From the IMG/VR virus record IMGVR_UViG_3300025913_000024, positions 47,478 to 111,477 of that record: 64,000 bases of DNA, one strand, 5' to 3'. Below the pieces are notes generated by a model. That model had not been told where the DNA came from, searched no databases, and was given only the letters and a program-made list of their open reading frames with translations. Positions 1-64,000 of the stretch are shown here, in pieces. Source of the stretch: a virus (lineage: Duplodnaviria; Heunggongvirae; Uroviricota; Caudoviricetes). Numbering within the stretch: position 1 is the stretch's first letter; every line of letters begins with the position of its first letter. A program made the position numbers and the translations under genes.

Positions 1-11
1 AGCGTCCCGAG

Positions 12-1586
12 GTGAACACCAAGATCTATCACGACAAGCTTGCCTTCTTTGAACAGAAGTTTCAAAACTTCTACTCTGGAAAAGCAAAGAACTGGAAACT
101 TTTCAGCATCAATAACTGGAACATGCCTGATGGAACTTACCAAGGTTCCTGTGTATTCGTTCGAATGGGACAGATTTTGTATCCTTTCGCTGAAGATCGG
201 ATTCAGGATGACTTTATCCGAAAGACCCTTTCCAACCAGTATCAGATGGTTCTTGATGTTCCCATCGGAACCTGTGACGTTGCTCCTTCCCGTGAGAAGC
301 TCAACTACGACGCCGAAACCATCTCCAATGTCAACAGTCTTCTCAAAGACGCAGTCGATGAGATGATGAGCATCTTCGACGAAGATCTTAAGACTAAGAC
401 TCTTTGGGAACAGGTTTCGTTCCTTCGGGACAAGAGAACCAAGTCAAATCACCCTGCCATCGTAGCTCTTCTTCACATGCCTGAAAGGGAGAAGTTCATC
501 ACCTCTTCTACCGGCATCGGTGTGAAGATGCTCAACGCAAGCGAACAGTGGAGACCTGTGAACTCCGTCATGGCCTACAACAGAAAGACCAGAAATGATG
601 GGTCTGTTCAACTTGGACGAAATGTGAACGCGTTCTCTGTTTATCCTGGTTCAGAAACCGTGGTAATGGACTTAACCGTTGACTTCTTAGTCAAGGGAAA
701 CAAGAAACCTCCGAAGACTCTTCCAGTTCCTCTTAGAGGAAGTCTTCGTGCTTACCTCGCCCAGAATCCTGGGGTCGAGAACATCATCACAGTTGTTAAC
801 GGCGACCAGACCGTCTTTGACGAGATGGGAAACCCTCCTACGATCAAAGGTTCTGACCTTCCTAAGCCTCTTAAGACTACTTACGTCAAGAGGATCAAGG
901 GTGGAAAGGACAAACCTTCAGTTGACGTTTGGGGAAGTCCAATTGAACAGGCTGTCATCGACGATGCAGATGAGATCGTAGTTCTTGAGTGGAATACTAC
1001 CACTCGCAGAATGGTGGTTGGAAACACGACTTGGAAACTTGGTGACTTCAGCGGTATGAACAACATGTTTCGGGATGTTGCTCATGTCACGAAATTGAAG
1101 ACGATCTTCACTCGTAGAACCACCTTGGAGATTGAAAAGGATGCCAAAAATCCTGTCAAGAATCCTAAAGTTCTGACTTACACTGAATGGGTTAACAAAC
1201 ACTATGACAGTGTTTACAAGGTTCTTGAGATCGCTTATGGTGAATCTAGAAATAGTACCATCCGAAATTCTTGGATTGGTAAGATGGTTTTTGAAAACTT
1301 GGTCGTTGCTAACTCTCACCCCATCTTGATGGCCATCAAGAACATGGATGATTCTCAGATCACCAAAAGAAACAACAACATCCATGGCCTGACCATGATC
1401 TTGAATAACTCAAACCTGAAGCTTCCTGAGGATTATCAGCCCAAGATCCTTGAACAATTGGAAAACATTCTTCCCTTGCTTCATGTAGCTTCCAGAACAC
1501 TTTACAGTGTGAGCATTTCTGTTGCTCAAGACATCGCTGCTTACATCAGATCCAAGAAGGATCAATTAGATACTTTGACTTTGTAA
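12..1586 (+). CDS. hypothetical protein (524 aa as called, probably 5'-partial)
   Basis: Long ORF starting with GTG at 12; the same frame stays open back to nt 3, so the gene likely starts upstream of the window. No recognisable motif. Confidence 0.55.
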   Translation: MNTKIYHDKLAFFEQKFQNFYSGKAKNWKLFSINNWNMPDGTYQGSCVFVRMGQILYPFAEDRIQDDFIRKTLSNQYQMVLDVPIGTCDVAPSREKLNYDAETISNVNSLLKDAVDEMMSIFDEDLKTKTLWEQVSFLRDKRTKSNHPAIVALLHMPEREKFITSSTGIGVKMLNASEQWRPVNSVMAYNRKTRNDGSVQLGRNVNAFSVYPGSETVVMDLTVDFLVKGNKKPPKTLPVPLRGSLRAYLAQNPGVENIITVVNGDQTVFDEMGNPPTIKGSDLPKPLKTTYVKRIKGGKDKPSVDVWGSPIEQAVIDDADEIVVLEWNTTTRRMVVGNTTWKLGDFSGMNNMFRDVAHVTKLKTIFTRRTTLEIEKDAKNPVKNPKVLTYTEWVNKHYDSVYKVLEIAYGESRNSTIRNSWIGKMVFENLVVANSHPILMAIKNMDDSQITKRNNNIHGLTMILNNSNLKLPEDYQPKILEQLENILPLLHVASRTLYSVSISVAQDIAAYIRSKKDQLDTLTL

Positions 1587-1613
1587 ACTTTGTTTTCGCC
1601 TTAGGAGCGAAAC

Positions 1614-1626
1614 GTATATTACTAAG
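1614..1626 (+). promoter_or_regulatory. weak variant (GTATATTACTAAG) of the recurrent TGAGATATTGTAG promoter-like motif
   Basis: Resembles the 37814 variant TGAGATATTACT; 23 nt upstream of the 1650 start codon. Confidence 0.3.
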
Positions 1627-1649
1627 TGAATTAGGAGGAGCACACCAAT

Positions 1650-2711
1650 ATGATTCGATTTGTGCAGACCCCGAAGGGAGTCTCAATCTATCTTGGCAAT
1701 GACACACTCATTGTCTCGAAGACCCATGAGAACTTCCAGGCGGTCATCAATGCCTTGGCCGACGATAAGACGACCGAGGAACAGGTTCGCGAACTCGCTG
1801 ACCTGAAGAAGAGCGTCGACCTATGGTCGAAGGGAGAGCTCAAGGTAGGAGACGACGATGTCGTTACCTACAAGGCCCGCGGCCTGAGTCCCAAGCTCAC
1901 GAGCAGGATCCTCAAGTTGGTCAAGGAAGTTTCGGCTAAGCCCGACAACGCCAAGACCCTCGAGATCCTCACCGCATTTCTGGGAAATCTTTTCCAGAAC
2001 CCTTCAAGGACCGCTGTCGAAGGTCTCTATGGCTTCTTGGAAGCCTGTGATCTTCCTTTGACCACTGACGGTTTCTTCCTCGCCTACAAGAAGGTTCGTC
2101 CGGACTACGGTTCGATTCGCGCCACGCCTGAAGGCATCCACCTGGACAACACTCCAGGAAAGGAAGTGACCATGGATCGAAACCTGGTTGACGAGAACCC
2201 CAACAACACCTGTTCTACCGGACTTCACGTGTGCTCGTACAACTACCTCACTCACTACGGTGACAGCGAGCTCGATCGTGTGGTTGTTGTCAAGGTCAAT
2301 CCGAGAGATGTTGTGGCGGTTCCTACCGACTACAGCAACCAGAAGATGCGCACCTGTGGGTACAACGTCATCGACGAGATCCCCAACAACGAGGGCGAGG
2401 TTCTTACCTCTTGGACCTACAGCGCCAAGCCTATCAATTGGATCCGAGACACTGTCGAGGAACTCAAGAAGGCTTACGCAGAAGCGTTCAAGATCAAGAT
2501 CGCCGATCTTGAGGTCAACACGGCTCTCTTTGGCTACGGTATCACCGATCGCCAGAAGAACGAGTTCCTCATCGGTCTAGTCAAGCAGTTCAAGCTCTCT
2601 ACCGGTCTTACGGACTCCAGTGCCGAAAAGATCATCGAGTGGGGTGCCAAGAACACCGGCTTTGGAAACATTCGAAGCATCCTTAAGTGGATCTCGAACT
2701 TCGCAGCCTAA
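1650..2711 (+). CDS. hypothetical protein (353 aa)
   Basis: RBS AGGAGG at 1633-1638 is 11 nt before ATG; terminator hairpins follow. No recognisable motif. Confidence 0.7.
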   Translation: MIRFVQTPKGVSIYLGNDTLIVSKTHENFQAVINALADDKTTEEQVRELADLKKSVDLWSKGELKVGDDDVVTYKARGLSPKLTSRILKLVKEVSAKPDNAKTLEILTAFLGNLFQNPSRTAVEGLYGFLEACDLPLTTDGFFLAYKKVRPDYGSIRATPEGIHLDNTPGKEVTMDRNLVDENPNNTCSTGLHVCSYNYLTHYGDSELDRVVVVKVNPRDVVAVPTDYSNQKMRTCGYNVIDEIPNNEGEVLTSWTYSAKPINWIRDTVEELKKAYAEAFKIKIADLEVNTALFGYGITDRQKNEFLIGLVKQFKLSTGLTDSSAEKIIEWGAKNTGFGNIRSILKWISNFAA

Positions 2712-2757
2712 AAAGTAAAGGTCTGCTACGCCTTTAGTAGAGACCTTGATTAAGTTG

Positions 2758-2797
2758 CCTCCTGGGAAACAGTTTAGACACCCAGGAGGATTTTTTA
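2758..2797 (+). terminator. rho-independent terminator
   Basis: CCTCCTGGG (2758-2766) pairs with CCCAGGAGG (2781-2789), followed by a T6 run at 2791-2796. Preceded by a second hairpin AAGGTCT/AGACCTT at 2718-2747. Confidence 0.7.
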
Positions 2798-2802
2798 TCT
2801 TC

Positions 2803-2814
2803 TGAGATATTGAG
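2803..2814 (+). promoter_or_regulatory. TGAGATATTGAG promoter-like motif (extended -10-like TGnGATATT)
   Basis: One of about 10 copies of TGAGATATTGTAG-like sequence, each 5-27 nt upstream of a start codon or RNA gene and often just after a terminator. Confidence 0.5.
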
Positions 2815-2828
2815 ATTAGGAGACGAAA

Positions 2829-3107
2829 ATGAAGACCCTTCTTTTGCTCATCGCTCTTGGTAACGGCCACTTTCAAGAACAGATCGTCTATCCTGACCAC
2901 ACGGTGGAAGGAGTTGTTTCTTTCGAAAAAGAGAACAAGGTCAATGTTCAGTTGAAAGGAAACACGATCCCGTCAAGCTACAAGGTCAAGAATGACATCT
3001 TGGTCGTGGAAGAGATGGGTTTTGCTGTGGAGAATCATGGCAAGGAGATCTGGTTGATCCCGTTGACTGAAACTCACTACAACAAGATCATCCTGAAGAA
3101 GAATTAA
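2829..3107 (+). CDS. hypothetical protein (92 aa)
   Basis: RBS AGGAGACG 8 nt upstream; ATG start. Confidence 0.55.
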   Translation: MKTLLLLIALGNGHFQEQIVYPDHTVEGVVSFEKENKVNVQLKGNTIPSSYKVKNDILVVEEMGFAVENHGKEIWLIPLTETHYNKIILKKN

Positions 3108-3592
3108 CGAGCGAAGTTGATAGGAACGATAGTGGCTCCGATCGAACCTTCTTTGCTGGTGAGTCGGAGTCCTTCTTCCATGAGTAAGAAGAGTTGTTCT
3201 TCAGAATCAACTTGGTGTTGGAAAGAATCAACGATGATTCTGAGGCATCGATTGACTTGGTCTGTCAACACAGTTTTTTGTTCTTGAAGTTCCTTGATGA
3301 CAGAACCAAGGCTCTCAAGATTAGCGGTGTCTGTCTTGACACCATTGATGTCCATGCTTGGAGTGTACATCAATCCAGGCAATCCAAGGTGAGCAGTGCC
3401 AACGTTGGCAGGTTTTGAGTACTTGTAGGTCAACTCTGCATACTTGGTCTCAGAATCAAGAAGGTCCTGAACTGCTTCATTGTACACAGGAAGAAGCTTA
3501 GAGACAAGCTCTAAGTTGCTGACAACATTTCCGTGATGTTGGTTGAACTCTGTCTTAAGTTGAGCAAGAAGCTCCTTGGCATTGACTGTCAT
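3104..3592 (-). CDS. hypothetical protein (162 aa)
   Basis: Minus-strand ORF whose end overlaps the next gene by 1 nt. Confidence 0.55.
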   Translation of the reverse strand: MTVNAKELLAQLKTEFNQHHGNVVSNLELVSKLLPVYNEAVQDLLDSETKYAELTYKYSKPANVGTAHLGLPGLMYTPSMDINGVKTDTANLESLGSVIKELQEQKTVLTDQVNRCLRIIVDSFQHQVDSEEQLFLLMEEGLRLTSKEGSIGATIVPINFAR

Positions 3593-4131
3593 TACTTTAC
3601 CTCGTAAAAGATCTTGGTTCCAGCTGGGTACTCAACACCTTCAAAGAAGGTAGATTGATTTAGTACCAAAAAAGGCAACTGAGGTTCGTGCTTAGGGTAC
3701 GGAGCCACAGGAGAACCAACGACATTGGCGAGATTTTCACTAGCAGATTGAACGTCTTCCAAGTTCTTCTTGGGATAGACAACGTTTAATTGAGCACTAC
3801 GATCATTCACCCCATCTCCACCAAACTCTGGTCCTAACTTTGCACCTTCAGGTGTGAAGAGGAAGTAATTGGCCCAAAATGAAAGGTCAGCTGCGTCAGA
3901 GTCAAAAGCTGTCTGTAGACCCTTGAGAGCACTCACGAGAGGGTTCTCTTGGATCATACCAAACTCTTCGCTGGTAGTTCCTTGTGAGGAATTTTGAGGA
4001 GATCCTGGGATCTGAGATGGTCGATCTACAAAGTATCGCTGAGCAAACTCATCAACGTTCTCTCCTGTAGGAGGAAGAAAGTTGACGTCTTTCAGGAACT
4101 CAGCGATCGTAGATTCCTTAAAGCCTTTCAT
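3592..4131 (-). CDS. hypothetical protein (179 aa)
   Basis: Minus-strand ORF in a three-gene block with overlapping stop and start codons. Confidence 0.55.
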   Translation of the reverse strand: MKGFKESTIAEFLKDVNFLPPTGENVDEFAQRYFVDRPSQIPGSPQNSSQGTTSEEFGMIQENPLVSALKGLQTAFDSDAADLSFWANYFLFTPEGAKLGPEFGGDGVNDRSAQLNVVYPKKNLEDVQSASENLANVVGSPVAPYPKHEPQLPFLVLNQSTFFEGVEYPAGTKIFYEVK

Positions 4132-5813
4132 TACTTGTAAGCTCCAGCCTTTCCTAAGAGTCCTTGACCTTCGAACTCGTCCTTGTATGCTTTGAAAGCA
4201 TACTGATCAAGTTCCTTGAGCCAAGCGTCATCGATCTCGTAGTACATGTTGTCAAGGCGATCTAACCATTTGTGATCTAGCTCACCTTCTTTGGCGTCTT
4301 CTTCTAATTGACCTTCTTCGTTACAATCATAGCAAGGAGCAGTTCCTTCACCGTGGCATTCTTCACAGTCGACTTGATCGATGTTTCCATCTTCGTCCTC
4401 GTCTTCAACTGTTCCTTCACCATCGCATTCTGGACACTTTACATATCTTTTGTTGTGGCAAGAGTAACATTCTTCATGAACACCTTGAACAACATCAGCA
4501 ATACTTTCAAAAATAGTGAAAACCTTTACTCCAGTATCGGTCTTAAAGATACCTTCTCTAGAAGCTAGTTCTAACATCTGGTCTTGAAGATCTGTGTCAT
4601 AAGAGTTGTTGCTAAAGTATCCTCGTTTCTCAGAGGCATACCCGTTATCAAGATACTGCATGATTCCACCATTACCGATCTGGTAGTTAGCAGCTCCAAA
4701 GAACACAACAATTGCTGCTTCATCTCCATAGGTATGTAGAATGTACTCAATGAACTCTCCCCAACTCTTGTCTTTAGCAGGACCGTTGTCTTGCCAATCT
4801 TCGTAACAAATGTCCATAATGGTCTGGAGGAAGCCGTGTTCTTCACCACTCTTTGGGGTTGCCTTTAATTTAGAGACAAGGTTTTGGGTGATCTTTTCTT
4901 GAAGTCTTTTATCGTTCATGTTTGTTCCTTTTGTGGATTCTTCAAAATCTTCATTCAAAAACTCATTAGGATTCACTGCATTCAAGAAGTCTTGAGCCAA
5001 AAGAGTTGCTGCAGAATGAACAATGCTTGCGTGGTCTTTTGCTAAGTGCCATCTTTTAGCATCTTCAATGAAAGAAACAATGGTTTCTAAGCTCACCATA
5101 TTGTTGATCCAATTTCTAGTTTTGTCTTGGTTGTAGTCATCTTCTGAAAGAAGTTCAACTGCGTCATCAATAACTTCATCGACAATTTCATCATGCTCAT
5201 GTCTAAATGAAGATTCTTCAAATCTAGTCTCGTGTTCAAAATCTTCAATCATGTCTTTTGGATCATTTAAGACTTCAAGAACTACTTCAGATAGCTCATC
5301 TGCATCAGACATGTTAGTAATTCTTTCTACATAACTTTTAACAAAACGATCCAAACTCTTAGAGTTTTTAACCTTAGTTTTGTTTTTTATGATCATCTTG
5401 AAAACTTTTTTAACGTTTCTAATGATGTCGGCCATGTAGTTATTCCACTCATCATTCCATTCATTTACATCGTCTTCGTCTTGCTCAAAGTCCATGTTTT
5501 CAATTTTTCTTTCATGAGACTTAAAGGCTTCGAGATCATCCTTAAGGGACTCGATAGCTATTTTGTCCAAGTTAGGTTGCATTCCGCCTCTAGCCTGCAT
5601 AAGGTTCACCATAGAGTCGGAACCAAGTGATTCTGAAAGGAGATTAGAAAGAAGAGAATCTAAGGTGTTAAGTGCTTCATGAGCCTTGAAACCATGTACA
5701 AACATAGCCTTTCTTTGCGCGTCAGCTTTCTTCTTTGAACGGAATTTGTGTGGATGTTTTGGAGGATTATCTCCAACATTTTCGTAGCCACCGTCAACTT
5801 TCTCTGTGCCCAT
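4131..5813 (-). CDS. acidic protein with C-terminal DnaJ-type cysteine-rich (CxxCxGxG repeat) zinc-finger domain
   Basis: C-terminus contains CYSCHNKR, CPECDGEG, CEECHGEG and CYDCNEEG, which is four CxxC(xGxG) repeats like the DnaJ CR domain. The rest is an acidic or basic low-complexity protein. Confidence 0.6.
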   Translation of the reverse strand: MGTEKVDGGYENVGDNPPKHPHKFRSKKKADAQRKAMFVHGFKAHEALNTLDSLLSNLLSESLGSDSMVNLMQARGGMQPNLDKIAIESLKDDLEAFKSHERKIENMDFEQDEDDVNEWNDEWNNYMADIIRNVKKVFKMIIKNKTKVKNSKSLDRFVKSYVERITNMSDADELSEVVLEVLNDPKDMIEDFEHETRFEESSFRHEHDEIVDEVIDDAVELLSEDDYNQDKTRNWINNMVSLETIVSFIEDAKRWHLAKDHASIVHSAATLLAQDFLNAVNPNEFLNEDFEESTKGTNMNDKRLQEKITQNLVSKLKATPKSGEEHGFLQTIMDICYEDWQDNGPAKDKSWGEFIEYILHTYGDEAAIVVFFGAANYQIGNGGIMQYLDNGYASEKRGYFSNNSYDTDLQDQMLELASREGIFKTDTGVKVFTIFESIADVVQGVHEECYSCHNKRYVKCPECDGEGTVEDEDEDGNIDQVDCEECHGEGTAPCYDCNEEGQLEEDAKEGELDHKWLDRLDNMYYEIDDAWLKELDQYAFKAYKDEFEGQGLLGKAGAYK

Positions 5814-5973
5814 TAGTGCCTATCTCCTTGCCAATGGTGAATTAGTACTTCAGATTCGTATATTATTAGAATCCGTAAATTGTGCAAAATCAGAAAAATC
5901 TAATCTAGAATTTTGGAATTTTGCACTCCACAAAACACTAATTAAGACTCGTGCACAGGAGCAAAAGTTCACC
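5814..5973. promoter_or_regulatory. divergent intergenic control region between the minus-strand block and the nrd operon
   Basis: 160-nt AT-rich spacer between divergent genes. Contains inverted repeat GTGCAAAAT (about 5879) and ATTTTGCAC (about 5924). Confidence 0.4.
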
Positions 5974-8298
5974 ATGCTGATCACCAAAAAAGATGGTTCT
6001 AACCAGCCTTTTGATGAGAACAAGGTTCTCAAAACCCTCAAGATAAGATCTGAGGGACTATCTGGAGTTAATCAAGATAAAATTTTCAAAGAGTTCACCA
6101 AGAACATCGCCGAAGGAATCTCAACGTCTGACCTAGAGAAGATGCTGATCCTTTCCGCGTCTTCATTGGCTGAAACTCACTTGGATTATGACAAGCTTGC
6201 CACTAGACTCTTCCTTCAGAAGATCTACAAAGAGGTTCTTGGCGGAACAGCTTCAGATGAAGAAAGAGACTCTGCTCACAAGCACGCTTTCATCCATTTC
6301 ATTGACTCCTCTCCTCTTCTTGACGATAGAATGAGAAACTGCTTCGACTTGGTCAGACTCTCCAATGCTCTTGATCTTGAACAAGACAAGAGGTTCAACT
6401 TCCTTGGTCTCACAAGCATCTACGAGAAGCTTCTCATTCGTGATGAAAACGGCTTCGTCAAAGAAACTCCACAGATGTTTTTCATGCGCGTCGCTATGGG
6501 TCTTTGTCTTGAAGACGTGGATGATTTCGTCCTTGATCTTTACGGGATCTACTCTCGTCATGAAGCCATCAGTTCAACCCCAACTCTCTTTGCTTCCGGC
6601 TTGAAGAAGGCTCAATTGTCTTCTTGTGCTGGTGGAGTCGTTACCGATACCACGGAGTCCATCTTCGGAACAGCTGAAGACTCTTTCAATCTTGGTAAGT
6701 GGAGCTATGGAATCGGTACCTCTGTTTCCAAGCTTCGTGCCATCGGAAGCACAGTTAAGTCCACAAGAATCCAATCCAGCGGAATCATCCCATTCCTTCA
6801 GATATACAACGCCATCTGTAACTCGGTCAATCGAGGAGGTCGTAAGAGAGGAGCCATGTGCTTCTACCTTGAGAACTGGCACTATGAGACTGAGGACTTC
6901 ATCAAGCTTCGCAGAAACTCTGGTGATGAGAGAATGAGAACCCACGATCTCAACACCGCTCTTTTCATCTCTGATGAGTTCATGAAGAGAGTTATGAGAG
7001 ACGAGCAATGGATGCTCATCGATCCTAAGGAAGCCATTGACAACGGTTACGACCTCACAGAGCTCTCTGGAAGAGCTTTCTCTCAAGCCTACAAAGAACT
7101 TGAGAACCTAGCTAAGGCCGGTAAGATCAAGCTCTTCAAGTTCATCAAGGCTAAGGACCTTTGGAAGCAACAGCTCCTTAGCCTCTTCGAGACCGGACAC
7201 CCTTGGGTCACGTTCAAGGATGCTATGAACGTCAGGAACCCAAACCAGAACTCAGGAAACATCTACTCCAGCAACCTCTGTACAGAGATCGCTCAGAACG
7301 TTCTTCCAGATGCCTCGGGAGCAGGAGAGTATTTCAACTGTTTCTTGGCTTCTGCTAACCTCGGTGAGATGTTTCATCCAGAGACCCAGTTCGATGTTGA
7401 GAAACTTACCCACGCTGTTCGAATCTTGGTACGAGCTTTGGACAATGCAAATGATTTGAACTATTACCCCACAGAAGGTGTAAGAGCCGGTTCACAACGA
7501 TACCGTTCTATCGGTGTTGGAGTTATGGGATGGCAAGACCTTCTATTTAAGAACAAGATTCCTTTTGATTCTCCTGAAGCTGTTGATCTTCTTGATCGAG
7601 TAGCTGAGGTTTGGAGTTACGCTGCAATTGATGCTTCTGCGGCTCTTGCTGTTGAAAGAGGAAGTTACCAGAACTTTGAAGGAAGTCTTTGGAGTCAAGG
7701 AATTCTTCCAGTTGACACCTTGGCCATGCTCTCAGAGTCAAGAGACCTTCCATTGACCGTAGAGTCAACCACTCGTCTGGATTGGGACGTCTTGAGAGAG
7801 AAGGTAAAGAAGGGCATGAGAAACGGTTACGTTATGTCTCCTGCTCCTAACGCTTCCACCGCTCTTTACTTGGGAGTTTATCCAGCTACTGAGGCTCAAT
7901 ATGCCAACATGTACTCCAAGGAGAACATGCTCGGTAAGTTCTCTATCATCAACGAGTATCTTGTAGATGATCTAGCTAAACTAGAGGGAATTGACGTTGA
8001 AGAAGTAGTTCAGAAGATCAAGAACTCTCGAGGAGATCTAGCAAAAGCTGGAATCAAGGACGAGAAGATCCTTGAGCTTTACAGAAATGCTTTTGAGGTA
8101 GATCCATTGGCACAGGTCGAACAAGCCAAGGTGCTTGCTAAGTGGATCGACCAATCACACTCCAGGAACATCTTCCTGGACACAAACAGTGGCAAGGTCT
8201 TGAATGATGTGTATCTTCAAGGTTGGTTGGGAGGTGTTAAGACCTTCTACTACTTGAGATCCAAGGCCGCCACATCAGCAGAGAACTCGACAGAATAA
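5974..8298 (+). CDS. nrdA: ribonucleoside-diphosphate reductase large subunit (class Ia, with ATP-cone)
   Basis: N-terminal ATP-cone (MLITKKDGSNQPFDENKVLKTLK) and catalytic motif SSNLCTEI. RBS AGGAG about 12 nt upstream of ATG 5974. The upstream in-frame extension to 5806 was rejected because it overlaps the divergent gene. Confidence 0.93.
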   Translation: MLITKKDGSNQPFDENKVLKTLKIRSEGLSGVNQDKIFKEFTKNIAEGISTSDLEKMLILSASSLAETHLDYDKLATRLFLQKIYKEVLGGTASDEERDSAHKHAFIHFIDSSPLLDDRMRNCFDLVRLSNALDLEQDKRFNFLGLTSIYEKLLIRDENGFVKETPQMFFMRVAMGLCLEDVDDFVLDLYGIYSRHEAISSTPTLFASGLKKAQLSSCAGGVVTDTTESIFGTAEDSFNLGKWSYGIGTSVSKLRAIGSTVKSTRIQSSGIIPFLQIYNAICNSVNRGGRKRGAMCFYLENWHYETEDFIKLRRNSGDERMRTHDLNTALFISDEFMKRVMRDEQWMLIDPKEAIDNGYDLTELSGRAFSQAYKELENLAKAGKIKLFKFIKAKDLWKQQLLSLFETGHPWVTFKDAMNVRNPNQNSGNIYSSNLCTEIAQNVLPDASGAGEYFNCFLASANLGEMFHPETQFDVEKLTHAVRILVRALDNANDLNYYPTEGVRAGSQRYRSIGVGVMGWQDLLFKNKIPFDSPEAVDLLDRVAEVWSYAAIDASAALAVERGSYQNFEGSLWSQGILPVDTLAMLSESRDLPLTVESTTRLDWDVLREKVKKGMRNGYVMSPAPNASTALYLGVYPATEAQYANMYSKENMLGKFSIINEYLVDDLAKLEGIDVEEVVQKIKNSRGDLAKAGIKDEKILELYRNAFEVDPLAQVEQAKVLAKWIDQSHSRNIFLDTNSGKVLNDVYLQGWLGGVKTFYYLRSKAATSAENSTE

Positions 8299-8320
8299 AG
8301 GAAAAGGAAGGAGAAGAGGT

Positions 8321-8614
8321 ATGGTTAAGATCTACACCACCAATAGCTGCGCTGTTTGCAAGCGAGCTAAGACTGATATGCTAGTTAAGGGCATTGCATA
8401 TGAGGAGCACAACGTCGAAGACAACGAACAAGACTTTGACGTGATGATTGAGGCGACTGGAAAAACTGCCGTTCCTCAATTTGACATCGATGGAGAGTGG
8501 GTGGTAGGTTACAACTCTTCGGTCATTGAGAAGGCTTCACGAGATGAAGACGACTTTGAACTTGTTGGAGTAGGTGGACAAGAGTACGCAACTTGCGAAT
8601 CTTGTGAAGGTTAA
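8321..8614 (+). CDS. nrdH: glutaredoxin/NrdH-like redoxin
   Basis: 97 aa with N-terminal CAVC (CxxC) motif in context YTTNSCAVCKRAK; located between nrdA and nrdB. Confidence 0.75.
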   Translation: MVKIYTTNSCAVCKRAKTDMLVKGIAYEEHNVEDNEQDFDVMIEATGKTAVPQFDIDGEWVVGYNSSVIEKASRDEDDFELVGVGGQEYATCESCEG

Positions 8615-8615
8615 C

Positions 8616-9617
8616 ATGGGAATTCTAGATATCCGAGATGAGATGGAGAACAAAGAACTCCATCGAAATCCATACCCACAATTTCTCAAACACTTTACCA
8701 ACGGTGTAGCCAACAACTGGACAGTTGCTGAGATCTCTCTTCAAGACGATCAAGAGCAATGGAACGTTCCTGGAAAGTTGACTGATGAAGAGAAGCAACT
8801 TGTTCTGAAGAACCTTAAGTTCTTCGGAGTTTGTGAAGCTCTTACCATGGACAACGTTGCTGTTGCTATCCTTCCTAGAATTCAAGACGGTTACGTGAGA
8901 ATGGCATTGATTCGCCAAGCTTATGAAGAAGCTCTTCACTCTCAAACCTTCTTGACCATCGCTGAGTCTCTTTCCATTAAGATCTCCGACATCTATCAAG
9001 AGTACAAGGACACGCCTTCTGTTAAGGCCAAGATTGATTTTGTTAATTATCTGATTGGACAAACAGAGAAAGACGGTTTTGATATCACAACGATTGAAGG
9101 TAAGCAAGATCTTCTTCAAGACATGATCGGGTTTTTCCAGATCCTTGAAGGAACCTTCTTCTTCACCAACTTTGCTCAATTGTTCTCTCTTCGTCGAAAG
9201 AACAAGATGAAAGGACTATCCAGCTTCATTGACTACATTGCAAGAGACGAATCTGTTCACATTGCTATCGGCCGAGACCTGATCAACATCATCATCAAAG
9301 AGTATCCCGAGATCTGGACTCCATCTTTTAGAGAAAAAATGAGTACATCTTTTGCAACCGCGGTTAGATTAGAAGATGCTTACTTAAACGATACTATTCC
9401 AGAGACTCTTCTAGGTCTTAATCGAGAATCGTTTAAGGATTACATTCGATTCATTGCCAATCGAAGAATGAAAGGTATTGGTCTAGAAGGTCTTTGGCCT
9501 AACATGAAAAATCCTTTCCCTTGGATGAGTACAGAGAATGATCTCCCTACTGAAACGAACTTCTTCGAGTCTAGACCAAAAGAGTACAAAACTGGCGATG
9601 TCAACATGGACTTCTAA
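8616..9617 (+). CDS. nrdB: ribonucleoside-diphosphate reductase small subunit
   Basis: Di-iron and tyrosyl-radical motifs EALHSQTF, ILEGTFFFTNFAQ and ARDESVHIAIG. ATG at 8616 overlaps the upstream stop codon. Confidence 0.9.
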   Translation: MGILDIRDEMENKELHRNPYPQFLKHFTNGVANNWTVAEISLQDDQEQWNVPGKLTDEEKQLVLKNLKFFGVCEALTMDNVAVAILPRIQDGYVRMALIRQAYEEALHSQTFLTIAESLSIKISDIYQEYKDTPSVKAKIDFVNYLIGQTEKDGFDITTIEGKQDLLQDMIGFFQILEGTFFFTNFAQLFSLRRKNKMKGLSSFIDYIARDESVHIAIGRDLINIIIKEYPEIWTPSFREKMSTSFATAVRLEDAYLNDTIPETLLGLNRESFKDYIRFIANRRMKGIGLEGLWPNMKNPFPWMSTENDLPTETNFFESRPKEYKTGDVNMDF

Positions 9618-9649
9618 CTCAGACTAATTGAGAAAATAGGAGAAACATT

Positions 9650-9916
9650 GTGAAATACACATTGACCTTAGACATGGCTTATGACGAAGCTGAAGACATC
9701 TTTGAATTTTTAGCACAAATTGCTCCCTTAGGAGTTTGGACAATTCTATCTGAACGTCATAGTGCAGGTGGAGGTTGGCCTTCTTTTACTTTCGCTGCTG
9801 AAGATAAAGAAGCCTTGAAGAAACTTTATAGGATCTACAACGGTGGAGAAGCTGATGAAGAAGATGATGATTTCGATTCAGACTTTGAAGAGTTTTTTGA
9901 ACAAGAGAACTCTTAG
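9650..9916 (+). CDS. hypothetical acidic protein (88 aa)
   Basis: GTG start with RBS AGGAGAAA; very acidic C-terminus (EADEEDDDFDSDFEEFFEQE). Confidence 0.5.
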   Translation: MKYTLTLDMAYDEAEDIFEFLAQIAPLGVWTILSERHSAGGGWPSFTFAAEDKEALKKLYRIYNGGEADEEDDDFDSDFEEFFEQENS

Positions 9917-9917
9917 T

Positions 9918-9929
9918 TGAGATATTGAA
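9918..9929 (+). promoter_or_regulatory. TGAGATATTGAA promoter-like motif
   Basis: Recurrent motif 15 nt upstream of ATG 9945. Confidence 0.45.
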
Positions 9930-9944
9930 TCCACGGAGGAGTTA

Positions 9945-10145
9945 ATGCCCGAAGAGACATTGACCGAACAGGACATCCGGAAAGCCTTCTCTGAAGGTAA
10001 GGTTGTCCAGGTGAAGATCCCCGGAGATTCTGGTGTGATCGATCAGCGACCTGGTTTCAAAGGGTCGGATCTGAACATCAAGTGGAACTCCGGAATGCGA
10101 ACGCCGTTCTTCATGAACAAAGACACGGTCTTCACGATCAAGTAA
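9945..10145 (+). CDS. hypothetical protein (66 aa)
   Basis: RBS GGAGGA 5 nt upstream; followed by a bidirectional terminator. Confidence 0.5.
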   Translation: MPEETLTEQDIRKAFSEGKVVQVKIPGDSGVIDQRPGFKGSDLNIKWNSGMRTPFFMNKDTVFTIK

Positions 10146-10151
10146 AAGAAA

Positions 10152-10177
10152 AGGTTCCCGAAAGGGAACCTTTTTCA
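10152..10177. terminator. bidirectional rho-independent terminator (GAAA tetraloop)
   Basis: AGGTTCCC-GAAA-GGGAACCT flanked by an A-run and a T-run; sits between convergent genes. Confidence 0.8.
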
Positions 10178-10178
10178 T

Positions 10179-12404
10179 TTATGGTCTTCGAAGACCCATG
10201 GTTTGTAATCTTTTCATGGTATCGATCTTGGCTTGTTCTGCCGTCTTTTCAACGATCTTGTCAGGGTCAAAGATCTCGTGCCCCAAGAACTCATACTTTC
10301 GTAAGAGCTCACAGTTGGCAGCTAGAACGTCTGCACCGTCTTTTGCATGGATGCCAATCATGCTGGTCAACCAGTTCTCGTCACCTTCGTAGACCAAGTC
10401 GCCGTTCGTGTGGTCGATCTTCATCGTACCAGTCTTGTGTCCTGTGGCATCTTTTCTCTTAACCATCTGAAGACTTCTCATGTTGTTCTTGGCGTGGATG
10501 TTGTGTCCCATCTTGAACCGACCCGTCTCAACTAGACCGACAAAACCAATGTAAGGCTCAATGGTCTTGTCTACTGAGAGAAACTCAACCTCAAGACCGC
10601 GACGAAGAAGACTTTGTACAGCGGGTTCAGATTGGAACCGGTCGAAAGAGACTTTGCTGATGGTCAACATTCCCTCATCGATCAAGTCTGTGATGAAACA
10701 TCTGATGGCGTCCAAGTTGATACGTCCACCAGCAGGCGTGATCATGATCAACATGTCGTTGATGTACACGTTCTCGTACAGATCTCCACCTGAAACCTCT
10801 GCTCCAGCTCGAATGGTCTTCATCTGTTTCTCAACATGAGAGACTCCAATAGCTGCAACGTCTCCAGAGATGGATTGGTCAACAGAAACCACACGAGGAA
10901 GGTGAGGGTTTCTCCAAAATCGATATCTATCCAAACTTCTGATGAAGAAGATGTCTTTCACTTGATTCCAGATCAACTTCTCAGGAGCATCCATAGAAGG
11001 AGCGGTCAAGTGTTTGTAGAAGGATCTAAGTTTTGGAACGAACACCCTATCCACCACACTTCCGTCGTAGAAGATCTTATCAGATGAACCAGCTGGGATA
11101 CCAGCTTGGTCCTTTAGAGCCTCAAAGAGGTTTTCTTCAAAGGTAGCTTGATAGTCCTTTCTAGCTCCGTCCTTCTCTTGAAGGATCTTAGGAACCTTGA
11201 TGACGTCAGGCATGTACTCAGGAACTGAGGCTCTGTCAATAACGATAGGTGGTTTACCTTTACCTCCGATGAACACGAAGAAGGCCTTGTCGTCTTTTAC
11301 TTCTCCCTTTTCATCAAAGGTGTCTTCAGGAAAGTCTCTTTTGTTGAAGTGCCAACGAGAACCTCGGACGATGTAGTTCTCAGGGTTCTTAGGAGCATCA
11401 TTGACGATCCAATCATCGATTGGATTCTCAAGGGAGTTAGGAGAGGAGTCTAGAACGAACCTACCAAAGTAGTTGCTCTTCATACGAGACTCAATACGAG
11501 ATCTGAGCTTGGTGAAGAACTTGAAGACGAAGTCGTCAGACTTTCCGGCATCAGAGAAGAAGCTCAACTCGGTCATGTTTCCAACGGCGATAGTCTGTCC
11601 CAAGAGTCCGTTAGGGTTTGAGATCAACTTGAAGTTGGCACCGCCAGAGAACTGAAGAGCAGAGGTTGGAACTGCCGTTGTCCAGTAGATCTTATCGATG
11701 TTTCCCATTCTTGAGAAGTCTCGGTCCCTTTCAAGCATGGCATCTTTTGAGTGAACCTTCTCAAAGAACTCTGAGGCTTGGAGCATGTTGAGCATTGGTT
11801 CAAGAAGCAACTCAGAAGACTTCTTCAAAGAGGTTGCTGCGTAAACTTGGGTGTAAACGGTAGCTGGAGAATGGCCTAGGTATCTCCAAGGAGCTCTCAT
11901 CATGGAGAAGTTCATCCCCAAGAAGAGGTTGACTAGAACTACCATGAAGGACTTACCGAAACCAATGTAAGGGTTCAGAACCAAAGTTCTGTAAGGCTTG
12001 AGAGGATCAAGGAACTCAATGAAAGCTTTTCTAACCCAAGGATAGATCGTGTTAGCAGTCTCTCCTAGGTATCGTGATGTCAAGAACTCTTCAGGCGTTG
12101 GTGGTTTATCTCTGAAGTTAACCCTCCAGCTGTTGGAGAGAAGATCCTGCTTCTCAGCGTTGGACATGTGAGGGTCTGTCAAGATGAAATCAAGAGCAGC
12201 TTTGATCTGAGGAAGGCTGATGCCTTTTACCTCTGGTCGTTCAAGTAGCGATGTGTCTCCAGCAAGGAGATCCTTGAGCATGAAGTCTAGTTCTTTCAAG
12301 ACACTAGGATCAATGGAAGACAGAGGGGCGGAAGGAAGTGCATCCAATAAAGTAGGATGCGGATTGACCAAATTTATTGGTTCTCGTTCTACATTCATAA
12401 TCAC
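10179..12404 (-). CDS. terminase large subunit (putative)
   Basis: 741 aa. Walker A-like GFGKS near the N-terminus. RNase-H-like nuclease motif VVSVDQSISGDVAAIGVSH in the C-terminal half. GTG start. Confidence 0.6.
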   Translation of the reverse strand: MIMNVEREPINLVNPHPTLLDALPSAPLSSIDPSVLKELDFMLKDLLAGDTSLLERPEVKGISLPQIKAALDFILTDPHMSNAEKQDLLSNSWRVNFRDKPPTPEEFLTSRYLGETANTIYPWVRKAFIEFLDPLKPYRTLVLNPYIGFGKSFMVVLVNLFLGMNFSMMRAPWRYLGHSPATVYTQVYAATSLKKSSELLLEPMLNMLQASEFFEKVHSKDAMLERDRDFSRMGNIDKIYWTTAVPTSALQFSGGANFKLISNPNGLLGQTIAVGNMTELSFFSDAGKSDDFVFKFFTKLRSRIESRMKSNYFGRFVLDSSPNSLENPIDDWIVNDAPKNPENYIVRGSRWHFNKRDFPEDTFDEKGEVKDDKAFFVFIGGKGKPPIVIDRASVPEYMPDVIKVPKILQEKDGARKDYQATFEENLFEALKDQAGIPAGSSDKIFYDGSVVDRVFVPKLRSFYKHLTAPSMDAPEKLIWNQVKDIFFIRSLDRYRFWRNPHLPRVVSVDQSISGDVAAIGVSHVEKQMKTIRAGAEVSGGDLYENVYINDMLIMITPAGGRINLDAIRCFITDLIDEGMLTISKVSFDRFQSEPAVQSLLRRGLEVEFLSVDKTIEPYIGFVGLVETGRFKMGHNIHAKNNMRSLQMVKRKDATGHKTGTMKIDHTNGDLVYEGDENWLTSMIGIHAKDGADVLAANCELLRKYEFLGHEIFDPDKIVEKTAEQAKIDTMKRLQTMGLRRP

Positions 12405-12512
12405 TTAGTAGCGCCACATTGAATAGTTATTTATTCAATAAAAAAATTCAATCTGTTTACTAGCTCCAAGCTGTACACTAATTATTTTACCCCATTTTAG
12501 AGGTTAAAAACC
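12405..12512. promoter_or_regulatory. divergent promoter region with perfect palindrome ATTGAATA-N6-TATTCAAT (12418-12439)
   Basis: 108-nt AT-rich spacer between divergently transcribed terminase and membrane-protein genes; palindrome read directly. Confidence 0.45.
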
Positions 12513-13553
12513 GTGTCTGACAGCAAAAAGGTAGGTCCAAATCGTTGGACCCGAAGGTTCTTTACAGCAGGAACCGCCGTGCTTGGATTCATTCTCATTC
12601 TGTTCACAGTCTTCTATGCTAAAACTGTGTCCTTGAAGGCTCAAGAAGAGGATTCTATCCTTAAACTTAGAAACCTTCAATTCAACTACGTTTCTGGTGT
12701 CTTAGCTGAAGAGTTAAGAGACGCTGACAAGTTCTCCAAGGAACTTACGTTGAACATCAGAAAGGACATTGTTTCTTACTACAGAGACCACCCTGGAAAA
12801 AGTTTGGCCTACGACTTGACCAACCTTAACCAGAACAACAACCCAGTTACCAACGCTATCGCTGATAACTTCAGGGGACAGTGGTTGAACAACATCGAGA
12901 ACGACAACAACGATCCATGGTCTGCTATGTCTGGTGTTGGTATCATCTCTGACTTGAGTGTTAACTGTTCTGCAGCCGGAAGAACAAGAAGCTTTGACGA
13001 AGAGTACAAGCTTCATGCTGTTCCAGAGCTTGCTAAGAAAGCTGTTGCAAGGATTCTTGATCAAGATCCTACTCTTGCATCAGAAGGTAGATTAGATCAC
13101 ATCATTGGTTGGAGCTTCTTGAAGCCAGCCAAACCTGAGTATGTAGTTGAAGACTTCACTCTTAAGAACTTAAGAGAAAAGTTTGTAAAGTATGGAACCC
13201 TGGACACTCTAGCAAGTTATGAGTTCTTGGTTCCACAATATATCGATCAAGATCAAGACTTGGTCGGAGTCAGAACGGTCTCAAACCGAGGTCTCAGAGA
13301 GGCTAGAGTTCATCAGATCGTTATCGTTTCTGGATTTAATTTGGTAGATCAGTTTAAAGCTGTCGACGCACACCTCTACGCATACAACAACTTTGAAACT
13401 GACATCGCGACGATCAAAGATCATTATGACTTTGATATCTTCATGGAACAGATCTTCAGTTTCATCATCGCGGTTGTTTTCTTCATCTGTTTTGGTGCAG
13501 TTTACTCTTTGGAAGGTACGCTAGAAGACAAGCTTCGCTCATCTGACGAATAA
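12513..13553 (+). CDS. membrane protein (N- and C-terminal TM helices), 346 aa
   Basis: GTG start. Hydrophobic N-terminal segment FTAGTAVLGFILILFTVFY and C-terminal segment IFSFIIAVVFFICFGAVYSL. Confidence 0.6.
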   Translation: MSDSKKVGPNRWTRRFFTAGTAVLGFILILFTVFYAKTVSLKAQEEDSILKLRNLQFNYVSGVLAEELRDADKFSKELTLNIRKDIVSYYRDHPGKSLAYDLTNLNQNNNPVTNAIADNFRGQWLNNIENDNNDPWSAMSGVGIISDLSVNCSAAGRTRSFDEEYKLHAVPELAKKAVARILDQDPTLASEGRLDHIIGWSFLKPAKPEYVVEDFTLKNLREKFVKYGTLDTLASYEFLVPQYIDQDQDLVGVRTVSNRGLREARVHQIVIVSGFNLVDQFKAVDAHLYAYNNFETDIATIKDHYDFDIFMEQIFSFIIAVVFFICFGAVYSLEGTLEDKLRSSDE

Positions 13554-13578
13554 CTAATTTTTGCTTGAGGTGAGCAGT

Positions 13579-13914
13579 ATGATAAATCTTGATAGTTTCC
13601 TACAGAGTTTTTTGTGCGTTATGTTCACCTTGGCTGGAATTGTCATTCGAGACTTTTTTCTAAAGTCTAGCAGAAAGAAACACTGGCGCCACAAGATGGT
13701 TCTTAGTTTTGTTCTAGGCCTTCTTCTTTTTTTCGGAAAGAGCTTGATGTTCCCTCAAGTTAAGGATGAGTTTGCCATAGCTTTTGTTGCTGTGCTCGTA
13801 GGTCTAATTGGAGATATGCTCTTCTTAACCTTCCTTAACAAACCTTTCAAGTTCTTTGAGTTGATGAAAGGGATGAAGGAGCTCTCGAAAGACGAAGATG
13901 AAAAGAAGAAATGA
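13579..13914 (+). CDS. small membrane protein
   Basis: ATG with RBS GAGGTG; three hydrophobic segments. Confidence 0.5.
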   Translation: MINLDSFLQSFLCVMFTLAGIVIRDFFLKSSRKKHWRHKMVLSFVLGLLLFFGKSLMFPQVKDEFAIAFVAVLVGLIGDMLFLTFLNKPFKFFELMKGMKELSKDEDEKKK

Positions 13915-14666
13915 CCCTTTTAGAAATAACAGAACCTGTCGTCACAGCAGCCACCACAACCAACACCGACGTTAACTCGGCTCTCACCTCTATCTGGAAT
14001 GGGTTCAGTGCCCTTTACAATTCTAGTCCAGCCTTTCAAACCATCATTCTCGCGAGTTTTTGGGGTATAGTTCTACTCATCTTGTTAGGTGTTATCTCGA
14101 AAAAAGACAAGGATAAGAAAACAGCTTCTGGTCCAACAGATCCTAAGAACATCTACTGGAAGAACAAGAAAGACCTATACGACAAGCTAAGAAAGACCAC
14201 AAGAGATTTTGGAAACTCTTATAGTACTTTGTTGAACTCTGAGTTTTACAGACGAGCTCTTGAGGTTGGGGTTCCATCCAAGTATCTCTTCTCGTGGGAA
14301 GAAGCAAAAGACTGGAACTCCTTTTTCTCTGCTCTTGGAACAAGGGTCTTGACCCAACTCTTTGATGATATCGAGAACAATGGCTTCGAGACCATAGCTG
14401 ATGAAGAGGTTGAAAGTTTCCTGTCGCATAAGGTAGCTCTTCAACGAGGAAAGATCTACCAAGCTGTGACCGAAGAGTTTCAACAGGAGATCTTTCACAG
14501 AGGGCCTCAAGGCGACTTCTACTCAAGAACAAGGATCATGACTTACGGAGAGATCTCATTGATCATAGAGAAAGCCATGTCTTTTCTTGAACTTGAGGTC
14601 AGAAAGATCTATAAGACAGCCATCGACGAGGCCAAAAAGGTCCAAAGACTGATCGAAGAAGACTAA
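13911..14666 (+). CDS. membrane-anchored protein (251 aa)
   Basis: Start overlaps the upstream stop (ATGA); TM segment IILASFWGIVLLILLGVI. Confidence 0.55.
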   Translation: MTLLEITEPVVTAATTTNTDVNSALTSIWNGFSALYNSSPAFQTIILASFWGIVLLILLGVISKKDKDKKTASGPTDPKNIYWKNKKDLYDKLRKTTRDFGNSYSTLLNSEFYRRALEVGVPSKYLFSWEEAKDWNSFFSALGTRVLTQLFDDIENNGFETIADEEVESFLSHKVALQRGKIYQAVTEEFQQEIFHRGPQGDFYSRTRIMTYGEISLIIEKAMSFLELEVRKIYKTAIDEAKKVQRLIEED

Positions 14667-14736
14667 GCACTTTTTGATCATTTGACACTAATTGAACATC
14701 TTAAGGTAAGCGCTTTAGTCCTTAAGAAATCTTGGA

Positions 14737-14758
14737 AAATATGCCGAATATGCCAAAC
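14737..14758 (+). promoter_or_regulatory. AAAATATGCCGAATATGCCAAA motif in the 236-nt leader of a head-gene operon
   Basis: ATATGCCGA(A/G)xATxG also occurs at 19924-19939 upstream of the capsid gene. Confidence 0.3.
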
Positions 14759-14902
14759 CTAAATGAAGAGGCCAATGGTGCTGGCCAAACGTCTCGACCC
14801 TTATATGTTGAGCAAAAACCAAGCAACTCCGTATGGTGTTGCATACACTTTCATCGTCCTCTAATCTTATAAGCGCAAAAGATCAAGACACAAGGGAAAC
14901 TA

Positions 14903-16153
14903 ATGAGTTTCAACGTAAAAGAATTTAAGGAGCGCGCAAAGGCCGCTGCTCTTAAGGAAGCTGCTGCCGCTGGCAGAGCTCCAGCACAGGCTCCTGCTCC
15001 TGCAGCAAAGCCTACTAACGACAAGATCGCTTCTCTCAAAGAAAAGATCCAGACCAAGCTCGCTGAGAAGAAGGCTGCTCAAGCCGCTGCACCAGCAGGA
15101 GATGCTGATCGACAAGCTAGACTCAAGGCTTTCAAGGAAAACTTGATTACTAAGAGGAGAGCCGCTAAGCTCCAAGAGAATCGTGTTGCAAGAAACACCG
15201 CAGCCAAGGAAACCGGACGCAACCTCAAGGAAGAGACTCTTCTTCTTAAGAAGAGAGTTCAGAACTTGAAGAACTGGTTCAAGGAGAACGAAGGAGTTCT
15301 CGGAGCCGGTGTAGATCCTTACGCAGCAGGAACCATCCCAGGTCAAGCTGTTCCAGGTCTAGAACCTTCCATGGATCCTAACGCTCCAGCTCAACCTCCT
15401 GTTCAGCTTCCTCCAGAAGTCGTTGCAGAGATTCAGAGCATCGCAACCGCAGCAGAGTCTTTGGCTCAGCTCGCCGGTATCGAACCTGCTACCAACCTCG
15501 GTGCAGAACCTGGTTCTGATGTTCCAGCAACCACTGCAGATGGAGAAGGCGGAGCTCTTCCTCAGGCACAACCTGGTGTAAACCCTGTTCTTGAGTCCAT
15601 CAGGAAGAGAAAGATCGACTCTATCAAGGAGAAGCTTGCTGCTCGTAAGGCAGAGAGCCTCGCTGAGAAGAAGACCACTGAAGATGACGAGATCGCCGCT
15701 CTTCAGGAAAAGGCTGCAAAGCGCAGAGCTGCTCTTCAAGAGCTTCGTGCTAAGGTCATGGCAGAGTCTTTCAATGATCAAGAAGCAACTGATGACCTCG
15801 TTCAGGCTCTTGAGATCAACCCTTCTTACCCTTACCCTACCGCTCCAAAGTACACCGACCGCTCTGAAGTTCTTCCAACCGCAGGAACTAAGAGAGGCAA
15901 CGAGACAGGTTCCTTTACCCCCGGTAAGAACACTCTCAAGCCTGGTCATGTCTGGAAGCCTGGCACCTTGAAGGTCTCTGGTTCTACCAAGGAACTTCAG
16001 ATCCACAACCAATCCGCAGACGCTCCTGAGGGAACCGCTCTTCGTGAAGATGGTCAGTTGGATCCTGAGAACTGGGCAGATCGCCACGTTCTTAAGATGA
16101 CTGAGAGCAAGGTTGACTTCCAAGCTCTTCTTAAGAAGGGACTTCTCGGTTAA
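14903..16153 (+). CDS. Ala/Pro/Lys/Glu-rich coiled-coil protein (putative scaffolding or internal head protein)
   Basis: 416 aa low-complexity protein with coiled-coil character, upstream of head genes; assignment is by position only. Confidence 0.4.
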   Translation: MSFNVKEFKERAKAAALKEAAAAGRAPAQAPAPAAKPTNDKIASLKEKIQTKLAEKKAAQAAAPAGDADRQARLKAFKENLITKRRAAKLQENRVARNTAAKETGRNLKEETLLLKKRVQNLKNWFKENEGVLGAGVDPYAAGTIPGQAVPGLEPSMDPNAPAQPPVQLPPEVVAEIQSIATAAESLAQLAGIEPATNLGAEPGSDVPATTADGEGGALPQAQPGVNPVLESIRKRKIDSIKEKLAARKAESLAEKKTTEDDEIAALQEKAAKRRAALQELRAKVMAESFNDQEATDDLVQALEINPSYPYPTAPKYTDRSEVLPTAGTKRGNETGSFTPGKNTLKPGHVWKPGTLKVSGSTKELQIHNQSADAPEGTALREDGQLDPENWADRHVLKMTESKVDFQALLKKGLLG

Positions 16154-16177
16154 TCAATCGTTAGTCTGATGTTAAAA

Positions 16178-16208
16178 CCTCCACCCTAGGGTGGAGGTTT
16201 TCTTTTTT
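16178..16208 (+). terminator. rho-independent terminator
   Basis: CCTCCACC/GGTGGAGG stem followed by TTTTCTTTTTT. Confidence 0.8.
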
Positions 16209-16238
16209 CAAAGCACTAACTAAGAATAAGGAATCATT

Positions 16239-18230
16239 ATGGGACAACTTCAGAGATTTAGAGAATCCTTCACCATGCAACAAGGTCAATTCGAAAGAAT
16301 TCCTTTGACCGAAGCTCTCCAAGAAAAGTATCACATTCCTGAGACCGTCAAGAGACTTACTGAATCTACCAAATATCAAGAGGCTACGACTAGACTTGTT
16401 GAAAAGGCTTTCAAAGACCTTGAGGAATCAGGTACTTCAGTAGAACTTATCTCTAGATTACGAGAAGCTCTAAAAGTAACACTTCCTGAAAACAGGAACC
16501 TTTACAAGTTTCCAGTCTCAAAGTACGACAACCTAAACATCAACAAGCGCCGATACCCAAAGAAACTTTGGGAAAGAGTTATTCATGATCAAGAAGATCG
16601 TTGGAAAGGACTCTCAGGTCTTGCTGACCACCCATCTGACGATTCTGATGGAGAGTTCAAGAACTCATCTATCGTTTGGTTGGACATGGAGATCGACCCA
16701 AAAACTAACCTAGTTTGGGGTGTGGGTGTTTTTGTTGGTCCTTACGGAAGACTTGCACAAGAGATCATTGACGTTGGTGGACGTGTTGGATTCAGCTCTT
16801 CAGGTTTTGGAGAGCTTGGTTATGACGGTGAGACCGTTGATCCAGAGTCCTACATCATCGAGCGTGTTGCAGACCTAGTTCTAAACCCTTCTCAAGGTGT
16901 TTATGGTGCTTCTGACAACAACTTGAATGTAGAGTACTCGTCTCAGAAACCTGTTAAAGAAAATTCTACTAATTCTCTAGAAACCCTTTCTCGGGTGGAG
17001 GAAAAACACCGAATGTCTGAACAAACTAAACCTGCTATTAGCAAGATCGAGGAGAAGAAGTTCCGAAGAGACGTTGAGTCTCTCTTGAACGACGCTTCTA
17101 AGTTAGCCGACCCTCAGGTTCGTCTTGTAGAACTCACAGAGATCCTCGACGCCTTTGAGGAAGGAATTGCTCCTGATCTTAGAGAAAAGGTTGAGACCGA
17201 GATCTTAGCTGAGAAGCTCAAGATCGAGACCATGCTTCGTGAAACAAGCGAGACCCTTTCCGCTTTTGGAGCTACTAGCCCTGATGCTATCAAGGCCGGA
17301 GTTGCTCTTCTTGCCGAAGAGGTTAACCTAGTCGCTGCTGAGGCAAAAGACTGGGAGAAGATCGCTATTGCCCTAAGAGACAGCAACAAGTCTCTTAAGG
17401 AAGAGAACCAGAAGCTCTCTGCAGAGCTTTCTATCCGTCCTTCTGTTGATGCTTTCGGAAAACTCACTGAGAAGGTCAAGGTTCTTGAAGAACAAAAGCA
17501 CAAGTTCGCTACTAAGTATCTTCAGGAAGCTGAAGAAGAGAACGAAACATCAGAAGAGATGGAAAAGAAGATGGAGTCTCTTAACAATGAGATCTCTGGT
17601 CTTAAGTCCAAGATTCTTGAGTTCGTCTCCCAAGAGAAGAAGTTCGCTTCTGCTCATGCTGCCGAGATCACCGAGTCCAAGAAAGAAGTTGAGTCAGCTA
17701 AGAAGTTGGCCGAGGAATCTAAGCTTGCTCTAGAAGAAGCCGAGACCACCATCGACCTTCAGGAACAACAGATCACCAGACTTCAGAACAGTCTCAAGGA
17801 AACTAGAGTCGCTGCTCAGAAGCTTGAGGAAGAATACGTAAACTTCCAGAATCAAGTTAAGCTTGAGAGTGCACCTCCTAAGATCGTTCCTCGCTTTGAG
17901 GAGAGAGTCAATGGACTCTTGAACTTCAGAGAGAACAACGGTGTTGAAGTTGAAGCTCTTTGGCAGACCTTGACCGATCGTCACGGTTCTGCTATTAAGC
18001 CTTTTGAGAAGAACATCAGAGGAGCCAAGACCATCAGAGAGGCTACCTCAGCTTACTACCGAGCACTTCCTGAGTTTGAAGAGAACAACATCGCTCTTCA
18101 CGAAGCTGAACTTCCAGATTCTACCTCTGTTACCAGACAAGAAAGAGTTGAGATGTTCGAGCGCCAAGGTGTTAAGTTTGGTGGAAAGACCTTGATCGAC
18201 AGAGTCCTTGAGAGAAAGGGCTACCAGTAA
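16239..18230 (+). CDS. head-assembly protein, N-terminal globular domain plus long C-terminal coiled coil (putative prohead core/scaffold)
   Basis: 663 aa. The C-terminal approximately 350 aa are heptad-like and E/K-rich. Located between the scaffold-like and capsid genes. Confidence 0.4.
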   Translation: MGQLQRFRESFTMQQGQFERIPLTEALQEKYHIPETVKRLTESTKYQEATTRLVEKAFKDLEESGTSVELISRLREALKVTLPENRNLYKFPVSKYDNLNINKRRYPKKLWERVIHDQEDRWKGLSGLADHPSDDSDGEFKNSSIVWLDMEIDPKTNLVWGVGVFVGPYGRLAQEIIDVGGRVGFSSSGFGELGYDGETVDPESYIIERVADLVLNPSQGVYGASDNNLNVEYSSQKPVKENSTNSLETLSRVEEKHRMSEQTKPAISKIEEKKFRRDVESLLNDASKLADPQVRLVELTEILDAFEEGIAPDLREKVETEILAEKLKIETMLRETSETLSAFGATSPDAIKAGVALLAEEVNLVAAEAKDWEKIAIALRDSNKSLKEENQKLSAELSIRPSVDAFGKLTEKVKVLEEQKHKFATKYLQEAEEENETSEEMEKKMESLNNEISGLKSKILEFVSQEKKFASAHAAEITESKKEVESAKKLAEESKLALEEAETTIDLQEQQITRLQNSLKETRVAAQKLEEEYVNFQNQVKLESAPPKIVPRFEERVNGLLNFRENNGVEVEALWQTLTDRHGSAIKPFEKNIRGAKTIREATSAYYRALPEFEENNIALHEAELPDSTSVTRQERVEMFERQGVKFGGKTLIDRVLERKGYQ

Positions 18231-18262
18231 TAGATAAAAGAGACAGCGCCCAAGTCGTCTCG

Positions 18263-18293
18263 AGCCTTCTCGTAAGAGAAGGCTTTTTTTTTG
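18263..18293 (+). terminator. rho-independent terminator (GTAA loop)
   Basis: AGCCTTCTC-GTAA-GAGAAGGCT followed by T9. Confidence 0.8.
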
Positions 18294-18319
18294 CTCTTAA
18301 CTAATTACCTAAAGGAACA

Positions 18320-19834
18320 ATGATGCAAAAGAAAGCTTCATCATTCGATGAACTCTGGGACAGGGTTTACTCACAGTACCAAGAAGACGCTGCCATAGAG
18401 CTCGGACACAACCCTCAAGCAAAACCTGGGGATGAAGAAGCTACCGCTTGGTTCAGAAACACGAAGAACGGGCAGTATGACATCCCAAGCTCTGAGAACT
18501 ACATCAAGACCGTTGCCAATCAATTGAAGATGGGTCCAACCCCTTTGCCACAAGACTTTGTGGCCTTTCTTAACTCTGCTGTCAAGCAATTTGGTCCTCA
18601 GATGCCTGATGTCATTGTTTATGACCAGTTAGACCAAAAGACCATCAACAACATCAACTCAAGATTCCCTAATTTCTTCATCACAAGTGTCGTTCAGATC
18701 AAGGACCATAACACAGGAAAACCTGTTGGTGTTTGGGGAGTCTTCAAACCTTCTAGCAACGCTACCGCAGCTTATGACAACACTAGAGTCATGAAAAGAC
18801 TTGACACCATGAAAGAAGCCGGAGGCCCTTTGAGCATTGGAAACAGCTTCTTAGGTTCACTCTATGGTGCAGCAGGAAACATGATCACCAAAGGTGTTGG
18901 AAAGCTCTTCAATAAAGACGCAAGCAAGCCAACCACTCCAGTCAGTCCTCAACCTCAACAAGTCTCTACTGCTCAACAAACCGACAACCCAGCTTCTCCT
19001 AACAGACCTGGTATCTCCGTCCAAGGTGTGACCGCTGGTCCTGAAGAGTACCAGAAGGTTGATCAACTTGTTCAAGCTTTGATCAAGACCTTTGGTTCTC
19101 AACCAAAGAAAGAAGACTTGTCCTCTGAAGCCAGAGAGTTCATCAAGGCTTATGGTCTTGAAAAGATGTTTGAAGCAGACCTTCGTTCTGGTCTTCAAAG
19201 TGTCCAGACCTTCTTAAGAACCCTTCAGGGAAAAGGAAGCTCTCAAAAGTGGGGACTTCAAGATTTCCAGAACCTCTCCACTCTTCTTGATGATCCAGAT
19301 GTTCAAGCTCTTCTAAAACAAAAGAAGATCGTCTCAAACTTGAACAAAGCTGACTTCCAGATCTTGATTCAAACTGTTGAACAAAAGACCGGTAAAGATC
19401 AAGGCAACAAACAGAACCAAGCCATCAAAACAAGCTCAGACCCTAGAGTTGTGGCAGCTGGATACACGGATCTCTTCAAGAAACTCGCTATGGATCCAAA
19501 AGCCAAAGGTGAAGCCGTCAATCTTTGGAGAGCTAACCACCAATCTACAGATTTAACCACTTGGTCTGTTAATGACCTCAAGACAATCGACAACTTAGCT
19601 GCAACCTTCTTAGGTCCTAACATGGTGATCAACGCTAATCTAGTTAAGAACTCTGAGAACCCATCTTTGACTCTTGGTGGAAAACAAGTTCAATCAGCAC
19701 CTGTTCCACAAGCAACTCCAGGAGCAAATAAAGCTACAGTTGATGCCATTACTAAATACATGAATACACATAAGATGATAGCTGCAGACAAAGAAGCCTT
19801 TTCTAGAGTTCTTAGATTGTTGAAATCTAATTAA
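18320..19834 (+). CDS. hypothetical head-region protein (504 aa)
   Basis: Large ORF between the scaffold-like and capsid genes; no motif recognised. Confidence 0.55.
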   Translation: MMQKKASSFDELWDRVYSQYQEDAAIELGHNPQAKPGDEEATAWFRNTKNGQYDIPSSENYIKTVANQLKMGPTPLPQDFVAFLNSAVKQFGPQMPDVIVYDQLDQKTINNINSRFPNFFITSVVQIKDHNTGKPVGVWGVFKPSSNATAAYDNTRVMKRLDTMKEAGGPLSIGNSFLGSLYGAAGNMITKGVGKLFNKDASKPTTPVSPQPQQVSTAQQTDNPASPNRPGISVQGVTAGPEEYQKVDQLVQALIKTFGSQPKKEDLSSEAREFIKAYGLEKMFEADLRSGLQSVQTFLRTLQGKGSSQKWGLQDFQNLSTLLDDPDVQALLKQKKIVSNLNKADFQILIQTVEQKTGKDQGNKQNQAIKTSSDPRVVAAGYTDLFKKLAMDPKAKGEAVNLWRANHQSTDLTTWSVNDLKTIDNLAATFLGPNMVINANLVKNSENPSLTLGGKQVQSAPVPQATPGANKATVDAITKYMNTHKMIAADKEAFSRVLRLLKSN

Positions 19835-19923
19835 AATAGAAGAGTTTTTATCTTTTTCGAAAGCTGCTACTAACTTATCAGGATTAGCGATACTAACTAA
19901 ATCGTAAGCTAATAATTCGGCTT

Positions 19924-19939
19924 TATATGCCGAGAATTG
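19924..19939 (+). promoter_or_regulatory. TATATGCCGAGAATTG motif in the 230-nt capsid-gene leader
   Basis: Shares the ATATGCCGA core with 14737-14758; sits in a CGGC-TTTATAT-GCCG hairpin context. Confidence 0.3.
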
Positions 19940-20066
19940 ATAATGGGATACCTTAAACTGCCCAACAACGGATCTGTCAACAACATATGGACAACGAGAA
20001 TTGCCGGATGTGCTTCGAGTCACTTTTACTCAGACGTTTTTACAATACACGCAAAAGGAAAACATT

Positions 20067-21845
20067 ATGTCAGGTGGAATCACCGGAAGAATGAACAGCG
20101 AATTGCGCGAAGCTATCACTGATAAGCTTTACCGCGATGAGCGCTCCTACCGCGACGACAAGCTCGTTGAAAAGTGGAACAGAATTCCCGAGGTAGGAAA
20201 GAATATTAAGAAGCTCGACGAAGGAACCGCAAGGCTCTTGGCTCGTCACTTGGAAAACCAAGCTCGCTTCATGGGTCGCTTGACTGAGGCCCAACTCTCT
20301 AGCGGATTCCAGGGTTTCTCCCCTGAGAACATGCTTCGTTTGGTTCGTTTGGCATACCCAAACACCATCAGAAACAAGCTCTTCACCGAGTTCGCAATGG
20401 AATCCGCAAAGGACTCCATCAAGTATATCCGCCCTGTCTACACCACCACCGCTAACGGTCAGAACTTGAACGATCGTACCTTCGGTGTTCCTGGTTGGTC
20501 AAACGCTGGCGATGCCTACGATCCTGCCGATCCTTGGAACCTTAACGGTTCGAACGACATCAACAACAGCGACTACCGCAGAGCAATGTACGAAACCAAC
20601 GAAGATCGTTACACCAACCCAATGGCTAACGCTCTTGTTGCAACTTTCGACGGAACTCACACTTGGACCGTTTACGACTCTGTTAAGGCAGTTCAGACGT
20701 TCTCTGCCGTTACCGACACATCAGCTGTTGCTAACGTTGGTGGAACCACTCTAACCCTTAACACCACCGGAACTTGGGTCATCTATGGTACTCTTACCAT
20801 CGGTACCACCCACGCCGCAGTCGGTTCTTCTGCCTTCTCTCTCGGCTACGTCGATGGATACGCTTCTCTCTTCACTGCAGCAGACAGCTATCCTCCTTCC
20901 GCCGGAACTGGTTGGCACCTTCAGGAGCAGAACGTCATCGCTACTCAGAACAAGACTGGCGCTGCTCTCTCCGTTAACGGATCTTGGATGATCAAGTCTG
21001 GATCCACTCTCACCATCACCGCAACCTCCCTCGTTGGTGTGTTCGCTCTCGGTGGTGCAGATGCCGCAAACGTCCGCGGTGGTTATGGCCGTTTTAACCC
21101 AGAAGGTGACTTCCAGGGTAACTTCCTTGGTGAAGTTGAGTTGATCATGACCGACTACTGGTTCAGACCACAGCCAACTACCATTGGTGTTACGTGGAGC
21201 CAGTTGACCGAGCTTGTTCTCGACACCTCCTTCGGAGTTGCCGCTGAGGAGCTCTTGGTTGACTACGCTGGCCAGGAAATCAAGAGATCTCTCGACGTTC
21301 GCGCCGTAAAGATCGCTTACCAAGCCGCCAAGATGAACCCAAGCTACTACACGATCACCTTTGATGCATCCTCTGGAAATAGCACGGACGACTCTTACCT
21401 CTCTACCGCTCAGACCTTCACTCAGGCTATCGCCCGTGTTGCAGACGTTCAATTGAACGATATCAACCGTGGTGGAGTTAGCCGAATGGTTGGTGGACCT
21501 GCAGCAATGACTTACCTCCGCATGGTCGGTGGTTTCTCTGCTAAGGGCCAGATGACCCCAGTCGGTGGTCACCAGATTGGAGAGCTTCAGGGCATTCCAT
21601 TGTTCAAGGTTCCTTCTAACGTCATCCCTGATGACGAGATCCTTTGTGTTTGGAAGAACGACGAGAACGAGGCAGACGTTGCAGTTGCCTTCGGTACCTT
21701 GGTTCCTTTCTTCAGCACTGGTATCATCCAGAGGAAGAACTTCTACAAGGAAGCAGGTCTTTCGACCTACGGTGACTGGAACGTTCTAAACAGACGTTAC
21801 CTTGGTCTTATCAAGATCACCGGTCTCCGCCAGCTCCAGAACTAA
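20067..21845 (+). CDS. major capsid protein, T4 gp23-like
   Basis: N-terminal region (KWNRIPEVGKNIKKLDEGTARLLARHLENQARFMG, then VRLAYPNT) aligns by eye with the T4 gp23 Delta-region (KWKPLLEGEGLPEIANSKQAIIAKIFENQEKDF, then VRRAIPNL). Strong RBS AAAAGGAAAAC; about 592 aa; followed by a terminator. Confidence 0.7.
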   Translation: MSGGITGRMNSELREAITDKLYRDERSYRDDKLVEKWNRIPEVGKNIKKLDEGTARLLARHLENQARFMGRLTEAQLSSGFQGFSPENMLRLVRLAYPNTIRNKLFTEFAMESAKDSIKYIRPVYTTTANGQNLNDRTFGVPGWSNAGDAYDPADPWNLNGSNDINNSDYRRAMYETNEDRYTNPMANALVATFDGTHTWTVYDSVKAVQTFSAVTDTSAVANVGGTTLTLNTTGTWVIYGTLTIGTTHAAVGSSAFSLGYVDGYASLFTAADSYPPSAGTGWHLQEQNVIATQNKTGAALSVNGSWMIKSGSTLTITATSLVGVFALGGADAANVRGGYGRFNPEGDFQGNFLGEVELIMTDYWFRPQPTTIGVTWSQLTELVLDTSFGVAAEELLVDYAGQEIKRSLDVRAVKIAYQAAKMNPSYYTITFDASSGNSTDDSYLSTAQTFTQAIARVADVQLNDINRGGVSRMVGGPAAMTYLRMVGGFSAKGQMTPVGGHQIGELQGIPLFKVPSNVIPDDEILCVWKNDENEADVAVAFGTLVPFFSTGIIQRKNFYKEAGLSTYGDWNVLNRRYLGLIKITGLRQLQN

Positions 21846-21871
21846 TCTAGACTAGATTCTTAAGTCAAGAA

Positions 21872-21899
21872 AAACCCTCTCGAAAGAGAGGGTTTTTTA
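21872..21899 (+). terminator. rho-independent terminator (GAAA tetraloop)
   Basis: CCCTCTC-GAAA-GAGAGGG followed by T6. Confidence 0.85.
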
Positions 21900-21927
21900 T
21901 TTTATACTTAGACATAAGGAAAACTAT

Positions 21928-22458
21928 ATGACACACTACTTCAGCACAGAAGATCTAGAACGACTCATGATGAATCAGATCCAATACCAAAAGGATCTAG
22001 ATGAAGAATTTAAGGTTCCTCTTCTTGACATTGGTTCAACTCTTGAACGTCACCTTCGAAGCATTGAGATCCCATCGGATAGAGTCAAGATCTTGGTGAT
22101 GAACACCTCTGTTGAGAAGTTCACCATCAACAACACTGAGGTGATCATCCATGCAAAGCCGATCCCAACTCTGGAGTCAAAGGATCTCGAGTTCTTTCCA
22201 GAGCAAAAGAGATACATTGAAGAAAACATTCAAGACGTGTTTGATACTCTGACAGAGTTCGACTTCTTGGTCTTCGGTCTTTTCATCCCATATGTGTTGA
22301 ATGGAACCATGACTTGGAACACTGACATCAATGAACAACCTAACGCTCTTAAGACCTCAGCCTTCTTGGGAGGTTACATGGTCTTAACCACAAAGACATC
22401 TCCTTACTCGTTGGATGCTTACTCCAAGGAATGGAGAAAGATGCTTGACAATAGTTAG
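21928..22458 (+). CDS. capsid-protein-terminus mimic family member A (176 aa)
   Basis: N-terminal LERLMMNQIQYQKDL and C-terminal FLVFGLFIPYVLNGT motifs shared with the major capsid protein and three tandem paralogues. Confidence 0.6.
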   Translation: MTHYFSTEDLERLMMNQIQYQKDLDEEFKVPLLDIGSTLERHLRSIEIPSDRVKILVMNTSVEKFTINNTEVIIHAKPIPTLESKDLEFFPEQKRYIEENIQDVFDTLTEFDFLVFGLFIPYVLNGTMTWNTDINEQPNALKTSAFLGGYMVLTTKTSPYSLDAYSKEWRKMLDNS

Positions 22459-22487
22459 GTTTATACTATGTTGATTAGGAGATCCTT

Positions 22488-23030
22488 ATGATCGAAGTTC
22501 CAGAAACAGAACTCTATGGAATGTTTCAAAACCAACTTAAGTTCCAAGAAAGACTTCCTGAGACTAACACTTTTCTAAAGTTCCTTCCTCCGATCGATGT
22601 GGGAACTAAGATTAGAAAGGTCTTTGGAACTCTAAATGTTCCTGAGAATACTAAAATCATCTCTTTGGATACAGCCAAAGCTGCCTATTCTTACAAAAAA
22701 GATGCTCTAGATAAAGCTCTTTTCTTTCCAGAAGAAGGAGATTCTGTCTACTACTTCAGAGTTAGACCAATCTCCTTACTAGGTGAAGTTTACACCCATC
22801 CTTCAGATCAAGAAAGAGACTTTTTCTTAGATTTCAAGAACAATCTAGAAAACTTCATTAACGAGATCTCAAACAAAACAAATGATCCTTCTAAAAAGAT
22901 AGTTCTAGGAATTCTAGTTCCATTCTTCCTTACTGGAGCTATTCAAAGAGAGAACTTCTTCAAGGACTCTCAATTGGCTCTGTATGGGGATTGGACCACT
23001 ATTGATGTTCAGGTAAAATCAGATGATTGA
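22488..23030 (+). CDS. capsid-protein-terminus mimic family member B (180 aa)
   Basis: N-terminal MFQNQLKFQERL. C-terminal VLGILVPFFLTGAIQRENFFKDSQLALYGDW is nearly identical in pattern to the capsid C-terminus GTLVPFFSTGIIQRKNFYKEAGLSTYGDW. Confidence 0.65.
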   Translation: MIEVPETELYGMFQNQLKFQERLPETNTFLKFLPPIDVGTKIRKVFGTLNVPENTKIISLDTAKAAYSYKKDALDKALFFPEEGDSVYYFRVRPISLLGEVYTHPSDQERDFFLDFKNNLENFINEISNKTNDPSKKIVLGILVPFFLTGAIQRENFFKDSQLALYGDWTTIDVQVKSDD

Positions 23031-23529
23031 AGAGACTTTGATAAAGGTGATCTCCCAATCTCAGCTTGATCAACTTTACGAGAACCAAAAAAACTATTAC
23101 TACACCCTAAACGACCATCATCCTTTGGTAGATGCTCTCCCTCTCTATAAGGTCAAAGAAGCCTTGGAACAAGTCTTTCAAGGTCTCAATGTTCCAAATA
23201 ATGTTGATTTTCATGTTGTAAGTAACCCAAACGGATTGAATGATCCAGGAGATTGGTACAACTATGATAGGTTTACCGATGAAGGAGAGAAGGTCTCAGT
23301 TCAATATTGGTTTAGACTTTATCCTGGAAAGGTCATAGTAGAGTTGACTCCATCGTTCTTAGATGATTACAAGAAAGAGTTTCAGAACTACATCAACAAG
23401 AACTTAGCAGAGATTAAGAGATGGCATCCTAGAAAAAAGATGGTCATGACGATTGCCATTTGGATTCCTTTCTGGTTTAACACTTCAAGTAGAAATGTGA
23501 ACTTGTTCGGCGACCATCTCATTCATTAA
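23023..23529 (+). CDS. capsid-protein-terminus mimic family member C (168 aa)
   Basis: N-terminal LDQLYENQKNYYYTL and C-terminal MTIAIWIPFWFNTSSRNVNLFGDHL. Confidence 0.6.
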   Translation: MIEETLIKVISQSQLDQLYENQKNYYYTLNDHHPLVDALPLYKVKEALEQVFQGLNVPNNVDFHVVSNPNGLNDPGDWYNYDRFTDEGEKVSVQYWFRLYPGKVIVELTPSFLDDYKKEFQNYINKNLAEIKRWHPRKKMVMTIAIWIPFWFNTSSRNVNLFGDHLIH

Positions 23530-23538
23530 GGAAAAAGT

Positions 23539-24492
23539 ATGAAACTATCTTATGAACAAAAGATTCAAATCTTAATTGATAATCAACTAAAGTACATGAA
23601 AACTCTTAAAGACGAAGACAAGAAACGTTTTCCCTTTAAAGAAGAACATGTAGAAAAGATGGTAAGAACCATCTTCAAAGAAGATGGTGTGATCAATCAA
23701 ATGTTTGATTGGACAACTTCTCCTGTAGGAGAACCATTAACCACAGATTACCTGGTAACATCTATGTCTGGTCCAGAAGATGGGATTCCAGAAGTTACTC
23801 TTGATATAAAAACCCATACGTTCACAAAGGGTCATCATTCTTATCTAGTAACATCGTCATCTAAACTTGACGAGATTAAAGAAAGTATGAAAATATGGGG
23901 AGAAGAAGTTCTTATTCAGATTGTAGCTGAAGCACTACGAAACAGTTTAGGGTCTCGTTTCATCAAAGAGATTCAAAAAATCATTGAGTTGAATCCTTAT
24001 TACAAAAGCCTATTTGATATACCTTTCTCTATAGAAGAGACAGAGGGAAGATCGTTTGTTAAATCGGTAGACGTTTCATTCGTTCAAAATTATGTTCATG
24101 CTGAAGCAAGTATGTACAGACAACTCACTAGAGGTGGAGTTACTCATATTTTATCAGGTGTTTTAATGGATTCTTATTGGAGAGTCCACCAGCAATTTGA
24201 TTGGAGATCTGCTACTCAACCAGTTTTTATTCATAGAACGGGATCTATCCAAGGAATCCAGATGTGGAGAGGCCCAAAACATCTTATTGAAGAAAGTTCT
24301 GGTTATTTTCTTTGGAAAAATCCAGATATAGAAGAAGATAAGCTAATGACTCTCGCTATTCAAACCCCTTTTATTTTAAGTAACAGATCAAACGATTTCT
24401 CTTCTAACGAGTTCTTCTTTGACGGAGACTTAGTAGTCTTTCAACCAGGATACGTAAGAGAGATTAAACTCTTAGGTTTGCCATCCATCTAA
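23539..24492 (+). CDS. capsid-protein-terminus mimic family member D (317 aa)
   Basis: N-terminal ILIDNQLKYMKTL and C-terminal LMTLAIQTPFILSNRSNDFSSNEFFFDGDLV. Confidence 0.6.
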   Translation: MKLSYEQKIQILIDNQLKYMKTLKDEDKKRFPFKEEHVEKMVRTIFKEDGVINQMFDWTTSPVGEPLTTDYLVTSMSGPEDGIPEVTLDIKTHTFTKGHHSYLVTSSSKLDEIKESMKIWGEEVLIQIVAEALRNSLGSRFIKEIQKIIELNPYYKSLFDIPFSIEETEGRSFVKSVDVSFVQNYVHAEASMYRQLTRGGVTHILSGVLMDSYWRVHQQFDWRSATQPVFIHRTGSIQGIQMWRGPKHLIEESSGYFLWKNPDIEEDKLMTLAIQTPFILSNRSNDFSSNEFFFDGDLVVFQPGYVREIKLLGLPSI

Positions 24493-24509
24493 CTATTAAC
24501 TAATTTAAC

Positions 24510-24761
24510 ATGCCACTAAAACCTCGAATCGGTGTCCACTACGAAAGCATCAGGCCACAAGAAACCGCTGAGATGGCCATTCAACGACTTAAGATCAGAC
24601 CTAAGGATTGGGTCATTCTTCCTATCATCAAACTTTCTGGATCTCAAAAGATCCTTCCACTTAAGTTCTCAGGTATCTCAGACTCGATGACTAAGATCGA
24701 AGGACCTGGTTTTATCATTGAAAAAATGTACGATCTTTTGACTAAATCCCAAATCTCTTAA
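24510..24761 (+). CDS. hypothetical protein (83 aa)
   Basis: ORF co-oriented with neighbours. Confidence 0.45.
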   Translation: MPLKPRIGVHYESIRPQETAEMAIQRLKIRPKDWVILPIIKLSGSQKILPLKFSGISDSMTKIEGPGFIIEKMYDLLTKSQIS

Positions 24762-24772
24762 GATATTGTAAG
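24759..24772 (+). promoter_or_regulatory. TAAGATATTGTAAG promoter-like motif
   Basis: Variant of the recurrent motif, 13 nt before ATG 24786, at the start of a GC-rich island. Confidence 0.4.
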
Positions 24773-24785
24773 ACGAGAGGTGAAC

Positions 24786-25082
24786 ATGATCGGAAAACTG
24801 ATTGGTGGTGTGGTCCTCGTGATCATCGCTGCTATTCTGTTCTGGCTGATTTGGGGTCTTCTGACCCCCTGGATCGTCAATTCCATCCCCGCTGGGGAGT
24901 GGAAAGCTTTCATGGGTGTGGTGGTCACCATCGTCGTGGGTTGGTTTGGAGGAATCGTTCTTCCTCTGGTCCCCCTGATTGCTGGTATCGTCTTCATCTT
25001 CAAGTTCTTCGGTCAGGCTTTTGCCTTGGCCACCGGTTCGAACATCGGTAAGTATCGTTACCGTGGTCGTCCCTACCAGTAA
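24786..25082 (+). CDS. small integral membrane protein (3 TM), on a GC-rich island
   Basis: RBS GAGAGG; hydrophobic throughout; noticeably higher GC than the flanks; followed by a terminator. Confidence 0.6.
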   Translation: MIGKLIGGVVLVIIAAILFWLIWGLLTPWIVNSIPAGEWKAFMGVVVTIVVGWFGGIVLPLVPLIAGIVFIFKFFGQAFALATGSNIGKYRYRGRPYQ

Positions 25083-25103
25083 GAACTTTCAGTTTTGTTA
25101 AAG

Positions 25104-25129
25104 ATCCTCCCGAAAGGGAGGATTTTTTA
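25104..25129 (+). terminator. rho-independent terminator (GAAA tetraloop)
   Basis: ATCCTCCC-GAAA-GGGAGGAT followed by T6. Confidence 0.85.
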
Positions 25130-25149
25130 TTGTCTTCTAGATATACTAC

Positions 25150-25162
25150 TGAGATATTGTAG
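25150..25162 (+). promoter_or_regulatory. TGAGATATTGTAG promoter-like motif (only 5 nt before ATG, so a leaderless transcript is possible)
   Basis: Exact consensus copy. No Shine-Dalgarno sequence lies between the motif and ATG 25168. Confidence 0.45.
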
Positions 25163-25167
25163 CCATC

Positions 25168-25392
25168 ATGGATGAACTTACTTGGGAACAGGTGAAAGAC
25201 GGTAAGCACGAAGAGTGGAACGCCGTCCAGAAAGATCACGTTCAGGCTTACATCAAGAGACTCTCTGCTTTTCGTCTCGATGTGAAGTTTCGGAACCCGA
25301 CCATTGAGGACTTTGAGTTCCTCGGTTCTTTGGGAGAAGCTAAGTCTTTGACCCGAGAAGAACTGGCTAAGGTCGAACCCATCTCAAAGTAG
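25168..25392 (+). CDS. hypothetical protein (74 aa)
   Basis: GC-rich island ORF with no RBS. Confidence 0.45.
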   Translation: MDELTWEQVKDGKHEEWNAVQKDHVQAYIKRLSAFRLDVKFRNPTIEDFEFLGSLGEAKSLTREELAKVEPISK

Positions 25393-25399
25393 GAATAAC

Positions 25400-25612
25400 A
25401 TGGCCGAAGTTCACGCCGAGATTGAATATATCCATCCCACCGAAGGACACTCTGTCCACAGTGACATCTGTCCTCCTGATTGTGACTCTGAAGGACTTTC
25501 TGATCTTGAGTATCGGAAGTTTCTTCATGATTGTCTTGACGAGTGGTTGGACAAGTCCAAAGGCACTGGCATCTTCTACATCAAGAATGTCGATGCTAAG
25601 ATTGATTTTTAA
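25400..25612 (+). CDS. hypothetical Cys/His-containing protein (70 aa)
   Basis: RBS GGAATAAC; contains HSVHSDICPPDCD. Confidence 0.45.
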   Translation: MAEVHAEIEYIHPTEGHSVHSDICPPDCDSEGLSDLEYRKFLHDCLDEWLDKSKGTGIFYIKNVDAKIDF

Positions 25613-25632
25613 CCTGTAAAGGAACTAGAAGA

Positions 25633-25881
25633 ATGAGTCAGTATGTCAACGAAAACGTTGCCATTGAGTTTGCCCAGACGGGTACCTTGATTGGCAAGAC
25701 CGAGCCTTCCAGGGAAACCAAGTGGACCTGGTGGGAAGTTTATACCAAGGACGACAGAATCGTCGCTTGTGTTGTCGATGAAGAGAACGGAATCATCTGC
25801 GGAGAAGAGATCTCCAGGCAGGAACTCCCTGGATACGTTGACGATATCGAGAATGCCCTAGAGACCCTCGTGGAGGCCTAA
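25633..25881 (+). CDS. hypothetical protein (82 aa)
   Basis: RBS GGAACTAGAAGA region; GC-rich island. Confidence 0.45.
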   Translation: MSQYVNENVAIEFAQTGTLIGKTEPSRETKWTWWEVYTKDDRIVACVVDEENGIICGEEISRQELPGYVDDIENALETLVEA

Positions 25882-25882
25882 C

Positions 25883-26164
25883 ATGCCCGCAGTTCGATTT
25901 GAGTCCAATCTGGACGTCCTGAAAGGAAAGATAGGTGGAACCTTTGATCATTGGGAAGGAGAACTTCCTAAGGTTGGAGATCAACTAAGGATCACCACTC
26001 AGAAAGGAGAACTCAGATTCGAGATCTTGTCAAAGACATGGTTTCTTGGATCCTCTCCTACTTGTGTCTTTTACGTGAGTGTTCCTACCGATCTCTACAA
26101 GGAAGAAGGAACTTCTAAGATGAAGACTCTTCCTAAAGAATGGACTGACGTCTACTACAAGTAA
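25883..26164 (+). CDS. hypothetical protein (93 aa)
   Basis: Start adjacent to the upstream stop. Confidence 0.45.
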   Translation: MPAVRFESNLDVLKGKIGGTFDHWEGELPKVGDQLRITTQKGELRFEILSKTWFLGSSPTCVFYVSVPTDLYKEEGTSKMKTLPKEWTDVYYK

Positions 26165-26173
26165 GGAGATTCT

Positions 26174-26374
26174 ATGGACTTCGGAAAGTACTTTCAGAGC
26201 ATGTTGGACATCAATGCACAACGATGGAAGTTGGCTCTTACTCCTGAAGGGATCGTAATAGACATTGCCGCAATCCTTTTGATCGTAGGAATCACACTTT
26301 GGATCAAGTGGGATGACGTTCGAGATGTCTTCAGTACTCTTAAGAAGATGAGAGATCTTAAAAAGAAAAAGTAA
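26174..26374 (+). CDS. small membrane protein (66 aa)
   Basis: RBS AAGGAG; one TM helix. Confidence 0.45.
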   Translation: MDFGKYFQSMLDINAQRWKLALTPEGIVIDIAAILLIVGITLWIKWDDVRDVFSTLKKMRDLKKKK

Positions 26375-26381
26375 CAACATC

Positions 26382-26873
26382 ATGAAAAAATTTATCTTCC
26401 TCGATATTGACGGAGTTCTCGCAACCACTTGGCACAAACGCCTTGAGGATGGAGAGCTCTGTTTCAATGAGGCACCAGTCAGAAACTTTAACGATCTTTG
26501 TACGGCGGTACCTGATGCAAAGATCATCATCACCTCAACATGGCGTCTTGGTAGAACTGTTGATGAGTTGAGAGCTATCTTCAAGTTTAGAGGTTTTCTT
26601 TATCCTGAGAGGATCATCGATAAAACTCTCAGATTCTTCTACAACTACGACCTCAGCGATGGAACCTCTGCATCTAAAGGAGTTCCTAGAGGTGTTGAGA
26701 TCGCTCATTGGATGGATCATCATCTCATTGATGAGGATGAGATCTCCTACTTGATTCTTGATGACGACTCAGACATGATGCTCCGTCAAGGCAACCATTT
26801 CCTTCGAACCAATAGTTCTAGAGGTTTGACTTCGACAAACGTCAAAAGAGCGATTAAGATCCTAAATGGCTAG
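26382..26873 (+). CDS. HAD-superfamily phosphatase (polynucleotide-phosphatase or 5'-nucleotidase-like)
   Basis: Motif I FLDIDGVLA (DxDGV), motif II ITSTW, motif IV LILDDDSD. Confidence 0.55.
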   Translation: MKKFIFLDIDGVLATTWHKRLEDGELCFNEAPVRNFNDLCTAVPDAKIIITSTWRLGRTVDELRAIFKFRGFLYPERIIDKTLRFFYNYDLSDGTSASKGVPRGVEIAHWMDHHLIDEDEISYLILDDDSDMMLRQGNHFLRTNSSRGLTSTNVKRAIKILNG

Positions 26874-27060
26874 AACGATCCTCATCACCGGAAATTTTCC
26901 TATCTACAAAAACGGTCACAAGACTGGAAAGACTGAGTTCGTTGTCTCTCATGGAGTCAACGAAGAGACAGGAAGGAACGTGATTCTTCCCTGTGAACAC
27001 CCTGCCATGCTCGGTGCAAAGTTCGACTCACAACTTCAAGAGTGGGTGTTGGAGAATTAA
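26866..27060 (+). CDS. hypothetical protein (64 aa)
   Basis: Overlapping start. Confidence 0.4.
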   Translation: MARTILITGNFPIYKNGHKTGKTEFVVSHGVNEETGRNVILPCEHPAMLGAKFDSQLQEWVLEN

Positions 27061-27061
27061 T

Positions 27062-27256
27062 ATGCAAAGTCTCTACGATTGGTTTGATCCCAGTCTTATT
27101 ACTCATCTTCGTGCTTTACGGTATGCAGATGAACATGGCCATTTTCCTGAAGATTTCATCGTAAATGGTGTTGAGGTCGGGCCTACTGACATCATTGGTA
27201 TCTACGCTAAGGTAGCTCAAGCTCACCTTACCGAGAAGCTTGGACCAAGGAAATAA
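27062..27256 (+). CDS. hypothetical protein (65 aa)
   Basis: RBS GGAG 8 nt upstream of ATG 27062. Confidence 0.45.
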   Translation: MQSLYDWFDPSLITHLRALRYADEHGHFPEDFIVNGVEVGPTDIIGIYAKVAQAHLTEKLGPRK

Positions 27257-27258
27257 CC

Positions 27259-27705
27259 ATGTTCAGATTTTCAAAACCAAAAGAAGCTCCTACTCGTCAC
27301 GAAGTAGAAGAAGCCCAAGAACTTTACGACAAAGATCCTGAAGGTTTGGTCTTTTTCCGTAAACTCCAGTCCATGGAGCCACCCTACACTCTTAAGAGAC
27401 ACTTTGGATTTTTCTTCGGCGGAAACTCTTCCATCATGTACCAAGATACCCGAATTCATACTATGCAGGACTTGAGTGCTAAGGCAACAGTTCTCATAGC
27501 CAATGGTGCTTACAGAGAAGGTATGCTCCATCAATGGAATGAGACTCGAACCAAGGTTGATGAACTCATCTCTACTTTGAAGAAGACAGCTAAGAATCTC
27601 AAAGATGATACTTTGGTCTCAATGGCCGAAGGAATGGCCAACGAGATAATTGCCAAGACCATTGAAGAAGTGATCATTCAAGAGATCAAGAAACTTCGAT
27701 CATGA
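27259..27705 (+). CDS. hypothetical protein (148 aa)
   Basis: ORF in a co-oriented block. Confidence 0.5.
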   Translation: MFRFSKPKEAPTRHEVEEAQELYDKDPEGLVFFRKLQSMEPPYTLKRHFGFFFGGNSSIMYQDTRIHTMQDLSAKATVLIANGAYREGMLHQWNETRTKVDELISTLKKTAKNLKDDTLVSMAEGMANEIIAKTIEEVIIQEIKKLRS

Positions 27706-28082
27706 TGGCTCCTGTGTTTCCTTTTTTTATGTTCGCTGGACTCTTTTCTAAAAAGAAAGAAGAGACTAAGGTACCAGAGGTTCAAACTTATCCTGATCGA
27801 TTCTTCGCTTTAGATCAATCAGAGACTGAAAGACTCATGAAGGATCATGAAAATGGAGATCCTCATATCTCTTTCCGGGTCTACAAGAATCTTCAATACT
27901 ACCGAAAGTTGGTAGCTAATTACAACGAAAAGTACCAGATGTCAGTAGTCATTTCTCCTAACGAGATGAAGTTATTCAAGAAAGAAAGAGACGATGATCT
28001 AGAAGTACTCAGGGAGTACTCTCGTCAGATCATTGCTCATTTACGGGAAGAAGCTTTTACAGGATTTTATTGGAAAAAATGA
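27702..28082 (+). CDS. hypothetical protein (126 aa)
   Basis: ATGA start/stop overlap. Confidence 0.5.
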   Translation: MMAPVFPFFMFAGLFSKKKEETKVPEVQTYPDRFFALDQSETERLMKDHENGDPHISFRVYKNLQYYRKLVANYNEKYQMSVVISPNEMKLFKKERDDDLEVLREYSRQIIAHLREEAFTGFYWKK

Positions 28083-28223
28083 TGTCTAAAATTAAAACGT
28101 GTGATGAAAAAATTGTCTTTTGAACGATTTTTGCTCTTGTAGCAAGATCCAAATCTCTCCTCTTTATCTAGTTGTCATAGCAATCGGATTAGCTATAGGA
28201 ATTGCTTTGATCAAGGTTTTTAT

Positions 28224-28652
28224 ATGAGATTCACTCAAGAATGGTTTAGAAACTCACCACAAGAAGAAGTCAAGCTATTGAATGGTGAGGAAGTTTGGGT
28301 CTGCGATTACAGATTCACCTCATTAGGCAACAAGCCTATTCGAGTCATTGTTCCGACTCTTTGTATCATCCACGTCAGTTTTTACGTGGACAAGTACTAT
28401 CCTAGAGGAAACCCGATTCCTGTTGTAGAACTCAAGATCAAGAAGAACGGAAAAGATCTTAAGGTAGAAGACAACACAACGGCCTACAACAACTGGCTGA
28501 AGATCTTTAACGATGAACAAGAGTGCAGAGCTTTCTTCAGAGAACAAATGACCGAAAACCTTGATGACCTAGACGAGTGGGAAAAAGGTCAGATAGAAAG
28601 AGCTGCAGAACTCAGAGCTACAATGCACAAGCTCCTAAAGGAACACGGATGA
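28224..28652 (+). CDS. hypothetical protein (142 aa)
   Basis: Preceded by a 140-nt AT-rich spacer. Confidence 0.5.
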   Translation: MRFTQEWFRNSPQEEVKLLNGEEVWVCDYRFTSLGNKPIRVIVPTLCIIHVSFYVDKYYPRGNPIPVVELKIKKNGKDLKVEDNTTAYNNWLKIFNDEQECRAFFREQMTENLDDLDEWEKGQIERAAELRATMHKLLKEHG

Positions 28653-29449
28653 GCAACAAATTTAAGAACGATTCACTTGGAACAAGGATGAAGGAGAACT
28701 ATGAGAACAGATCAAAGATCTTTCTCCCTCGTAGAACCTACATCATCCTTCGTGTGGATGGCAAAGCTTTTCACACATACACGCGTGGTCTATTAAGGCC
28801 TTTCGACCAGGGTTTGGTCGAAGACATGGACGCTACGGCAATCTACCTTTGCAAGAACATCATGGGTGCTCAGTTCGCCTATGTACAGTCTGACGAGATC
28901 TCTATTCTTCTCACAGACTTTGACACCAACGAGACCCAATCTTGGTTTGACAACAATGTCCAGAAGCTTGCCTCAGTCTCTGCTTCTATGGCAACCTCAG
29001 CTTTCAACAAGGCCAGGATTTCAAGGTTCATGGCTACTACGACAGCAGTTCCTCTCGAGGATGCTGTGGACAAATTGACTTGGGCAGAGTTTGACTCTCG
29101 TGCCTTCCAGATCCCTCAGAAAGTTGAAGTAGAGAACTACTTCATCTGGCGTCAGCAGGATGCTACAAGAAACGCCATCTCCAGTGCTGCTCAATCTGTC
29201 TACTCCCACAAAGAACTTGAGGGAAAGTCTGGAGATGAGAAGCAAGAGATGATGTTTCAGAGAGGCATCAACTTCAACGACTATGATCCTAAGTACAAAA
29301 GAGGTCGTTTGATCGTTACAGAAACTTTTCCAAGTATCTCAGTTACATCAGGTGACATGGCAATTAGAACAAAATGGGTCTCCACGGCCGCTCCTATCTT
29401 CACTCAAGATAGAGATGATCTCTCTGATAGAATTCCAGAAAGTAGGTAA
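28649..29449 (+). CDS. Thg1-like protein (tRNA-His guanylyltransferase family 3'-5' nucleotidyltransferase)
   Basis: Start ATGA overlaps the upstream stop. Motifs ILRVDGKAFHTYTRG, YVQSDEISILL and QKLASVSASMATSAF match the Thg1 signatures VVRLDGRNFHRF, YGQSDEYSFVF and SKFMTHVASQFAS. Confidence 0.75.
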   Translation: MSNKFKNDSLGTRMKENYENRSKIFLPRRTYIILRVDGKAFHTYTRGLLRPFDQGLVEDMDATAIYLCKNIMGAQFAYVQSDEISILLTDFDTNETQSWFDNNVQKLASVSASMATSAFNKARISRFMATTTAVPLEDAVDKLTWAEFDSRAFQIPQKVEVENYFIWRQQDATRNAISSAAQSVYSHKELEGKSGDEKQEMMFQRGINFNDYDPKYKRGRLIVTETFPSISVTSGDMAIRTKWVSTAAPIFTQDRDDLSDRIPESR

Positions 29450-29452
29450 GAC

Positions 29453-29782
29453 ATGGAACGAGACACAGGTCCATTTAGGATCGAAGACGAAGAAGAACCA
29501 GACCTCGGACCAACCTCTGAGATTGAAGTAGTTGAAGGAGCTAGTTCTTCTGCTGAAGATAGCGAAGATTACTCCCCAAATGTCAAGATCTTCATTGACA
29601 AGGACTACTCTGGAGCCCTTTGGGTTCCTGAGAGAGATCTTCTTGAGAACATGAGTGTGGACCAGTTGGTTCTTTATTGGAGTGATCCTTATGCTCCTAT
29701 CGAAGTTCCTGCTCATGTGGTAGCTCAGCTTAAAGCCAAGGCTCACAGCCAGCTAGGATACTTGAACAAGAAACGAAGGTAA
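29453..29782 (+). CDS. hypothetical acidic protein (109 aa)
   Basis: ORF immediately after Thg1-like. Confidence 0.45.
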   Translation: MERDTGPFRIEDEEEPDLGPTSEIEVVEGASSSAEDSEDYSPNVKIFIDKDYSGALWVPERDLLENMSVDQLVLYWSDPYAPIEVPAHVVAQLKAKAHSQLGYLNKKRR

Positions 29783-29786
29783 GAAC

Positions 29787-30020
29787 ATGAGCTGTTTAGT
29801 TTGTGGCCAAAATGCGTTTGATAGGATTGACATCACTATCCCTGGAGTTCCCAGAGTATATTTGAAATCCTCTAGAGGAGAAGTTGATCTTTCATTTTGC
29901 ACGATCTGCGGAACTGTCAAAGCTGACGTGCCCTTCCCATCTACAACTAGAGCTGCTTTGTTAGAAGATAGATATAAAAAGATCTTAGAAAGAAACAGTG
30001 GTTTGTCCACAGATCCTTGA
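29787..30020 (+). CDS. small zinc-ribbon protein (CxxC...CxxC)
   Basis: CLVCG ... CTICG. Confidence 0.45.
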   Translation: MSCLVCGQNAFDRIDITIPGVPRVYLKSSRGEVDLSFCTICGTVKADVPFPSTTRAALLEDRYKKILERNSGLSTDP

Positions 30021-30030
30021 GATATTGTAG
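30018..30030 (+). promoter_or_regulatory. TGAGATATTGTAG promoter-like motif
   Basis: Exact consensus, 21 nt before ATG 30052 (RBS AAGGAGG between); starts a GC-rich island. Confidence 0.5.
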
Positions 30031-30051
30031 TCAACTCAAGGAGGTTTCATC

Positions 30052-30282
30052 ATGCCCGCTATTTCGGATATGGTCGAGAAGTACAAGGAACGAGTGATCG
30101 TTCTGGAACGGAAGATCTCGAACGCTGGTTACGGTGGATCCTCTGACTACACGTCGGAGACTGAACGTGAGACCTTGATTGAGGTCATCAATGATCTCGA
30201 GGCCATGTCTGGTCTCGAAAGAACCATCTTCCCTGAACCCTTCAAGGAAGGTTGGCACGGAATGATTGGAGGTCCGAACTAA
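30052..30282 (+). CDS. hypothetical protein (76 aa)
   Basis: Strong RBS AAGGAGG; GC-rich island. Confidence 0.55.
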   Translation: MPAISDMVEKYKERVIVLERKISNAGYGGSSDYTSETERETLIEVINDLEAMSGLERTIFPEPFKEGWHGMIGGPN

Positions 30283-30666
30283 ATGGACGACACTGCTAAG
30301 GCATTTTCAGGACTTGCGATTCTTCTTCTGCTCATCTTGTGGTGTTGTGGAAGTTGCATCGGGACGGTCAGCAATCAGGCTGACATGACCGCTACTGTTA
30401 TCAAAGCAGAACGGATTAACAATAGGTCCAACAACGGATCTCGTTACTTGGTCTTTACCAAGGACGTGAAGAGTCTGAGCGGAGACAGCTCTGCAACTGA
30501 AGAGGTCTTCGAAGACACCGATGAGTGGGTCTTCGGAAAGTTCAACTCTTCGGATCTGTACGGAAGCCTGACTCCCGGTACTCGTTATCAGTTCCACGTG
30601 TCTGGTGTTCGTAACCAGATGTTCTCGTGGTATCGCAACATCATCAAAGCTGAAGAGGTGAAGTAA
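30283..30666 (+). CDS. putative lipoprotein or secreted protein (127 aa)
   Basis: N-terminal LAILLLLILWCCGSC signal/lipobox-like segment. Confidence 0.5.
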   Translation: MDDTAKAFSGLAILLLLILWCCGSCIGTVSNQADMTATVIKAERINNRSNNGSRYLVFTKDVKSLSGDSSATEEVFEDTDEWVFGKFNSSDLYGSLTPGTRYQFHVSGVRNQMFSWYRNIIKAEEVK

Positions 30667-30667
30667 C

Positions 30668-31126
30668 ATGTCCAAGACTCCTGCTGAACAACTTTCCATT
30701 GCGATCTCGATCGCTTCGAAGGGCCATGAAGGGGTCTTGGATAAGGGCGGCTCGCCCTACATCCTTCATCCTCTTCACGTGATGAACGCTGTTGCCCATC
30801 TTGGCTATCTGTGCATGGCTGCTGGTGTTCTTCATGACACTATTGAAGACACTGACACCACTGCTCAGAATCTGCGTGACGCTGGTCTCGAAGAGAACGT
30901 GGTCATGACTGTCTTGGCCGTCTCTCGCCCTAATGGAGTTCTCTATGATGACTTCATCAAGGCGATTGGAGCTACCCCCGGTATCGTAGGAACTTGGGCT
31001 CGGGCCATCAAGTTGGCTGACATCGAACACAACTCTACCGTCACTCGCCTCAAGGGTGTGGCTAAGAAGGACTTCGATCGTCTTCAGAAGTATGTCTATG
31101 CATACCAGTATCTGAAGGAAGTGTAA
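30668..31126 (+). CDS. small alarmone hydrolase (RelA/SpoT-type HD domain, Mesh1-like (p)ppGpp hydrolase)
   Basis: HD-domain motifs YILHPLHV and LHDTIEDT match the SpoT/Mesh1 hydrolase signature (HxxxHD...ED). 152 aa is the stand-alone SAH size. Confidence 0.7.
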   Translation: MSKTPAEQLSIAISIASKGHEGVLDKGGSPYILHPLHVMNAVAHLGYLCMAAGVLHDTIEDTDTTAQNLRDAGLEENVVMTVLAVSRPNGVLYDDFIKAIGATPGIVGTWARAIKLADIEHNSTVTRLKGVAKKDFDRLQKYVYAYQYLKEV

Positions 31127-31127
31127 G

Positions 31128-31310
31128 ATGAGTTTCAACTCTGTGGTTACTGCTGTTACTCCTACCTCTCCTCTCAACAAGAAGAACAAGACCAACTTTG
31201 GTTTGGAATTCTGGAAGAAGCTAGCTTCCAAACAGAAGGAAGCAGATCCTGAACGTCACGAATCCAAAGAATACCTTCAGCAACACACCGAAGGATGGGA
31301 GGATCTCTAA
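31128..31310 (+). CDS. hypothetical protein (60 aa)
   Basis: Small ORF. Confidence 0.4.
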   Translation: MSFNSVVTAVTPTSPLNKKNKTNFGLEFWKKLASKQKEADPERHESKEYLQQHTEGWEDL

Positions 31311-31552
31311 TGAGTAAAGGTACTCTTTTCATCCAAGGTAGTGTTGGCCAGGTCTCTGATGCTGATAAGGCTTGGGACCTCGTGGTCAAGGCTGGCGAAG
31401 AGAAGATGGATTTAGCTGATCGTCTTATTGGCTACAAAGAAAAGTCCATCATGTATGGCTTTGCTTTGAAAGAGATCCGTAAGCTCATCGCTGGTAAGAA
31501 AGATACTACCTCGATGGCCATCCGAAAGATCATCCTAGAAATTCAATCATGA
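31310..31552 (+). CDS. hypothetical protein (80 aa)
   Basis: RBS GGGAGGA 6 nt before ATG 31310 (TAATG overlap). Confidence 0.5.
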   Translation: MSKGTLFIQGSVGQVSDADKAWDLVVKAGEEKMDLADRLIGYKEKSIMYGFALKEIRKLIAGKKDTTSMAIRKIILEIQS

Positions 31553-31860
31553 GTTCTGCTACTATTGACGTAGATCCTAAAGATTTGAAAGTCATGAACT
31601 CTCATGGCTATGACAACGTTTTCTTCTGGGATGAAATTCCTTGTACGTGCGACGCCTGTCGACATGTGGTCTCACGTAAGACTCTTGTGAGATCCCAAGA
31701 ACAAGGGGTCTTTCTTTTGATCCACCCTACGAAGTACAGTGAGTACAGCACCATTGTGAACTCCATCTTTCTCAACAGAGTTTTCACTGGAAATGAGATC
31801 TGGTTAAGATCTGAGTGCAAACGATATGGGATCAAGATCCTCAAAGAGATTCGACTATGA
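31549..31860 (+). CDS. hypothetical Cys-containing protein (103 aa)
   Basis: ATGA overlap; CTCDACRH. Confidence 0.45.
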   Translation: MSSATIDVDPKDLKVMNSHGYDNVFFWDEIPCTCDACRHVVSRKTLVRSQEQGVFLLIHPTKYSEYSTIVNSIFLNRVFTGNEIWLRSECKRYGIKILKEIRL

Positions 31861-32189
31861 CAAACAAAAAGAAAAGTATCAAAGATCAAATGAATGATTT
31901 GATTTTATCAGACTCTAACACCATTCAAGGAAAGTTCAAGATCATCAAAAGCATCAATTGGGATAAATTCCAAGATCATCTTCGACTTGGAATCTTTATC
32001 TTTTTGGGAGTTTGGTGTGTCTTTTCTTTTGTCTGGTGGTGCTTTCACATTCATGGTTGGGGACAAGACCGATCCTTCTTTGGGTTTGCTTGGGCCATTA
32101 CAGTCAGCATGGAAGGCGTAATAGCTGGAATTGGAGCATTCGTTCTTTTTGTCATGTTTGTTCTGTGGCTATTTAAGGTAAACAAATGA
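31857..32189 (+). CDS. small membrane protein (2 TM)
   Basis: ATGA overlap; hydrophobic segments. Confidence 0.45.
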   Translation: MTNKKKSIKDQMNDLILSDSNTIQGKFKIIKSINWDKFQDHLRLGIFIFLGVWCVFSFVWWCFHIHGWGQDRSFFGFAWAITVSMEGVIAGIGAFVLFVMFVLWLFKVNK

Positions 32190-32768
32190 AGATTGCAGAA
32201 GCCCGTGAAAAAGTCAAAGATCTCATCTGGAACCAAGCTAATGTCTATGGTGACCAGATCATGAGTCGAGATACTCTCGACGCCATTCGTGCTGTTTTGA
32301 AAGACAGCCAGAGAAAAAGTCAAAGATCTCATCTGGAACCAAGCTAATGTCTATGGTGACCAGATCATGAGTCGAGATACTCTCGACGCCATTCGTGCTG
32401 TTTTGAAAGACAGCCAGAGAAACGCAAAGAAGACTCCCAAGATTGTCAAGACTCCTAATTTCATGGTAGGTCTTCCTAAGTTTGAAGGAAAGATCGGTGA
32501 AGAGATTCCTGTAAAGTTTGGAAACAAAGTTTACAAGACTAGAATCGACCACATGGGAACTCAAAGATTTCTCCCCATCCCCGGCTACGAAAAGTACGCT
32601 GAAGACTTCATGATCGATGGTGGACCTAACGAGTGGATAGCCCGTATGTACAAGGGAGAACTTACTAGTCAGGAAGTTTTCAATCGTAGAATCGGTGGTT
32701 ATAGTATCAGTGGTTTCTGTGATTGCTACCCTAGCTACCAGTGCATCAATCCTCTTTGGGAGACCTGA
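32186..32768 (+). pseudogene. gene disrupted by a perfect 106-bp tandem duplication (N-terminal 43-codon fragment plus restart at 32367)
   Basis: ATG 32186 reads MKIAEAREKVKDLIWNQANVYGDQIMSRDTLDAIRAVLKDSQR and then shifts frame into a stop. The second repeat copy restores the same protein from the internal Met 32367. Removing one copy gives a single intact 168-aa ORF. Confidence 0.7.
32211..32422 (+). repeat. perfect 2 x 106-bp direct tandem duplication
   Basis: 32211-32316 is identical to 32317-32422, read directly. The unit length is not a multiple of 3. Confidence 0.95.
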
Positions 32769-32774
32769 AGTTCA

Positions 32775-33017
32775 ATGAGAATCAAACCTCCTGTTCCAGA
32801 CCCTTACGAACACATTCATGGAAAGTTCGTCCCCTTCTTCTACAGAACTTGTTTAGATTGTAAAGACAAGGTTAAGGGAGAACCTGTGTGGCAGGTTATC
32901 ATCCATGAGTTCCACGGTTTCGAAGATCCTCGTGTACCAAAGACAAAGTACATTTGCTTTCAATGTGCTCCTGACATTGCCAAAGCTAATAAAATAAGAA
33001 AGGAACATAGCAGATGA
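32775..33017 (+). CDS. small zinc-finger protein (80 aa)
   Basis: CLDCKDK ... CFQC. Confidence 0.45.
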   Translation: MRIKPPVPDPYEHIHGKFVPFFYRTCLDCKDKVKGEPVWQVIIHEFHGFEDPRVPKTKYICFQCAPDIAKANKIRKEHSR

Positions 33018-33217
33018 AAGATCTTATCGAAGCTCTCCAGATTTTCCTAAAGTACAGTGATACAGACTACCCAACTAACTGTACTCATGATTGTCTTTAT
33101 GTCGATGTGGATCCTGAACTTGTATCAGATGAAGACAAAGTTCATCTTAGCGAACTAAGCTTTGATCCTGATGAGGATAGTCCAGGATTTTACTCTTATC
33201 GTTTTGGGTCTTGCTAA
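33014..33217 (+). CDS. hypothetical protein (67 aa)
   Basis: ATGA overlap. Confidence 0.4.
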   Translation: MKDLIEALQIFLKYSDTDYPTNCTHDCLYVDVDPELVSDEDKVHLSELSFDPDEDSPGFYSYRFGSC

Positions 33218-33652
33218 ATGACTTTAGTTTGGAAGGACCTAGGTCCCATCGATGATCGTAAACCTAACGCTGTAGATCGTTGGGATGCTACTAAGGTTTA
33301 TACTCTTGGTAACATCGTAAACTATCAAGCTCACTTCTACAAAGTAAAGTACTTTATGGAAGGAGAGGAAGAACCTCCTGAAGCTACAGTTGTCCAAGTA
33401 GGTCTTCCTCCTGGAACTAAGATAGAGAAAGGTCCTCTTCTTGGACTATTAGAGAAGATGAGAGCCGAGGCCATGAACTCCTTAACTTCGAGTTCCAAAG
33501 TGCTAGAACGTCTCACTTCTACCAATCTCAACTTTCCTAGACTTGGTGCGATCAACGACATAATGATTGAACGAAGTAATGTCTTGGAAAGAATCAGAAC
33601 CATCGATGAGATTGTCATCGAGGCACAATACTTAGGATTGATCAAAATATGA
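33218..33652 (+). CDS. hypothetical protein (144 aa)
   Basis: ORF in a co-oriented block. Confidence 0.5.
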   Translation: MTLVWKDLGPIDDRKPNAVDRWDATKVYTLGNIVNYQAHFYKVKYFMEGEEEPPEATVVQVGLPPGTKIEKGPLLGLLEKMRAEAMNSLTSSSKVLERLTSTNLNFPRLGAINDIMIERSNVLERIRTIDEIVIEAQYLGLIKI

Positions 33653-33948
33653 AAGCACTAGATCAAAATTCAGAAGAACTTAATCCTGGAGACAGGATCG
33701 CTTGGGCCTCTCAGCATGGTCACACTTGCTATCTCAAGATTGGCAAGATCATCTCTGTCGAGATGAAGAAGGTTAATGAGTGGTCTGATCGGGTCAAGTG
33801 CGTGATCAAGGCCGAGACCACAATGGTTGAACCTTGGACCTGGAATGGTCAAGACCAACGTAAGACTTACGTTGGAAGAGTGGAGAGCACTCGACTTATT
33901 TCTGACGATAGCTCAGACTATTACTTTGCACAGGCGGTGAAACTATGA
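33649..33948 (+). CDS. hypothetical protein (99 aa)
   Basis: ATGA overlap. Confidence 0.45.
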   Translation: MKALDQNSEELNPGDRIAWASQHGHTCYLKIGKIISVEMKKVNEWSDRVKCVIKAETTMVEPWTWNGQDQRKTYVGRVESTRLISDDSSDYYFAQAVKL

Positions 33949-34334
33949 AGAAGATTCTCTTAGCTCTTGCTGTCTTTCTTTTGGTCTCTTTTCAAGCTAC
34001 GGCTTCTATTGCTCCGCCTGAGAAGTTGACCAATCCAAACCCAGATCCACAAACAGAAGCTCCTGAACCTCAAGTTCAAGGAGAAGATGATCAACAAGTT
34101 CCGGATGACGGAATAGAAGATCTTGTGGTTATCTGGGCAGAGAAGCTTGAAGATCTTAAGGACATGGTCCATGAGTTCTTCGACAAAGGTTATGTCGCTA
34201 TCGACACGATAAAAGAAGCCATGATGGCTGAACGAGACGAGAATGGCAATATGACAGGAAACGTTCTGTACGTGTACATTCAAAAGATGGTGAAGTTCAA
34301 GACTCCACCTCAAACCCCTCCTGAGGTAGATTAA
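33945..34334 (+). CDS. secreted Pro-rich protein (129 aa)
   Basis: Signal-peptide-like N-terminus MKKILLALAVFLLVSFQATAS. Confidence 0.5.
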   Translation: MKKILLALAVFLLVSFQATASIAPPEKLTNPNPDPQTEAPEPQVQGEDDQQVPDDGIEDLVVIWAEKLEDLKDMVHEFFDKGYVAIDTIKEAMMAERDENGNMTGNVLYVYIQKMVKFKTPPQTPPEVD

Positions 34335-34335
34335 G

Positions 34336-34674
34336 ATGGATCCTTCTGAAAAGTTCATCGATGAGTTCAAGTCTAATGCTCAAGACATCGTAAGGAAGTG
34401 GCTTCCTGGCCAGAGCTATGGTTACAACGAAGTTGTCATTGAACTCGAAGAGATCCTTAGGATCACTATCGACAACATCGCTGGAGTTTGGCGCGTTGAA
34501 GATGACACCATCAAGTCAAAGCGTCGTGATATGGTCAAGATTCTTGCTCACTACTCTCAAAGAGATATGGACGTTGGTTTCTTTAACCAAGGACCACATG
34601 AATTGGCTAGAAAGGCCAAAGCTCTTGTAGATGAAGTGTACAAGATCACCGACCAAAAGTCTAAGCTAACTTAA
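34336..34674 (+). CDS. hypothetical protein (112 aa)
   Basis: ORF in a co-oriented block. Confidence 0.5.
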   Translation: MDPSEKFIDEFKSNAQDIVRKWLPGQSYGYNEVVIELEEILRITIDNIAGVWRVEDDTIKSKRRDMVKILAHYSQRDMDVGFFNQGPHELARKAKALVDEVYKITDQKSKLT

Positions 34675-34703
34675 CTCAGTTTACAAATTCTAACTAAGTT
34701 AAG

Positions 34704-35351
34704 ATGAGATTTACTATGAAAAAGCTATTCATCACAGTGATGATCTCTCTTTTCTTGTGGGGTTGTACGGTAACCAAGACCGTTGAGGTCTCTCCTACAC
34801 CTACACCAGATCCTATCGCAGTACAACCTCCAACTTTCATTCCTCAAACCATCGAGATGCCCTTGGAGTTTCAACTTCCCATGAAGGACCCTATCGTTAC
34901 AAGCCGTTTTGGATATCGAAATGACTTGAAGAAAGGTCCAATGGGTGGTGGAGACTCTATTCACATGGGACTCGACATGATCCCGAAGAATAGAAAGTTG
35001 ATCCATGCTCCTATCTTGGCAGCAGCGGATGGAGAGGTTGTTATTGTTTATCCTCCTCCGAGCAAGAAGTTCAAAGGTCATGTCGTTTTTGGTGGTTGTA
35101 TTCAGATCAAGAGTGACTCCGGCTGGAGAACCAAGTCTGGAAAGATCATTTGGGCGTACACCTTGTACGGACACATGAGTGATGTTTGGATGACAGAAGG
35201 CACCATGGTCAAAGCTGGTCAAGTCATAGGTCTGATGGGAAACACAGGACAAGCTGAAGGCTATCACCTCCACTTCGAGGTCTCATTTGACCCTGAAGAC
35301 TTTCTTCCAGAGCTTGATGCTCTTCCTACTCTACGAAAGGCTCAAGACTAA
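34704..35351 (+). CDS. lipoprotein M23-family (LytM-like) peptidase, a candidate endolysin or cell-wall hydrolase
   Basis: Lipobox-like LFLWGC signal. M23 signature HMGLD ... GNTGQAEGYHLHFEV (HxH motif). An alternative start at 34716 (MKKLF) is possible. Confidence 0.65.
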   Translation: MRFTMKKLFITVMISLFLWGCTVTKTVEVSPTPTPDPIAVQPPTFIPQTIEMPLEFQLPMKDPIVTSRFGYRNDLKKGPMGGGDSIHMGLDMIPKNRKLIHAPILAAADGEVVIVYPPPSKKFKGHVVFGGCIQIKSDSGWRTKSGKIIWAYTLYGHMSDVWMTEGTMVKAGQVIGLMGNTGQAEGYHLHFEVSFDPEDFLPELDALPTLRKAQD

Positions 35352-35352
35352 C

Positions 35353-35847
35353 ATGTCAGACGAAAAGAAAGTCTACGAAGAAAAGAGAGTTTACATCTAC
35401 GTCCAAGAACCTGGTCAATATTGCATGAGATGCCCAGAGTGTCATGAAGAACATGATCTTCTTTGGTCGGAGTTCAAGAGCTCTATCTGGTGTAACAAGT
35501 GCCAGAAGGATCAGTATCTTCCATTGGACTCTACAGATAGTGGAGTCTTCTCTGGTCCGATCATGCTTCATACCTCTGAGCTCTTAGGCATGCGATTTGA
35601 TCGTCTCTACATTGAACAAGACAAGATCCTTGTTCAAGAGGTCTACATCGACATGACAGACTCAGAGGATGAGATCGTAGAGAAGATCAAGAAGGGAGAG
35701 ATCGAACTTCTTGATGGACCACAGTACCTTGAGTACTTGGACAAACGAAGAAAACATCTTGAGAGCCAAATGTCTACTGGACTGAAGGCTGAGATCAAGG
35801 ATACTAGGGAACAACAAAATGACACCGATGATTCAAAAGTTGATTGA
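35353..35847 (+). CDS. zinc-ribbon protein (CxxC x2), 164 aa
   Basis: CMRCPECHEEHD ... CNKCQKD. Confidence 0.5.
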   Translation: MSDEKKVYEEKRVYIYVQEPGQYCMRCPECHEEHDLLWSEFKSSIWCNKCQKDQYLPLDSTDSGVFSGPIMLHTSELLGMRFDRLYIEQDKILVQEVYIDMTDSEDEIVEKIKKGEIELLDGPQYLEYLDKRRKHLESQMSTGLKAEIKDTREQQNDTDDSKVD

Positions 35848-36130
35848 GAAAAGAGATCGTCAACTCCAACAAAAGAAAGACAAAGATAAGAAAGACAAGC
35901 AAAAGGGAACCATCAAGGTTATCAAGATGATTGAGAAGATCATCCGAAAAGGACGATTTCCACTACCTGATTGGAACCCAAATTACTTGGGTGGGTTCGA
36001 TCTTTCTAATCTTCCTAAGTTTAGTTTGAAGAAGGTTCAGGAAAAGTTTCCTGATCTTAATCTTTCATGGAACTCTAATGAGACTAGTAGTGACGAGTAT
36101 TCTTTAGACATCTATTTGAAGAGAGTCTAA
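35819..36130 (+). CDS. hypothetical basic protein (103 aa)
   Basis: Overlaps the upstream gene by 29 nt; lysine-rich. Confidence 0.4.
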   Translation: MTPMIQKLIEKRDRQLQQKKDKDKKDKQKGTIKVIKMIEKIIRKGRFPLPDWNPNYLGGFDLSNLPKFSLKKVQEKFPDLNLSWNSNETSSDEYSLDIYLKRV

Positions 36131-36307
36131 ATGAAAAAACCAAAAGAACAAAAACCTAAAGTTGAAGTTGAAGAACATGTAACTGGATCCGTGTTCTCTT
36201 TCCAGTTACCAGACTCTTTCTATGAGTCTGAGATCTACAAGAACAACTCTGGTGGTACAATGACCACAGAACAGTGTCAAAGAGCCAGAGAGAACTATCG
36301 TTGGTAA
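36131..36307 (+). CDS. hypothetical protein (58 aa, below ORF-track cutoff)
   Basis: ATG immediately after the upstream stop; ends 1 nt before the next start. Confidence 0.35.
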   Translation: MKKPKEQKPKVEVEEHVTGSVFSFQLPDSFYESEIYKNNSGGTMTTEQCQRARENYRW

Positions 36308-36308
36308 C

Positions 36309-36638
36309 ATGAAAAAACTTTATCACAGAATCAAAAAAGTCTATGGTGTTTTTCCCAAGTATGATCTTCACACCTTTCAATTTGAAGGTTCAGAAACTAC
36401 TATTTTTTTCAGAGTAGTTTCTGATAGTCCTAGAGTCAATGGAATTTTCACTTTCTTAGATTTTCTCCAAAAGAATGGAGATCTTTTGGTGATTGAAGAG
36501 ATCACCAAGAAAAAGTTCAAACCTCTTCCTGATCATCTTTGCGATGGTTGTGGGGAAGAACGAAAATATCACCATGCTGGAACTTTGTGTAGTGATAACA
36601 ACGGTGGTTTCACTCTTAAAGAAGAAGATATGATATGA
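36309..36638 (+). CDS. hypothetical zinc-binding protein (109 aa)
   Basis: CDGCGEERKYHHAGTLC. Confidence 0.45.
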   Translation: MKKLYHRIKKVYGVFPKYDLHTFQFEGSETTIFFRVVSDSPRVNGIFTFLDFLQKNGDLLVIEEITKKKFKPLPDHLCDGCGEERKYHHAGTLCSDNNGGFTLKEEDMI

Positions 36639-36901
36639 GTGGTCCAGCTCCAAAGCATGGACAACCTACCCACCATGAAGCTGTTCATCACGTTTATCTT
36701 ACTGTAGAACAGATGGAGAAGATGACAACTCAACGTCTTCTAGCTTACTTCAAGAAACACTTGATGCATGATCCATTCTATCCTTCCAGTGAAAAAGAAA
36801 AACATGACGAGTGGGAGATGGTTAGAGCTAAAGCTCAAAGTATACTATCAAGTAGAGAACATGTTCCTTCTAAGAGGGAACTCCAAAAGAGAAAGAAATG
36901 A
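36635..36901 (+). CDS. hypothetical protein (88 aa)
   Basis: ATGA overlap. Confidence 0.45.
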   Translation: MSGPAPKHGQPTHHEAVHHVYLTVEQMEKMTTQRLLAYFKKHLMHDPFYPSSEKEKHDEWEMVRAKAQSILSSREHVPSKRELQKRKK

Positions 36902-37320
36902 CACGATACGTTTTAGGTTTTCTTTTTGATGACGAAAAGAACACGGTCGTCTTGATCAAGAAAAACAAGCCTGTTTGGCAAAAAGGTCTCTTGAACGGTG
37001 TTGGTGGGAAGATCGAAGAAGGTGAACTTCCTATAGTCGCTATGGTAAGAGAGTTTGAAGAGGAAACGTCTGTGAAAACAGACAACCTTGATTGGAAGCA
37101 CTTTGCTGGTGTTGAAGGCGAAGGTTACTCCATCGCTTGTTTCTACACCATCAGTTCTGACTACATGAAAAACGTCAAGACCATGGAAGAAGAAGTGATC
37201 GAGATTCGTAGGATTCGAGATCTTCAAGATCTTCCTATAGTCTCCAATCTTCTTTGGTTGGTTCACCTTGCAAAAGATGAAAACAATGGTAACCATCCTA
37301 CTGTTCAAGTAAAGTACTAA
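36898..37320 (+). CDS. Nudix hydrolase
   Basis: Nudix box GGKIEEGELPIVAMVREFEEETSV fits Gx5Ex7REUxEExGU with G replaced by S in the last position. Confidence 0.65.
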   Translation: MTRYVLGFLFDDEKNTVVLIKKNKPVWQKGLLNGVGGKIEEGELPIVAMVREFEEETSVKTDNLDWKHFAGVEGEGYSIACFYTISSDYMKNVKTMEEEVIEIRRIRDLQDLPIVSNLLWLVHLAKDENNGNHPTVQVKY

Positions 37321-37354
37321 ATGACTGTTATTCTTCTGTGTGTACTAATTGTAC

Positions 37355-37816
37355 ATGAGAAGAACCTATAGAATAGAAAAGTCTTTAGATATTGAGGAGT
37401 TCATTAGAATAACTAATGAATCGTTAACCATGAAACAAGCTGCTGTGAAACTTGGTCTTCATTTTAATAGTTTCAGAAGAATAGCAGTAAAGTATGGAGT
37501 TTATCGACCTAATCGTGGAGGCAAAGGAACCCATAAGCATAAAGAAAATGGGACTACACCTCTTACTGAAATTTTGGAAGGAAACCATCCATCATATCAA
37601 ACGTTTAGATTAAAACTTAGATTAATTTCAGAAGGAATTTTTATTCCAGAATGTTCTGAATGCAAAAATACTCAATGGAATAAAAAAGAAATTCCTTTAG
37701 AGTTAGATCACATAGATGGAAATTCTTCTAACCATCTTTTAGACAACTTACGATTGTTATGTCCAAATTGTCATGCACAAACTGAGACGTATAGAGGAAA
37801 AAACAAAAAGTTTTGA
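37355..37816 (+). CDS. free-standing HNH homing endonuclease
   Basis: C-terminal HIDGNSSNHLLDNLRLLCPNCHAQTE (HNH with CxxC). N-terminal HTH-like segment. The gene is markedly AT-rich relative to its flanks. The ORF track starts at TTG 37349; the first ATG is at 37355. Confidence 0.7.
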   Translation: MRRTYRIEKSLDIEEFIRITNESLTMKQAAVKLGLHFNSFRRIAVKYGVYRPNRGGKGTHKHKENGTTPLTEILEGNHPSYQTFRLKLRLISEGIFIPECSECKNTQWNKKEIPLELDHIDGNSSNHLLDNLRLLCPNCHAQTETYRGKNKKF

Positions 37817-37825
37817 GATATTACT
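37814..37825 (+). promoter_or_regulatory. TGAGATATTACT promoter-like motif upstream of the tRNA-like gene
   Basis: Motif variant 11 nt before the tRNA-like 5' end; overlaps the HNH stop codon. Confidence 0.4.
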
Positions 37826-37836
37826 CAAGCAAGTGA

Positions 37837-37947
37837 GCGGGAGTGGAGAAATGGTGAGACTCAGCGGACTTATGAATGCATTCTAACTAGTGCATTGAAT
37901 AAATCCGCTGCTTAAGAGGCGTGCCGGTTCGAGTCCGGTCTCCCGCA
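37837..37947 (+). tRNA. tRNA-like gene with a long variable arm and a roughly 28-nt hairpin insertion in the anticodon loop (possible intron-containing or degenerate tRNA)
   Basis: Acceptor GCGGGAG pairs with CTCCCGC followed by discriminator A. Canonical T-arm GCCGG-TTCGAGT-CCGGT. D-arm GAG/CTC with a GG-containing loop. Anticodon stem GCGGA/TCCGC is separated by 35 nt instead of 7; the first 7 nt CTTATGA would give anticodon UAU. A 14-nt variable region is present. Confidence 0.4.
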
Positions 37948-37995
37948 GAAGTTGGACCGTAGAGTTCAACGATTTCCCAAAGAGGAGGATAACCA

Positions 37996-38448
37996 ATGAG
38001 TTATCTCACTGCTACTACTCAGGACATTCAGGACGTCGCTAAGACCCTGATTTATGCCACTGACAAGACCACGTCCCGCGACATTCTGGAGAAGATGCGC
38101 GCCGACAATTACTGGATCAACCAGACCGAGGTCGCTGCTGCGCTTCGTGATCTTCTGGCCACGGATCCTTCCTACGTTCGGACCTTTCAGCCCGATGCCT
38201 CGGTTCCTACCGGTGGCTACTTCATCTACGGCCTTGCGAGCGTGATCAAGACCACGGCCTCTGCCCCTGTCTACCCTGCGAAGGTGAAGAAGGTTCAGAC
38301 TGTTGGTGACTACGAAGCTCGTGACAAGAACGATCCCAACTGGACCCTCGTTCGTTACGACAACGTCACCGAGAACCAGGCCAAGCATCTCTTCTCCGAA
38401 GAGTACGGCGTCGCCTACACTGACGTTCGCGTCAAGAAGGCTGTCTAA
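37996..38448 (+). CDS. hypothetical protein on a GC-rich island (150 aa)
   Basis: RBS AGAGGAGGA. Codon usage and GC differ strongly from the flanks. Followed by a hairpin at 38456-38476. Confidence 0.6.
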   Translation: MSYLTATTQDIQDVAKTLIYATDKTTSRDILEKMRADNYWINQTEVAAALRDLLATDPSYVRTFQPDASVPTGGYFIYGLASVIKTTASAPVYPAKVKKVQTVGDYEARDKNDPNWTLVRYDNVTENQAKHLFSEEYGVAYTDVRVKKAV

Positions 38449-38476
38449 GAAAAAAGTTTCTCTTGAAAAGAGAGGC

Positions 38477-38489
38477 TGAGATATTGTAT
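38477..38489 (+). promoter_or_regulatory. TGAGATATTGTAT promoter-like motif
   Basis: Directly after the hairpin and upstream of an ORF-less 140-nt segment ending in a terminator. Confidence 0.45.
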
Positions 38490-38656
38490 ACGTAATGACC
38501 TAGAGCTTGAGCATAGGTTAAGCCAAACGGTAAAGTAAAGGCCGCCAAATAGCAAAAGGGAGGGTTTCTATCTTCTAAAGATCTAAACCACTATATTTTG
38601 TTTTTTTAATAGATTGTTTTTCGAAAAGGGAACCTGTTGGTTCCCTTTTCCTTTTT
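38490..38656 (+). ncRNA. candidate small non-coding RNA (promoter motif, then about 135 nt with no ORF, then an intrinsic terminator)
   Basis: No ORF longer than a few codons. Terminator AAGGGAACC-TGTT-GGTTCCCTT plus TTCCTTTTT at 38626-38656. Confidence 0.3.
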
Positions 38657-38666
38657 GTGAAGAGAA

Positions 38667-38679
38667 TGAGATATTGTAG
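38667..38679 (+). promoter_or_regulatory. TGAGATATTGTAG promoter-like motif upstream of the PARP-like gene
   Basis: Exact consensus, 27 nt before ATG 38707. Confidence 0.5.
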
Positions 38680-38706
38680 ACAACTTATAGTTCATGGAGA
38701 CTACAG

Positions 38707-39917
38707 ATGGCCCGTATTGAAAAGCTGATCATGGTGACCGGTGAAGAGAATCACAACAAGGTCTATGAGCTGATCGACAACGAGAACGGTACTTGTACCG
38801 CCAAGTGGGGTCGGGTTGGCGCTGCTCTTCAGGAGTGCAACTACCCCATCAGCGAGTTTGAAAAGAAGCTCAAGGAAAAGGTCAAGAAGGGCTATCGCGT
38901 GATCACCGATCTTCTGTCTGTCGAGAAAAGTGATGGTAAGACCACCACTACGGACGACGAAGAGGTAAAGATCCAGAACATGTCCCGTGAGGCCATGGAG
39001 TTGATCAACTTCCTCCAGAGTTGTGCTAAGGCATCGTCAAGCAGAACTACACCGTCAAAGTTGCCGACGTTACTCAGAAGCAGATCGACGCTGCTCAGGC
39101 CATCCTGGACGGACTGGTTGCTCTGTCCAACCAGAACTGGTCTCGTGAAGAGGCCAACAAGATCCTTTTGGATCTTTACAACACCATCCCCCGGAAGATG
39201 AGCAACACCAAGAACTTCCTCATCCAGATCGACAACATCACGAAGAAGCGCCTTCAGGAGTTGATCTCCAGTGAAGCCGATCTTCTTGACGTTATGCGCG
39301 GTCAGGTTCAGACCACGAACGTTGCTCCCAAGTCTTCCACTGGCGAAGTCAAGTTGGATATTGAGATTCGTCTCGCTACTCCCGATGAGATCGATGAGAT
39401 CTCCAAGAAGACTGACTTTGATGTTCGTAGTGCTGCAAGGATCTATCGGGTGGAGAACACCAAGACCAAGAATCGCTACGAAAGTATCAACAAGCAGAAT
39501 GAACAGCTTCTCTACCACGGTTCTCGCAGCCAGAACTGGTGGTCGATCATCAACGGCGGTTTGAAGATTCGTCCGACCAACGCCGTTCACACTGGCTCGA
39601 TGTTCTCCGATGGTATCTACGCTGCTGACAAAGCTCAGAAGTCTCTCGGTTACACCGACGGTGGTTATTGGACTGGTAGCAGTGGTTCCTCGAAGAGGTT
39701 CCTCGGCATCTACAGTTTCAACCTCGGTCGTCAGTGGGATCTGTTCGCTGGTGGTCAGCGTCATGCCAGCTGGATGATGCAGCTCAACCTGAAGAAGATC
39801 AACGACAAGGGTTTTGACTCTCTGTTCGCTAAGGGTGGAGCAGATCTTCGCAACAATGAGATGATCGTGTTCGAAGAGGCTCGCTGCACCATCAAGTATC
39901 TGATCGAGATGCGTTAA
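38707..39917 (+). pseudogene. PARP-like ADP-ribosyltransferase (WGR domain, helical region, H-Y-E catalytic domain), split by a -1 frame change near 39027-39032
   Basis: N-terminal WGR motif TAKWGRVGA. C-terminal LLYHGSRSQNWWSIINGGLKIRP ... GSMFSDGIYAADKAQKS ... NEMIVFEEARCTIKYLIE parallels PARP1 [23 protein letters not shown] ... GYMFGKGIYFADMVSKS ... NEYIVYDIAQVNLKYLLK. Frame 1 turns into Ser/Thr/Arg-rich nonsense after ...FLQSCAK. Frame 0 is open from 39030 and reads as sensible protein. A single continuous 403-codon gene needs a 1-nt change. Confidence 0.75.
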
Positions 39918-39919
39918 CC

Positions 39920-40156
39920 ATGTCAAAGTTTGAGATCTCCATCGAAGCTGGTCTCCTTATGAAAGGTCAGGTTAGACGTCTCCTTGAAAAAACCAAGAGA
40001 GATCTTCTTTGGAACAATCCTCAAGCTTACGTTGAGATCTACGAAGAATCATACTTTCTTGAATCTGAATTTACCTTCAGGGTCAAGAACATCAACGAAG
40101 TCGAACGTCTTGCTCTTCTGAAGTATTTTCAGAAGATCGACCAGGAGACCTTATGA
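39920..40156 (+). CDS. hypothetical protein (78 aa)
   Basis: ORF immediately after PARP-like; GC drops back to background. Confidence 0.45.
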   Translation: MSKFEISIEAGLLMKGQVRRLLEKTKRDLLWNNPQAYVEIYEESYFLESEFTFRVKNINEVERLALLKYFQKIDQETL

Positions 40157-40299
40157 GAACTTCTTGGCAAAGAGGCTACGATGCCTATTGGGACTATCCT
40201 GAGATGGTTCCTGATTTGAGCTCTCCTAGAGAGTTCAGAATGGGCTGGTGGGCAGCCTACGACGATGATCATGATTGGGGAGTTTGGTATGCCTACTGA
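40153..40299 (+). CDS. hypothetical Trp-rich small protein (48 aa, below ORF-track cutoff)
   Basis: ATGA overlap with the upstream gene. Confidence 0.3.
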   Translation: MRTSWQRGYDAYWDYPEMVPDLSSPREFRMGWWAAYDDDHDWGVWYAY

Positions 40300-40564
40300 A
40301 AAGATCTCTCATTTCCTTGTCTTCCACCAAGAAGACGAACACTTCGGTATCTATGGAGTGTTTAACTCCATGGAAGACATCTTCGTCTCCATCAACAAAG
40401 AATCTCCGATGACCAAAGTTCGTTTGATCCACATGGGCCGAATCCATGAGATGGACGGTACCGAGATCGTTGATGAGATCTACATCGACGAGGTGAAAGA
40501 GTTCATCGATGTTGGTCTTGAAGAACTCACCATTGCTCAAGAGAATGGGATGGAGGAGATCTGA
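40265..40564 (+). CDS. hypothetical acidic protein (99 aa)
   Basis: ORF in a co-oriented block. Confidence 0.45.
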   Translation: MIMIGEFGMPTEKISHFLVFHQEDEHFGIYGVFNSMEDIFVSINKESPMTKVRLIHMGRIHEMDGTEIVDEIYIDEVKEFIDVGLEELTIAQENGMEEI

Positions 40565-40785
40565 TGATCAAGATTGAGATTGAAGGTTACGAACCTGACT
40601 CGGTTGAGTTCCTTCGTAAGGAACATGGTCTCTACCATCATCTGAGAGATCTTTTCAACAAAGGTGAGCTCACCATTTGGGAGATGAACACGGTCGACAA
40701 GATCATGAATGGTCATCTCAGAGACATCAAGAGAGGCCTCATTGAAAGAGGTCTCATGACCGAAAAAGAAGTAGAAAAGGTTTAA
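40564..40785 (+). CDS. hypothetical protein (73 aa)
   Basis: ATGA overlap. Confidence 0.45.
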   Translation: MIKIEIEGYEPDSVEFLRKEHGLYHHLRDLFNKGELTIWEMNTVDKIMNGHLRDIKRGLIERGLMTEKEVEKV

Positions 40786-40787
40786 CC

Positions 40788-41027
40788 ATGCCTCTTGTTT
40801 TTGTTTACGTTCCGATCTTTCCTCATCCAATGTATCGAAGTGGAGGTGGAGGCGATCCTAGGATCGTATTTGTTTGCCTTGGAGCTATTCTTCTTTCTGT
40901 TGTACTTTGTCTTTTGGCCAAATGGGCCTTTGACACGTACGAAAAAATGAAAGACAACAGAAAGTTCCGAAGGTTCTCTCCTCCTAAAAGGAACAACAAG
41001 AGAGTTCCTAGAAAGTGGTTGAGTTAA
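40788..41027 (+). CDS. small membrane protein (79 aa)
   Basis: TM segment VFVCLGAILLSVVLCLLA. Confidence 0.45.
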   Translation: MPLVFVYVPIFPHPMYRSGGGGDPRIVFVCLGAILLSVVLCLLAKWAFDTYEKMKDNRKFRRFSPPKRNNKRVPRKWLS

Positions 41028-41039
41028 GGAAGTTTTGAA

Positions 41040-41372
41040 ATGAGTCTTTTTCTTTCAGACAGTCGATCATCTTTTGATGAAAATTCTCCTGTCCAAGCCA
41101 ACACCTACTCTCCCCGCCTTGGAAAGAAACTTAGCGGAAAGGTTCATGTTGGAAACCTGGAGATTGACAACAGCGATTTTTGCGAGTTGGTCCTTTACTT
41201 TTTGACCAACACAGACCTTGATCCTGAACATGATTCCAGAGAGTCTCTTTTGAAGACTCTCAAAGAGTTGAATATCACGGAACACGGCTACAATCAGGGC
41301 TATCGAAGGATCATCTGGAACCCAACCAACGATCCTAACGCCGGTAAATGGGTCGACAACGAGAACCAGTAG
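41040..41372 (+). CDS. hypothetical protein (110 aa)
   Basis: ORF in a co-oriented block. Confidence 0.45.
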   Translation: MSLFLSDSRSSFDENSPVQANTYSPRLGKKLSGKVHVGNLEIDNSDFCELVLYFLTNTDLDPEHDSRESLLKTLKELNITEHGYNQGYRRIIWNPTNDPNAGKWVDNENQ

Positions 41373-41378
41373 TATACT

Positions 41379-41951
41379 ATGACCATGGAATTTTACGAAG
41401 CAAACTACCAAATCCAGATGGACCCAGTGTTCCTAGAGAACATCAAATGGGGAAAGCCCAGGTCTGGTCACGATGAAGGAACCATTCACGCTCACATCGA
41501 CGAACTTTGTCGAAACCTTGAGAAAGTAGAGAAGATCTCTGATCTGGAGAAGAACAAGCTTCTCTTCATGATCCTTGTTCACGACACTTTTAAGAAGGAT
41601 GCCACTCCGGACTCTGCGATTGAGGATCCTAACTCTCATGCCTCTTTGGCTGTCCAGTACGCCAAGAAGTTCACAGATGACAAGGATGTTTTGACGATCC
41701 TTCAGTACCACGATCTGAACTTCTCTTTGTCCAAGTCTTTCCAGAAGACAGGCTCCTACAACGTAGGAAGGCTCTACAACCTTATTGGAAAGTTAACAGA
41801 TGATGGAGTCAAGCTTCTTATCATCTTCACCTACATTGATGGGTGGACCAAAGGTAAGGACCATAGCAAACTTCCTTGGTTCAAGGATGAGATCCTGAAC
41901 AAGAGGGCCATTCACTGGTCAGAACAATGGATCGAACAATTTAAGGACTAA
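41379..41951 (+). CDS. possible HD-domain phosphohydrolase (190 aa)
   Basis: GHDEGTIHAHIDEL ... ILVHDTFKKD suggests an H...HD...D metal-binding pattern; weak. Confidence 0.35.
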   Translation: MTMEFYEANYQIQMDPVFLENIKWGKPRSGHDEGTIHAHIDELCRNLEKVEKISDLEKNKLLFMILVHDTFKKDATPDSAIEDPNSHASLAVQYAKKFTDDKDVLTILQYHDLNFSLSKSFQKTGSYNVGRLYNLIGKLTDDGVKLLIIFTYIDGWTKGKDHSKLPWFKDEILNKRAIHWSEQWIEQFKD

Positions 41952-41953
41952 CA

Positions 41954-42445
41954 ATGAAAACTGTAGCAGAATATACGAAGATTCGATTTAAGAACCCAAT
42001 GGTTCCAGCATACGGAGACGTCATCTCTGTAGTCTTGTCAGATGCTAAGAACATCGCCATCGCTGACGGTAAACGAGAGGTCAGCAACAACGATCTTCTT
42101 GTTGCTGCTAGGAAGTATCTCATTGATCTCTATGAGACTTGCCTCTCTATCTCTGTTGCCACTGGTCATCACGGAGCTCTTGGTCCTTCTGTTCCTGATG
42201 AACTAAAGTCCAAGATCGCAGTTGCCTATCATGTGTTCTTTCCTGACGTGAAGACGCCTGACGAGACCAACAAACTTGTGGAGTCTTACATGGCCTCCAA
42301 TGGTCTCTCTTATGAGATCAAGAATCTCAACCAGATCAAGAACGCTTTTGCTCTTGATGAAACCCTAGACTGGGTGGCCTTTAGACTTTGGACTAGCGCT
42401 AACCTCGCTATCCCTGAAAAGAAAGACAAAAAGAAAAAGGAATAA
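41954..42445 (+). CDS. hypothetical protein (163 aa)
   Basis: ORF in a co-oriented block. Confidence 0.5.
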   Translation: MKTVAEYTKIRFKNPMVPAYGDVISVVLSDAKNIAIADGKREVSNNDLLVAARKYLIDLYETCLSISVATGHHGALGPSVPDELKSKIAVAYHVFFPDVKTPDETNKLVESYMASNGLSYEIKNLNQIKNAFALDETLDWVAFRLWTSANLAIPEKKDKKKKE

Positions 42446-42448
42446 AGT

Positions 42449-42685
42449 ATGGAAGTTAAGATCAAGCTCCTAGACGGTACAGACGTTACCTACGCTATCC
42501 CCGACGAAGGAAAGGGAACCCCAAATTGTCAAGGTATCTGTGTGATCCTCACACCTGATGACAAGAAGAACATTGAGGCCATGCCTGCCGAATCAAGGAA
42601 GTATCTTCTGTTTGACAATGAGAAGATGACCGAAGATGAAGCAAGAACTTTCATCGGTTCTGCCGGCTTCACAGAACTCGTATGA
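42449..42685 (+). CDS. hypothetical protein (78 aa)
   Basis: RBS AAGGAATAAAG. Confidence 0.45.
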   Translation: MEVKIKLLDGTDVTYAIPDEGKGTPNCQGICVILTPDDKKNIEAMPAESRKYLLFDNEKMTEDEARTFIGSAGFTELV

Positions 42686-42855
42686 CACATCTTGTCTGCC
42701 CAGCATGTGAAGCACTAGTAGAAGAAAAAGATTGGATTAAGGTTGAGATCAAAAATGCTCAGTATGAAAATTATAGTGACGTAGGTCCTATAGTTGCATG
42801 TCCAATCTGTGGGAGTATCAAACTAAAGTTCCTCCCAGATAGGAAACAGAAATGA
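42682..42855 (+). CDS. small zinc-ribbon protein (57 aa, below ORF-track cutoff)
   Basis: CPAC ... CPIC; ATGA overlaps on both sides. Confidence 0.35.
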   Translation: MTHLVCPACEALVEEKDWIKVEIKNAQYENYSDVGPIVACPICGSIKLKFLPDRKQK

Positions 42856-43781
42856 GTGACGCAGTAGAAAAGAAAGAACCCACGTATGATGAGATCGTCA
42901 AAAGCGCTAAAGAGTACTTTGAAGAACTCAAAGCCAAGATCAAGGTCTCTAACGATGAGCTTCTTGACCAGATCTCCACAAACTCAGCTCAGCTCTTTGC
43001 TCAGCTAGAGAGAACTGGACAGATTCAGGCCATGAAGAAACTTGTGGCTCACATTGCCTTGATTGAAAAGGAACACGAGATCATCAAGTCTGGGATCAAC
43101 ACCTTTGTGACCACAGATGAGATCAAAGAGTTCATTGACAAGGTTGATGGACGTGTGGTGAATCTCATTGAGCTGCATAAGTATGAGCGTGAGGTTCCTG
43201 AGAACGTGATCCAGAAGTACGAGAAGGTCAAACATCTTTTCACCACCTTCTTCGTTCTTTTCACTGACTACACAAAAGAACACGCCAAAAAGATCGCCAA
43301 GGAAAGAGATCCTATTCTCTTTGGTATGCTTCAAGACGCTGGAACCAAGGCCACGACTCAGCGTATGTATGTGATCGGTGACTGGGAAGATGAGTATTGT
43401 GATCTTACTTTGGACCGACTTGTGTCCGAAGCCGCTGGTCTCTTTGACAGACCGATCGCTATTCAGTTCAGAGATCCTTTGTCCCTTGACGAGATGAGAG
43501 CTAAGCTCAAGATGTTGGATGGAGAGTCCAAATCTGATAACTCTAGATGGGCAATGAACAATGTCGTGGTTACCGGAACCACTGCTTCCATGCAAAACAT
43601 CTACGTTCCTGTAGTTCCATCAGAACAGGATTTTAAAGATAAGAGCATTCCTGATGAAGTTCAAGAAGTCGCAAAAGACGTTGTTGAAGAGGAAGAAACT
43701 CGAAGTCTTCTCACTAAAGATTCTGAGATTGACACCATGATTCTCCAAGAGACCAAGAAGCCTTGGTGGAAGTTCTGGTAA
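42852..43781 (+). CDS. hypothetical protein (309 aa)
   Basis: Long ORF with no recognised motif. Confidence 0.55.
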   Translation: MSDAVEKKEPTYDEIVKSAKEYFEELKAKIKVSNDELLDQISTNSAQLFAQLERTGQIQAMKKLVAHIALIEKEHEIIKSGINTFVTTDEIKEFIDKVDGRVVNLIELHKYEREVPENVIQKYEKVKHLFTTFFVLFTDYTKEHAKKIAKERDPILFGMLQDAGTKATTQRMYVIGDWEDEYCDLTLDRLVSEAAGLFDRPIAIQFRDPLSLDEMRAKLKMLDGESKSDNSRWAMNNVVVTGTTASMQNIYVPVVPSEQDFKDKSIPDEVQEVAKDVVEEEETRSLLTKDSEIDTMILQETKKPWWKFW

Positions 43782-43784
43782 ACT

Positions 43785-44201
43785 ATGCTCTCAGACGTAG
43801 ACCTGACCAGAGATAGAATCTTAGGTCAAGAACCTACATCAGCAAAGGACAACTTCATACAGATCTTAGAAGGGCCTTCTAGACATAGACTTTCAATTGG
43901 AAGAAAACATGCCTCAGTCCTTTTTTACGATCTTATTGGAGAAGAGCTCCCTAAAGAACAAGATCACTTTAGAACTGATGAAAAGTTTGGGGATTGGTGG
44001 CAAGGTGGAACTTACAAAGACATCTTGAAAAGACGCGTTGATCCGTTCCATGAACAGAAAGACGATAGTTGTTACCGATGTGGAACCACGTTACTCCTAT
44101 GGGAGAAACACTCAGAACTTTGTCCAGAGTGTGAACGGACCATGTCCATTCAACCCAGAAGTTCTGATGAGACTATTGAAGGGATCTTAGGTTTAAGATA
44201 A
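43785..44201 (+). CDS. zinc-ribbon protein (138 aa)
   Basis: CYRCG ... CPEC. Confidence 0.45.
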   Translation: MLSDVDLTRDRILGQEPTSAKDNFIQILEGPSRHRLSIGRKHASVLFYDLIGEELPKEQDHFRTDEKFGDWWQGGTYKDILKRRVDPFHEQKDDSCYRCGTTLLLWEKHSELCPECERTMSIQPRSSDETIEGILGLR

Positions 44202-44211
44202 GGAGAAGACT

Positions 44212-44424
44212 ATGTTCTTCAAGATACTTTGTGCAGTGTTTCTTAACATTGCTCTAGGAATTGCTTTCTATGGCGTGGCTGTTCCGTATGCAGTCAATGA
44301 GCTTCCAGGAGGCTCTGGTTTCATCTTGGTCGGAGTAGGAATCATCCTACAGCTCTGGATCAACTGGACCATTTTCAAGAAGCCTCTCAAGGCTCTTGGT
44401 GAAAAGATTAAGGAGGACTTCTAA
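44212..44424 (+). CDS. small membrane protein (70 aa, 2 TM)
   Basis: RBS AAGGAGAAG; hydrophobic. Confidence 0.5.
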   Translation: MFFKILCAVFLNIALGIAFYGVAVPYAVNELPGGSGFILVGVGIILQLWINWTIFKKPLKALGEKIKEDF

Positions 44425-44427
44425 AAT

Positions 44428-45291
44428 ATGAGAAGTTTCAAGTTCATTTCGTTGCTGGCAGTTGTTCTGTTGGCACTGGCAAGCTGTTCTCAGCTCCAGG
44501 TTAAGGCAGGTCACGTTGGTATCATCGTTGACCAGTACGGATCTGGTTCTGGTGTTGAACAGCAGGTCGTAGGTGTAGGTTATCACAGTCTTGGCTGGAA
44601 TCAGCAAGGATATGACTACCCGATCTATAAGATCCAGTACCAGTTCAAGAACAATGGCAAAGAAGGAGTGGATGAATCGATCCCCTTCCAATCTAAGGAA
44701 GGTGTGAAGTGCTCGGCTGATGTGGCCATTCAGGTCCAGGTCGAGAACGATAACAAGTCGATCATCAACTTGTTCACCAGTTACCGAGAGGACATCGAGA
44801 CCGTCGTCCATACCCAGGTTCATAATCGACTTCGTGACTACATGGGTCTCTACGCATCCAAGATGACCGTAGATGATCTGTATGGAAACAAGCGCTTTGA
44901 CATGTTGATTGATGTTACCAAGGCCCTAGCGGACGAGTTCTCCAAGCAAGGTCTGATCATTGACAACCTTAGCTTCTTGGGTGTTGTTGAGTTCCCTGAG
45001 ACTATCAAGTCTGCCATTGATGCAAAGATGGCTGCTACTCAAAAGGCTCAGCAGAGAGACAACGAGATCGCGACTGCTCAGGCAAGTGCTGCTATCCAGG
45101 TCACCCAGGCTAAAGGTGAGGCCGATTCTAACCGAATCTTGGCTGCTTCGATCAGTCCTGAGATCCTGAAGCTCAAGGAGCTCCAGAACCAAGAGAAGTT
45201 CATCGAGGCTCTTTCCACAGGAAAGGCTACGATGCCTACCACGTATGTGGCAGGTGGTTCTAACTCCCAGACCTTCATTCCTTTGAAGTAA
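44428..45291 (+). CDS. SPFH/band-7 (prohibitin/HflK-like) domain lipoprotein
   Basis: Lipobox LALASC. SPFH-like core followed by an Ala/Gln-rich coiled segment (EIATAQASAAIQVTQAKGEADSNRILAAS). Confidence 0.6.
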   Translation: MRSFKFISLLAVVLLALASCSQLQVKAGHVGIIVDQYGSGSGVEQQVVGVGYHSLGWNQQGYDYPIYKIQYQFKNNGKEGVDESIPFQSKEGVKCSADVAIQVQVENDNKSIINLFTSYREDIETVVHTQVHNRLRDYMGLYASKMTVDDLYGNKRFDMLIDVTKALADEFSKQGLIIDNLSFLGVVEFPETIKSAIDAKMAATQKAQQRDNEIATAQASAAIQVTQAKGEADSNRILAASISPEILKLKELQNQEKFIEALSTGKATMPTTYVAGGSNSQTFIPLK

Positions 45292-45310
45292 GTCATTTGA
45301 TTTACTGATC

Positions 45311-45336
45311 AAGGCCCTCGTAAGAGGGCCTTTTTA
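45311..45336 (+). terminator. rho-independent terminator (GTAA loop)
   Basis: GGCCCTC-GTAA-GAGGGCC followed by T5. Confidence 0.85.
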
Positions 45337-45350
45337 TTTACTAATTGATC

Positions 45351-45689
45351 ATGCCATTCAAGAAATCTTTAGACGTTCCTATCATCATTCGAAGAGCAAC
45401 CTCGCTTTATCATCAGATCTCTGAGAAATTTCCAAATGAGTCCGGAGTCTACAGCACAGCCTTCTTTCAATATGGTCTTCAAGTAGATGTGATGTTTGAG
45501 CCAGCTGAAGGTAAAGACTCTCCTGCAATTGAAGCTTGGGGAATTTATACTGTAAAGAGAAAGAATGGAAAAGGTTACACGTCTGGGACCTTCCCCATCT
45601 TCTATCCTGAAGCTTACAAGCTAGGTATAGTTCCAAGAGACGAGGCAGTAAATGTCCATGAACAGCTCCCTGTGGGAGCACACAGCTAA
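45351..45689 (+). CDS. hypothetical protein (112 aa)
   Basis: First ATG; the ORF track starts at TTG 45345. Confidence 0.45.
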   Translation: MPFKKSLDVPIIIRRATSLYHQISEKFPNESGVYSTAFFQYGLQVDVMFEPAEGKDSPAIEAWGIYTVKRKNGKGYTSGTFPIFYPEAYKLGIVPRDEAVNVHEQLPVGAHS

Positions 45690-45690
45690 A

Positions 45691-46119
45691 ATGAAAAAAG
45701 CTGCCGATAAATGGGCAGCTAAACAAAAACCCCAATGGGGTGATGAAAAATGGCAAAGAGATCTAGACGAGTTTGGTGGTCTTGGTTACGATATCGTTCA
45801 AGACATAGTAGATGATCTAGATCGGAAGCACCAAAAGAGTGAAGACAACAAGAAGAGCATCTTCTACGAGTCTAAGTTGATCCACAAACTTGATGATAGT
45901 TTGTTCTGGGCTTTAGATAATAAATTACCTGTTGGATGGGTAGAAGTCTCACCTGATGTTTGGGATGGTTTACAACTAAGTCCTAACTTTGTTAGGCTTG
46001 ATTCAACCATGGCCAATTATAGAGGCTTTGTCATTTACAGAGTGAATGAAGGAAAAGAGCTTTGTTCTCTTCATCCTGGAGATGAAGCTCCCCCAGGATT
46101 TCAATTACAGAAACAGTGA
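45691..46119 (+). CDS. hypothetical protein (142 aa)
   Basis: ATG directly after the upstream stop; the track ORF starts earlier at 45652 inside the previous gene. Confidence 0.45.
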   Translation: MKKAADKWAAKQKPQWGDEKWQRDLDEFGGLGYDIVQDIVDDLDRKHQKSEDNKKSIFYESKLIHKLDDSLFWALDNKLPVGWVEVSPDVWDGLQLSPNFVRLDSTMANYRGFVIYRVNEGKELCSLHPGDEAPPGFQLQKQ

Positions 46120-46359
46120 TTACCTACTGAAACTTCTAGCTAGAACATCTACGAACCAATCGCAAGCTTGTTCATACTCACGTTCGTTAGAAACTTTATC
46201 TAGTCTCATTCTTAGTTGAGGAACTATGTTAGAGTCGATAGCGTAGACAGTATCTAAAATAACTCTGATGACTTCTTCATTGACCTCGTTTGAATCAAAT
46301 CCTTCGAGTTGATCAAGGTCTTCTTCTAATTTCTTCAAAGTCTGAATGGGATCTTTCAT
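46120..46359 (-). CDS. hypothetical protein (79 aa)
   Basis: First gene of the minus-strand block. Confidence 0.45.
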   Translation of the reverse strand: MKDPIQTLKKLEEDLDQLEGFDSNEVNEEVIRVILDTVYAIDSNIVPQLRMRLDKVSNEREYEQACDWFVDVLARSFSR

Positions 46360-46361
46360 TC

Positions 46362-47753
46362 TTATAATACCTCTAATTGATCAGCAATGGTTCTAAAAAA
46401 TTGTTTCAAAGTTGATATGTACTTGTCTCTTGGTTCATTTTTAACCGTAAGAACATCACTACCCTCATAATGAAGATCAATGAACTCTTCAGCATCTTTG
46501 TCGTATTCTTCTTTGAAGAAGTTAAAAAAGGAACCTTGAGGATCATCAGAAGCCTTTTCTGCGGCAGAAACTAATACCTTTAGAATATTTACACCTGCCC
46601 AAACTTCACCATCTCCCATCATGTCTCTAGCATTTTCTAGAGGCAGTAATATAGAAACGTTCTCTTCATCAAAAAGTGCTGGAGTATCTCCTTTCTCAGG
46701 ATCTTCAATGATGTTTCCCTTTGTAGTTGCTTTGGATACATCATAGTCTACTCTATTAAGAACTTCATCCAATCTGTTCAGTACGTTAATCATCTTGTTC
46801 ATTTTGCTTTCCTTTAGGTATGGGTTATCTTTAACCTTTGTAGCCATGTCCTCAATCTCTTCATCAGACATCCAGTCTGCCCAAAAGACCTTAGAGTTTA
46901 CATCTTTGATGATCTCAGGAATAGAAGTTCCTCTTCTGACTTCATCGGCGATGAACTTTTGAAGTCTGTCTAGATTTTCAGTAACATCTTTTTTGAAGTC
47001 TTCACTCTCAAAATCCATGTAGTCGATAGTCTTTCCTAGGATCTTCTTAAGCTCTGAGCGAGAAAACTTGTACTTCTTCTCAAGACGATCAAGGATATCT
47101 TCTCGTGGAAAACCTTCATCAATCAAACCTTCGAACTCATCTTCAATTTGACCGTTCGTGATCTCTTTGTTCTTTGGATCACGATCATTTAACCAATCAT
47201 TGTAAGCTTCCATAGCACTAGACATCTCAGAACCCATGAGATCTTGTAGAGCGATAAGCATGTCCTCTCTATCGTAACCACCACGCTTCATATCGTCGAG
47301 GATCTCGTTTAGTTCGTCTTGATAAGTCATACTTTCCTCCAGTTTAGAGTTCTCTTTAAGAGAAGAATTCCACGTAGAACTACCTTCTTTCTTCCAAGAC
47401 CAATCAATTTTTCCAGTGGTCTCGTTTTGAATTCCTCTGTAGATGAAGTCACATAGACTGTAGAACTCGATACCTTTGATACTTGGAAGTTTAGTGGTTC
47501 TTGGGCTATCAGGAGCCTTATCCATTATATCCCGATAAGGATCATCATTGTTGTAGTAGTGGATGAAGTTAGGGTGTTCTTCAATACCTGCGCAGTCTCC
47601 CCCTGAGATCAACTTATCTGCTTTTTTTGCAGATATATAGTACTTGGTGAGAATCCTATAAGTAAATTCAGGAAAACCGTCTCCATGAGAATAGATAGAT
47701 TTATAACTATCCCAATCTTTCAGTTTTAAGAAGATCGCTGCTCTTGTTGCCAT
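46362..47753 (-). CDS. hypothetical acidic protein (463 aa)
   Basis: Long minus-strand ORF with no motif. Confidence 0.55.
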   Translation of the reverse strand: MATRAAIFLKLKDWDSYKSIYSHGDGFPEFTYRILTKYYISAKKADKLISGGDCAGIEEHPNFIHYYNNDDPYRDIMDKAPDSPRTTKLPSIKGIEFYSLCDFIYRGIQNETTGKIDWSWKKEGSSTWNSSLKENSKLEESMTYQDELNEILDDMKRGGYDREDMLIALQDLMGSEMSSAMEAYNDWLNDRDPKNKEITNGQIEDEFEGLIDEGFPREDILDRLEKKYKFSRSELKKILGKTIDYMDFESEDFKKDVTENLDRLQKFIADEVRRGTSIPEIIKDVNSKVFWADWMSDEEIEDMATKVKDNPYLKESKMNKMINVLNRLDEVLNRVDYDVSKATTKGNIIEDPEKGDTPALFDEENVSILLPLENARDMMGDGEVWAGVNILKVLVSAAEKASDDPQGSFFNFFKEEYDKDAEEFIDLHYEGSDVLTVKNEPRDKYISTLKQFFRTIADQLEVL

Positions 47754-49228
47754 TATTCAGTTCCTTCTGGGTTTTGAATATAGTTCTCAAGAATGTTTCT
47801 AGTGTAAGAGTCTCCGCCTATTGTTTCAACGAACTCTTGGTTCTCTTGGAAGGTCTTAAGATCTTTCTCATAAGAGATGAAAGCTCTTTCCAAAGACTCT
47901 TTGTACTCTTTGGACTCCATCTTCTCACCACAATCTGGGCAAACGTAAGTTCCGCCACCTTCATTCAAGAAGTCTTGAAGAAGTCCGGCACAACCTGGGC
48001 AAGCACCTTCATTCTTGAAAAACTTGGTGTCGTGATTGAAGACCTTATCTTCTGGAGCAGATGGATAATGTGGATCATCCCAATGAGACTTAGACTTGAG
48101 AAGTTTTTCATTCAACTTGCTCTTTTTGGCTTGACTAAGAACTGATTCTGCGAAGGACACGTCATCTGCATCCCAAAGTACCAAACTTGGTTCAAACTCT
48201 TTGGTGATGAACTCAGAGGCCTTAGTAGCTGGCCAACCAAGACCATTCATAAGAAGTTGCTTGGCTCTTTCAATCACGATGTCCACATCTTCAGGAGAGA
48301 CTTTCAAAGCTTCTGTTAAAGAAACAGATTCGTTGATCTCGTTTACTTTTTTAGCAAGATTCTTGATGACCTTGTTTCTACCTTGAGCAGAAACATATCG
48401 TTGAATATAAAAAGGGTTGTATTCTTTCTTCAAAGAATCTTCTAACTTGTTAGCTAGATCCCCTGTAACTCCAAGTTCATTCAAGATTCCTTGAATGATC
48501 TCCTCATATAACTTTTGTGTCTTCTCGTCTGCTTTGATTGTTTCGGTAATAGGACCATGAGTTTCTGGATAGTTGATCTCAGCTAATCCTCCTGGAGAGT
48601 TCCAGGGATCACTGTTAGTGTCTTCTCTGTCTTGTAATTTTTCTTTAACAGATTCAACCCAATCGTTGATCTGATAAACAACATCTTCAAAGGATGCGTT
48701 AAAACTTTCTGGGTATCCTTCATTTAAGATGTTATTAATACCGTCGCCTAAGGATCCTTCAGCAGTATCAAAAGCAAGTGAAGCCCAGAATCCGTTGACC
48801 TCAAAAGCAGCAGAAGCAAAATTTTCTAAAGCTTCAACCAATTCAGGAATTCTTTCTTTATCAAATATGTCAAACGAGGGATTAAAACTAGATTCCTTAA
48901 GAGGACTTTTCTTTTTACTTCCCTGGTACTCATCGTACCAAGAGAGAACACCTTCAAGGATTTTGTAAGGAGACTTCTTAGCCTCTTCGTTCAAGTTCAC
49001 TCGAACAGGCATCTTGTCGTTGGTGATCCAAGAGCTAACAGCTTCTAAAACCTTATCTAGGTCCGTCTCTGTCTTACTAGCTTTCTCAACAACCTTGATT
49101 AGAGAAGCAACACCTCTCCAATCCATTCCCCACTCTTTGAACTTTCCTAGATCTTTACCTGAGTTCTTAAACTCAAAGGTGAGACCGTTGATCTTGTCTA
49201 CTAAAATATTTCCGCTATCACTTGGCAT
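47753..49228 (-). CDS. hypothetical acidic protein with a zinc ribbon (491 aa)
   Basis: CPGCAG ... CPDCGEK near the N-terminus. Confidence 0.55.
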   Translation of the reverse strand: MPSDSGNILVDKINGLTFEFKNSGKDLGKFKEWGMDWRGVASLIKVVEKASKTETDLDKVLEAVSSWITNDKMPVRVNLNEEAKKSPYKILEGVLSWYDEYQGSKKKSPLKESSFNPSFDIFDKERIPELVEALENFASAAFEVNGFWASLAFDTAEGSLGDGINNILNEGYPESFNASFEDVVYQINDWVESVKEKLQDREDTNSDPWNSPGGLAEINYPETHGPITETIKADEKTQKLYEEIIQGILNELGVTGDLANKLEDSLKKEYNPFYIQRYVSAQGRNKVIKNLAKKVNEINESVSLTEALKVSPEDVDIVIERAKQLLMNGLGWPATKASEFITKEFEPSLVLWDADDVSFAESVLSQAKKSKLNEKLLKSKSHWDDPHYPSAPEDKVFNHDTKFFKNEGACPGCAGLLQDFLNEGGGTYVCPDCGEKMESKEYKESLERAFISYEKDLKTFQENQEFVETIGGDSYTRNILENYIQNPEGTE

Positions 49229-49293
49229 GGATTCATTCCTCCGAGATTCTTTATCAATTAGTGCAAATAACTCGTAAGTTTATAGGAACGCAT

Positions 49294-49322
49294 AAAAAAA
49301 GCACCCCGAAGGGTGCTTTTTC
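49294..49322. terminator. bidirectional rho-independent terminator
   Basis: A7-GCACCC-CGAA-GGGTGC-T5. Confidence 0.8.
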
Positions 49323-49338
49323 AATCGAAAGAGATTGA

Positions 49339-49869
49339 TTAGATCTCAAGAGCGGTTGCGGTAACTCCGGTGACGGTAACCGTACCACCCGTAACAGCGA
49401 GCTGAGAGAAGTCGAACCAGTAAGAGGTACCTGGAACAACGGTAGCAAAACCGTGAAGAACGAATCCGACGGTTTGAGCAGCGACGGCCTCGACGAAGGT
49501 CTGAGCAATACCAACCAAGGTACCAGCGACTGCGGCACCGTTAGCAGGAGCAGCACCAGTTCCAATTCTGGCATCAAGAGTTGCACCATCAGAGATGGTT
49601 CCGTTCTTAACAACACCAGTGATGGTGATCTCTACCTGAGTAGAGAAAGCTGGGGTGATGGATCCTGCAAGTCCACCCATGACTGCGGTAGCAGAGGTAG
49701 TTCCGGCTGGTGAAGCTGCGGTTACCTGAGCTGCGACTCTTCCGGAAGCTGGACCAAAGGCTGGTGACCATCTACCAACCTCGCCACCTTGGTTCTGCAA
49801 GAACATACCAATGTGGAGATCACTTGCTGCCTCAACAACTGTTGGGACTAAAGACTGTACTTGTGACAT
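49339..49869 (-). CDS. Gly/Ala/Thr-rich structural protein (176 aa), GC-rich
   Basis: Low-complexity G/A/T/V composition typical of fibre or decoration proteins; GC clearly above background; sits between the terminator and the fibre genes. Confidence 0.5.
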   Translation of the reverse strand: MSQVQSLVPTVVEAASDLHIGMFLQNQGGEVGRWSPAFGPASGRVAAQVTAASPAGTTSATAVMGGLAGSITPAFSTQVEITITGVVKNGTISDGATLDARIGTGAAPANGAAVAGTLVGIAQTFVEAVAAQTVGFVLHGFATVVPGTSYWFDFSQLAVTGGTVTVTGVTATALEI

Positions 49870-49918
49870 AAAGACTCCTTAGAAAATCTCCATGTTACTC
49901 ATGGGTTTTCTACCCTAG

Positions 49919-50119
49919 TTAGTGGGAAGGGGTCACTACGGTTCGGTCTAAAAACTCGCTTCTAGCAGTTTGCATAAGAATATTCACTTCACCTTCGTCA
50001 TAAAAACGATTCTTCTTGGCATAGGTCTTAACCCAAGAGTAAACCGTCCAATAATACACGAAAGGTTGTTGGTGAAATTCTTTGATAAAGAGATCGATCT
50101 GATCTTTTGAGACACTCAT
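49919..50119 (-). CDS. hypothetical protein (66 aa)
   Basis: Small ORF between fibre genes. Confidence 0.4.
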   Translation of the reverse strand: MSVSKDQIDLFIKEFHQQPFVYYWTVYSWVKTYAKKNRFYDEGEVNILMQTARSEFLDRTVVTPSH

Positions 50120-50125
50120 GATAAG

Positions 50126-52123
50126 TTAGTTTCCTAGTCTAGTGATTTGAGCCCAGTCGTTAGATCCACCACCATTTGTTCCGGTGATGTCCCTAAATTG
50201 GATTGCATCTCCTGCTAAGAGCTGGAGTTTTATTGCACTGTGGTAAGTTCCAGTGGTTGGAGGACTCATCATAACTCTTAAGTTAGATCCATTCTTCACA
50301 AGCTCAATAACGTGGTTAGTAGTAGTTCCGTTCACAATGGAACATTCATATAATCCTGAGACCGGTATGGTAAAAGTACCGGCGCTATACATGTTATGAG
50401 TATCTACTACTTTGGTAGTATACAAGATCGGGTTGTTAATCGTTGCAGCAGAAGACCCAATGTAGTCTGCATGAACAAGAGCTGGTTGTTCTGCTGTGTT
50501 TCCATTAGAGATCTTTCTGATTCTCCAGAGAAAAGTTGAGAAAGTTGACCAATCGTCTCCTGCTCCACCATAAGCAGCACCAGAAGCAGGTCTTGCATAA
50601 CGAGCAAAGCCAACTGTGACGTCAGTTCCTGTGATTCCGTTGAACCTAGTTCCAAAGTCAACCGTGTTTTGTCTCAAGTAATAAAGACCTAAGTTTCCTC
50701 TATCAGCACTGACCCAAGTTTTTCCAGAGTCAACAGAGTACTCAAAGGTTAGAATGTCACTAGGTTGAACATTTCTTTGAAATCTAACCACTTTGCTTCT
50801 AGCAACTGTCAATGTTACAGGGAACAAAGATCCTGCTGGACCAGGAACTGATGTAGAAACTGTTGCGTCAGAGTCAGCAGTAGCTGAGTTAGATGCGTAC
50901 TCAGTAAAGTCTGTGTAAAGATTTATATTGACTGGCCAAGTAGAGATAGGTATGGTACACTCAAGAGAAACTCGAATCACAGTAGTTGATAGCGCAAAGT
51001 TTGCACTGTTCCAATAACCAAGACCAACAGCAGACCCGTTTGTGTTAAGATCGGAGATCAACAATCTTGTTGAATCAAAAGCGCTAACTGAACCACTTCC
51101 GTAAGACGTACCATTGAAGATCTTAACAGCTCCAAGAACTGTACCGTTAAAGTTTACACCATCATCCAACACAATGTTTGTGGTGTCTATCGTGTATCCA
51201 GAAGGAAGAGAGATGAGATAAACACCTGAACCTGCAGAGCCTGCTGCTGTTTGATTCAAAGTCCAGAACAATCTCATTTTAGAACCAATTCGACTCCAAG
51301 AAGCTTTTTGAGTGTTTGTTCCAAGAGTAGGGTTGCTTGTTACTCCTGTGAGAGTTGGAGTGTAAGTACTTTCTGATCCAATGGCAGCAGCTTGAATTTG
51401 AACGTAAGAGCTAACCTGGATCTTAGCTAAGTTCACTGTATAAGCTAAAGCAGAGGTTGAGGCCACATGGAAGATAACACGATAACTTAAAGAAGATGAT
51501 GCAAAGAACGAACAAGAGAACTTAGCTGGTTGAGTAGCTGTGCTAGGTAGAGATGACAATGAAAGAGGAATTAAGACTGAGTTTGTGATGTCATATAAAA
51601 AGACGGCCATGTCATTGTCAGCATAATTTGAAGAGGTCTTGTAAGACAATGTGAAGGTAAGTTGTTGACCTCTATCTGAGTTTGAGATTTGGAAGGTCTC
51701 AGAGACACCTTGACCTTGACGATTCGCCGCATCTTTAGTAAAGAGAAAATCACTTGTGAGATCTAGAGGAGTTGTGGTGTTGACAGCCACTGTCACGTTT
51801 GGAGAACCACCGGTACCATCAACTGGAGAAGTCGATGCAGCGTCGGCGTAAGTTGAGACGTTTGTTAAACCTTGACCACCTGAAGGGTTTGAAATGTATC
51901 CAGTTGATCCTGATCCACTTGAGACTGTGGTCCAATAAGTTTGAGAGGTATCTAAGAGAGGGTCTTGTCCTGTGTTTGCTTGAACAGCTTCGAACAAAGA
52001 TCCGTTTCTGTTGACAATGGCTTGAATTGGATAAGGAACTCCAGCGGACCAGAGAGCAACTTGAATGTCTGATTGCCTGATAGCAGGAGAAAGGGCAATT
52101 GGCCAACCTAAGGATCTTGACAT
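50126..52123 (-). CDS. tail fibre / receptor-binding protein (665 aa) with a C1q-like C-terminal tip
   Basis: S/T/G/N-rich. Shares a central module (LFTKDAANRQGQGVSETF ... YKTSSNYA ... FLYDITNS) and a roughly 110-aa C-terminal domain (...GGSNDWAQITRLGN) with the 1472-aa fibre. Confidence 0.6.
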   Translation of the reverse strand: MSRSLGWPIALSPAIRQSDIQVALWSAGVPYPIQAIVNRNGSLFEAVQANTGQDPLLDTSQTYWTTVSSGSGSTGYISNPSGGQGLTNVSTYADAASTSPVDGTGGSPNVTVAVNTTTPLDLTSDFLFTKDAANRQGQGVSETFQISNSDRGQQLTFTLSYKTSSNYADNDMAVFLYDITNSVLIPLSLSSLPSTATQPAKFSCSFFASSSLSYRVIFHVASTSALAYTVNLAKIQVSSYVQIQAAAIGSESTYTPTLTGVTSNPTLGTNTQKASWSRIGSKMRLFWTLNQTAAGSAGSGVYLISLPSGYTIDTTNIVLDDGVNFNGTVLGAVKIFNGTSYGSGSVSAFDSTRLLISDLNTNGSAVGLGYWNSANFALSTTVIRVSLECTIPISTWPVNINLYTDFTEYASNSATADSDATVSTSVPGPAGSLFPVTLTVARSKVVRFQRNVQPSDILTFEYSVDSGKTWVSADRGNLGLYYLRQNTVDFGTRFNGITGTDVTVGFARYARPASGAAYGGAGDDWSTFSTFLWRIRKISNGNTAEQPALVHADYIGSSAATINNPILYTTKVVDTHNMYSAGTFTIPVSGLYECSIVNGTTTNHVIELVKNGSNLRVMMSPPTTGTYHSAIKLQLLAGDAIQFRDITGTNGGGSNDWAQITRLGN

Positions 52124-52518
52124 TATGAACCTATCCTAGTGATCTGAATATAGCTGGCCGTAGGACTGCTTGACGCAGTTCCTGTAGTGTCACGCACATC
52201 GATAGTATCATTGACTGCCAGACGAACAGTCGTCACCAATTGTACACGACCTGAACTACTACCGTCAGAGCCTTGCTTGAATGCACTACCATTTTTGTAA
52301 AGAGTCACAATATGACCTGACGATACTATGCAAAGAGCTGTGATTTGATACACACCAGCTTTAGGCGCGGTAAACTTCCAGGTACCTGTACCTGTGGTTA
52401 CACATGAATCTGTATCTTCAACGAGTGTGGACCAGTTGATCGGAGTGTTAATTGTTGCTGCATCTGAGTTTGAATACTCAGCACGAATGAGGGATGTTTC
52501 CATCCATAGTTTAGCCAT
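52123..52518 (-). CDS. stand-alone C1q-like fibre-tip domain protein (131 aa)
   Basis: Whole protein matches the C-terminal domains of both fibre proteins (WKFTAPKAGVYQITA ... LYKNGSAFK ... SYIQITRIGS); start and stop overlap the neighbours. Confidence 0.55.
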   Translation of the reverse strand: MAKLWMETSLIRAEYSNSDAATINTPINWSTLVEDTDSCVTTGTGTWKFTAPKAGVYQITALCIVSSGHIVTLYKNGSAFKQGSDGSSSGRVQLVTTVRLAVNDTIDVRDTTGTASSSPTASYIQITRIGS

Positions 52519-55500
52519 TAGCTACCGATCCTTGTGATCTGGATCCACACGTTAACGTCTGATGGTTGAGAAGCAGCACTGTCGTTTTGAAGCCAGATCT
52601 GATCTCCTACTACCAATCGAAGAGTGATGTTTGAAGAACCAGAGGTTGCTGTTACTGGAGTGGTACCAAAGTACCTCCATCTAGAACCATTCTTAAAGAT
52701 CTGACAGTTACCTGCTGTTCCTGTGGTATAGGAGTTGGTTTCTACCAAATAGAGTCCAGCAACTGGACAAACGAACTTCCAGCTTGCTCCTGTTGTGACA
52801 GCACTGTGAGTATCTTCCACTTTCGTTTGAAAGTTAAGAACTACGTTAGTTGCCGTGGAAGGAACAGAGATGTACTCAGCTCTAACCATGGATGGTTGTT
52901 CAGCCATGTTTCCATTGCTGACTTTTCTAACTCGCCACTTAACAGTAGAAAACGCACTCCAAGCTGAACCGTTATTGGTTCCATAAGTTGATCCAGGATA
53001 AATACCGCTGTTTCCTATTTCTACTAGAGCTCGTTTCTTGTTGGTTGTGTCTCGTCTTACTTGAACACCATATCTGGCGTTACCTTGAACAGCAAATTCC
53101 ATAAAAGCATAAAGAGGTCCCCAACCTATTCCGTTATCGTTTATCTCTAGAATAAGTTGGTCTGTAGATTGAATCTCTCTAGCAAAGTCAACAGCGTACT
53201 TTGTGGAGAATCCGTTAGAGAAGTCTGTACTGACAACAGCAACAAAAGCACTTCCATCTTGACCAGTTTTTTGTCCTGTGGTAAAGGTGGTGTTGGTAGT
53301 TGTTCCTCCAGATCCATCGTTAGATGCATACTCTGTGAAATCGCTTGCTAGGTTTACATTTGACGACCATTGAGAGATCTTAGCCTGGAAGTAAACTGTG
53401 ATGACGTCTGTAGACGCCCATGTGATTGGGGTGGTTGCTGTCCATGCTGTAGCTCCGTTACCACCAAAGGGGTAACGATACTCCAAGTTAAATCCGATTC
53501 CTCCGCCTAGAAGACCAGGAGATAAATCACCACCATAACGTGAAGATGAGTGGGTTCCTATTGCATATCCAACAGGCCTGAAGGTTGAGGTTAATCCTGA
53601 AGGGAAAAGAACGTTGATCTGACCAGTAACTGCTCCAGATAAGGTGATAGCTATGACACCTTCCAAAAGATCGCCTTTACGCCAAACGTGAGAGTTTGCT
53701 AGGTCGATAGTTCCAGGAACGTTTTGGAAAGACATTTGACCGGCGTACTCTCCACCAATTGCTGCTCCAAGAACTGGAATGAATGGAGTGATAGTAACTT
53801 GATCGATGTTCATGGTCCAAGCAAGAGCGTTTGTTGTGGCAACATGGAAAACCAAACGATAACTTGTTGATGTCGAAGCTGGCCAGAAGGTAGCTGAGAA
53901 ATAGGTTCCAGCTGAAGCAGTTGGAAGAGAGTTTATTGAGATCGGAATGAAGTTCGAGTTTGTCTTATCATATAGATAGGCTAGAATGTCTCCTGCAGCG
54001 TAGTTTGTTGATGTCTTGAAGTAGAAGGACAAACCTAGAGTGGAACCTAGAACAGCCGGATCCAAGGTAAAGTCATATGAGATTCCTTGACCTTGTCTGT
54101 TGGCAGCATCTTTGGTAATTAGACCATCGCCTGTTCCAATGAGAGGTGTTGTTCCATTTCTAGCTAGAGTAAGGACAGCTGTTCCACCAGTTCCATCAAC
54201 TGGCGTTGCTGAAGCTCCATCGTTGTATGTTGCCCAGCCAGAGATATCACTCTCAAATGTTCCATTAGAAATGTAGTTCAATCCACTGGACGGGTTGGTG
54301 AAGATGACGCTAGGGTTGTTCAACAAAACTGTATCAGGGAAAGCTTGAACTGTCCAAAAAGAGATCACTGTTCCAGTTGAGTCTTTTACACTTAAAGAGG
54401 AAAGATCTGGAATGTTAAAGGTGGTTGAACCATCTCCAACTCCATAAGAAGTTCCCCACAATGAGAACAACTGAGAATAAAAAGATCTACCAACAGCAGC
54501 TCCGTTCAATTGTAAGAGGTTTCCTGGAAGAGATCCAACAGAACCTGTCCAAAGAGTTGTTCTTCCAAGTCCTACAAGAGCCGTTGTTCCTGTGATGACT
54601 TGAACAGGCTCACCAATGGTGATCAAGAGGTCGGTGGCGTTGACAGCGATACCGATAGCAACTCTGAAGCTTCCAATGGTGATGGTGTTAGGATCTGTGA
54701 TGACTTGGCCATTTGTACCAAGATAGTAAAAGGTTCCAGGTGTCATTCCTGATCCGAAACCAACCATGATCGAGCCAGAGGCTTGCCAAACAATGGTAGC
54801 TGCAGAAGCTCCTCCATTGAAAGCTATTCCAATAGCAGTAGCTGTTGTCTCGGTGTCGTTGCTAGCGTGTTGAAGTGTTCCAGAGGACGTGATGTAGACC
54901 ACTCTCTTGGTGGTGACTGCGTTTGTTCCTACGGTTCCTGTAGATGAAGCAGAACCTCCAACAGGAGTCCAGTTTGCGTGGGTTGTGTCTGTTGATGGAT
55001 CGTGGTTTAGGTTACCGTTGGCGTTAGAAGAATAGGCAACACCTAATCTGTTGATGATCGCGTATTGGGTGTAGGTAACGTTTGATTGCCAAAGAGGAAG
55101 AGACGAGATTCTAAAAGCTTCTTTGACTGAAGCTTGAGAAGGCGGTTGAGTAGTGGAGTTTGATGCGAAGGTAGCATCATCTATGGCAGCAAGACCAGAC
55201 AAAGCTGAACTGAGACCCGTGACATTAGCTATGACTACGTTAGCAAACACTCCTGAAGCTGATAAAAATTTACCTGCTGCAGTATCACCAGAAGCTGGTG
55301 CAGGAACCACACCTTGAGTTCCACCAGATCCTGAATCTCCTATGAAAGTAGGAAGATGAACCATAACTGAAGAAGGACTGTTAGCTTGAGGAATAGCAGA
55401 ACTTCCTGAAAAGTTACTGAGGATAGCATTGTTTGGTATGCTAGCCATCTTAGTAAGAGTTACTGCTCCGTTTGAGATCGTTGTAGAAAGAGATCCGGCA

Positions 55501-56936
55501 GAGTTTGTTACATCTCCAGTTAAGGCAGGAAACTGAGCAGCCTGTAAGGTTCCTGATACATCAGAGCTAAGAGAGATAGACAAGAGGGTCTTAACTTGAG
55601 AAGGCGTTAATGCGGCTGGAGTGGCTGGAGATCCCGTGTTGTTTCCGATGATAGAGTTGGCTGCCAGGTTTGCCATCTTGGAAAGACCAACTGCTCCAGC
55701 AGAGATGGTAACAGACAATGAGCCTGATGTTGTGGTAGCATCTCCTGTTAAGGCCGGAAATTGAGCAGCTTGAAGAGTTCCAGAGACATCTGTAGAAAGA
55801 GAGATCGCTAGTAAGGTTTTAACTTGAGTTGAGGTCAACTCAGATGGTGCTGCTGAAGAACCTGAAACGTTGCCTAAGATCGATGAGTTGGAGATGTTAG
55901 CCAACATTGACAAGGTGACTTGACTAGCTCCGATTGAGAACTGAGTTCCAGTAAGTGTTAAACCAGAGCCTGCTGTGTAACTAGGAACAGCGGAGAACTG
56001 GACGAAAGTGATGTTTGTGGTTCCTACGGTCAAACCTGAAGTAGGTGTTGTACAAACCCATCCTGTTGAAGCATTTATTGTACCAGAAAGAACTAGAGAG
56101 AAAGCACCGAAGAACTCCGTAGGAGCATCCATACCAACAGATCTTGTAAGAACTACAAAGAGTCCAGCTCCACCGGCGTTGGTGACTGTATAAAGACCAT
56201 TGTGAGGTTGATTTCCTCCTGTCTCGTTCTTAACTAGAACAACATCGCCTAACGAAAGAACAACGCCATCTATGGTTAAGGTTCCACTTCCGTTCATGGT
56301 GATCGTAGCACCGACTCCTGAGGTTCCGTTGGAGTAGGTGTTGGAAGGAAGAGCCGTTGTTGTGGCTACTTTAGCAGAAGATTTGACAGACAAGCCTTGA
56401 GCTGTCATGTCAACGTAGTTCTTGGTAGCGATGTCTTGAGCAGCAGAAGGATCAACGACTTGAGCTCGGCCAGATCCATCTCTTAGAACTGGTTGGTTTA
56501 CTGTTGCTGAAGAGGTTCCTACTACCACCCAAGTTCCACCAGCTGATAAGAACTTATGACTAGAGAAATCTCCAGAGGCTGGAGCTGGAACTAGACCAGC
56601 TGTTCCTCCAGAACCTGAGTCTCCAACCAAGATAGAAAGGTAAGCTGTGATGGCTGAGATCGCTGTAGCGACAGGTATTGCTGGAGACCCTGTGACGTTG
56701 GCTAGAACAGTGTGAGACGCTATGTTTCCTAGACCACCTGCTGCTAAAGCATCTTCTAGGTCTGGGATATCTGAGATCTGAGGATAAGGTTGGTTGTCTC
56801 TCTTGATCCCGTTCTCAGGATCAAACTCCATGGACCTACCATTCTGAGAAATGGTGATCTTAGCTCCGGCCGTGATCTGTCCGGTTGTTTTGAGAGTACC
56901 GGTAAGGATGGATGGAACTAGGAGAGGATTTGCCAT
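52518..56936 (-). CDS. large tail fibre protein (1472 aa) with internal repeats and a C1q-like C-terminal tip
   Basis: Three roughly 72-aa tandem repeats (residues about 336-520). Duplicated FIGDSGSGGTQGVVPAPASGD segment. Central ANRQGQG module. C-terminal ...NVWIQITRIGS. Confidence 0.65.
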   Translation of the reverse strand: MANPLLVPSILTGTLKTTGQITAGAKITISQNGRSMEFDPENGIKRDNQPYPQISDIPDLEDALAAGGLGNIASHTVLANVTGSPAIPVATAISAITAYLSILVGDSGSGGTAGLVPAPASGDFSSHKFLSAGGTWVVVGTSSATVNQPVLRDGSGRAQVVDPSAAQDIATKNYVDMTAQGLSVKSSAKVATTTALPSNTYSNGTSGVGATITMNGSGTLTIDGVVLSLGDVVLVKNETGGNQPHNGLYTVTNAGGAGLFVVLTRSVGMDAPTEFFGAFSLVLSGTINASTGWVCTTPTSGLTVGTTNITFVQFSAVPSYTAGSGLTLTGTQFSIGASQVTLSMLANISNSSILGNVSGSSAAPSELTSTQVKTLLAISLSTDVSGTLQAAQFPALTGDATTTSGSLSVTISAGAVGLSKMANLAANSIIGNNTGSPATPAALTPSQVKTLLSISLSSDVSGTLQAAQFPALTGDVTNSAGSLSTTISNGAVTLTKMASIPNNAILSNFSGSSAIPQANSPSSVMVHLPTFIGDSGSGGTQGVVPAPASGDTAAGKFLSASGVFANVVIANVTGLSSALSGLAAIDDATFASNSTTQPPSQASVKEAFRISSLPLWQSNVTYTQYAIINRLGVAYSSNANGNLNHDPSTDTTHANWTPVGGSASSTGTVGTNAVTTKRVVYITSSGTLQHASNDTETTATAIGIAFNGGASAATIVWQASGSIMVGFGSGMTPGTFYYLGTNGQVITDPNTITIGSFRVAIGIAVNATDLLITIGEPVQVITGTTALVGLGRTTLWTGSVGSLPGNLLQLNGAAVGRSFYSQLFSLWGTSYGVGDGSTTFNIPDLSSLSVKDSTGTVISFWTVQAFPDTVLLNNPSVIFTNPSSGLNYISNGTFESDISGWATYNDGASATPVDGTGGTAVLTLARNGTTPLIGTGDGLITKDAANRQGQGISYDFTLDPAVLGSTLGLSFYFKTSTNYAAGDILAYLYDKTNSNFIPISINSLPTASAGTYFSATFWPASTSTSYRLVFHVATTNALAWTMNIDQVTITPFIPVLGAAIGGEYAGQMSFQNVPGTIDLANSHVWRKGDLLEGVIAITLSGAVTGQINVLFPSGLTSTFRPVGYAIGTHSSSRYGGDLSPGLLGGGIGFNLEYRYPFGGNGATAWTATTPITWASTDVITVYFQAKISQWSSNVNLASDFTEYASNDGSGGTTTNTTFTTGQKTGQDGSAFVAVVSTDFSNGFSTKYAVDFAREIQSTDQLILEINDNGIGWGPLYAFMEFAVQGNARYGVQVRRDTTNKKRALVEIGNSGIYPGSTYGTNNGSAWSAFSTVKWRVRKVSNGNMAEQPSMVRAEYISVPSTATNVVLNFQTKVEDTHSAVTTGASWKFVCPVAGLYLVETNSYTTGTAGNCQIFKNGSRWRYFGTTPVTATSGSSNITLRLVVGDQIWLQNDSAASQPSDVNVWIQITRIGS
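55377..55931 (-). repeat. intragenic imperfect tandem repeats (about 216 bp x 2.5) within the large fibre gene
   Basis: Visible at nucleotide level (GCCATCTTAGTAAGAG... / GCCATCTTGGAAAGAC... / GCCAACATTGACAAGG...) and at protein level (...QVKTLLAISLSTDVSGTLQAAQFPALTGD appears twice). Confidence 0.7.
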
Positions 56937-56960
56937 AACTTTGATAATTAGTCAAATTTT

Positions 56961-56973
56961 TGAGATATTTTAG
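56961..56973 (+). promoter_or_regulatory. TGAGATATTTTAG promoter-like motif
   Basis: 18 nt before ATG 56992, in the divergent spacer next to the fibre gene start. Confidence 0.4.
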
Positions 56974-56991
56974 ACGAAAGAGGTACGCTAA

Positions 56992-57327
56992 ATGATCCGT
57001 ACTGAGCGCGAGCTCTGCTCATACATCCACAATGAGATGAACTTTAATCTCAATGCCCAGTTCGGTGACTTCAAGAGAGTCGTCCTTCAGAAGGATCACT
57101 CTATTGATGACAACGAGATCAAGATCACGTACTCATCCAATGACTCCAAGACCAAGAGAACCATCGATACTCTGATCGCCAAGAAGAAACCTTACGGAGA
57201 GTACATTCTCCAGATCAAGGATCTTCCGTCGGCGATTTACTTCCTCAGCTGCATCAACGAGTTTGATACTCTTGATGAAAAGCATCGGGTGAGCATGATC
57301 GACCAGCTCTTTAGGAGCGTTCAATGA
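56992..57327 (+). CDS. hypothetical protein, paralogue pair member 1 (111 aa)
   Basis: MIRTERELCSYI ... SAIYFLSCINEFDTL ... IDQLFRSVQ matches MIQSEADLCRFI ... SAMIFLTQVNSMQEPL ... ISDLFESVK in the next gene. Confidence 0.5.
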   Translation: MIRTERELCSYIHNEMNFNLNAQFGDFKRVVLQKDHSIDDNEIKITYSSNDSKTKRTIDTLIAKKKPYGEYILQIKDLPSAIYFLSCINEFDTLDEKHRVSMIDQLFRSVQ

Positions 57328-57671
57328 TTCAATCAGAAGCTGACCTTTGCCGGTTTATCCGTTTCGGTCAGATGCCTTCTTGGCCTGCTGGACGCTTTCA
57401 AACCTATTTTGAAAGCAATAATCTTTTGATCGTAACTTACCATCCTTACCATCCTCAGGCAAGTTCAGATCTTATTAAAGTACTATCTATCGAGTATTTT
57501 CCAAGCGAGTTTGCTTCTGGAATCCTTGGTGGTTGTCGTCTCTCTGTTCATGACAAAGCCAGTGCTATGATCTTCTTGACTCAAGTGAATTCAATGCAAG
57601 AGCCTCTTTACCTGGAAGAAGAAATCAAGCGTCTTAAGGACATCTCTGATCTTTTTGAGAGTGTAAAATGA
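57324..57671 (+). CDS. hypothetical protein, paralogue pair member 2 (115 aa)
   Basis: Tandem paralogue of 56992-57327 with ATGA overlap. Confidence 0.5.
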   Translation: MIQSEADLCRFIRFGQMPSWPAGRFQTYFESNNLLIVTYHPYHPQASSDLIKVLSIEYFPSEFASGILGGCRLSVHDKASAMIFLTQVNSMQEPLYLEEEIKRLKDISDLFESVK

Positions 57672-58447
57672 GCTCAGAACTTGCTAACCTCGCAGTCTAT
57701 AACGCTGGCATGAAGAAGTCGATGATGGACAAGATGTTCTTCATCGACAAAGTCGATGCCCATGTTTTCATCGACTATGGCTGTGCCGACGGAACTCTCA
57801 TTCACTTTCTTCGAGGTCTCTTTCCTGAGTTCATCTACTATGGCTTTGACATCTCTGAAGACATGATCCAGGAAGCCAAGAAGAAGAACCCTGAGATCGC
57901 TCACAACTTCACCTCCGACTGGAGTTACATCTCTGACAGAATTCCTTCTCTTAGAGGAGAGGGAAAGATCTCTGTTCTCTTGTCCTCGATCATCCACGAG
58001 GTCTACAGCTACGGAACCGGAAACGATGTTGAGACTTTCTGGGATCGAATCTTCAATGATGGTTTTGACTACATCGTTATCAGAGACATGATGCCCAGCA
58101 CGAGTATGAACCGCCAGGCTGACATCAACGACGTAGCCAAGATCTACCGTAAGGCTGATAAAGAAAAGCTCTACGAGTTCCAGCAGACTTGGGGTTCTAT
58201 CGAGAACAACAAGAGCATGATCCACTGGTTCCTCAAGTATCGTTACGACGACAACTGGGAACGTGAAGTCAAAGAGAACTATCTCCCTTTGAATCGGGAA
58301 CAGTTCTTGAGCATGCTTCCAGACAACTACGACATCACCTTTCATGAGCACTTCATTCTTCCTTACCTCCTCACTCAGGTTCAGAAAGACTTTGGAGTCG
58401 TGATCAAGGATAACACTCACTTGAAATTGATCTTAAGGAAAGCATGA
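57668..58447 (+). CDS. class I SAM-dependent methyltransferase (putative)
   Basis: Motif I-like VFIDYGCADGTL and motif II-like YGFDISEDM. Confidence 0.45.
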   Translation: MSSELANLAVYNAGMKKSMMDKMFFIDKVDAHVFIDYGCADGTLIHFLRGLFPEFIYYGFDISEDMIQEAKKKNPEIAHNFTSDWSYISDRIPSLRGEGKISVLLSSIIHEVYSYGTGNDVETFWDRIFNDGFDYIVIRDMMPSTSMNRQADINDVAKIYRKADKEKLYEFQQTWGSIENNKSMIHWFLKYRYDDNWEREVKENYLPLNREQFLSMLPDNYDITFHEHFILPYLLTQVQKDFGVVIKDNTHLKLILRKA

Positions 58448-58749
58448 TGGAAGTAGGAATTTTCATAGTGATCTTGTCTGCGGCTTTCCTAGTTTGTGTT
58501 CTTCTTTGCGTTGTTGCCACGTGCTCAGGTAACATCAAAAAATTTTATGAAAAAGAAGAAAAAGAACTTAAGGATAAGATTCTACTTTTATTGTCCTCTG
58601 GTCTAAAAGAAGAAGCTTTCCAAAAGTTCTGGTGGGATAGTCCGGAATGTATGGTGTTGAGTCCGGACATTTACAACCCCACTGACAAGATCTCAGAAGA
58701 TGAAGCTAAAGAACTCTTTTTCCAAAAGTACAATGTGAGATTTTCGTGA
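58444..58749 (+). CDS. membrane-anchored protein (101 aa)
   Basis: N-terminal TM segment IFIVILSAAFLVCVLLCVVATC. Confidence 0.45.
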   Translation: MMEVGIFIVILSAAFLVCVLLCVVATCSGNIKKFYEKEEKELKDKILLLLSSGLKEEAFQKFWWDSPECMVLSPDIYNPTDKISEDEAKELFFQKYNVRFS

Positions 58750-58997
58750 AGAACAATGATGAACTCTTGAGACTTTTGATGTCTGCCAACCAAGGCTTAG
58801 GCGGACAAATCTTTGAAAAAGCTATCGTCAACATTCAGGTAGGACTTTGTCCTACTTGTGGAGAAGCTTACAAAGGTTTTAGAGATCGAGCATCTATTGA
58901 AGAGTACAGAATCAGTAGAATGTGTCAGGATTGTCAAGACTCCGTTTTCAAAGAGCCTGACGATGACGAAATGTTTTACGATCCTCCGGAAAATTAA
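58746..58997 (+). CDS. zinc-ribbon protein (83 aa)
   Basis: CPTCG ... CQDCQD. Confidence 0.45.
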   Translation: MKNNDELLRLLMSANQGLGGQIFEKAIVNIQVGLCPTCGEAYKGFRDRASIEEYRISRMCQDCQDSVFKEPDDDEMFYDPPEN

Positions 58998-58998
58998 G

Positions 58999-59430
58999 AT
59001 GGTTACAAGAAAAATTTGGCGTTTTGAAAACGAAAAAGGTGAAGGTCCTTATAACGGACACCCTAGTCCAAAATTTCTCTTTAAGTCTACTCATGACGGA
59101 GAGTCTAAGAAACATCCTCATCCCAAGTATGACTTTAAGAACTCTAAGATCATTAGATTCTTAAACAACATGAACACTAAAGATCACTTTAGATGTGGAT
59201 TTTCTACAAAGAAACAGGCATTTGAGTGGTTTACTGAACGAGAAAGAAAGATCTTGAAAAATAATGGCTACAATTTAGTCCGTAAAAATGCAGATAGAAT
59301 CTTTAAAGGAAACAAACAAGTTATCTATATTCGTGAAGGTCATTTAGAAGAACTTGTTAAAGTTTTTCGTTTTGATCATTCTGTTCCAAAAACATTAACA
59401 TCAATATATTCAATCAGGAGCTCAACATGA
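58999..59430 (+). CDS. hypothetical basic protein (143 aa)
   Basis: ATG after the upstream stop; the track ORF starts earlier at 58858 inside the previous gene. Confidence 0.45.
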   Translation: MVTRKIWRFENEKGEGPYNGHPSPKFLFKSTHDGESKKHPHPKYDFKNSKIIRFLNNMNTKDHFRCGFSTKKQAFEWFTERERKILKNNGYNLVRKNADRIFKGNKQVIYIREGHLEELVKVFRFDHSVPKTLTSIYSIRSST

Positions 59431-59978
59431 TGCTACAGACCATTGAAGGAAACCTAATCACTCTCGCCCTTGAAGGCAAGTTCGACATGATCGCTCATGG
59501 TTGTAACTGCTTCCATACCATGGGAGGAGGGATCGCCAAGTCTATTTCTGAGACTTTTCCTGAAGCTCTTCAAGCCGACAGGGTCTTTGGAGAAAGAGGA
59601 AACGTTTGGAAGCTTGGTCAGGCTTCCAAGGCTACGATCTTTCGTGGAGACACTCAGTTTGTTGTGGTGAACCTCTATACTCAGTTTGAGCCTGGAGCCA
59701 ACTTTGAATACTTGGCCTTGATCAACTCTTTAGAGCATCTCAAGAAATACTTGGATATTCATCTCTACGATCGAGTGTCCGATAAACCTTACCGTCTTGG
59801 TTTTCCCAAGATCGGAGCTGGTATTGGTGGTGGAGATTGGGACCAGATCTACCAGATCATTGACCAGTCTCTTGACGAGAAGTATCGTGAGGAACAGGGA
59901 GTCGAAATCACGGTTGTCGAGTTCATTCCTCCTAATCCTCTTCAGGAGATCGTTGTTCGTTCTCTTCAGAAGAAGTAA
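59427..59978 (+). CDS. Macro domain protein (ADP-ribose binding / ADP-ribosyl hydrolase family)
   Basis: N-terminal FDMIAHGCNCFHTMGGGIAKSI parallels the macro motif NAAN..L.GGGV..AI. C-terminal YRLGFPKIGAGIGGGDW parallels the macro motif SIAFPAISTGIYGYP. RBS CAGGAG 6 nt upstream. Confidence 0.7.
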   Translation: MMLQTIEGNLITLALEGKFDMIAHGCNCFHTMGGGIAKSISETFPEALQADRVFGERGNVWKLGQASKATIFRGDTQFVVVNLYTQFEPGANFEYLALINSLEHLKKYLDIHLYDRVSDKPYRLGFPKIGAGIGGGDWDQIYQIIDQSLDEKYREEQGVEITVVEFIPPNPLQEIVVRSLQKK

Positions 59979-59981
59979 GCC

Positions 59982-60146
59982 ATGGAAACAATAGAAGAAC
60001 AGATTGAAAATATGCTCATCATGGCCTCGGCTATGAGAGTTTCCAATCTTCCTATCTCAATCAAGATTGCAGCACTCGAAGTTGAAGTAGCCCTTAGAAA
60101 ATTAGGGCTAGAGATTCTCAAAGCAAAGGTAGAAGAACCTGTATGA
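59982..60146 (+). CDS. hypothetical protein (54 aa, below ORF-track cutoff)
   Basis: ATG 4 nt after the Macro stop; ends overlapping the next start. Confidence 0.3.
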   Translation: METIEEQIENMLIMASAMRVSNLPISIKIAALEVEVALRKLGLEILKAKVEEPV

Positions 60147-60448
60147 AAAAGATCATTACTCTTTTGATCCTCTTGGTAGGACTCACTCTCTCCGTTGGAG
60201 CTGAAAAGGCTGATATCAGTGGAACTGTGTCTAGACCTGGATATAGTTCTTACGACTATCATCTAGATATTACTCAGGTTCCTCAGGCTCCTGCTGAGTA
60301 CAAGCTCGTAGAAGCCAAGGATGCTGCTGAGCTCACTCATTTGATCACCGAGATGGTGAAGATCGGTTGGGTTCCTCTTGGTCAGGCGTTTATGAGCAAC
60401 ACTGGAAACCACTTTTACCAGACCATGGTGAAGTACGGAAGGTACTAA
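60143..60448 (+). CDS. secreted protein (101 aa)
   Basis: Signal-peptide-like MKKIITLLILLVGLTLSVGA. Confidence 0.5.
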   Translation: MKKIITLLILLVGLTLSVGAEKADISGTVSRPGYSSYDYHLDITQVPQAPAEYKLVEAKDAAELTHLITEMVKIGWVPLGQAFMSNTGNHFYQTMVKYGRY

Positions 60449-60449
60449 C

Positions 60450-60743
60450 ATGCCCCCAGAATTCGATTCAATCAAAAGGTACTCCGAGATCGAAGATGGT
60501 ATCGTAGATAGAATGGCCGTCTCAGCTTTTGGAGAAGCCACAACTCGAATGGAGAAAGATGGAGACGATGCCTCAGAGTGGCTCGCTCTTGATCTTTCAG
60601 ATTCTCTACTCTATCTTCTCAAGTCTGACTCGATCCTCAAGAAACTTAAGAAGGCTCTCGGGACTCCTTTCAATGAAGAGCTTTATCTTGATCAGTTAGA
60701 AGCCATCAGAGACCAGGTGAGACAATTTTACGAGATCATGTAA
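60450..60743 (+). CDS. hypothetical acidic protein (97 aa)
   Basis: ORF in a co-oriented block. Confidence 0.45.
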   Translation: MPPEFDSIKRYSEIEDGIVDRMAVSAFGEATTRMEKDGDDASEWLALDLSDSLLYLLKSDSILKKLKKALGTPFNEELYLDQLEAIRDQVRQFYEIM

Positions 60744-60991
60744 TGTCCACCGAAAAAGAGTTCTCCGACATCATCAAGAAGACTCAAGAAGACGAAGCGA
60801 CTTACCAATTTTTGAAGTCAAGAAATAAGGCTCAAAGGATCTACGTTTGGAACTGGATCTATCGAGGTTTTTGTTTTCTTCCACTTCAAGCTGTTGCTCC
60901 TTTCATGTTTTGGTTTGTCTTTTTATCAAATCATGGAATGTTTCAAAACCCTGAAGACATAAATTGGTTCGGGCCGTTCTCATGCTCTTGA
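60743..60991 (+). CDS. small membrane protein (82 aa)
   Basis: TM segment FCFLPLQAVAPFMFWFVFL. Confidence 0.45.
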   Translation: MSTEKEFSDIIKKTQEDEATYQFLKSRNKAQRIYVWNWIYRGFCFLPLQAVAPFMFWFVFLSNHGMFQNPEDINWFGPFSCS

Positions 60992-61503
60992 TGTTAGGTG
61001 TTTTAGCTTTCTTTGTCGGATGGATGTGTATCGATGGCCTTCGTAAGATCATGATGGACTCTTTCTTGGAAAGATTCGATGACGTTGATGACGATGATGA
61101 TGTCGAGGATGCAGATTTTGTTTGGCCAGACTATAAAGCTCCTGATAGAAAAGTTTCTTTCTTGGGAAAACAGTTCTCAGCTACAAATGCCATGCTTTGG
61201 TTGACAGCTAGACAAGAAAGAATTCCAGCTGAAAAACGTCAAAGACAGATTGAACGAGATGTCAAGAGAAACCAAAGAAATGCAGAGCTCATGCGAAAGC
61301 AGGAGTTGTTGAGTGCTAAACAAAAGGTCCGAAATGAAGAGAAAAGAATCTTCAAAACCTCTAGAAAACGAAAAGCTGTTCTTGAGTGGATCAAAGAAGT
61401 CGGTGCTATCAACGATCCTGAGATCTACAAGAAAGTTATCAATGATCTAAAGATCGCTTTGAACGAAGGAAAAGAAAATGTGGGTCAAACAAGTCAGTCC
61501 TGA
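60991..61503 (+). CDS. membrane-anchored protein (about 170 aa)
   Basis: TGATG overlap; N-terminal TM segment; basic coiled C-terminus. Confidence 0.45.
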   Translation: MLGVLAFFVGWMCIDGLRKIMMDSFLERFDDVDDDDDVEDADFVWPDYKAPDRKVSFLGKQFSATNAMLWLTARQERIPAEKRQRQIERDVKRNQRNAELMRKQELLSAKQKVRNEEKRIFKTSRKRKAVLEWIKEVGAINDPEIYKKVINDLKIALNEGKENVGQTSQS

Positions 61504-61690
61504 TCCGAAACTAGTGTTGTATCACGGAATCTGTGATTACTGCGGTGATCCTAACGCTCAGGTCTATCGAGCACATGTTTCTGCTGGAGGGCCTTTAAGG
61601 TACGACTCATCTAACCACGATGATATCAAAAGATGCCTTCATTATCTCAAGAAAAGAGTAGAGTCTTTAGAGAAAAATCAAAAAGACTAA
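61478..61690 (+). CDS. hypothetical Cys-containing protein (70 aa)
   Basis: CDYCGD motif. Confidence 0.4.
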   Translation: MWVKQVSPDPKLVLYHGICDYCGDPNAQVYRAHVSAGGPLRYDSSNHDDIKRCLHYLKKRVESLEKNQKD

Positions 61691-61696
61691 TTCCTT

Positions 61697-62392
61697 ATGC
61701 ACCAAAATCTTAGCTATCTCAAATGGTGGTTCAAGTACCGTCCGAGCGTCTTCTGGTTTAGCATCAGGGACGCTTTCAAGTATCCAAAACATACCATAAG
61801 AAATCTTATCACCTTCTTCTCAAACGATGGAGTCCGTCACTCAGATTCTTGGAGTCCATACTCTGCTCTGTCTGAGAAATTCTTGAGGATGACCAAGACT
61901 TTTAGACAAAAAGTTCATGGGTACCCTGGAATCGAAGGTGACTCAAACTGTGATACTTACGAGCACTGGCAAGACACCATCAAGAAGATCAGACTTGCAC
62001 ACTTTTGGATTTGGTGGCAGGACAACGATCCATCTTGGATGATCGAGTCTTCTGAAGATCGTAAGAATGTCTATCTCTGGTTAAAGAAAAAGTACCCTTT
62101 TGCTGCAGAGTTCATAACTCCAAGGTTCTTGAAAAGATGGCACACCGATGTGCATCTTGAGTGGAACTTGGAGATCGATTGGAACGAGATAGAAGATCAC
62201 ACGGTTGAAGGCACTTATTATCACTCTGATTTTAAGTTTATCAACAAGAAAACTGGTGAGATCTTTCCTTGCGTCAATGCTCTAGATGAACCTGATGGTT
62301 GGGGAAACAACGAACTTCGTCAAGAGATGGAGAAAAAGTACTTAGAAGGGAGTGATCTCTTTCATAAGTACTACAGGAACCTTTGGGACTAA
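61697..62392 (+). CDS. hypothetical Trp-rich protein (231 aa)
   Basis: Long ORF with no motif. Confidence 0.5.
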   Translation: MHQNLSYLKWWFKYRPSVFWFSIRDAFKYPKHTIRNLITFFSNDGVRHSDSWSPYSALSEKFLRMTKTFRQKVHGYPGIEGDSNCDTYEHWQDTIKKIRLAHFWIWWQDNDPSWMIESSEDRKNVYLWLKKKYPFAAEFITPRFLKRWHTDVHLEWNLEIDWNEIEDHTVEGTYYHSDFKFINKKTGEIFPCVNALDEPDGWGNNELRQEMEKKYLEGSDLFHKYYRNLWD

Positions 62393-62398
62393 CTTTCA

Positions 62399-62986
62399 AT
62401 GGGAAAGACTGCAGTTTTTACATTTGCAAGAATGAATCCTCCAACTTTAGGTCATGAACTATTGCTCTCAGAACTTGTCATTCAAGCCTTAGAAAAGAAA
62501 GCTGATCCATTTCTTTTCCTTTCCCACACAGAAGACTCTAAGAAAAACCCTATTCCTTACGGGAACAAAGTTAAATTTGTCAAAGAACTTTTCAAAGATA
62601 AGTTCCCTGAACTCCATATCTACTCAGGAGAGAGCTGCAAGAACCCTAGAGAAGCTCTCTCTTTCCTTTACAATCTTGACGATTACTCTGAGGTGATTGG
62701 AGTCTTTGGTAGTGATCGAGTGGATGACATGTACGATCTTATGACCAGAGGAAACGGAAAAGAAGGTCTTTCATCTGGTTTCTATCTCTTCAACAAACTC
62801 TCTGTCACATCAGCCGGAGAACGAGACCCAGAACAAGATGGAGTTGAAGGTGTTTCTGCCACTAAACTCCGTGAGTACGCTCTAGAAAATGACTTTGAGT
62901 CCTTCAAAAAAGGTCTTCCAGAGGCTGACGAAACACTAATTAATAACATCTTTCTAACGACCCAACGAGGACTTGAACGTGCCTGA
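62399..62986 (+). CDS. NMN adenylyltransferase-like nucleotidyltransferase (archaeal NadM-type HxGH fold)
   Basis: FARMNPPTLGHELLL parallels GRMQPFHRGHLQVI ((H/T)xGH motif). FLFLSHTEDSKKNPIPYGNKVKFVKELF parallels [38 protein letters not shown] resembles the C-terminal ATP motif. Confidence 0.55.
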   Translation: MGKTAVFTFARMNPPTLGHELLLSELVIQALEKKADPFLFLSHTEDSKKNPIPYGNKVKFVKELFKDKFPELHIYSGESCKNPREALSFLYNLDDYSEVIGVFGSDRVDDMYDLMTRGNGKEGLSSGFYLFNKLSVTSAGERDPEQDGVEGVSATKLREYALENDFESFKKGLPEADETLINNIFLTTQRGLERA

Positions 62987-64000
62987 AAAAACTATCCCTA
63001 ACTCTGGAGCGGTCTCTTCTGATCGAATCCTTCAAAAGAACGTTTTTCCAACCATTGAGGTCTTTGTTGATAAGATCTTGAACTTGGTTCCTCACCAGAA
63101 GTATGGCGTGATCGGATCTACTGGAAAGAAACAAGACAACGGAGATATCGACCTAGGCCTTGAAACCTCTTTGACCTTAGATCAAGTGAGTGCTGTCCTA
63201 AACGACCTTGACGTTGATCATGTGGTTCAAAAAGGACTTAATGAGATCAATTGTCGATTTCCTCAGTATGAGAACGGAGCTCACAAGTTAGATCTTTGGG
63301 TTCAGGTTGACTTGATGTTAGGAAATTTGGATTGGTTGGAGTTCGTGTTCTACGTGGACAAGGACACCAAGTACAAGCCGATGGCTAGAACTGGTCTTCT
63401 CTTCGGTCTACTCAAAGTAGCTGCTATGCCTATCGCTGGCCAAAACACACCTCAAGGTCCATCTAATGAAGTTTGGTCTTTTGCTCCTACTCGTGGTATG
63501 TTCACCAAGGTTGGAACCAAAAGAACTAACAGAAAAGGTGAAGAAGTCATCGATTGGACCAACTCGTCTTCTTATACCCCTGACCCAAACAAGTTTTGTG
63601 AGATCGCCTTTGAACAAGCTAGGCGCGCTGTAAAACCCTCTGAACTAGAAACTTCCTTTGAAGGTTGTTGGAAGGTTATGACAGACGTTTTCTCTAACAA
63701 CCCTACTCTCTTAGGTCAACTCGCAGAGTATGTCATGAACTTCTGTAAGGACAAGGGAGTCTCACCGGTTCCTGAGCTTGAACAATGGACCAAAGCCTTG
63801 AAGGTTCAAGAGTCTATTGAACAACTTCTTGAATACGTTGAGTACATCAAGGGTCACAAAAACTCCTCTGGAGAATCTGCTCCTTGGGTCATCAAACAAC
63901 ATAACACTGGAAAGATCCTCTCAAGCCACTCCTCTGAGGCCAAGGCTAAGGCTCACCTCGGTCAGATGGAGATGCACAAACATCTGGAAGAAAAGTATGA
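62979..64000 (+). CDS. Pol-beta-superfamily nucleotidyltransferase (partial, runs off the window end)
   Basis: GTG start with RBS GAGGA 7 nt upstream. YGVIGSTGKKQDNGDIDLGLE matches the hG[GS]x(9-13)DhD nucleotidyltransferase motif. The ORF is open to nt 64000 (not in the ORF track because it lacks an in-window stop). Confidence 0.5.
   Translation, partial: MPEKTIPNSGAVSSDRILQKNVFPTIEVFVDKILNLVPHQKYGVIGSTGKKQDNGDIDLGLETSLTLDQVSAVLNDLDVDHVVQKGLNEINCRFPQYENGAHKLDLWVQVDLMLGNLDWLEFVFYVDKDTKYKPMARTGLLFGLLKVAAMPIAGQNTPQGPSNEVWSFAPTRGMFTKVGTKRTNRKGEEVIDWTNSSSYTPDPNKFCEIAFEQARRAVKPSELETSFEGCWKVMTDVFSNNPTLLGQLAEYVMNFCKDKGVSPVPELEQWTKALKVQESIEQLLEYVEYIKGHKNSSGESAPWVIKQHNTGKILSSHSSEAKAKAHLGQMEMHKHLEEKY

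What the first reader, a model, noticed from the sequence alone, without database searches (positions are those of the whole stretch)
2803..56973. Recurrent TGAGATATTGTAG element (extended -10-like) marking the starts of accessory cassettes, a tRNA and an ORF-less transcript
Near-identical copies occur at 2803, 9918, 24759, 25150, 30018, 37814, 38477, 38667 and 56961, with a weaker copy at 1614. Each copy is 5-27 nt upstream of a start codon or RNA gene, several lie immediately after an intrinsic terminator, and every GC-rich island begins with one. The core TGnGATATT resembles an extended -10 promoter. The copy at 25150 leaves only 5 nt before the ATG, implying a leaderless mRNA. It probably defines one temporal promoter class, or the portable promoter of moron cassettes.
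Basis: seen in the sequence. Interest (0 to 1): 0.6.

Follow-up and report, generated by a model that had tools for sequence, protein, structure and literature searches.

The report
Phage extended -10 promoter class
A 13-base signal, TGAGATATTGTAG, sits just upstream of small accessory genes, a tRNA and a short non-coding RNA in an uncultivated ~306-kb phage, and is most likely a "-10 only" promoter read by the host RNA polymerase: real and tidy, but an ordinary kind of element.

Summary
The motif is real. TGAGATATT occurs 8 times in the window and TAAGATATT once. All 11 copies are on the + strand, in the 6% of DNA that is non-coding, and 18-41 nt upstream of a + strand start codon or RNA. The anatomy fits an extended -10 promoter: TG, one base, then GATATT with A at -11 and T at -7. 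A pyrimidine-purine step lies exactly 7 nt downstream in 9 of 11 copies, and -35 hexamers are weak or absent. Three copies directly follow intrinsic terminators and two sit in divergent intergenic regions. Relatives lack this 13-mer; in the same kind of position two of them carry textbook TTGACT-N16-TATATA-ATAG promoters. A second motif, ACTAATT, is conserved across the family and precedes structural and DNA-metabolism genes. My best reading is that this is the phage's host-sigma70-dependent, probably early, promoter class in a -35-independent form. No transcription data exist. It is a new member of a known kind.

The parts
2803..2815 (+). Motif copy TGAGATATTGAGA. The predicted +1 is A2818. 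It precedes a 92-aa orphan gene (2829-3107).
   Evidence: it directly follows the terminator at 2758-2796
9918..9930 (+). Motif copy TGAGATATTGAAT. The predicted +1 is A9933. It precedes a 66-aa orphan gene (9945-10145) that ends at the bidirectional terminator 10148-10175.
   Evidence: -35-like TTGAAC at an 18-nt spacing
24759..24771 (+). Motif copy TAAGATATTGTAA. Its TAA is the stop codon of gene 24510-24761. It precedes a 98-aa gene (24786-25082) and the terminator at 25103-25128.
   Evidence: (TTGACT-N18-GATATT)
25150..25162 (+). Exact 13-mer. The predicted +1 is A25165, 3 nt before ATG 25168, so the mRNA would be near-leaderless. It heads a run of small genes.
   Evidence: a degenerate tandem copy TAGATATACTAC lies at 25138-25149
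30018..30030 (+). Exact 13-mer. Its TGA is the stop codon of gene 29787-30020. It precedes a 76-aa gene (30052-30282).
37814..37826 (+). Motif copy TGAGATATTACTC. Its TGA is the stop codon of the upstream gene. The predicted +1 is G37829, 8 nt before the tRNA.
37837..37947 (+). tRNA gene with a 28-nt insert in the anticodon loop and a long variable arm.
   Evidence: (Rfam tRNA, 42 bits)
38477..38489 (+). Motif copy TGAGATATTGTAT. The predicted +1 is G38492.
38492..38660 (+). ORF-less transcription unit of about 170 nt that ends in the terminator at 38624-38656. It is a candidate small RNA.
   Evidence: (fold z-score -2.7); no Rfam match and no phage match
38667..38679 (+). Exact 13-mer directly after the terminator. 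It precedes a WGR-PARP-like gene (38707-39918), which is frameshifted in the window.
56961..56973 (+). Motif copy TGAGATATTTTAG in the divergent region between the 1472-aa fibre-like gene (- strand) and the + block that starts at 56992.
   Evidence: (TTGATA-N17-GATATT, with TG)
2758..2796 (+). Intrinsic terminator (CCTCCTGGG...CCCAGGAGG followed by T6) immediately upstream of copy 2803.
25103..25128 (+). Intrinsic terminator upstream of copy 25150.
38624..38656 (+). Intrinsic terminator that ends the ORF-less unit, 10 nt upstream of copy 38667.
1613..1626 (+). CGTATATTACTAAG before rIIB. This is not a copy of the motif. It is a family-type TATATT -10 that overlaps an ACTAAG (second-motif) element.
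5857..5869 (+). CGTATATTATTAG in the divergent region upstream of nrdA. It is the same variant as at 1613.

Best explanation
TGAGATATTGTAG is the core of one promoter class of an uncultivated ~306-kb phage with a Gp23-type capsid. I read it as T(-15)G(-14)A(-13), then G(-12)A(-11)T A T T(-7), then a GTAG discriminator. That is an extended -10 (TGn/-10) promoter. The primary sigma factor of the host RNA polymerase would bind it through regions 2 and 3, without needing a -35 hexamer, and would start transcription at a purine 7 nt after the hexamer. It drives short transcription units: orphan genes, rIIA, a tRNA, a small RNA, a PARP-like ADP-ribosyltransferase gene, and blocks containing methyltransferase, macro-domain and RNA-ligase genes. 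These are most likely the early genes. The second, family-conserved motif ACTAATT probably serves a phage-encoded specificity factor for DNA-metabolism and structural genes.

Shown here: enrichment, strand, position and anatomy of the motif, and the comparison with relatives. Inferred: that it initiates transcription, which holoenzyme reads it, and the timing.
For: Enrichment: 11 copies of T[GA]AGATATT in 81.3 kb, none on the - strand, and none in coding DNA apart from three copies whose TGA/TAA is the upstream gene's stop codon. Only 6.1% of the region is non-coding.

Out-of-sample test: the two copies in new flanking sequence are both exact 13-mers, intergenic and co-oriented with the next gene.

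Register: TG lies one base before a hexamer with invariant A-11 and T-7. Y(-1)R(+1) occurs at offsets 14/15 in 9 of 11 copies (P 1.3e-4). Downstream of the motif no other offset exceeds 5 of 11; offset 10, with 8, lies inside the motif.

-35 region: the best -35 match averages 3.45 of 6 against 2.50 at random positions (P about 0.002). Only two copies have good hexamers, TTGACT and TTGATA.

Context: three copies follow strong terminators, and two lie in divergent intergenic regions.

Not a longer repeat: the flanks of the copies are unrelated.

Relatives: they place TTGACT-N16-[T/G]ATATA-ATA[G/A] or [G/T]ATATT-ATAGG before small orphan genes, with the same Y-R offset in 7 of 7. ACTAATT, by contrast, is conserved in all relatives.

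Downstream genes: the first proteins have no Pfam family, apart from the WGR/PARP gene.

Literature: the extended -10 class is defined as lacking a -35 element, and phages use it (PMC3950348; PMC2988021).
Against: There is no transcription-start or expression data, and the host is unknown. G at -12 is invariant where sigma70 promoters normally have T. The 13 bp are far more uniform than ordinary host-type promoters, which could point to a dedicated phage factor. Only 81 of about 306 kb were examined, so a phage sigma factor or sigma-remodelling protein cannot be excluded. No - strand unit uses the motif. The early timing rests only on analogy with T4 gene content (rIIA, ADP-ribosyltransferases, tRNA).
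Confidence: 0.6

Rival explanations
1. It is a promoter, but one read by a phage-directed polymerase form, as with T4 late (gp55) or SPO1 late (gp33/34) promoters. A phage sigma factor, or a host sigma remodelled by a phage protein, would recognise the whole 13-mer. The class would then be middle or delayed rather than immediate-early.
For: Thirteen nearly invariant positions include non-sigma70 bases: A-13, G-12 and the GTAG discriminator. No conserved -35 element is present. GATATT is the -10 of SPO1 late promoters (PMC3601020). Extended -10 promoters are the class that survives sigma region-4 remodelling by phage proteins such as gp39 and AsiA (PMC3950348).
Against: The TG spacing, A-11/T-7 and the residual TTGACT/TTGATA hexamers at 17-18 nt are host-sigma70 features. 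Relatives use textbook sigma70 promoters in the same niche. The motif conserved across the family, as expected for a phage-encoded factor, is ACTAATT and not this one. The SPO1 -35 element CGTTAGA is absent. No conserved element lies near -30, so there is no MotA-box analogue. The precomputed Pfam hits for the genes called across the 81 kb include no sigma domain, apart from about 1 kb (31.8-32.9 kb) that no locus listing covers.
Confidence: 0.2
2. Beyond its promoter activity, the element works as a portable regulatory cassette. Terminator-plus-promoter junctions, like the PeSLs of T4-type phages or lambdoid morons, would let orphan genes be inserted, deleted and swapped by recombination between copies. 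This does not exclude the best explanation.
For: Three copies are terminator-promoter composites (2803, 25150, 38667). Three units are complete promoter-gene-terminator cassettes (9918-10175, 24759-25128, 38477-38656). The downstream genes are orphans with no homologue in the capsid-gene-flanking loci of relatives. Five of nine units are richer in GC than the preceding 1 kb. The 2803 and 25150 junctions share GGAGGATTTTTTAT, and a decayed tandem copy lies at 25138. PeSLs are described in PMC2839356 and PMC4122927.
Against: Only 13 bp are shared, and flank identity is 0.31/0.26 against 0.25 for random sequence. That is too short for the homology patches invoked for PeSL recombination. Eight of 11 copies have no adjacent terminator. 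Structural genes and rIIB are also GC-rich, so GC may track expression level rather than foreign origin. No close relative (the nearest capsid protein is 74% identical) is available to show insertions or deletions at these junctions.
Confidence: 0.25
3. It is an RNA-level signal in 5' leaders, such as a processing site or a binding site for a translational repressor, and not a DNA promoter.
For: The motif is always on the sense strand, 18-41 nt before start codons.
Against: It also precedes a tRNA and an ORF-less RNA. It lies directly after efficient-looking terminators and in divergent regions, where no upstream transcript would carry it. No common secondary structure or pairing partner is evident, and the flanks are unrelated. 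The Y-R step at the canonical start distance fits initiation.
Confidence: 0.04
4. The functional strand is the opposite one. The reverse complement CTACAATATCTCA contains TACAAT, a good -10 element that would drive antisense or leftward transcripts.
For: TACAAT matches the consensus at 5 of 6 positions. In the two divergent regions it would face - strand operons.
Against: The bases that would be T-12 and A-11 of TACAAT are among the less conserved motif positions, at 0.8-1.0 bit against 1.8-2.2 for the 9-mer core; over the nine window copies they are A in 7 and T in 6. Nine of 11 copies would only make antisense RNA. The three other - strand unit starts (5814-5973, 12405-12512, 49229-49338) lack the motif and carry ACTAA elements instead.
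Confidence: 0.03

Closest known systems
Extended -10 (TGn/-10) class of sigma70-family promoters, for example the middle/late promoters of Thermus phage P23-45, and the class that resists T4 AsiA
   Same: TG lies one base upstream of the -10 hexamer. A-11 and T-7 are kept. There is no dependable -35 element. The start is predicted 7 nt downstream. A phage uses it for its own genes (PMC3950348; PMC2988021).
   Different: The hexamer is GATATT, with an invariant G rather than T at -12. Thirteen positions, including a GTAG discriminator, are almost fixed. The timing is probably early rather than middle or late. The polymerase and host are unknown.
T4 early promoters
   Same: They are strong host-polymerase promoters ahead of rIIA-type prereplicative genes, small orphan genes, tRNAs and ADP-ribosyltransferase genes, and they show consensus beyond the standard elements (PMC2988021).
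   Different: T4 early promoters are UP/-35/TGn/-10 composites. Here the -35 is mostly missing and no UP-like conservation is seen.
PeSLs (promoter-early stem-loops) of T4-type phages, and lambdoid morons
   Same: A terminator stem-loop followed by an early-type promoter flanks orphan genes in variable regions (PMC2839356; PMC4122927).
   Different: Only 3 of 11 copies have the stem-loop. The shared sequence is 13 bp, not a composite repeat. Recombination between copies has not been shown.
Bacillus phage SPO1 late promoters (gp33/gp34): CGTTAGA-N17-19-GATATT
   Same: The -10 hexamer GATATT is identical (PMC3601020).
   Different: The CGTTAGA -35 element is absent. TG is present upstream. The phage lineage is unrelated.
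T4 late promoters (TATAAATA, gp55)
   Same: Recognition relies on a single short element in the -10 region, with no -35.
   Different: The sequence is different. In this phage family the better analogue of a phage-factor promoter is the second motif, ACTAATT(A), which precedes structural genes and is conserved in all relatives.

Membership tests
Extended -10 (TGn/-10) sigma70-type promoter | TG dinucleotide separated by one base from the -10 hexamer | tested here: met
   TGA+GATATT in 10 of 11 copies and TAA+GATATT in one
Extended -10 (TGn/-10) sigma70-type promoter | -10 hexamer with the key bases A-11 and T-7 (consensus TATAAT) | tested here: met
   GATATT has A-11 and T-7 in 11 of 11 copies and matches the consensus at 4 of 6 positions
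Extended -10 (TGn/-10) sigma70-type promoter | T at -12 | tested here: not met
   G in 11 of 11 copies. Relatives show either G or T at this position.
Extended -10 (TGn/-10) sigma70-type promoter | No discernible -35 element is required | tested here: met
   Only 2 of 11 copies have 5 of 6 matches to TTGACA at 17-18 nt. The mean best match is 3.45 of 6.
Extended -10 (TGn/-10) sigma70-type promoter | Initiation 6-8 nt downstream of the hexamer by a sigma70 holoenzyme | not testable with these tools
   Only indirect evidence exists: Y(-1)R(+1) 7 nt downstream in 9 of 11 copies, P 1.3e-4
SPO1 late promoter (gp33/gp34) | -35 element CGTTAGA 17-19 nt upstream of GATATT | tested here: not met
   The best matches are 2-5 of 7, mostly 2-3. 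The consensus comes from PMC3601020.
T4 middle promoter (MotA/AsiA) | Conserved activator box centred near -30 that replaces the -35 element | tested here: not met
   No strongly conserved column lies upstream of the motif in the alignments of the copies; the best reach 6-7 of 9
PeSL (promoter-early stem-loop) cassette | Composite of a terminator stem-loop plus a sigma70-like early promoter | tested here: inconclusive
   Present at 2803, 25150 and 38667, with a hairpin lacking a T-run at 38477. Absent at the other 7 copies.
PeSL (promoter-early stem-loop) cassette | Copies similar enough over tens of bases to recombine | tested here: not met
   Flank identity is 0.31 upstream and 0.26 downstream, against 0.25 for random sequence. 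The alignment shows no conservation outside the motif.
PeSL (promoter-early stem-loop) cassette | Insertions, deletions or replacements between close relatives with breakpoints at the element | not testable with these tools
   The nearest relative has a capsid protein only 74% identical. The other contigs that carry the identical capsid protein were reported as similar places and not shown.
Moron (autonomous promoter-gene-terminator unit) | Own promoter and own terminator around one accessory gene | tested here: met
   Met for three units: 9918-10175, 24759-25128 and 38477-38656. The other copies head multi-gene blocks.

The most novel reading that the evidence does not exclude
The nearly invariant 13-mer is not just a host-type promoter. 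It would be the recognition site of a -35-independent transcription mode that this phage lineage evolved away from the TTGACT-N16-TATATA promoters of its relatives. It would be read by host polymerase whose sigma region 4 is disabled or replaced by a phage protein. It would also double as a portable junction, PeSL-like, through which orphan genes, a tRNA with an insert and a small RNA are wired into the genome.
Probability: 0.2. Interest if true: 0.55.

Novelty: new member of a known kind. Interest (0 to 1): 0.35.

Why it matters
The result gives a usable transcription map for a deep-branching, uncultivated ~306-kb phage. There are two promoter classes. One is host-like and lineage-specific (this motif). 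The other is conserved across the family (ACTAATT). The map lets early accessory units, a tRNA and a candidate small RNA be delimited without experiments. If confirmed, the comparison with relatives would show an early promoter class shifting from -35/-10 to TGn/-10 within one phage family. That shift bears on how phages escape, or exploit, shut-off of -35-dependent host transcription. In itself it is an expected kind of element.

Tried and rejected
- Megablast of 8 kb against GenBank phages found no match.
- Rfam at gathering thresholds found nothing.
- The generic sigma70 promoter scan found no excess over shuffles: 15 against 20.3, 25 against 27.9, and 24 against 28.6.
- A look-up of the 164-aa ORF failed because the window carries a frameshift.
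- The IMG/VR scan for TGAGATATTGTAG-N5-25-GGAG gave 47 single hits. They were mostly inside conserved stretches of unrelated phage families, and none showed a recurring intergenic motif, so they are chance matches.
- The 14-base rule blocked a scan with the bare 13-mer.
- A GTDB scan with the transposase-like protein, meant to guess the host, gave only hits of 43% identity or less across unrelated phyla, which is uninformative.
- A literature search for the 9-mer returned only primers.
- tblastn of the proteins downstream of the motif against relatives' loci found no homologues.
- blastn of the tRNA/small-RNA region against phages found no match.
- Aligning the four terminator-promoter junctions showed no extended similarity.
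- Registers I rejected: TATTGT as the -10 hexamer, because its T-7 base (motif offset 10) carries only 0.76 bit against 1.8-2.2 for the core and Y-R at its start offset occurs in 4 of 11 copies; and the reverse-strand TACAAT.
Full report
**What the window is.** The window is part of an uncultivated phage. It encodes rIIA, rIIB, NrdA and NrdB, a tRNA-His guanylyltransferase-like protein and a 1472-aa fibre-like protein. Its major capsid protein belongs to the T4 Gp23 family (PF07068). The identical capsid protein lies on a 305,853-bp metagenomic contig, ENA ERZ27252312 k141_4393686, and the window matches positions 62138-126137 of that contig, reversed. No GenBank phage is similar at the DNA level. 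The nearest capsid protein among 5.8 billion sequences is 74% identical. Ribosome-binding sites are strong AGGAGG types, and rIIB is about 40% identical to those of phages of Gram-negative bacteria. The host is unknown.

**The observation.** TGAGATATT occurs eight times in the window, always on the + strand, at 2803, 9918, 25150, 30018, 37814, 38477, 38667 and 56961. TAAGATATT occurs at 24759. With up to two mismatches the 13-mer gives 10 matches against 2.19 +/- 1.35 in shuffles.

I extended the sequence by 8.35 kb upstream and about 9 kb downstream using the public contig. This unseen DNA holds two more copies. Both are exact 13-mers. One lies 28 nt before the rIIA start codon, in a divergent intergenic region. 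The other lies before a 66-aa gene that is followed by an Rnl1-type RNA ligase.

In the 81.3 kb taken together:
- All 11 copies are on the + strand.
- All lie in the 6.1% of DNA that is non-coding. The exception is three copies whose first three bases (TGA or TAA) are the stop codon of the upstream gene.
- All lie 18-41 nt before a + strand start codon, a tRNA, or an ORF-less unit.

A position weight matrix built from the copies finds no other site with an intact core. The next-best hits are mismatched in the core and lie in coding DNA. The 40 nt on either side of the copies are unrelated (0.31 and 0.26 pairwise identity, against 0.25 for random sequence), so the 13-mer is not a fragment of a longer repeat.

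- The 1614 'copy' lacks the motif. It reads CGTATATTACTAAG. It resembles a site at 5857 (CGTATATTATTAG) and the -10 regions of related phages.
- Only three of seven stretches with at least 50% GC begin with a copy. The rIIB, capsid and other structural-gene islands do not.
- The tRNA is real but unusual. Default ARAGORN and Rfam at gathering thresholds missed it. Intron-aware ARAGORN and a sensitive Rfam search place it at 37837-37947 (42 bits), with a 28-31-nt insert in the anticodon loop.

**Anatomy.**
- The nine invariant bases read TG-A-GATATT, which is the spacing of an extended -10 element. A-11 and T-7, the two bases that matter most for sigma70-type recognition, are invariant.
- The next three bases, GTA, are less conserved, and the fourth, G, hardly at all (0.38 bit).
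- Seven nucleotides after the hexamer, at motif start +15, there is a purine in 10 of 11 copies. A pyrimidine-purine step occurs there in 9 of 11 (binomial P 1.3e-4). Downstream of the motif, no other offset exceeds 5 of 11; offset 10, with 8, lies inside the motif itself. This supports GATATT as the hexamer, rather than the alternative register TATTGT.
- The best -35 matches at 16-18 nt are only modestly better than at random positions (3.45 against 2.50 of 6, P about 0.002). Good hexamers exist at two copies only: TTGACT at 24738 and TTGATA at 56941.
- No strongly conserved column lies near -30 or further upstream; the best reach 6-7 of 9.
- The predicted 5' leaders are 3-25 nt long.

**Context.** Copies 2803, 25150 and 38667 lie 7-22 nt after strong intrinsic terminators. 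The copy at 56961 and the rIIA copy sit in divergent intergenic regions, where a rightward promoter is required. Three units are complete promoter-gene-terminator cassettes: 9918-10175, 24759-25128, and the ORF-less 38477-38656.

The first proteins downstream have no Pfam family. The exception is the gene after 38667. On the public contig this is a 403-aa WGR-PARP protein. In the window a single-G deletion at 39030-39032 splits it in two. The block after 56961 includes methyltransferase and macro-domain genes. By analogy with T4, this content looks prereplicative: rIIA, ADP-ribosyltransferases, tRNA and small orphan genes (PMC2988021).

**A second promoter-like class.** The two hexamers most enriched in oriented non-coding segments are ACTAAT and GATATT. 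ACTAATT(A/G) and ACTAACTA occur on both strands, always co-oriented with the next gene. They precede the capsid and other structural genes, the 1472-aa fibre-like gene, nrdA and the thyX-recA operon. They also follow the other strong terminators. So each strong terminator is followed within about 25 nt by one motif or the other.

**Relatives.** I examined loci around capsid genes of 61-74% identity.
- All of them keep ACTAATT/ACTAACT at gene starts and after terminators.
- None of them uses TGAGATATT.
- Before small orphan genes, two relatives instead carry TTGACT-N16-[T/G]ATATA-ATA[G/A], a textbook -35/-10 promoter. A third carries GATATT-ATAGG and TATATT-ATAGG. All seven such sites have a Y-R step at the same offset as in the window.

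I draw two inferences. The conserved ACTAATT probably depends on a conserved phage-encoded factor. The variable class is probably read by the host's primary sigma factor, and TGAGATATTGTAG is this phage's version of it, with the -35 lost and a TG gained. That trade-off is the defining property of the extended -10 class, which phages are known to exploit (PMC3950348; PMC2988021).

**Rivals.**
- A dedicated phage factor remains possible. Thirteen nearly invariant positions and a G at -12 are unusual, and GATATT is the SPO1 late -10 (PMC3601020). However, the SPO1 -35 element is absent. The precomputed Pfam hits for the genes called across the 81 kb include no sigma domain, apart from about 1 kb that no listing covers.
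- A PeSL- or moron-like role in shuffling orphan genes (PMC2839356 and PMC4122927) is compatible with the best explanation but weakly supported. Only three copies are terminator-promoter composites, and the shared sequence is 13 bp.
- An RNA-level signal and a reverse-strand TACAAT promoter are unlikely, for the reasons given under the rival explanations.

**Verdict.** The motif is real and highly non-random, and its anatomy and placement are those of a promoter. I put the probability that it is a promoter at about 0.85. I put the specific reading, a host-sigma70 extended -10 class that is probably early, at about 0.6. It is a new member of a known kind and of moderate-to-low interest in itself. 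Two side observations may be more unusual: the family-wide ACTAATT motif, often exactly 11 nt before an ATG with no Shine-Dalgarno sequence, and the tRNA with an insert.

Noticed in passing
window 5937, 9623, 12477, 13553, 14687, 16215, 18300, 19869/19892, 24499, 34693, 37344, 45340 (+ strand); 5846, 12409, 49262, 56952 (- strand); also L001, L003, L068-L070: A second intergenic motif, ACTAATT(A/G) or ACTAACTA, is co-oriented with the next gene on both strands. It precedes structural genes, nrdA and the thyX-recA operon, follows strong terminators, and is conserved in all relatives. Fifteen of 22 ACTAAT occurrences lie in the 6% of DNA that is non-coding. It is probably a promoter for a phage-encoded factor.
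   Followed up: partly
window 24499->24510, 37344->37355, 45340->45351, 12409(-)->12398; L007 14501->14512; L068 15947->15958; L069 7261->7272, 17993->18004, 21605->21616: There is a fixed arrangement, ACTAAnTnnnnATG. The called start codon lies exactly 11 nt after the A of ACTAA, with no Shine-Dalgarno sequence, both in this phage and in relatives. This suggests leaderless mRNAs, or an unusual translation-start signal.
   Followed up: partly
window 37837-37947: The tRNA has a 28-nt insert that extends the anticodon stem into one long hairpin, and it has a long variable arm. Depending on where the insert is removed, the anticodon reads Leu(UAA), ochre suppressor (UUA) or Ile(UAU). The insert contains CTAACTAG, which resembles the second motif. 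The same genome encodes a Thg1-like enzyme (28577-29449) and an Rnl1-type RNA ligase (L007 16948-18045).
   Followed up: partly
window 39030-39032: The window differs from the public contig by one deleted G (GGG becomes GG). This splits a 403-aa WGR + PARP-catalytic-domain gene (38707-39918) into ORFs of 164 and 249 aa. Elsewhere the window is identical to the contig over the stretches compared.
   Followed up: yes
window 38492-38660: This is an ORF-less unit of about 170 nt with its own motif copy and terminator. It folds better than shuffled sequence (z-score -2.7). It has no Rfam family and no match in GenBank phages. It is a candidate phage small RNA next to the tRNA.
   Followed up: partly
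window 25138-25149: A degenerate tandem copy of the motif, TAGATATACTAC, lies directly 5' of the exact copy at 25150. The terminator tails before 2803 and 25150 share GGAGGATTTTTTAT.
   Followed up: no
window 1613-1626 and 5857-5869: CGTATATTAYTA elements lie before rIIB and on the nrdA side of a divergent region. They resemble the TATATA/TATATT -10 regions of related phages rather than TGAGATATT. They may be an older form of the same promoter class.
   Followed up: partly
L007 16715-16735 (outside the window): In this copy the 13-mer is followed by its own inverted repeat (TGAGATAT-TGTAG-ATATCTCA). This could form a hairpin or an operator. It is not seen at the other copies.
   Followed up: no

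What the first reader, a model, noticed from the sequence alone, without database searches (positions are those of the whole stretch)
21928..24492. Four tandem small proteins that copy both termini of the gp23-like major capsid protein
Directly downstream of the capsid gene and its terminator lie four consecutive ORFs of 176, 180, 168 and 317 aa. Each begins with a capsid-like N-terminal motif L....NQ.(K/Q)(Y/F)...L, comparable to the capsid protein LARHLENQARFMGRL and the T4 gp23 Delta-region IFENQEKDF. Each ends with the capsid C-terminal motif (h)hhPFhhT/NG..Q/R....(LYGDW), for example ILVPFFLTGAIQRENFFKDSQLALYGDW versus TLVPFFSTGIIQRKNFYKEAGLSTYGDW in the capsid protein. The middle of each protein is unrelated. 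These look like proteins that present the same scaffold or prohead-docking and lattice-contact termini as the capsid protein. Candidates are prohead-targeted cargo or internal proteins, decoration or vertex proteins, or capsid-assembly modulators. No family built this way is known to me.
Basis: seen in the sequence. Interest (0 to 1): 0.75.

Follow-up and report, generated by a model that had tools for sequence, protein, structure and literature searches.

The report
Tandem cut-down copies of capsid gene
Just after its major capsid gene, an uncultured jumbo phage carries four diverged copies of that gene, and three of them keep only the capsid protein's outer edge and N-terminal arm, a form I found in no library or paper and whose role in head assembly is inferred, not shown.

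Summary
The four ORFs (176, 180, 168 and 317 aa) are real, have ribosome-binding sites and lie at the stated coordinates. The shared N- and C-terminal motifs are real. The claim that the middles are unrelated to the capsid protein is wrong. ORF4 is an ordinary paralogue of the gp23-like major capsid protein (MCP) across the whole C-terminal half (E 2e-18) and lacks only the large insertion domain, so it resembles T4 gp24. ORF1-3 form one family of 139-197 aa proteins, with nine members found among 1.84 billion representatives. A profile of this family matches about 25 different MCPs in three collinear blocks: MCP 63-122, 365-418 and 534-577. The small proteins are therefore MCPs with the insertion domain and the axial (A) domain deleted. 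Mapped onto T4 gp23, the retained blocks are the N-arm, the strand plus spine helix, and the P-domain hairpin with the P loop. These elements make contacts between capsomers at quasi-threefold axes. The genes persist under purifying selection in a second phage. They are absent next to the MCP in about 25 relatives. My best reading, which is inferred, is that they are accessory head-assembly or minor capsid proteins that dock on the scaffold and on capsomer edges. Structure prediction failed and no functional data exist.

The parts
16239..18230 (+). 663-aa candidate prohead protease fused to a coiled-coil scaffold-like region. It is context for the head module. The assignment is weak.
   Evidence: Pfam Peptidase_S77 E 0.051, below the cut-off, over residues 98-215. 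A PDB sequence search gave no support. The position upstream of the MCP matches the 'head maturation protease' of phage QdP_Psa3.
20067..21845 (+). gp23-like major capsid protein (592 aa from the ATG at 20067), parent of the paralogues.
   Evidence: Pfam Gp23 E 5.7e-6 and phrog_138 'major head protein' E 4.5e-7. Family profile vs T4-like gp23 profile: E 2.3e-10 over 420 columns. RBS aaaggaaaacatt-ATG.
21869..21898 (+). Intrinsic terminator between the MCP and ORF1 (13-bp stem, GAAA loop, T run).
   Evidence: It is not conserved in the sister locus L003.
21928..22458 (+). ORF1, 176 aa. The most diverged mini-capsid paralogue, with a degenerate C-terminal hairpin.
   Evidence: A profile built without it finds it at E 1.9e-8. 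BLASTP to L003's 173-aa protein gives E 3e-7 over 153 aa. No direct significant match to the MCP. Its slot is occupied by a Lar gene in L003.
22488..23030 (+). ORF2, 180 aa. The canonical mini-capsid paralogue: N-arm block, YYFRVRP strand, long helix, and P-loop hairpin ILVPFFLTGAIQRENFFKDSQLALYGDW.
   Evidence: Its orthologue P0004 is 59% identical. pN 0.27 vs pS 0.76.
23023..23529 (+). ORF3, 168 aa. A mini-capsid paralogue that overlaps ORF2 by 8 nt (consistent with translational coupling) and has a shortened C-terminal hairpin.
   Evidence: ORF2 vs ORF3 E 6e-12 over 171 aa. Leave-out profile E 6e-16. The block YDRFTDEGE..YWFRLYPGKV matches MCP 341-387 at E 0.007.
23539..24492 (+). ORF4, 317 aa. 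An MCP paralogue with P and A domains but no insertion domain; a gp24-like candidate.
   Evidence: BLASTP vs MCP 379-588 E 2e-18. hhalign E 1.4e-15 over 229 columns. Its N-terminus matches the small family at E 1.6e-4. Orthologue P0002 is 48% identical. pN 0.32 vs pS 0.78.
24510..24761 (+). 83-aa basic protein (pI 9.75) of unknown function, conserved next to the array in L003. It lies between the same two terminators.
   Evidence: 62% identity to the L003 ORF at 2693-2944. dN/dS 0.16. No family hit.
25100..25127 (+). Next strong terminator, the likely 3' end of the unit that holds ORF1-4, the 83-aa gene and a 100-aa membrane-like ORF.

Best explanation
SHOWN. The four genes are diverged tandem paralogues of the adjacent gp23-like major capsid gene. 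ORF4 keeps the HK97 core (P and A domains) and lacks the roughly 240-aa insertion domain. ORF1-3 belong to one small family (139-197 aa) that corresponds to MCP residues about 59-127, 365-418 and 531-577. They are the capsid protein minus the insertion domain and minus the axial A domain. By profile alignment to T4 gp23, the retained blocks are the end of the delta region with the ENQ motif plus the N-arm, the strand leading into the spine helix, and the P-domain beta-hairpin that carries the P loop. The small proteins end where the T4 A-P linker begins.

INFERRED. The A domain builds the capsomer centre. The P domain, P loop and N-arm make the contacts between capsomers at quasi-threefold axes and face the scaffold. 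The mini-proteins therefore probably cannot form capsomers themselves, but can still dock on the scaffolding core and on the free edges of MCP capsomers. I propose they are low-abundance accessory head proteins made with the late head genes. ORF4 would act as a gp24-like special-position or vertex subunit. ORF1-3 would act as edge or quasi-threefold adaptors that stabilise or tune contacts between capsomers in a very large capsid, for example at positions where a third P loop is missing, such as around the portal. An L-x-E tripeptide right after the NQ motif in the MCP and in most paralogues suggests cleavage by the prohead protease. This is conjecture.
For: - **Homology.** ORF4 vs MCP: E 2e-18 and hhalign E 1.4e-15. 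The small-family profile gives three collinear hits on the MCP profile at E 7e-10, 5.5e-5 and 7.5e-4, repeated with a 14-MCP profile.
- **Independent MCPs.** The same three blocks are found in about 25 different MCPs at E 1e-16 to 1e-11. A profile made only from six non-window members hits hmm 13-70 to MCP 63-122, hmm 85-123 to MCP 365-418 and hmm 124-167 to MCP 534-577.
- **Mapping to T4.** MCP family vs gp23 family: E 2.3e-10, with T4 numbering verified. The shared hairpin aligns to T4 444-482. That stretch holds A455 (P-domain sheet) and T457/R460/G461 (P loop, head-length mutations). The N-terminal block covers the region of the A94V and G97S length mutations. P loops and P-domain strands make the quasi-threefold contacts between capsomers (PMC9546572).
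- **Real, selected genes.** RBSs are present. ORF2-ORF3 overlap by 8 nt, as do the L003 genes. The order ORF2-ORF3-ORF4-83aa is conserved in L003 at 59%, about 30%, 48% and 62% identity, with pN 0.27-0.47 well below a saturated pS of 0.76-0.80.
- **Spread.** Further full-length members occur in other metagenomic phages (P0008-P0011). A subfamily, L3_197 and P0008, is conserved at E 2e-38.
- **Reduced expression is plausible.** A strong terminator lies between the MCP and ORF1.
- **Precedent.** T4 gp24 arose from gp23 by duplication and is dispensable through bypass mutations (PMC9958956).
Against: - The helix block is not significant on its own.
- The array is absent within 10 kb of the MCP in about 25 related phages, so it is not a core capsid component.
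- The other family members sit on short contigs, not visibly beside an MCP.
- The slot after the MCP is a variable accessory region in relatives: Lar, homing-endonuclease-like genes, a radical SAM cluster.
- The paralogues are far less conserved (27-59% identity) than the MCP C-terminus (94%), which is unusual for tight lattice partners.
- The terminator is not conserved in L003.
- The protease assignment is weak. Glu at the putative cleavage position is missing in ORF3, ORF4 (TLKD, with Glu one residue later), L3_173 and P0010 (read from the alignment and the sequences).
- No expression or virion data exist.
Confidence: 0.5

Rival explanations
1. Assembly modulators rather than virion components. 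The mini-proteins transiently cap capsomer edges or occupy scaffold sites. They could prevent off-pathway polymerisation (polyheads), set head size, or interfere with the capsid assembly of co-infecting related phages. They are then removed and not retained in the particle.
For: They keep the contact module between capsomers but lack the capsomer-forming A domain. In T4, all well-characterised head-length mutations cluster in the regions they retain, namely the P loop, the area near the short P-domain helix, and the N terminus (PMC9546572). They are accessory and patchily distributed.
Against: The MCP hairpin is nearly invariant across the clade. An edge-capping protein would therefore act on the phage's own capsid as well. 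No data bear on timing or stoichiometry. Four diverged copies are not obviously needed for a simple capping role.
Confidence: 0.2
2. Prohead-targeted internal or cargo proteins. The N-terminal delta-like motif targets them to the scaffolding core. The protease cleaves after L-x-E. The remainder stays inside the head or is ejected.
For: All four ORFs begin with the NQ motif of the MCP delta region. L-x-E follows it in the MCP (RLTE), ORF2 (RLPE), ORF1 (DLDE), L3_323 (SLSE), P0008 (RLSE) and P0011 (NLTE), read. T4 targets internal proteins by an N-terminal sequence, and gp21 trims gp23 and gp24 (PMC9958956).
Against: All members are acidic, with pI 4.7-6.0 like the MCP, whereas T4 internal proteins are basic (my own knowledge). 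The most conserved part is the P-loop hairpin, which cargo would not need. Glu is missing at the putative site in several members. The putative site is not the position aligned to the T4 cleavage site.
Confidence: 0.12
3. Counter-defence or decoy proteins. They present the conserved capsid epitopes to host immune sensors that recognise capsid protein. More generally, they could be fast-evolving accessory genes unrelated to assembly.
For: They lie in a hypervariable slot after the MCP. In the sister phage, ORF1's place is taken by a Lar restriction-alleviation gene (PF14354, E 7e-11). They diverge rapidly compared with the MCP. Their distribution is patchy.
Against: There is no similarity to any PADLOC, Pfam or PHROG family. 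Retention of the scaffold-facing motif and N-arm is unexplained by this model. A decoy that binds a sensor would be expected to trigger it. The neighbouring non-paralogous 83-aa gene is equally diverged (62% identity), so the divergence is not exceptional.
Confidence: 0.08
4. Decaying duplicates of the capsid gene with no function. This applies at most to the most degenerate copies, ORF1 and ORF3.
For: ORF1 and ORF3 have degenerate or truncated hairpins. ORF1 is absent from L003. ORF3 and its positional counterpart share only about 27-32% identity. GC3 is low in ORF2 and ORF4 (0.33 and 0.28, against 0.58 for the MCP).
Against: The reading frames are intact and have RBSs. The same domain architecture is kept in nine members from several phages. 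pN is below pS at saturated divergence. Gene order and overlaps are conserved.
Confidence: 0.1

Closest known systems
T4 gp24 head vertex protein, a paralogue of gp23
   Same: It derives from the major capsid gene by duplication and is encoded downstream of it. It shares the HK97 P and A domains and an N-terminal propeptide. It is dispensable in evolution through bypass-24 mutations (PMC9958956). ORF4 fits this pattern.
   Different: gp24 keeps the insertion domain and ORF4 lacks it. ORF4 is an independent duplication: it is closest to its own MCP and has no direct Pfam Gp23 hit. It is absent from about 25 relatives. The small ORF1-3 also lack the A domain, which gp24 never does.
T4 internal proteins and other core proteins carrying an N-terminal capsid-targeting sequence
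   Same: They are small proteins with an N-terminal element that could direct them to the scaffolding core and be removed by the prohead protease (PMC9958956).
   Different: The element here is the MCP's own delta-region/N-arm block of about 60 aa, not a 10-aa targeting sequence. The proteins are acidic and are capsid-protein paralogues with a P domain.
Satellite-encoded capsid-remodelling proteins such as SaPI CpmB and the MCP homologue Ccm (my own knowledge, not tested here)
   Same: These proteins reuse an interaction element of a helper phage's head-assembly protein, or are themselves a capsid-protein homologue. They use it to alter assembly.
   Different: They are encoded by satellites and act on a helper phage. 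CpmB mimics the scaffold, not the capsid protein. Ccm is a complete HK97 protein. Here the genes lie in the phage's own head module.
Decoration or cement proteins at quasi-threefold sites, such as T4 Soc and lambda gpD
   Same: They are accessory proteins, often dispensable, that act at the junctions between capsomers (PMC9546572).
   Different: Their folds are unrelated to the capsid protein, and they bind only the expanded outer surface. The mini-proteins are MCP-derived and keep the scaffold-facing N-terminal motif. No Pfam or PHROG decoration family matches.

Membership tests
gp23-type (HK97-fold) major capsid protein superfamily, as paralogues | Significant sequence homology to a gp23-type MCP across the P and A domains | tested here: met
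   ORF4: BLASTP E 2e-18 over MCP 379-588 and hhalign E 1.4e-15 over 229 columns. The parent MCP matches Pfam Gp23 at E 5.7e-6 and T4-like gp23 profiles at E 2.3e-10. ORF4 itself has no direct Pfam hit.
gp23-type (HK97-fold) major capsid protein superfamily, as paralogues | Complete HK97 core including the axial A domain (tested for ORF1-3) | tested here: not met
   The small-family profile covers only MCP 63-122, 365-418 and 534-577. MCP regions of about 123-364 and 419-533 have no counterpart in proteins of 139-197 aa.
gp23-type (HK97-fold) major capsid protein superfamily, as paralogues | HK97-like three-dimensional fold | tested here: inconclusive
T4 gp24-type vertex protein | MCP paralogue encoded downstream of the MCP gene in the head module | tested here: met
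   ORF4 is the fourth gene after the MCP on the same strand. The arrangement is conserved in L003.
T4 gp24-type vertex protein | Forms the pentamers at the eleven non-portal vertices | not testable with these tools
   Needs virion cryo-EM or proteomic stoichiometry.
T4 gp24-type vertex protein | Domain set of gp24 (P, A and insertion domains) | tested here: not met
   ORF4 aligns to MCP 355-589 and, weakly, to the N-terminal block. The roughly 240-aa insertion region is missing.
T4 gp24-type vertex protein | Present across related phages that share the MCP | tested here: not met
   No second MCP-like gene lies within 10 kb of the MCP in about 25 related loci. It is found only in the window (also held as L002) and in the sister contig held as L003 and L004.
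Prohead-targeted internal proteins (T4 IPI-III type) | Short N-terminal targeting peptide ending in an L/I-x-E protease site | tested here: inconclusive
   L-x-E follows the NQ motif in the MCP, ORF1, ORF2, L3_323, P0008 and P0011. It is absent in ORF3, L3_173 and P0010 (sequences). The protease identity is weak.
Prohead-targeted internal proteins (T4 IPI-III type) | Small basic DNA-associated proteins (my own knowledge of T4 internal proteins) | tested here: not met
   All nine small members have pI 4.7-6.0.
Known capsid decoration, cement or anti-defence families | Match to a curated family model | tested here: not met
   No Pfam, PHROG or PADLOC family matches any member.

The most novel reading that the evidence does not exclude
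The 139-197-aa proteins are a new class of HK97-derived minor capsid protein: free-standing P-domain plus N-arm modules. They would insert a P loop into quasi-threefold junctions of the lattice, for example where a partner is missing next to the portal or at special positions of a very large capsid. In that way they would set or stabilise the angles between capsomers, and so head size. ORF4 would be an independently evolved vertex subunit without an insertion domain.
Probability: 0.28. Interest if true: 0.8.

Novelty: new variant of a known kind. Interest (0 to 1): 0.6.

Why it matters
Duplication of the capsid gene to make a specialised second shell protein is known from T4 gp24. A family that keeps only the peripheral contact module of the HK97 fold, without the capsomer-forming A domain, appears in none of the libraries or papers I could search. 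If these proteins enter the shell or steer its assembly, they would show a new way in which very large capsids are tuned or stabilised. They would also provide a natural minimal P-domain reagent for dissecting quasi-threefold contacts, the region where T4 head-length mutations cluster. If they are only accessory or decaying copies, the locus still documents stepwise domain loss in HK97 proteins. It also marks the slot after the capsid gene as a hotspot for accessory genes in this jumbo-phage clade.

Tried and rejected
- **PDB sequence searches.** Searches with the MCP profile and with the N-terminus of the putative protease gave only noise.
- **GenBank phages.** Megablast of the locus found nothing, tblastn of the MCP found only one distant hit, and tblastn of ORF2 found nothing.
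- **IMG/VR.** Scans with ORF4, P0008, P0009 and P0011 found no relatives.
- **Direct match to T4.** The small-family profile against T4-like gp23 profiles is not significant (E 0.45), although the best alignment falls at the homologous hairpin.
- **Helix block.** The small proteins' helix block alone shows no detectable similarity to the MCP in shuffle tests.
- **Promoters.** The T4 late-promoter consensus TATAAATA is absent from the window. Sigma-70-like hits are at the chance level.
- **dN/dS.** Exact values could not be computed for ORF2-4 because synonymous sites are saturated.
- **Literature.** Searches for A-domain-less or truncated capsid paralogues found nothing relevant.
Full report
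**1. The observation**

The window holds a head module on the + strand. It starts with a 663-aa protein that has a weak prohead-protease signal, followed by a 504-aa protein. Next comes a gp23-like major capsid protein (MCP; ATG at 20067, stop at 21845; Pfam Gp23 E 5.7e-6; phrog_138 'major head protein' E 4.5e-7). A 13-bp-stem terminator lies at 21869-21898. Four ORFs follow at exactly the stated coordinates: 176, 180, 168 and 317 aa.

ORF1, ORF2 and ORF4 have AAGGA/AGGAG ribosome-binding sites like the one before the MCP. ORF3 overlaps ORF2 by 8 nt. The window is part of a 305,853-bp metagenomic contig, so this is a jumbo phage. It has no close relative among GenBank phages.

**2. Are the shared termini more than chance?**

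- **C-terminal motif.** Yes, clearly.
  - ORF2 vs MCP gives E 4e-13, with 47% identity over 45 aa.
  - A profile of the small proteins' C-terminal part scores 34-38 bits on five MCPs. The maximum in 2000 shuffles is 6 bits.
  - Taken singly, ORF1 and ORF3 are not significant against the MCP.
- **N-terminal motif.**
  - The pattern [LIM]..[LIMF]..NQ..[YFWH]...L occurs in these four ORFs and nowhere else in the six-frame ORF segments of the window, where 0.02 hits are expected. I derived the pattern post hoc from the four.
  - Its similarity to the MCP is marginal as a bare motif.
  - It becomes significant once the alignment runs on through the next 50 or so residues (hhalign E 5.5e-5 over 64 columns).

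**3. The middles are not unrelated**

- **ORF4.** It aligns to MCP 379-588 at E 2e-18 and to the MCP family profile over 229 columns at E 1.4e-15. It is a true MCP paralogue that lacks the MCP's large insertion, about residues 128-355.
- **ORF1-3.**
  - They are homologous to each other over their full length. ORF2 vs ORF3 gives E 6e-12 over 171 aa.
  - The L003 proteins of 173 and 197 aa match each other at E 7.6e-19. ORF1 matches the 173-aa protein at E 3e-7.
- **Size of the family.**
  - An exhaustive profile search of 1.84 billion representatives found eight proteins at E below 1e-3. All are 139-190 aa and are matched end to end. They include four new members from other metagenomic phages, P0008-P0011.
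  - With ORF2, whose cluster representative in that library is P0004, and with P0006 counted as a fragment of the 197-aa L003 protein, this gives nine distinct members.
- **Leave-out test.** Profiles that exclude the tested sequence recover each window member: ORF1 at E 1.9e-8, ORF3 at E 6e-16 and ORF2 at E 5e-36.

**4. Relation of the small family to the MCP**

Profile-profile comparison gives three collinear local alignments (E 7e-10, 5.5e-5 and 7.5e-4). A 14-MCP profile reproduces them.

An hmmsearch of the family profile against the ORFs of 37 loci hits about 25 different MCPs. Most are hit by the same three pieces; the more distant ones show only two, or the C-terminal block alone (E 1e-16 to 1e-11).

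A profile built only from six non-window members maps as follows:

| Family profile positions | MCP residues | Content |
|---|---|---|
| 13-70 | 63-122 | NQ motif, MLRLVRLAYP, FAMESAKDSIKY |
| 85-123 | 365-418 | YWFRPQP strand and the following helix |
| 124-167 | 534-577 | C-terminal hairpin |

The small proteins are therefore the MCP with two internal segments removed, about 123-364 and 419-533.

**5. Which domains are these?**

The MCP family aligns with T4-like gp23 proteins over 420 columns (E 2.3e-10). The T4 sequence I used is 100% identical to X01774.1, and its numbering reproduces the published mutation names. Domain assignments below come from the T4 head structures paper (PMC9546572).

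- The shared hairpin corresponds to T4 444-482. [quoted passage not shown] It also contains T457, R460 and G461, the P loop where three capsomers meet at quasi-threefold axes and where head-length mutations map.
- The T4 A-P linker (486-502) begins where the small proteins stop.
- The N-terminal block covers the end of the delta region (T4 FENQ 37-40) and the N-arm. The N-arm region holds the length mutations A94V and G97S.
- The middle block covers the strand before the spine helix and the helix itself.
- The missing segments are the insertion domain and the A domain.

The small proteins are thus N-arm plus P-domain modules. This mapping rests on sequence alignment only. AlphaFold2 gave low-confidence models (pLDDT 57.5 and 34) and fold searches were uninformative. 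The ORF2 model does show a 24-residue helix (108-131) followed by a strand (138-143) at the positions expected for a spine helix and a P-domain strand.

**6. Are they functional genes?**

A second phage carries a related array. It is known from a 3.2-kb contig (L003; L004 is a second copy of the same contig from another source). Its MCP C-terminus is 94% identical to the window's. The gene order there is MCP, a 77-aa Lar restriction-alleviation gene in place of ORF1, then a 173-aa, a 197-aa, a 323-aa and an 83-aa gene.

| Gene in the window | Identity to the L003 counterpart |
|---|---|
| ORF2 | 59% |
| ORF3 | about 27-32% |
| ORF4 | 48% |
| 83-aa neighbour | 62% |

Synonymous sites are saturated (pS 0.76-0.80), while pN is 0.27-0.47. 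This indicates long-term purifying selection. The 8-nt gene overlaps are conserved. One subfamily, L3_197 and P0008, is conserved across phages at E 2e-38. ORF1 and ORF3 are the most degenerate copies.

**7. Distribution**

About 25 related jumbo-phage loci have MCPs 56-74% identical, or more distant. None has a paralogue within 10 kb of the MCP.

The space after the MCP is variable in these relatives. It holds homing-endonuclease-like genes, a radical SAM cluster, or other genes. The other family members lie on short contigs with no MCP visible nearby.

No member matches Pfam, PHROGs or PADLOC. None is found in GenBank phages, in IMG/VR or in species-representative genomes.

**8. Mechanism (inferred)**

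In T4, the A domain forms the capsomer core and the insertion domain clamps neighbours within a capsomer. The P loop and P-domain strands fasten capsomers to each other at quasi-threefold axes. The delta region and N-arm face the scaffold and neighbouring subunits (PMC9546572; PMC9958956).

A protein that keeps only the latter elements should be able to dock on the core and on capsomer edges without forming capsomers. My best reading has three parts:

- The genes encode low-abundance accessory head proteins.
- ORF4 is a gp24-like special-position subunit.
- ORF1-3 are edge or quasi-threefold adaptors or stabilisers.

The rivals are transient assembly or size modulators, cleaved internal cargo, counter-defence decoys, and decay of the weaker copies.

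Three observations bear on the rivals. The proteins are acidic, which argues against T4-type internal proteins. A Lar gene in ORF1's slot and the patchy distribution keep the accessory and counter-defence reading open. The L-x-E tripeptide after the NQ motif in the MCP and most paralogues suggests protease processing, but the protease assignment is weak and the site is not universal.

**9. Comparison and novelty**

ORF4 is a new, independently arisen member of a known kind, a gp24-like MCP paralogue, and it is unusual in lacking the insertion domain. The small family has no described counterpart that I could find: MCP-derived proteins lacking the A domain. It is a new variant of capsid-gene paralogy. 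Its function is unproven.

Noticed in passing
L009 3288-3611 and 4987-6336; L018 476-838 and 2227-3555; L036 7335-7628 and 8786-10201: In three related phages the MCP gene is split into two collinear pieces separated by about 1.2-1.4 kb. This suggests an intron, intein or homing-endonuclease insertion inside the capsid gene.
   Followed up: partly
L003 382-615 (slot of ORF1): In the sister phage, a 77-aa Lar restriction-alleviation protein (PF14354, E 7e-11) occupies the position of ORF1 directly after the MCP. The slot after the capsid gene exchanges accessory genes.
   Followed up: yes
L005 about 2200-3860; L008 3696-4313; L001/L007/L011 downstream of the MCP: Downstream of the MCP, relatives carry Cys-rich repeat proteins. 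By eye these resemble homing endonucleases; I did not test them. In three loci there is instead a cluster of large proteins that look like radical SAM enzymes, judged by eye from their cysteine motifs and not tested. The region is hypervariable.
   Followed up: no
window 13551, 16217, 18298, 19894, 24497 (also 34691, 37410): All seven copies of TAACTAA lie on the + strand. Five lie in the intergenic spacers of the head module, for example 22 nt before the start codons of both the 663-aa and the 504-aa genes. The overall count is at chance (7 against 6.4 expected). None precedes ORF1-4. It could be a promoter or processing motif, or just stacked stop codons.
   Followed up: partly
window 21504-21842 vs L003 3-341, compared with the neighbouring genes: Between the two phages, synonymous divergence of the MCP C-terminus (dS 0.56) is far lower than that of the adjacent genes (saturated, or 1.6). 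Either strong codon constraint acts on the capsid gene (GC3 0.58 against 0.28-0.53 for ORF1-4) or the history is mosaic.
   Followed up: partly
window 24780-25082: A 100-aa, very hydrophobic ORF with a GTG start and unusually high GC (0.525, GC3 0.63) ends the transcription unit just before the terminator at 25100-25127. It looks like a membrane protein and has no family match.
   Followed up: no
window 12-2711 and 5806-9617: rIIA-like and rIIB-like genes (phrog_612 E 8e-20; phrog_609 E 6e-66) and class I ribonucleotide reductase large and small subunits lie upstream of the head module. This is consistent with a T4-like core in a jumbo genome.
   Followed up: yes
window 50126-56936 (- strand): A 1471-aa protein has a phage tail collar domain (E 9e-11) and a weak C-terminal C1q-like domain. 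It is followed by a 664-aa protein with another weak C1q-like match. These are candidate tail fibres.
   Followed up: no
window 1-64000: ARAGORN finds no tRNA gene in 64 kb of a 306-kb phage genome.
   Followed up: yes

Follow-up and report, generated by a model that had tools for sequence, protein, structure and literature searches.

The locus described here raises the question of whether a jumbo phage encodes a working Thg1-like protein (TLP) and, if so, which RNA such an enzyme would act on during infection. The gene lies on a 305,853-bp metagenomic contig (ENA ERZ27252312 k141_4393686; a jumbo phage of ~306 kb), from which we analysed a stretch of 64 kb, referred to as the window. Among the phage genes in the window are rIIA and rIIB, ribonucleotide reductase, a Gp23-like capsid protein and a tail-collar protein. 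An original prediction, made from the window's sequence, had proposed that the TLP gene, a HAD phosphatase gene, an aberrant tRNA-like gene and a Pol-beta-type nucleotidyltransferase gene share a theme of tRNA 5'-end repair.

The Thg1-like gene and its predicted active site

The TLP gene is located on the + strand at 28649–29449 and runs from an ATG at 28649 to a stop codon at 29447–29449. It encodes a protein of 266 aa, predicted to be a template-dependent 3'-5' nucleotidyltransferase. The longest form of the ORF begins at a GTG at 28577. The ATG is the better call for the start, because it aligns with residue 2 of the Bacillus thuringiensis TLP (BtTLP), is preceded by an AGGA 6 nt upstream and overlaps the stop codon of the upstream ORF (ATGA). 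This upstream ORF (28224–28652, + strand; 142 aa) had no Pfam or PHROG match and was not conserved beside the TLP gene in 80 related loci. Promoter and terminator scans around the TLP gene returned the same counts as shuffled sequence.

The TLP ORF was matched by Pfam PF04446 (Thg1) with an E-value of 1.8e-27 and 96.3 bits (cut-off 29.2), covering profile positions 3–130 of 130, while PF14413 (Thg1C) passed marginally at 28.6 bits (cut-off 26.3). PHROG 4717, 'tRNA-His guanylyltransferase', matched at 2.8e-80 and PDB 4kgk (BtTLP) matched residues 8–258 at 5e-60. At the sequence level, these family matches are confirmed to be far beyond chance, and the PF04446 search, with PHROG 4717 and 4kgk in agreement, upholds the original prediction that the ORF is Thg1-like. 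The three motifs on which that prediction drew are all present, RVDGKAFH at residues 35–42, QSDEIS at 80–85 and ASVSASMATSAF at 108–119; the last had been placed at the C-terminus and is in fact found in the middle of the protein.

Alignment to 4kgk located the predicted catalytic carboxylates at D37, D82 and E83, equivalent to D30, D75 and E76 of BtTLP and to D29, D76 and E77 of hTHG1. These D and E positions are invariant in 80–81 of 81 phage homologues. The catalytic or NTP-binding residues of BtTLP are E12, R28, D30, S74, D75, E76, K99, R131 and R147 (PMC3701042). All nine are identical in the phage protein, where the residues other than the carboxylates are E19, R35, S81, K106, R151 and R168, and these positions show little or no variation among the 81 phage TLPs. 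The phage protein thus resembles BtTLP (PDB 4KGK/4KGM) over residues 8–258, in the three carboxylates, in the NTP-binding Arg, Lys and Glu residues and in its length class. It differs in being phage-encoded, in an insertion of ~12 residues at positions 128–139, and in three substitutions (Lys for R16, Arg for K43 and Ser for M158), each of which is either the prevailing residue or a common one in the phage clade (81 homologues).

BtTLP K43 (K44 in yeast) positions the activating ATP. Its counterpart here is Arg50, and among the 81 phage homologues the position is Arg in 50 and Lys in 23. As read from the alignment, this is a conservative change and a trait of the clade, with no sign of decay. 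In BtTLP, the K43A substitution lowered adenylylation ~10-fold and did not lower guanylylation (PMC3701042). Since most phage TLPs have Arg at this position, their activation chemistry may differ. That Arg replaces this Lys in most phage copies is a by-product of the present analysis.

Eukaryotic Thg1 sequences (Candida, human and others) matched the TLP ORF far more weakly than BtTLP did (6.7e-14 to 1e-7 versus 5e-60). Candida Thg1 has HINNLYN, a motif of the tRNA-His-specific eukaryotic enzymes, which aligns to TRNAISS in the phage protein. On this sequence evidence, we regard it as confirmed that the gene is intact and encodes a bacterial-type, predicted catalytically competent Thg1-like 3'-5' RNA polymerase.

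TLP homologues are widespread among phages: they were found in 164 GenBank phage records, where most are annotated as tRNA-His guanylyltransferase, and in at least 80 IMG/VR contigs. The phage members of PHROG 4717, which include genes of Bacillus phage vB_BmeM-Goe8, Pseudomonas phage 201phi2-1 and the Lak megaphages, belong to the same family and come mostly from large or jumbo phages. Our TLP differs from these in its divergence, sharing no more than 48% identity with GenBank phage copies and no more than 62% with those from IMG/VR, and a megablast search with 6 kb around the gene found no nucleotide-level relative among GenBank phages. A role of phage Thg1 in RNA repair was already proposed in 2010 and 2021, and a counter-defence role has likewise been proposed in print (PMC2904730, PMC7824862). 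Phage TLP genes and their predicted function in tRNA repair are therefore known, and in this respect the gene is an ordinary find, one more divergent member of its family. In the literature that we searched, we found no phage TLP that had been studied biochemically.

Genes that accompany phage TLPs

A gene for a standalone HAD phosphatase of the 'Swiss-army-knife' (SAK) RNA-repair type is located 1.8 kb upstream of the TLP gene (26382–26873, + strand). PF18143 (HAD_SAK_2, 'HAD domain in Swiss Army Knife RNA repair proteins') matched it at 1.4e-25 and 90.7 bits (cut-off 27.5). The HAD motifs can be read in the translation as FLDIDGVL, containing the DIDGV nucleophile of motif I (DxD), and LILDDDSD (DDD), and the product is a probable RNA-end phosphatase.

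To place this gene in context, the neighbourhoods of TLP genes in 80 related IMG/VR loci were compared with 120 control phage loci. The SAK-type HAD was the most frequent neighbour. Homologues of the HAD at 26382–26873 occur within 10 kb of the TLP gene in 14 of the 80 loci versus 1 of the 120 controls, HAD_SAK_2 was counted in 17 of the 80, and in L031, L033 and L040 the two genes are directly adjacent. Both the profile match and this recurrence agree with the earlier suggestion that the HAD gene fits an RNA-repair theme. A gene for a Macro-domain protein (59427–59978, + strand; Pfam Macro 6.3e-6, PHROG 335 2.8e-53) lies 30 kb from the TLP gene in our phage; in related phages it is a recurrent neighbour, with homologues near the TLP gene in 10 of 80 loci and in none of the 120 controls, and Macro was counted in 11 of the 80. 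The enrichment of HAD and Macro genes near TLP genes (p ~1e-5 to 1e-4) was measured against controls that are a biased sample of phage tRNA-array loci. Other neighbours were YqeY (12 loci), PolyA_pol/CCA-type nucleotidyltransferases (11) and RNA ligases (7). The genes around phage TLPs do not form an operon of constant composition, and any given partner is absent from most of the 80 loci. As a by-product, the survey puts numbers on the tendency of phage TLP genes to be accompanied by genes for SAK-type HAD phosphatases and Macro proteins.

A small alarmone hydrolase of the RelA/SpoT HD type is encoded 1.2 kb downstream of the TLP gene (30668–31126, + strand). It was matched by PDB 7smg, '(p)ppApp hydrolase', at 2.3e-28 and weakly by PF13328 (HD_4; precomputed), and homologues occur in 456 phage records. 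It was not found near TLP genes in the 80 related loci, and was rejected as a conserved partner; its link to the TLP gene is only a loose one.

RNA ligase and polynucleotide kinase had been named as partners worth searching for. A T4 Rnl1-type RNA ligase is encoded ~5.3 kb beyond the window end, ~40 kb from the TLP gene. Polynucleotide kinase, RtcB and CCA-adding enzyme were not found in the window or in ~8–10 kb beyond each of its ends. The supposed Pol-beta-type nucleotidyltransferase (62979–64000, + strand) is the N-terminal 340 aa of an orphan ORF of 712 aa that runs past the window end. Its motifs, GS-x9-DxD (GS...DIDL) and a later VDL, were seen by eye only. Searches against Pfam, PHROG, NCBIfam and PDB sequences gave no match, PF01743 (PolyA_pol) and PF10127 (RlaP) included, a database search returned 13 weak matches with one partial homologue (P0001), and the AlphaFold2 model was unusable (mean pLDDT 40.9). 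With a motif and no family or PDB match in the four sequence libraries, the Pol-beta assignment is unproven.

An interrupted tRNA-Leu gene and phage tRNA-like RNAs

The aberrant tRNA-like gene is a tRNA-Leu(UAA)-like gene at 37837–37947 (+ strand) that encodes no CCA. In E-value mode RF00005 scored it at 42 bits, above the gathering score of 29, whereas the whole-window gathering run missed it; likewise, default ARAGORN missed the gene and ARAGORN -i called it. A hairpin-forming insertion of 28 nt separates anticodon positions 35 and 36, such that the anticodon loop has 35 nt (CTTA + 28 nt + AAA) rather than the 7 nt, on a 5-bp stem, of a standard tRNA. The CTTA...AAA flanks align to the CTTAAAA of phage tRNA-Leu(UAA) genes, and the fold has z = −4.1. 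Neither blastn nor an exact 22-mer scan found relatives of the gene. The original prediction was correct in that the gene is real; the proposed tie to the TLP gene is unsupported, as the two are 8.4 kb apart and the 7-bp acceptor stem is perfect, leaving no 5'-end defect for the TLP to fix. A second odd 'tRNA-???', called by ARAGORN beyond the window end (L202, 19210–19283), gained no support from Rfam.

Separately, we observed an extensive family of tRNA-like RNAs, located in phage tRNA arrays and not linked to TLP genes, in which the acceptor, D and T arms do not vary and the middle is hypervariable. The variable middles were considered as guides and rejected, their matches to other phage sequences being orthologous elements only. 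A described family pairs a tRNA-like gene with an adjoining Band-7 gene and an RNA ligase (10.1101/312249). The gene at 37837–37947 was not assigned to it, given that the Band_7 gene (44428–45291) is 6.5 kb away and the ligase ~31 kb away; a Band-7 gene occurred in 1 of 120 loci carrying the tRNA-like RNA.

Predicted role of the phage TLP

The reading that we favour, and hold to be reasonably probable from sequence comparison, is that the TLP is a bacterial-type enzyme that would rebuild tRNA 5' ends and keep the tRNA pool usable as part of a dispersed repair set. By homology with BtTLP, it would bind a tRNA with a short 5' strand in the acceptor stem and either use ATP or GTP to activate the 5'-monophosphate or take a 5'-triphosphate directly. 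It would then add nucleotides in the 3'-to-5' direction, templated by Watson–Crick pairing with the 3' side of the acceptor stem, until the stem is restored; such additions would include G-1 opposite C73 in tRNA-His. The tRNA pool kept usable in infection could be that of the host, that encoded by the phage, or both. The TLP would be one element of an RNA-end and nucleotide-repair set scattered over the genome, with the SAK-type HAD, the alarmone hydrolase, NUDIX and Macro proteins and the Rnl1-type ligase. We infer both the tRNA substrate and any counter-defence purpose. The repair theme as originally conceived gains from the HAD and the Rnl1 ligase, and loses the tie of the tRNA-like gene, the Pol-beta match and a kinase.

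The annotation of the GenBank homologues suggests a narrower function, dedicated tRNA-His maturation, in which the TLP would add or restore G-1 on phage or host tRNA-His for charging by HisRS. Within 10 kb of TLP genes, the related loci contain 13 tRNA-His genes, one of which (in L009) starts 15 nt past the TLP stop. Most of the 13 carry C73, and a bacterial TLP can place G-1 opposite this base in a Watson–Crick pair (PMC3701042). However, these are 13 of 197 neighbouring tRNAs, which is no enrichment, and a G at −1 is already part of at least 8 of the 13 genes, so that addition would be needless unless RNase P miscuts. A G at −1 encoded in the tRNA-His gene is usual in bacteria. In addition, TRNAISS stands in place of the HINNLYN of Candida Thg1, and BtTLP prefers truncated tRNAs over full-length tRNA-His (PMC3701042). 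Specificity for tRNA-His found no support in the survey, and we consider this function unlikely. Somewhat more credible, though still doubtful, is a housekeeping role in the quality control of the phage's own dense tRNA genes, for example after RNase P miscleavage, with no conflict over host defence. It would account for TLP genes embedded in large tRNA arrays (L002, L005, L006 and L009) and for the 28 of 80 loci with tRNA genes within 10 kb, but the other 52 have none within that distance, and ARAGORN found no canonical tRNA gene in the 64-kb window. Moreover, mismatches in pairs 1–3 of the acceptor stem occur in 8 of the 197 tRNAs near TLP genes, which is no excess and gives no sign of programmed 5' editing, an explanation that was rejected.

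The TLP might instead act on a non-tRNA or tRNA-like RNA, such as the interrupted tRNA-Leu-like gene product or the tRNA-like RNAs of its relatives. In L022, L025/L027/L029 and L026, the TLP gene is directly preceded by a tRNA-like gene whose anticodon arm has been replaced, and the window has its own aberrant gene. In the reverse search, however, a TLP gene was present in only 2 of the 120 loci carrying the tRNA-like RNA family, and a pairing of the two was rejected; the distance and intact acceptor stem of 37837–37947 also argue against it. We judge such a substrate very improbable. Least likely of all is a more specific version, in which the Rnl1 ligase and SAK-HAD phosphatase of the phage, perhaps together with the TLP, remove or otherwise handle the 28-nt insertion of the phage tRNA-Leu(UAA), the TLP acting on phage tRNA-like RNAs and not on damaged host tRNA. 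If true, it would represent a protein-dependent pathway of tRNA processing or repair in a bacterial virus.

Two known systems can be set beside our preferred reading, the rebuilding of tRNA 5' ends. Phage T4 uses Pnkp and Rnl1 against the anticodon nuclease PrrC, likewise a phage-encoded set that restores tRNA, and an Rnl1-type ligase is found here too; the HAD phosphatase at 26382–26873 shares its superfamily with the phosphatase domain of Pnkp. However, T4 mends breaks in the anticodon loop by end-healing and ligation, whereas the TLP would rebuild missing 5' nucleotides, no kinase domain was found in the window or in ~8–10 kb beyond each of its ends, and no cognate host nuclease is known. 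The mitochondrial TLPs of Dictyostelium and Acanthamoeba, which act in tRNA 5' editing, use a template to repair the first positions of the acceptor stem in the 3'-5' direction (PMC3701042, PMC4820378), but their substrates encode 5' mismatches and the phage tRNAs near TLP genes do not.

To our knowledge, no host defence truncates tRNA 5' ends, and the damage to be repaired is therefore hypothetical. If phage TLPs do rebuild tRNA 5' ends in infection, this would imply an undescribed kind of tRNA damage or host defence.

The phage Thg1-like protein

The gene at 28649–29449 (+) encodes a Thg1-like protein (TLP) of 266 amino acids. Its ORF is longest when read from GTG 28577, but the start assumed in the original prediction, ATG 28649, is better supported because it aligns to residue 2 of the Bacillus thuringiensis TLP (BtTLP; PDB 4KGK), has an AGGA 6 nt to its 5′ side and forms an ATGA overlap with the end of the ORF before it. 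The Thg1-like identity proposed from sequence was confirmed with Pfam PF04446 (96.3 bits, cut-off 29.2, full profile covered). Thg1C scored 28.6 bits (cut-off 26.3), and PHROG 4717, 'tRNA-His guanylyltransferase', matched at 2.8e-80. The predicted motifs RVDGKAFH, QSDEIS and ASVSASMATSAF were all found; the last, described as C-terminal, occupies residues 108–119 and is therefore mid-protein. BtTLP was the top solved-structure match (5e-60, residues 8–258), with weaker matches to eukaryotic and archaeal Thg1/TLP structures (6.7e-14 to 1e-7), and similarity this strong to a crystallized protein answers the question of the fold.

Residue roles known for BtTLP (PMC3701042) were transferred to the window TLP through the 4KGK alignment. 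The three conserved carboxylates of BtTLP (D30, D75, E76) correspond to D37, D82 and E83, all present as predicted, and the residues for NTP binding and nucleotidyl transfer (BtTLP E12, R28, S74, K99, R131, R147) to E19, R35, S81, K106, R151 and R168. Both sets are invariant or nearly so among 81 aligned phage TLPs, comprising the window copy and homologues from 80 IMG/VR loci. At three further positions, K43, which positions the activating ATP, is R50; R16, which contacts the NTP γ-phosphate, is K23; and M158 of the activation site is S179. K23 is a minority state among the 81, while R50 and S179 are the majority states (arginine in 50 and serine in 48). The K43-to-R and M158-to-S replacements may reflect a different activating-nucleotide preference in the phage clade. 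The HINNLYN motif of Candida Thg1 aligns to TRNAISS in the window TLP. The protein is therefore a TLP of the bacterial type and of the repair class, and its active site appears to be functional.

A TLP in a phage is not new, and the window copy is a divergent member of an already annotated family. Homologues were detected by tblastn in 164 GenBank phage records, from Bacillus, Prevotella Lak, Caulobacter, Mycobacterium, Erwinia, Vibrio and other phages, most of them annotated as tRNA-His guanylyltransferase. The 80 IMG/VR loci encode homologues of 41–62% identity, many in contigs of 100–345 kb. Thg1 in phage 201phi2-1, and bacterial operons joining Thg1 to polynucleotide kinase, Macro and RNA ligase, were pointed out previously (Anantharaman et al., 2010; PMC2904730), and Thg1 and a standalone 'Swiss-army-knife' HAD phosphatase have been described as jumbo-phage RNA-repair components (Iyer et al., 2021; PMC7824862). 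A literature search turned up no experimental work on any phage TLP.

Genomic setting and candidate partners

The source virus is a jumbo phage. The window sits in a 305,853-bp metagenomic contig (ENA ERZ27252312 k141_4393686, exact-protein match) and encodes rIIA, rIIB, both ribonucleotide reductase subunits, a Gp23-like capsid protein and a tail-collar protein. Many ORFs are without a family match, and no nucleotide-level relative was found among 50,697 GenBank phage records.

The HAD phosphatase at 26382–26873, predicted to belong to an RNA-repair theme, matches PF18143 HAD_SAK_2 at 1.4e-25 with its DxD and DDD motifs both intact, and its place in that theme is supported. When ORFs in the 80 TLP-related loci were clustered by BLAST, the HAD family was the commonest TLP neighbour, occurring in 17 loci that represent 10 of 65 TLP groups at 90% identity, and directly adjoining the TLP gene in three of them (L031, L033, L040). 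With the window HAD as tblastn query, homologues were found in 14 of the 80 TLP loci and in one of 120 control loci (Fisher p=1.3e-5), an enrichment that is indicative only, because the control phage loci had been gathered for an unrelated reason and are a non-random sample. Macro domains recurred in 10 of 80 loci against none of the 120. Further recurrent neighbours were YqeY, PolyA_pol/CCA-type nucleotidyltransferases, DNA ligases and RNA ligases; two more clusters are putative NAD-salvage enzymes.

Further genes came from precomputed Pfam matches for the contig and from our own searches. Of the partners that had been suggested, an RNA ligase of the T4 Rnl1 type lies ~5.3 kb past the window end (PF09511; PDB 2c5u, 3.5e-14), and no polynucleotide kinase was found in the window and ~8–10 kb past each end; the same region yielded no RtcB or PolyA_pol-family enzyme. 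The supposed Pol-beta-type nucleotidyltransferase at 62979–64000 comprises the first 340 amino acids of a 712-amino-acid ORF and carries GS-x9-DIDL and a later VDL motif. It had no match in Pfam, PHROGs, NCBIfam or PDB sequences and cannot be named a CCA-adding or repair nucleotidyltransferase. Searching 5.8 billion proteins gave a single partial homologue besides matches to a ~50-amino-acid module, and the AlphaFold2 model was unusable (pLDDT 41). That module (residues 283–332, …GHKNS-GESAPWVI--H-TGKILSSH…) is ~65% identical to segments of otherwise unrelated proteins (P0002–P0012), one with a SprT-like domain (PF10263), and looks like a promiscuous small domain.

ADP-ribose- and NAD-related genes are dispersed across the window: a NUDIX protein (36898–37320), a PARP-like ADP-ribosyltransferase (38706–39917, +, where naive ORF calling chooses the opposite strand), a Macro protein with a faint DarG resemblance (59427–59978) and a HIGH-type cytidylyltransferase-like protein (62399–62986). 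A small alarmone hydrolase is encoded at 30668–31126 (+; PDB 7smg, '(p)ppApp hydrolase', 2.3e-28), with homologues in 456 GenBank phage records, many labelled just hypothetical. For Band-7 genes of bacteria, a partnership with RtcB and a tRNA-like RNA has been predicted (10.1101/312249); for the Band_7/SPFH protein at 44428–45291 (+; PHROG 200, 'lipoprotein') no such link can be claimed, because 6.5 kb separate it from the closest tRNA-like gene. On this gene content, the phage's RNA-end and nucleotide toolkit is dispersed, with no compact repair operon.

tRNA-like genes in the window and in phage tRNA arrays

The aberrant tRNA-like gene at 37837–37947 (+) went undetected by default ARAGORN and in the whole-window Rfam run, and with laxer filters matched Rfam tRNA at 42 bits (gathering score 29). 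Alignment to phage tRNA-Leu(UAA) genes identified it as a tRNA-Leu(UAA) of type II, with 28 nt inserted in the anticodon loop (CTTA|AAA) between anticodon positions 35 and 36, so that the anticodon stem continues as a long hairpin. The insertion may be removed, or the gene may be a pseudo-tRNA or specify a non-decoding RNA. An insertion of 28 nt is far below group I intron size. A free-standing HNH endonuclease gene (37349–37816, +) ends 21 nt to the 5′ side. The 7-bp acceptor stem is free of mismatches and is followed by discriminator A, with no encoded CCA. This tRNA-like gene had been counted among the repair components; it has no 5′-end defect, its distance to the TLP gene is 8.4 kb, nothing ties it to the TLP, and its inclusion is not supported.

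In several other loci (L022, L025/L027/L029, L026), a tRNA-like gene with its anticodon arm replaced lies directly 5′ of the TLP gene. Scanning IMG/VR for an invariant 25-mer from its 3′ half matched at least 120 contigs. The RNA was rejected as a TLP partner because only two of 120 carrier loci, among the matches listed, contain a TLP gene.

This RNA family is remarkable in itself. It comprises at least 118 distinct elements of 70–182 nt (L022 9791–9912; L025 8257–8351 and 5054–5154; L026 9808–9913; and members in L081–L200), with up to five copies per locus (e.g. L089) within phage tRNA arrays. Across 118 elements, the 5′ part, AGTCAGGTGGCGGAATGGTAGACGC (acceptor and D arm), and the 3′ part, ACAGGTTCGAATCCTGTCCTGACTA (T arm and acceptor), are near-invariant, and a hypervariable middle stands where the anticodon and variable arms would be. 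In a test for a canonical anticodon arm, all 118 failed, whereas 154 of 191 ordinary tRNAs in these loci passed. The only Rfam match is to tRNA, and a literature search found no published description.

Long tRNA-His(GTG) calls (85–89 nt, usually 75–77) were also observed in arrays near TLP genes, adjoining ordinary tRNA-His copies (L051 4058–4143, L054 3740–3828, L055 4011–4095).

Function of the phage TLP

A dedicated role in tRNA-His maturation, as the common annotation would imply, is not favoured: tRNA-His accounts for 13 of 197 tRNAs neighbouring TLP genes, and at least 8 of these 13 already encode G-1, with C73. Programmed 5′ editing is not supported, as just 8 of the 197 tRNAs have a mismatch at acceptor pairs 1–3. 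In some lineages the TLP may plausibly serve the phage tRNA arrays, its gene being embedded in such arrays in L002, L005, L006 and L009; however, such a role is not general, since no tRNA lies nearby in 52 of the 80 loci or in the window.

A counter-defence role for phage TLPs has been proposed previously and is unproven. Of the tRNA 5′-end repair set in the original prediction, part is supported: the evidence bears out the HAD phosphatase and an RNA ligase as partners, but neither the tRNA-like gene nor the nucleotidyltransferase. For the window TLP itself, homology supports the mechanism established for BtTLP, in which a 5′-monophosphate would be activated, or a 5′-triphosphate used directly, and templated 3′–5′ addition would then proceed up to a full acceptor stem.
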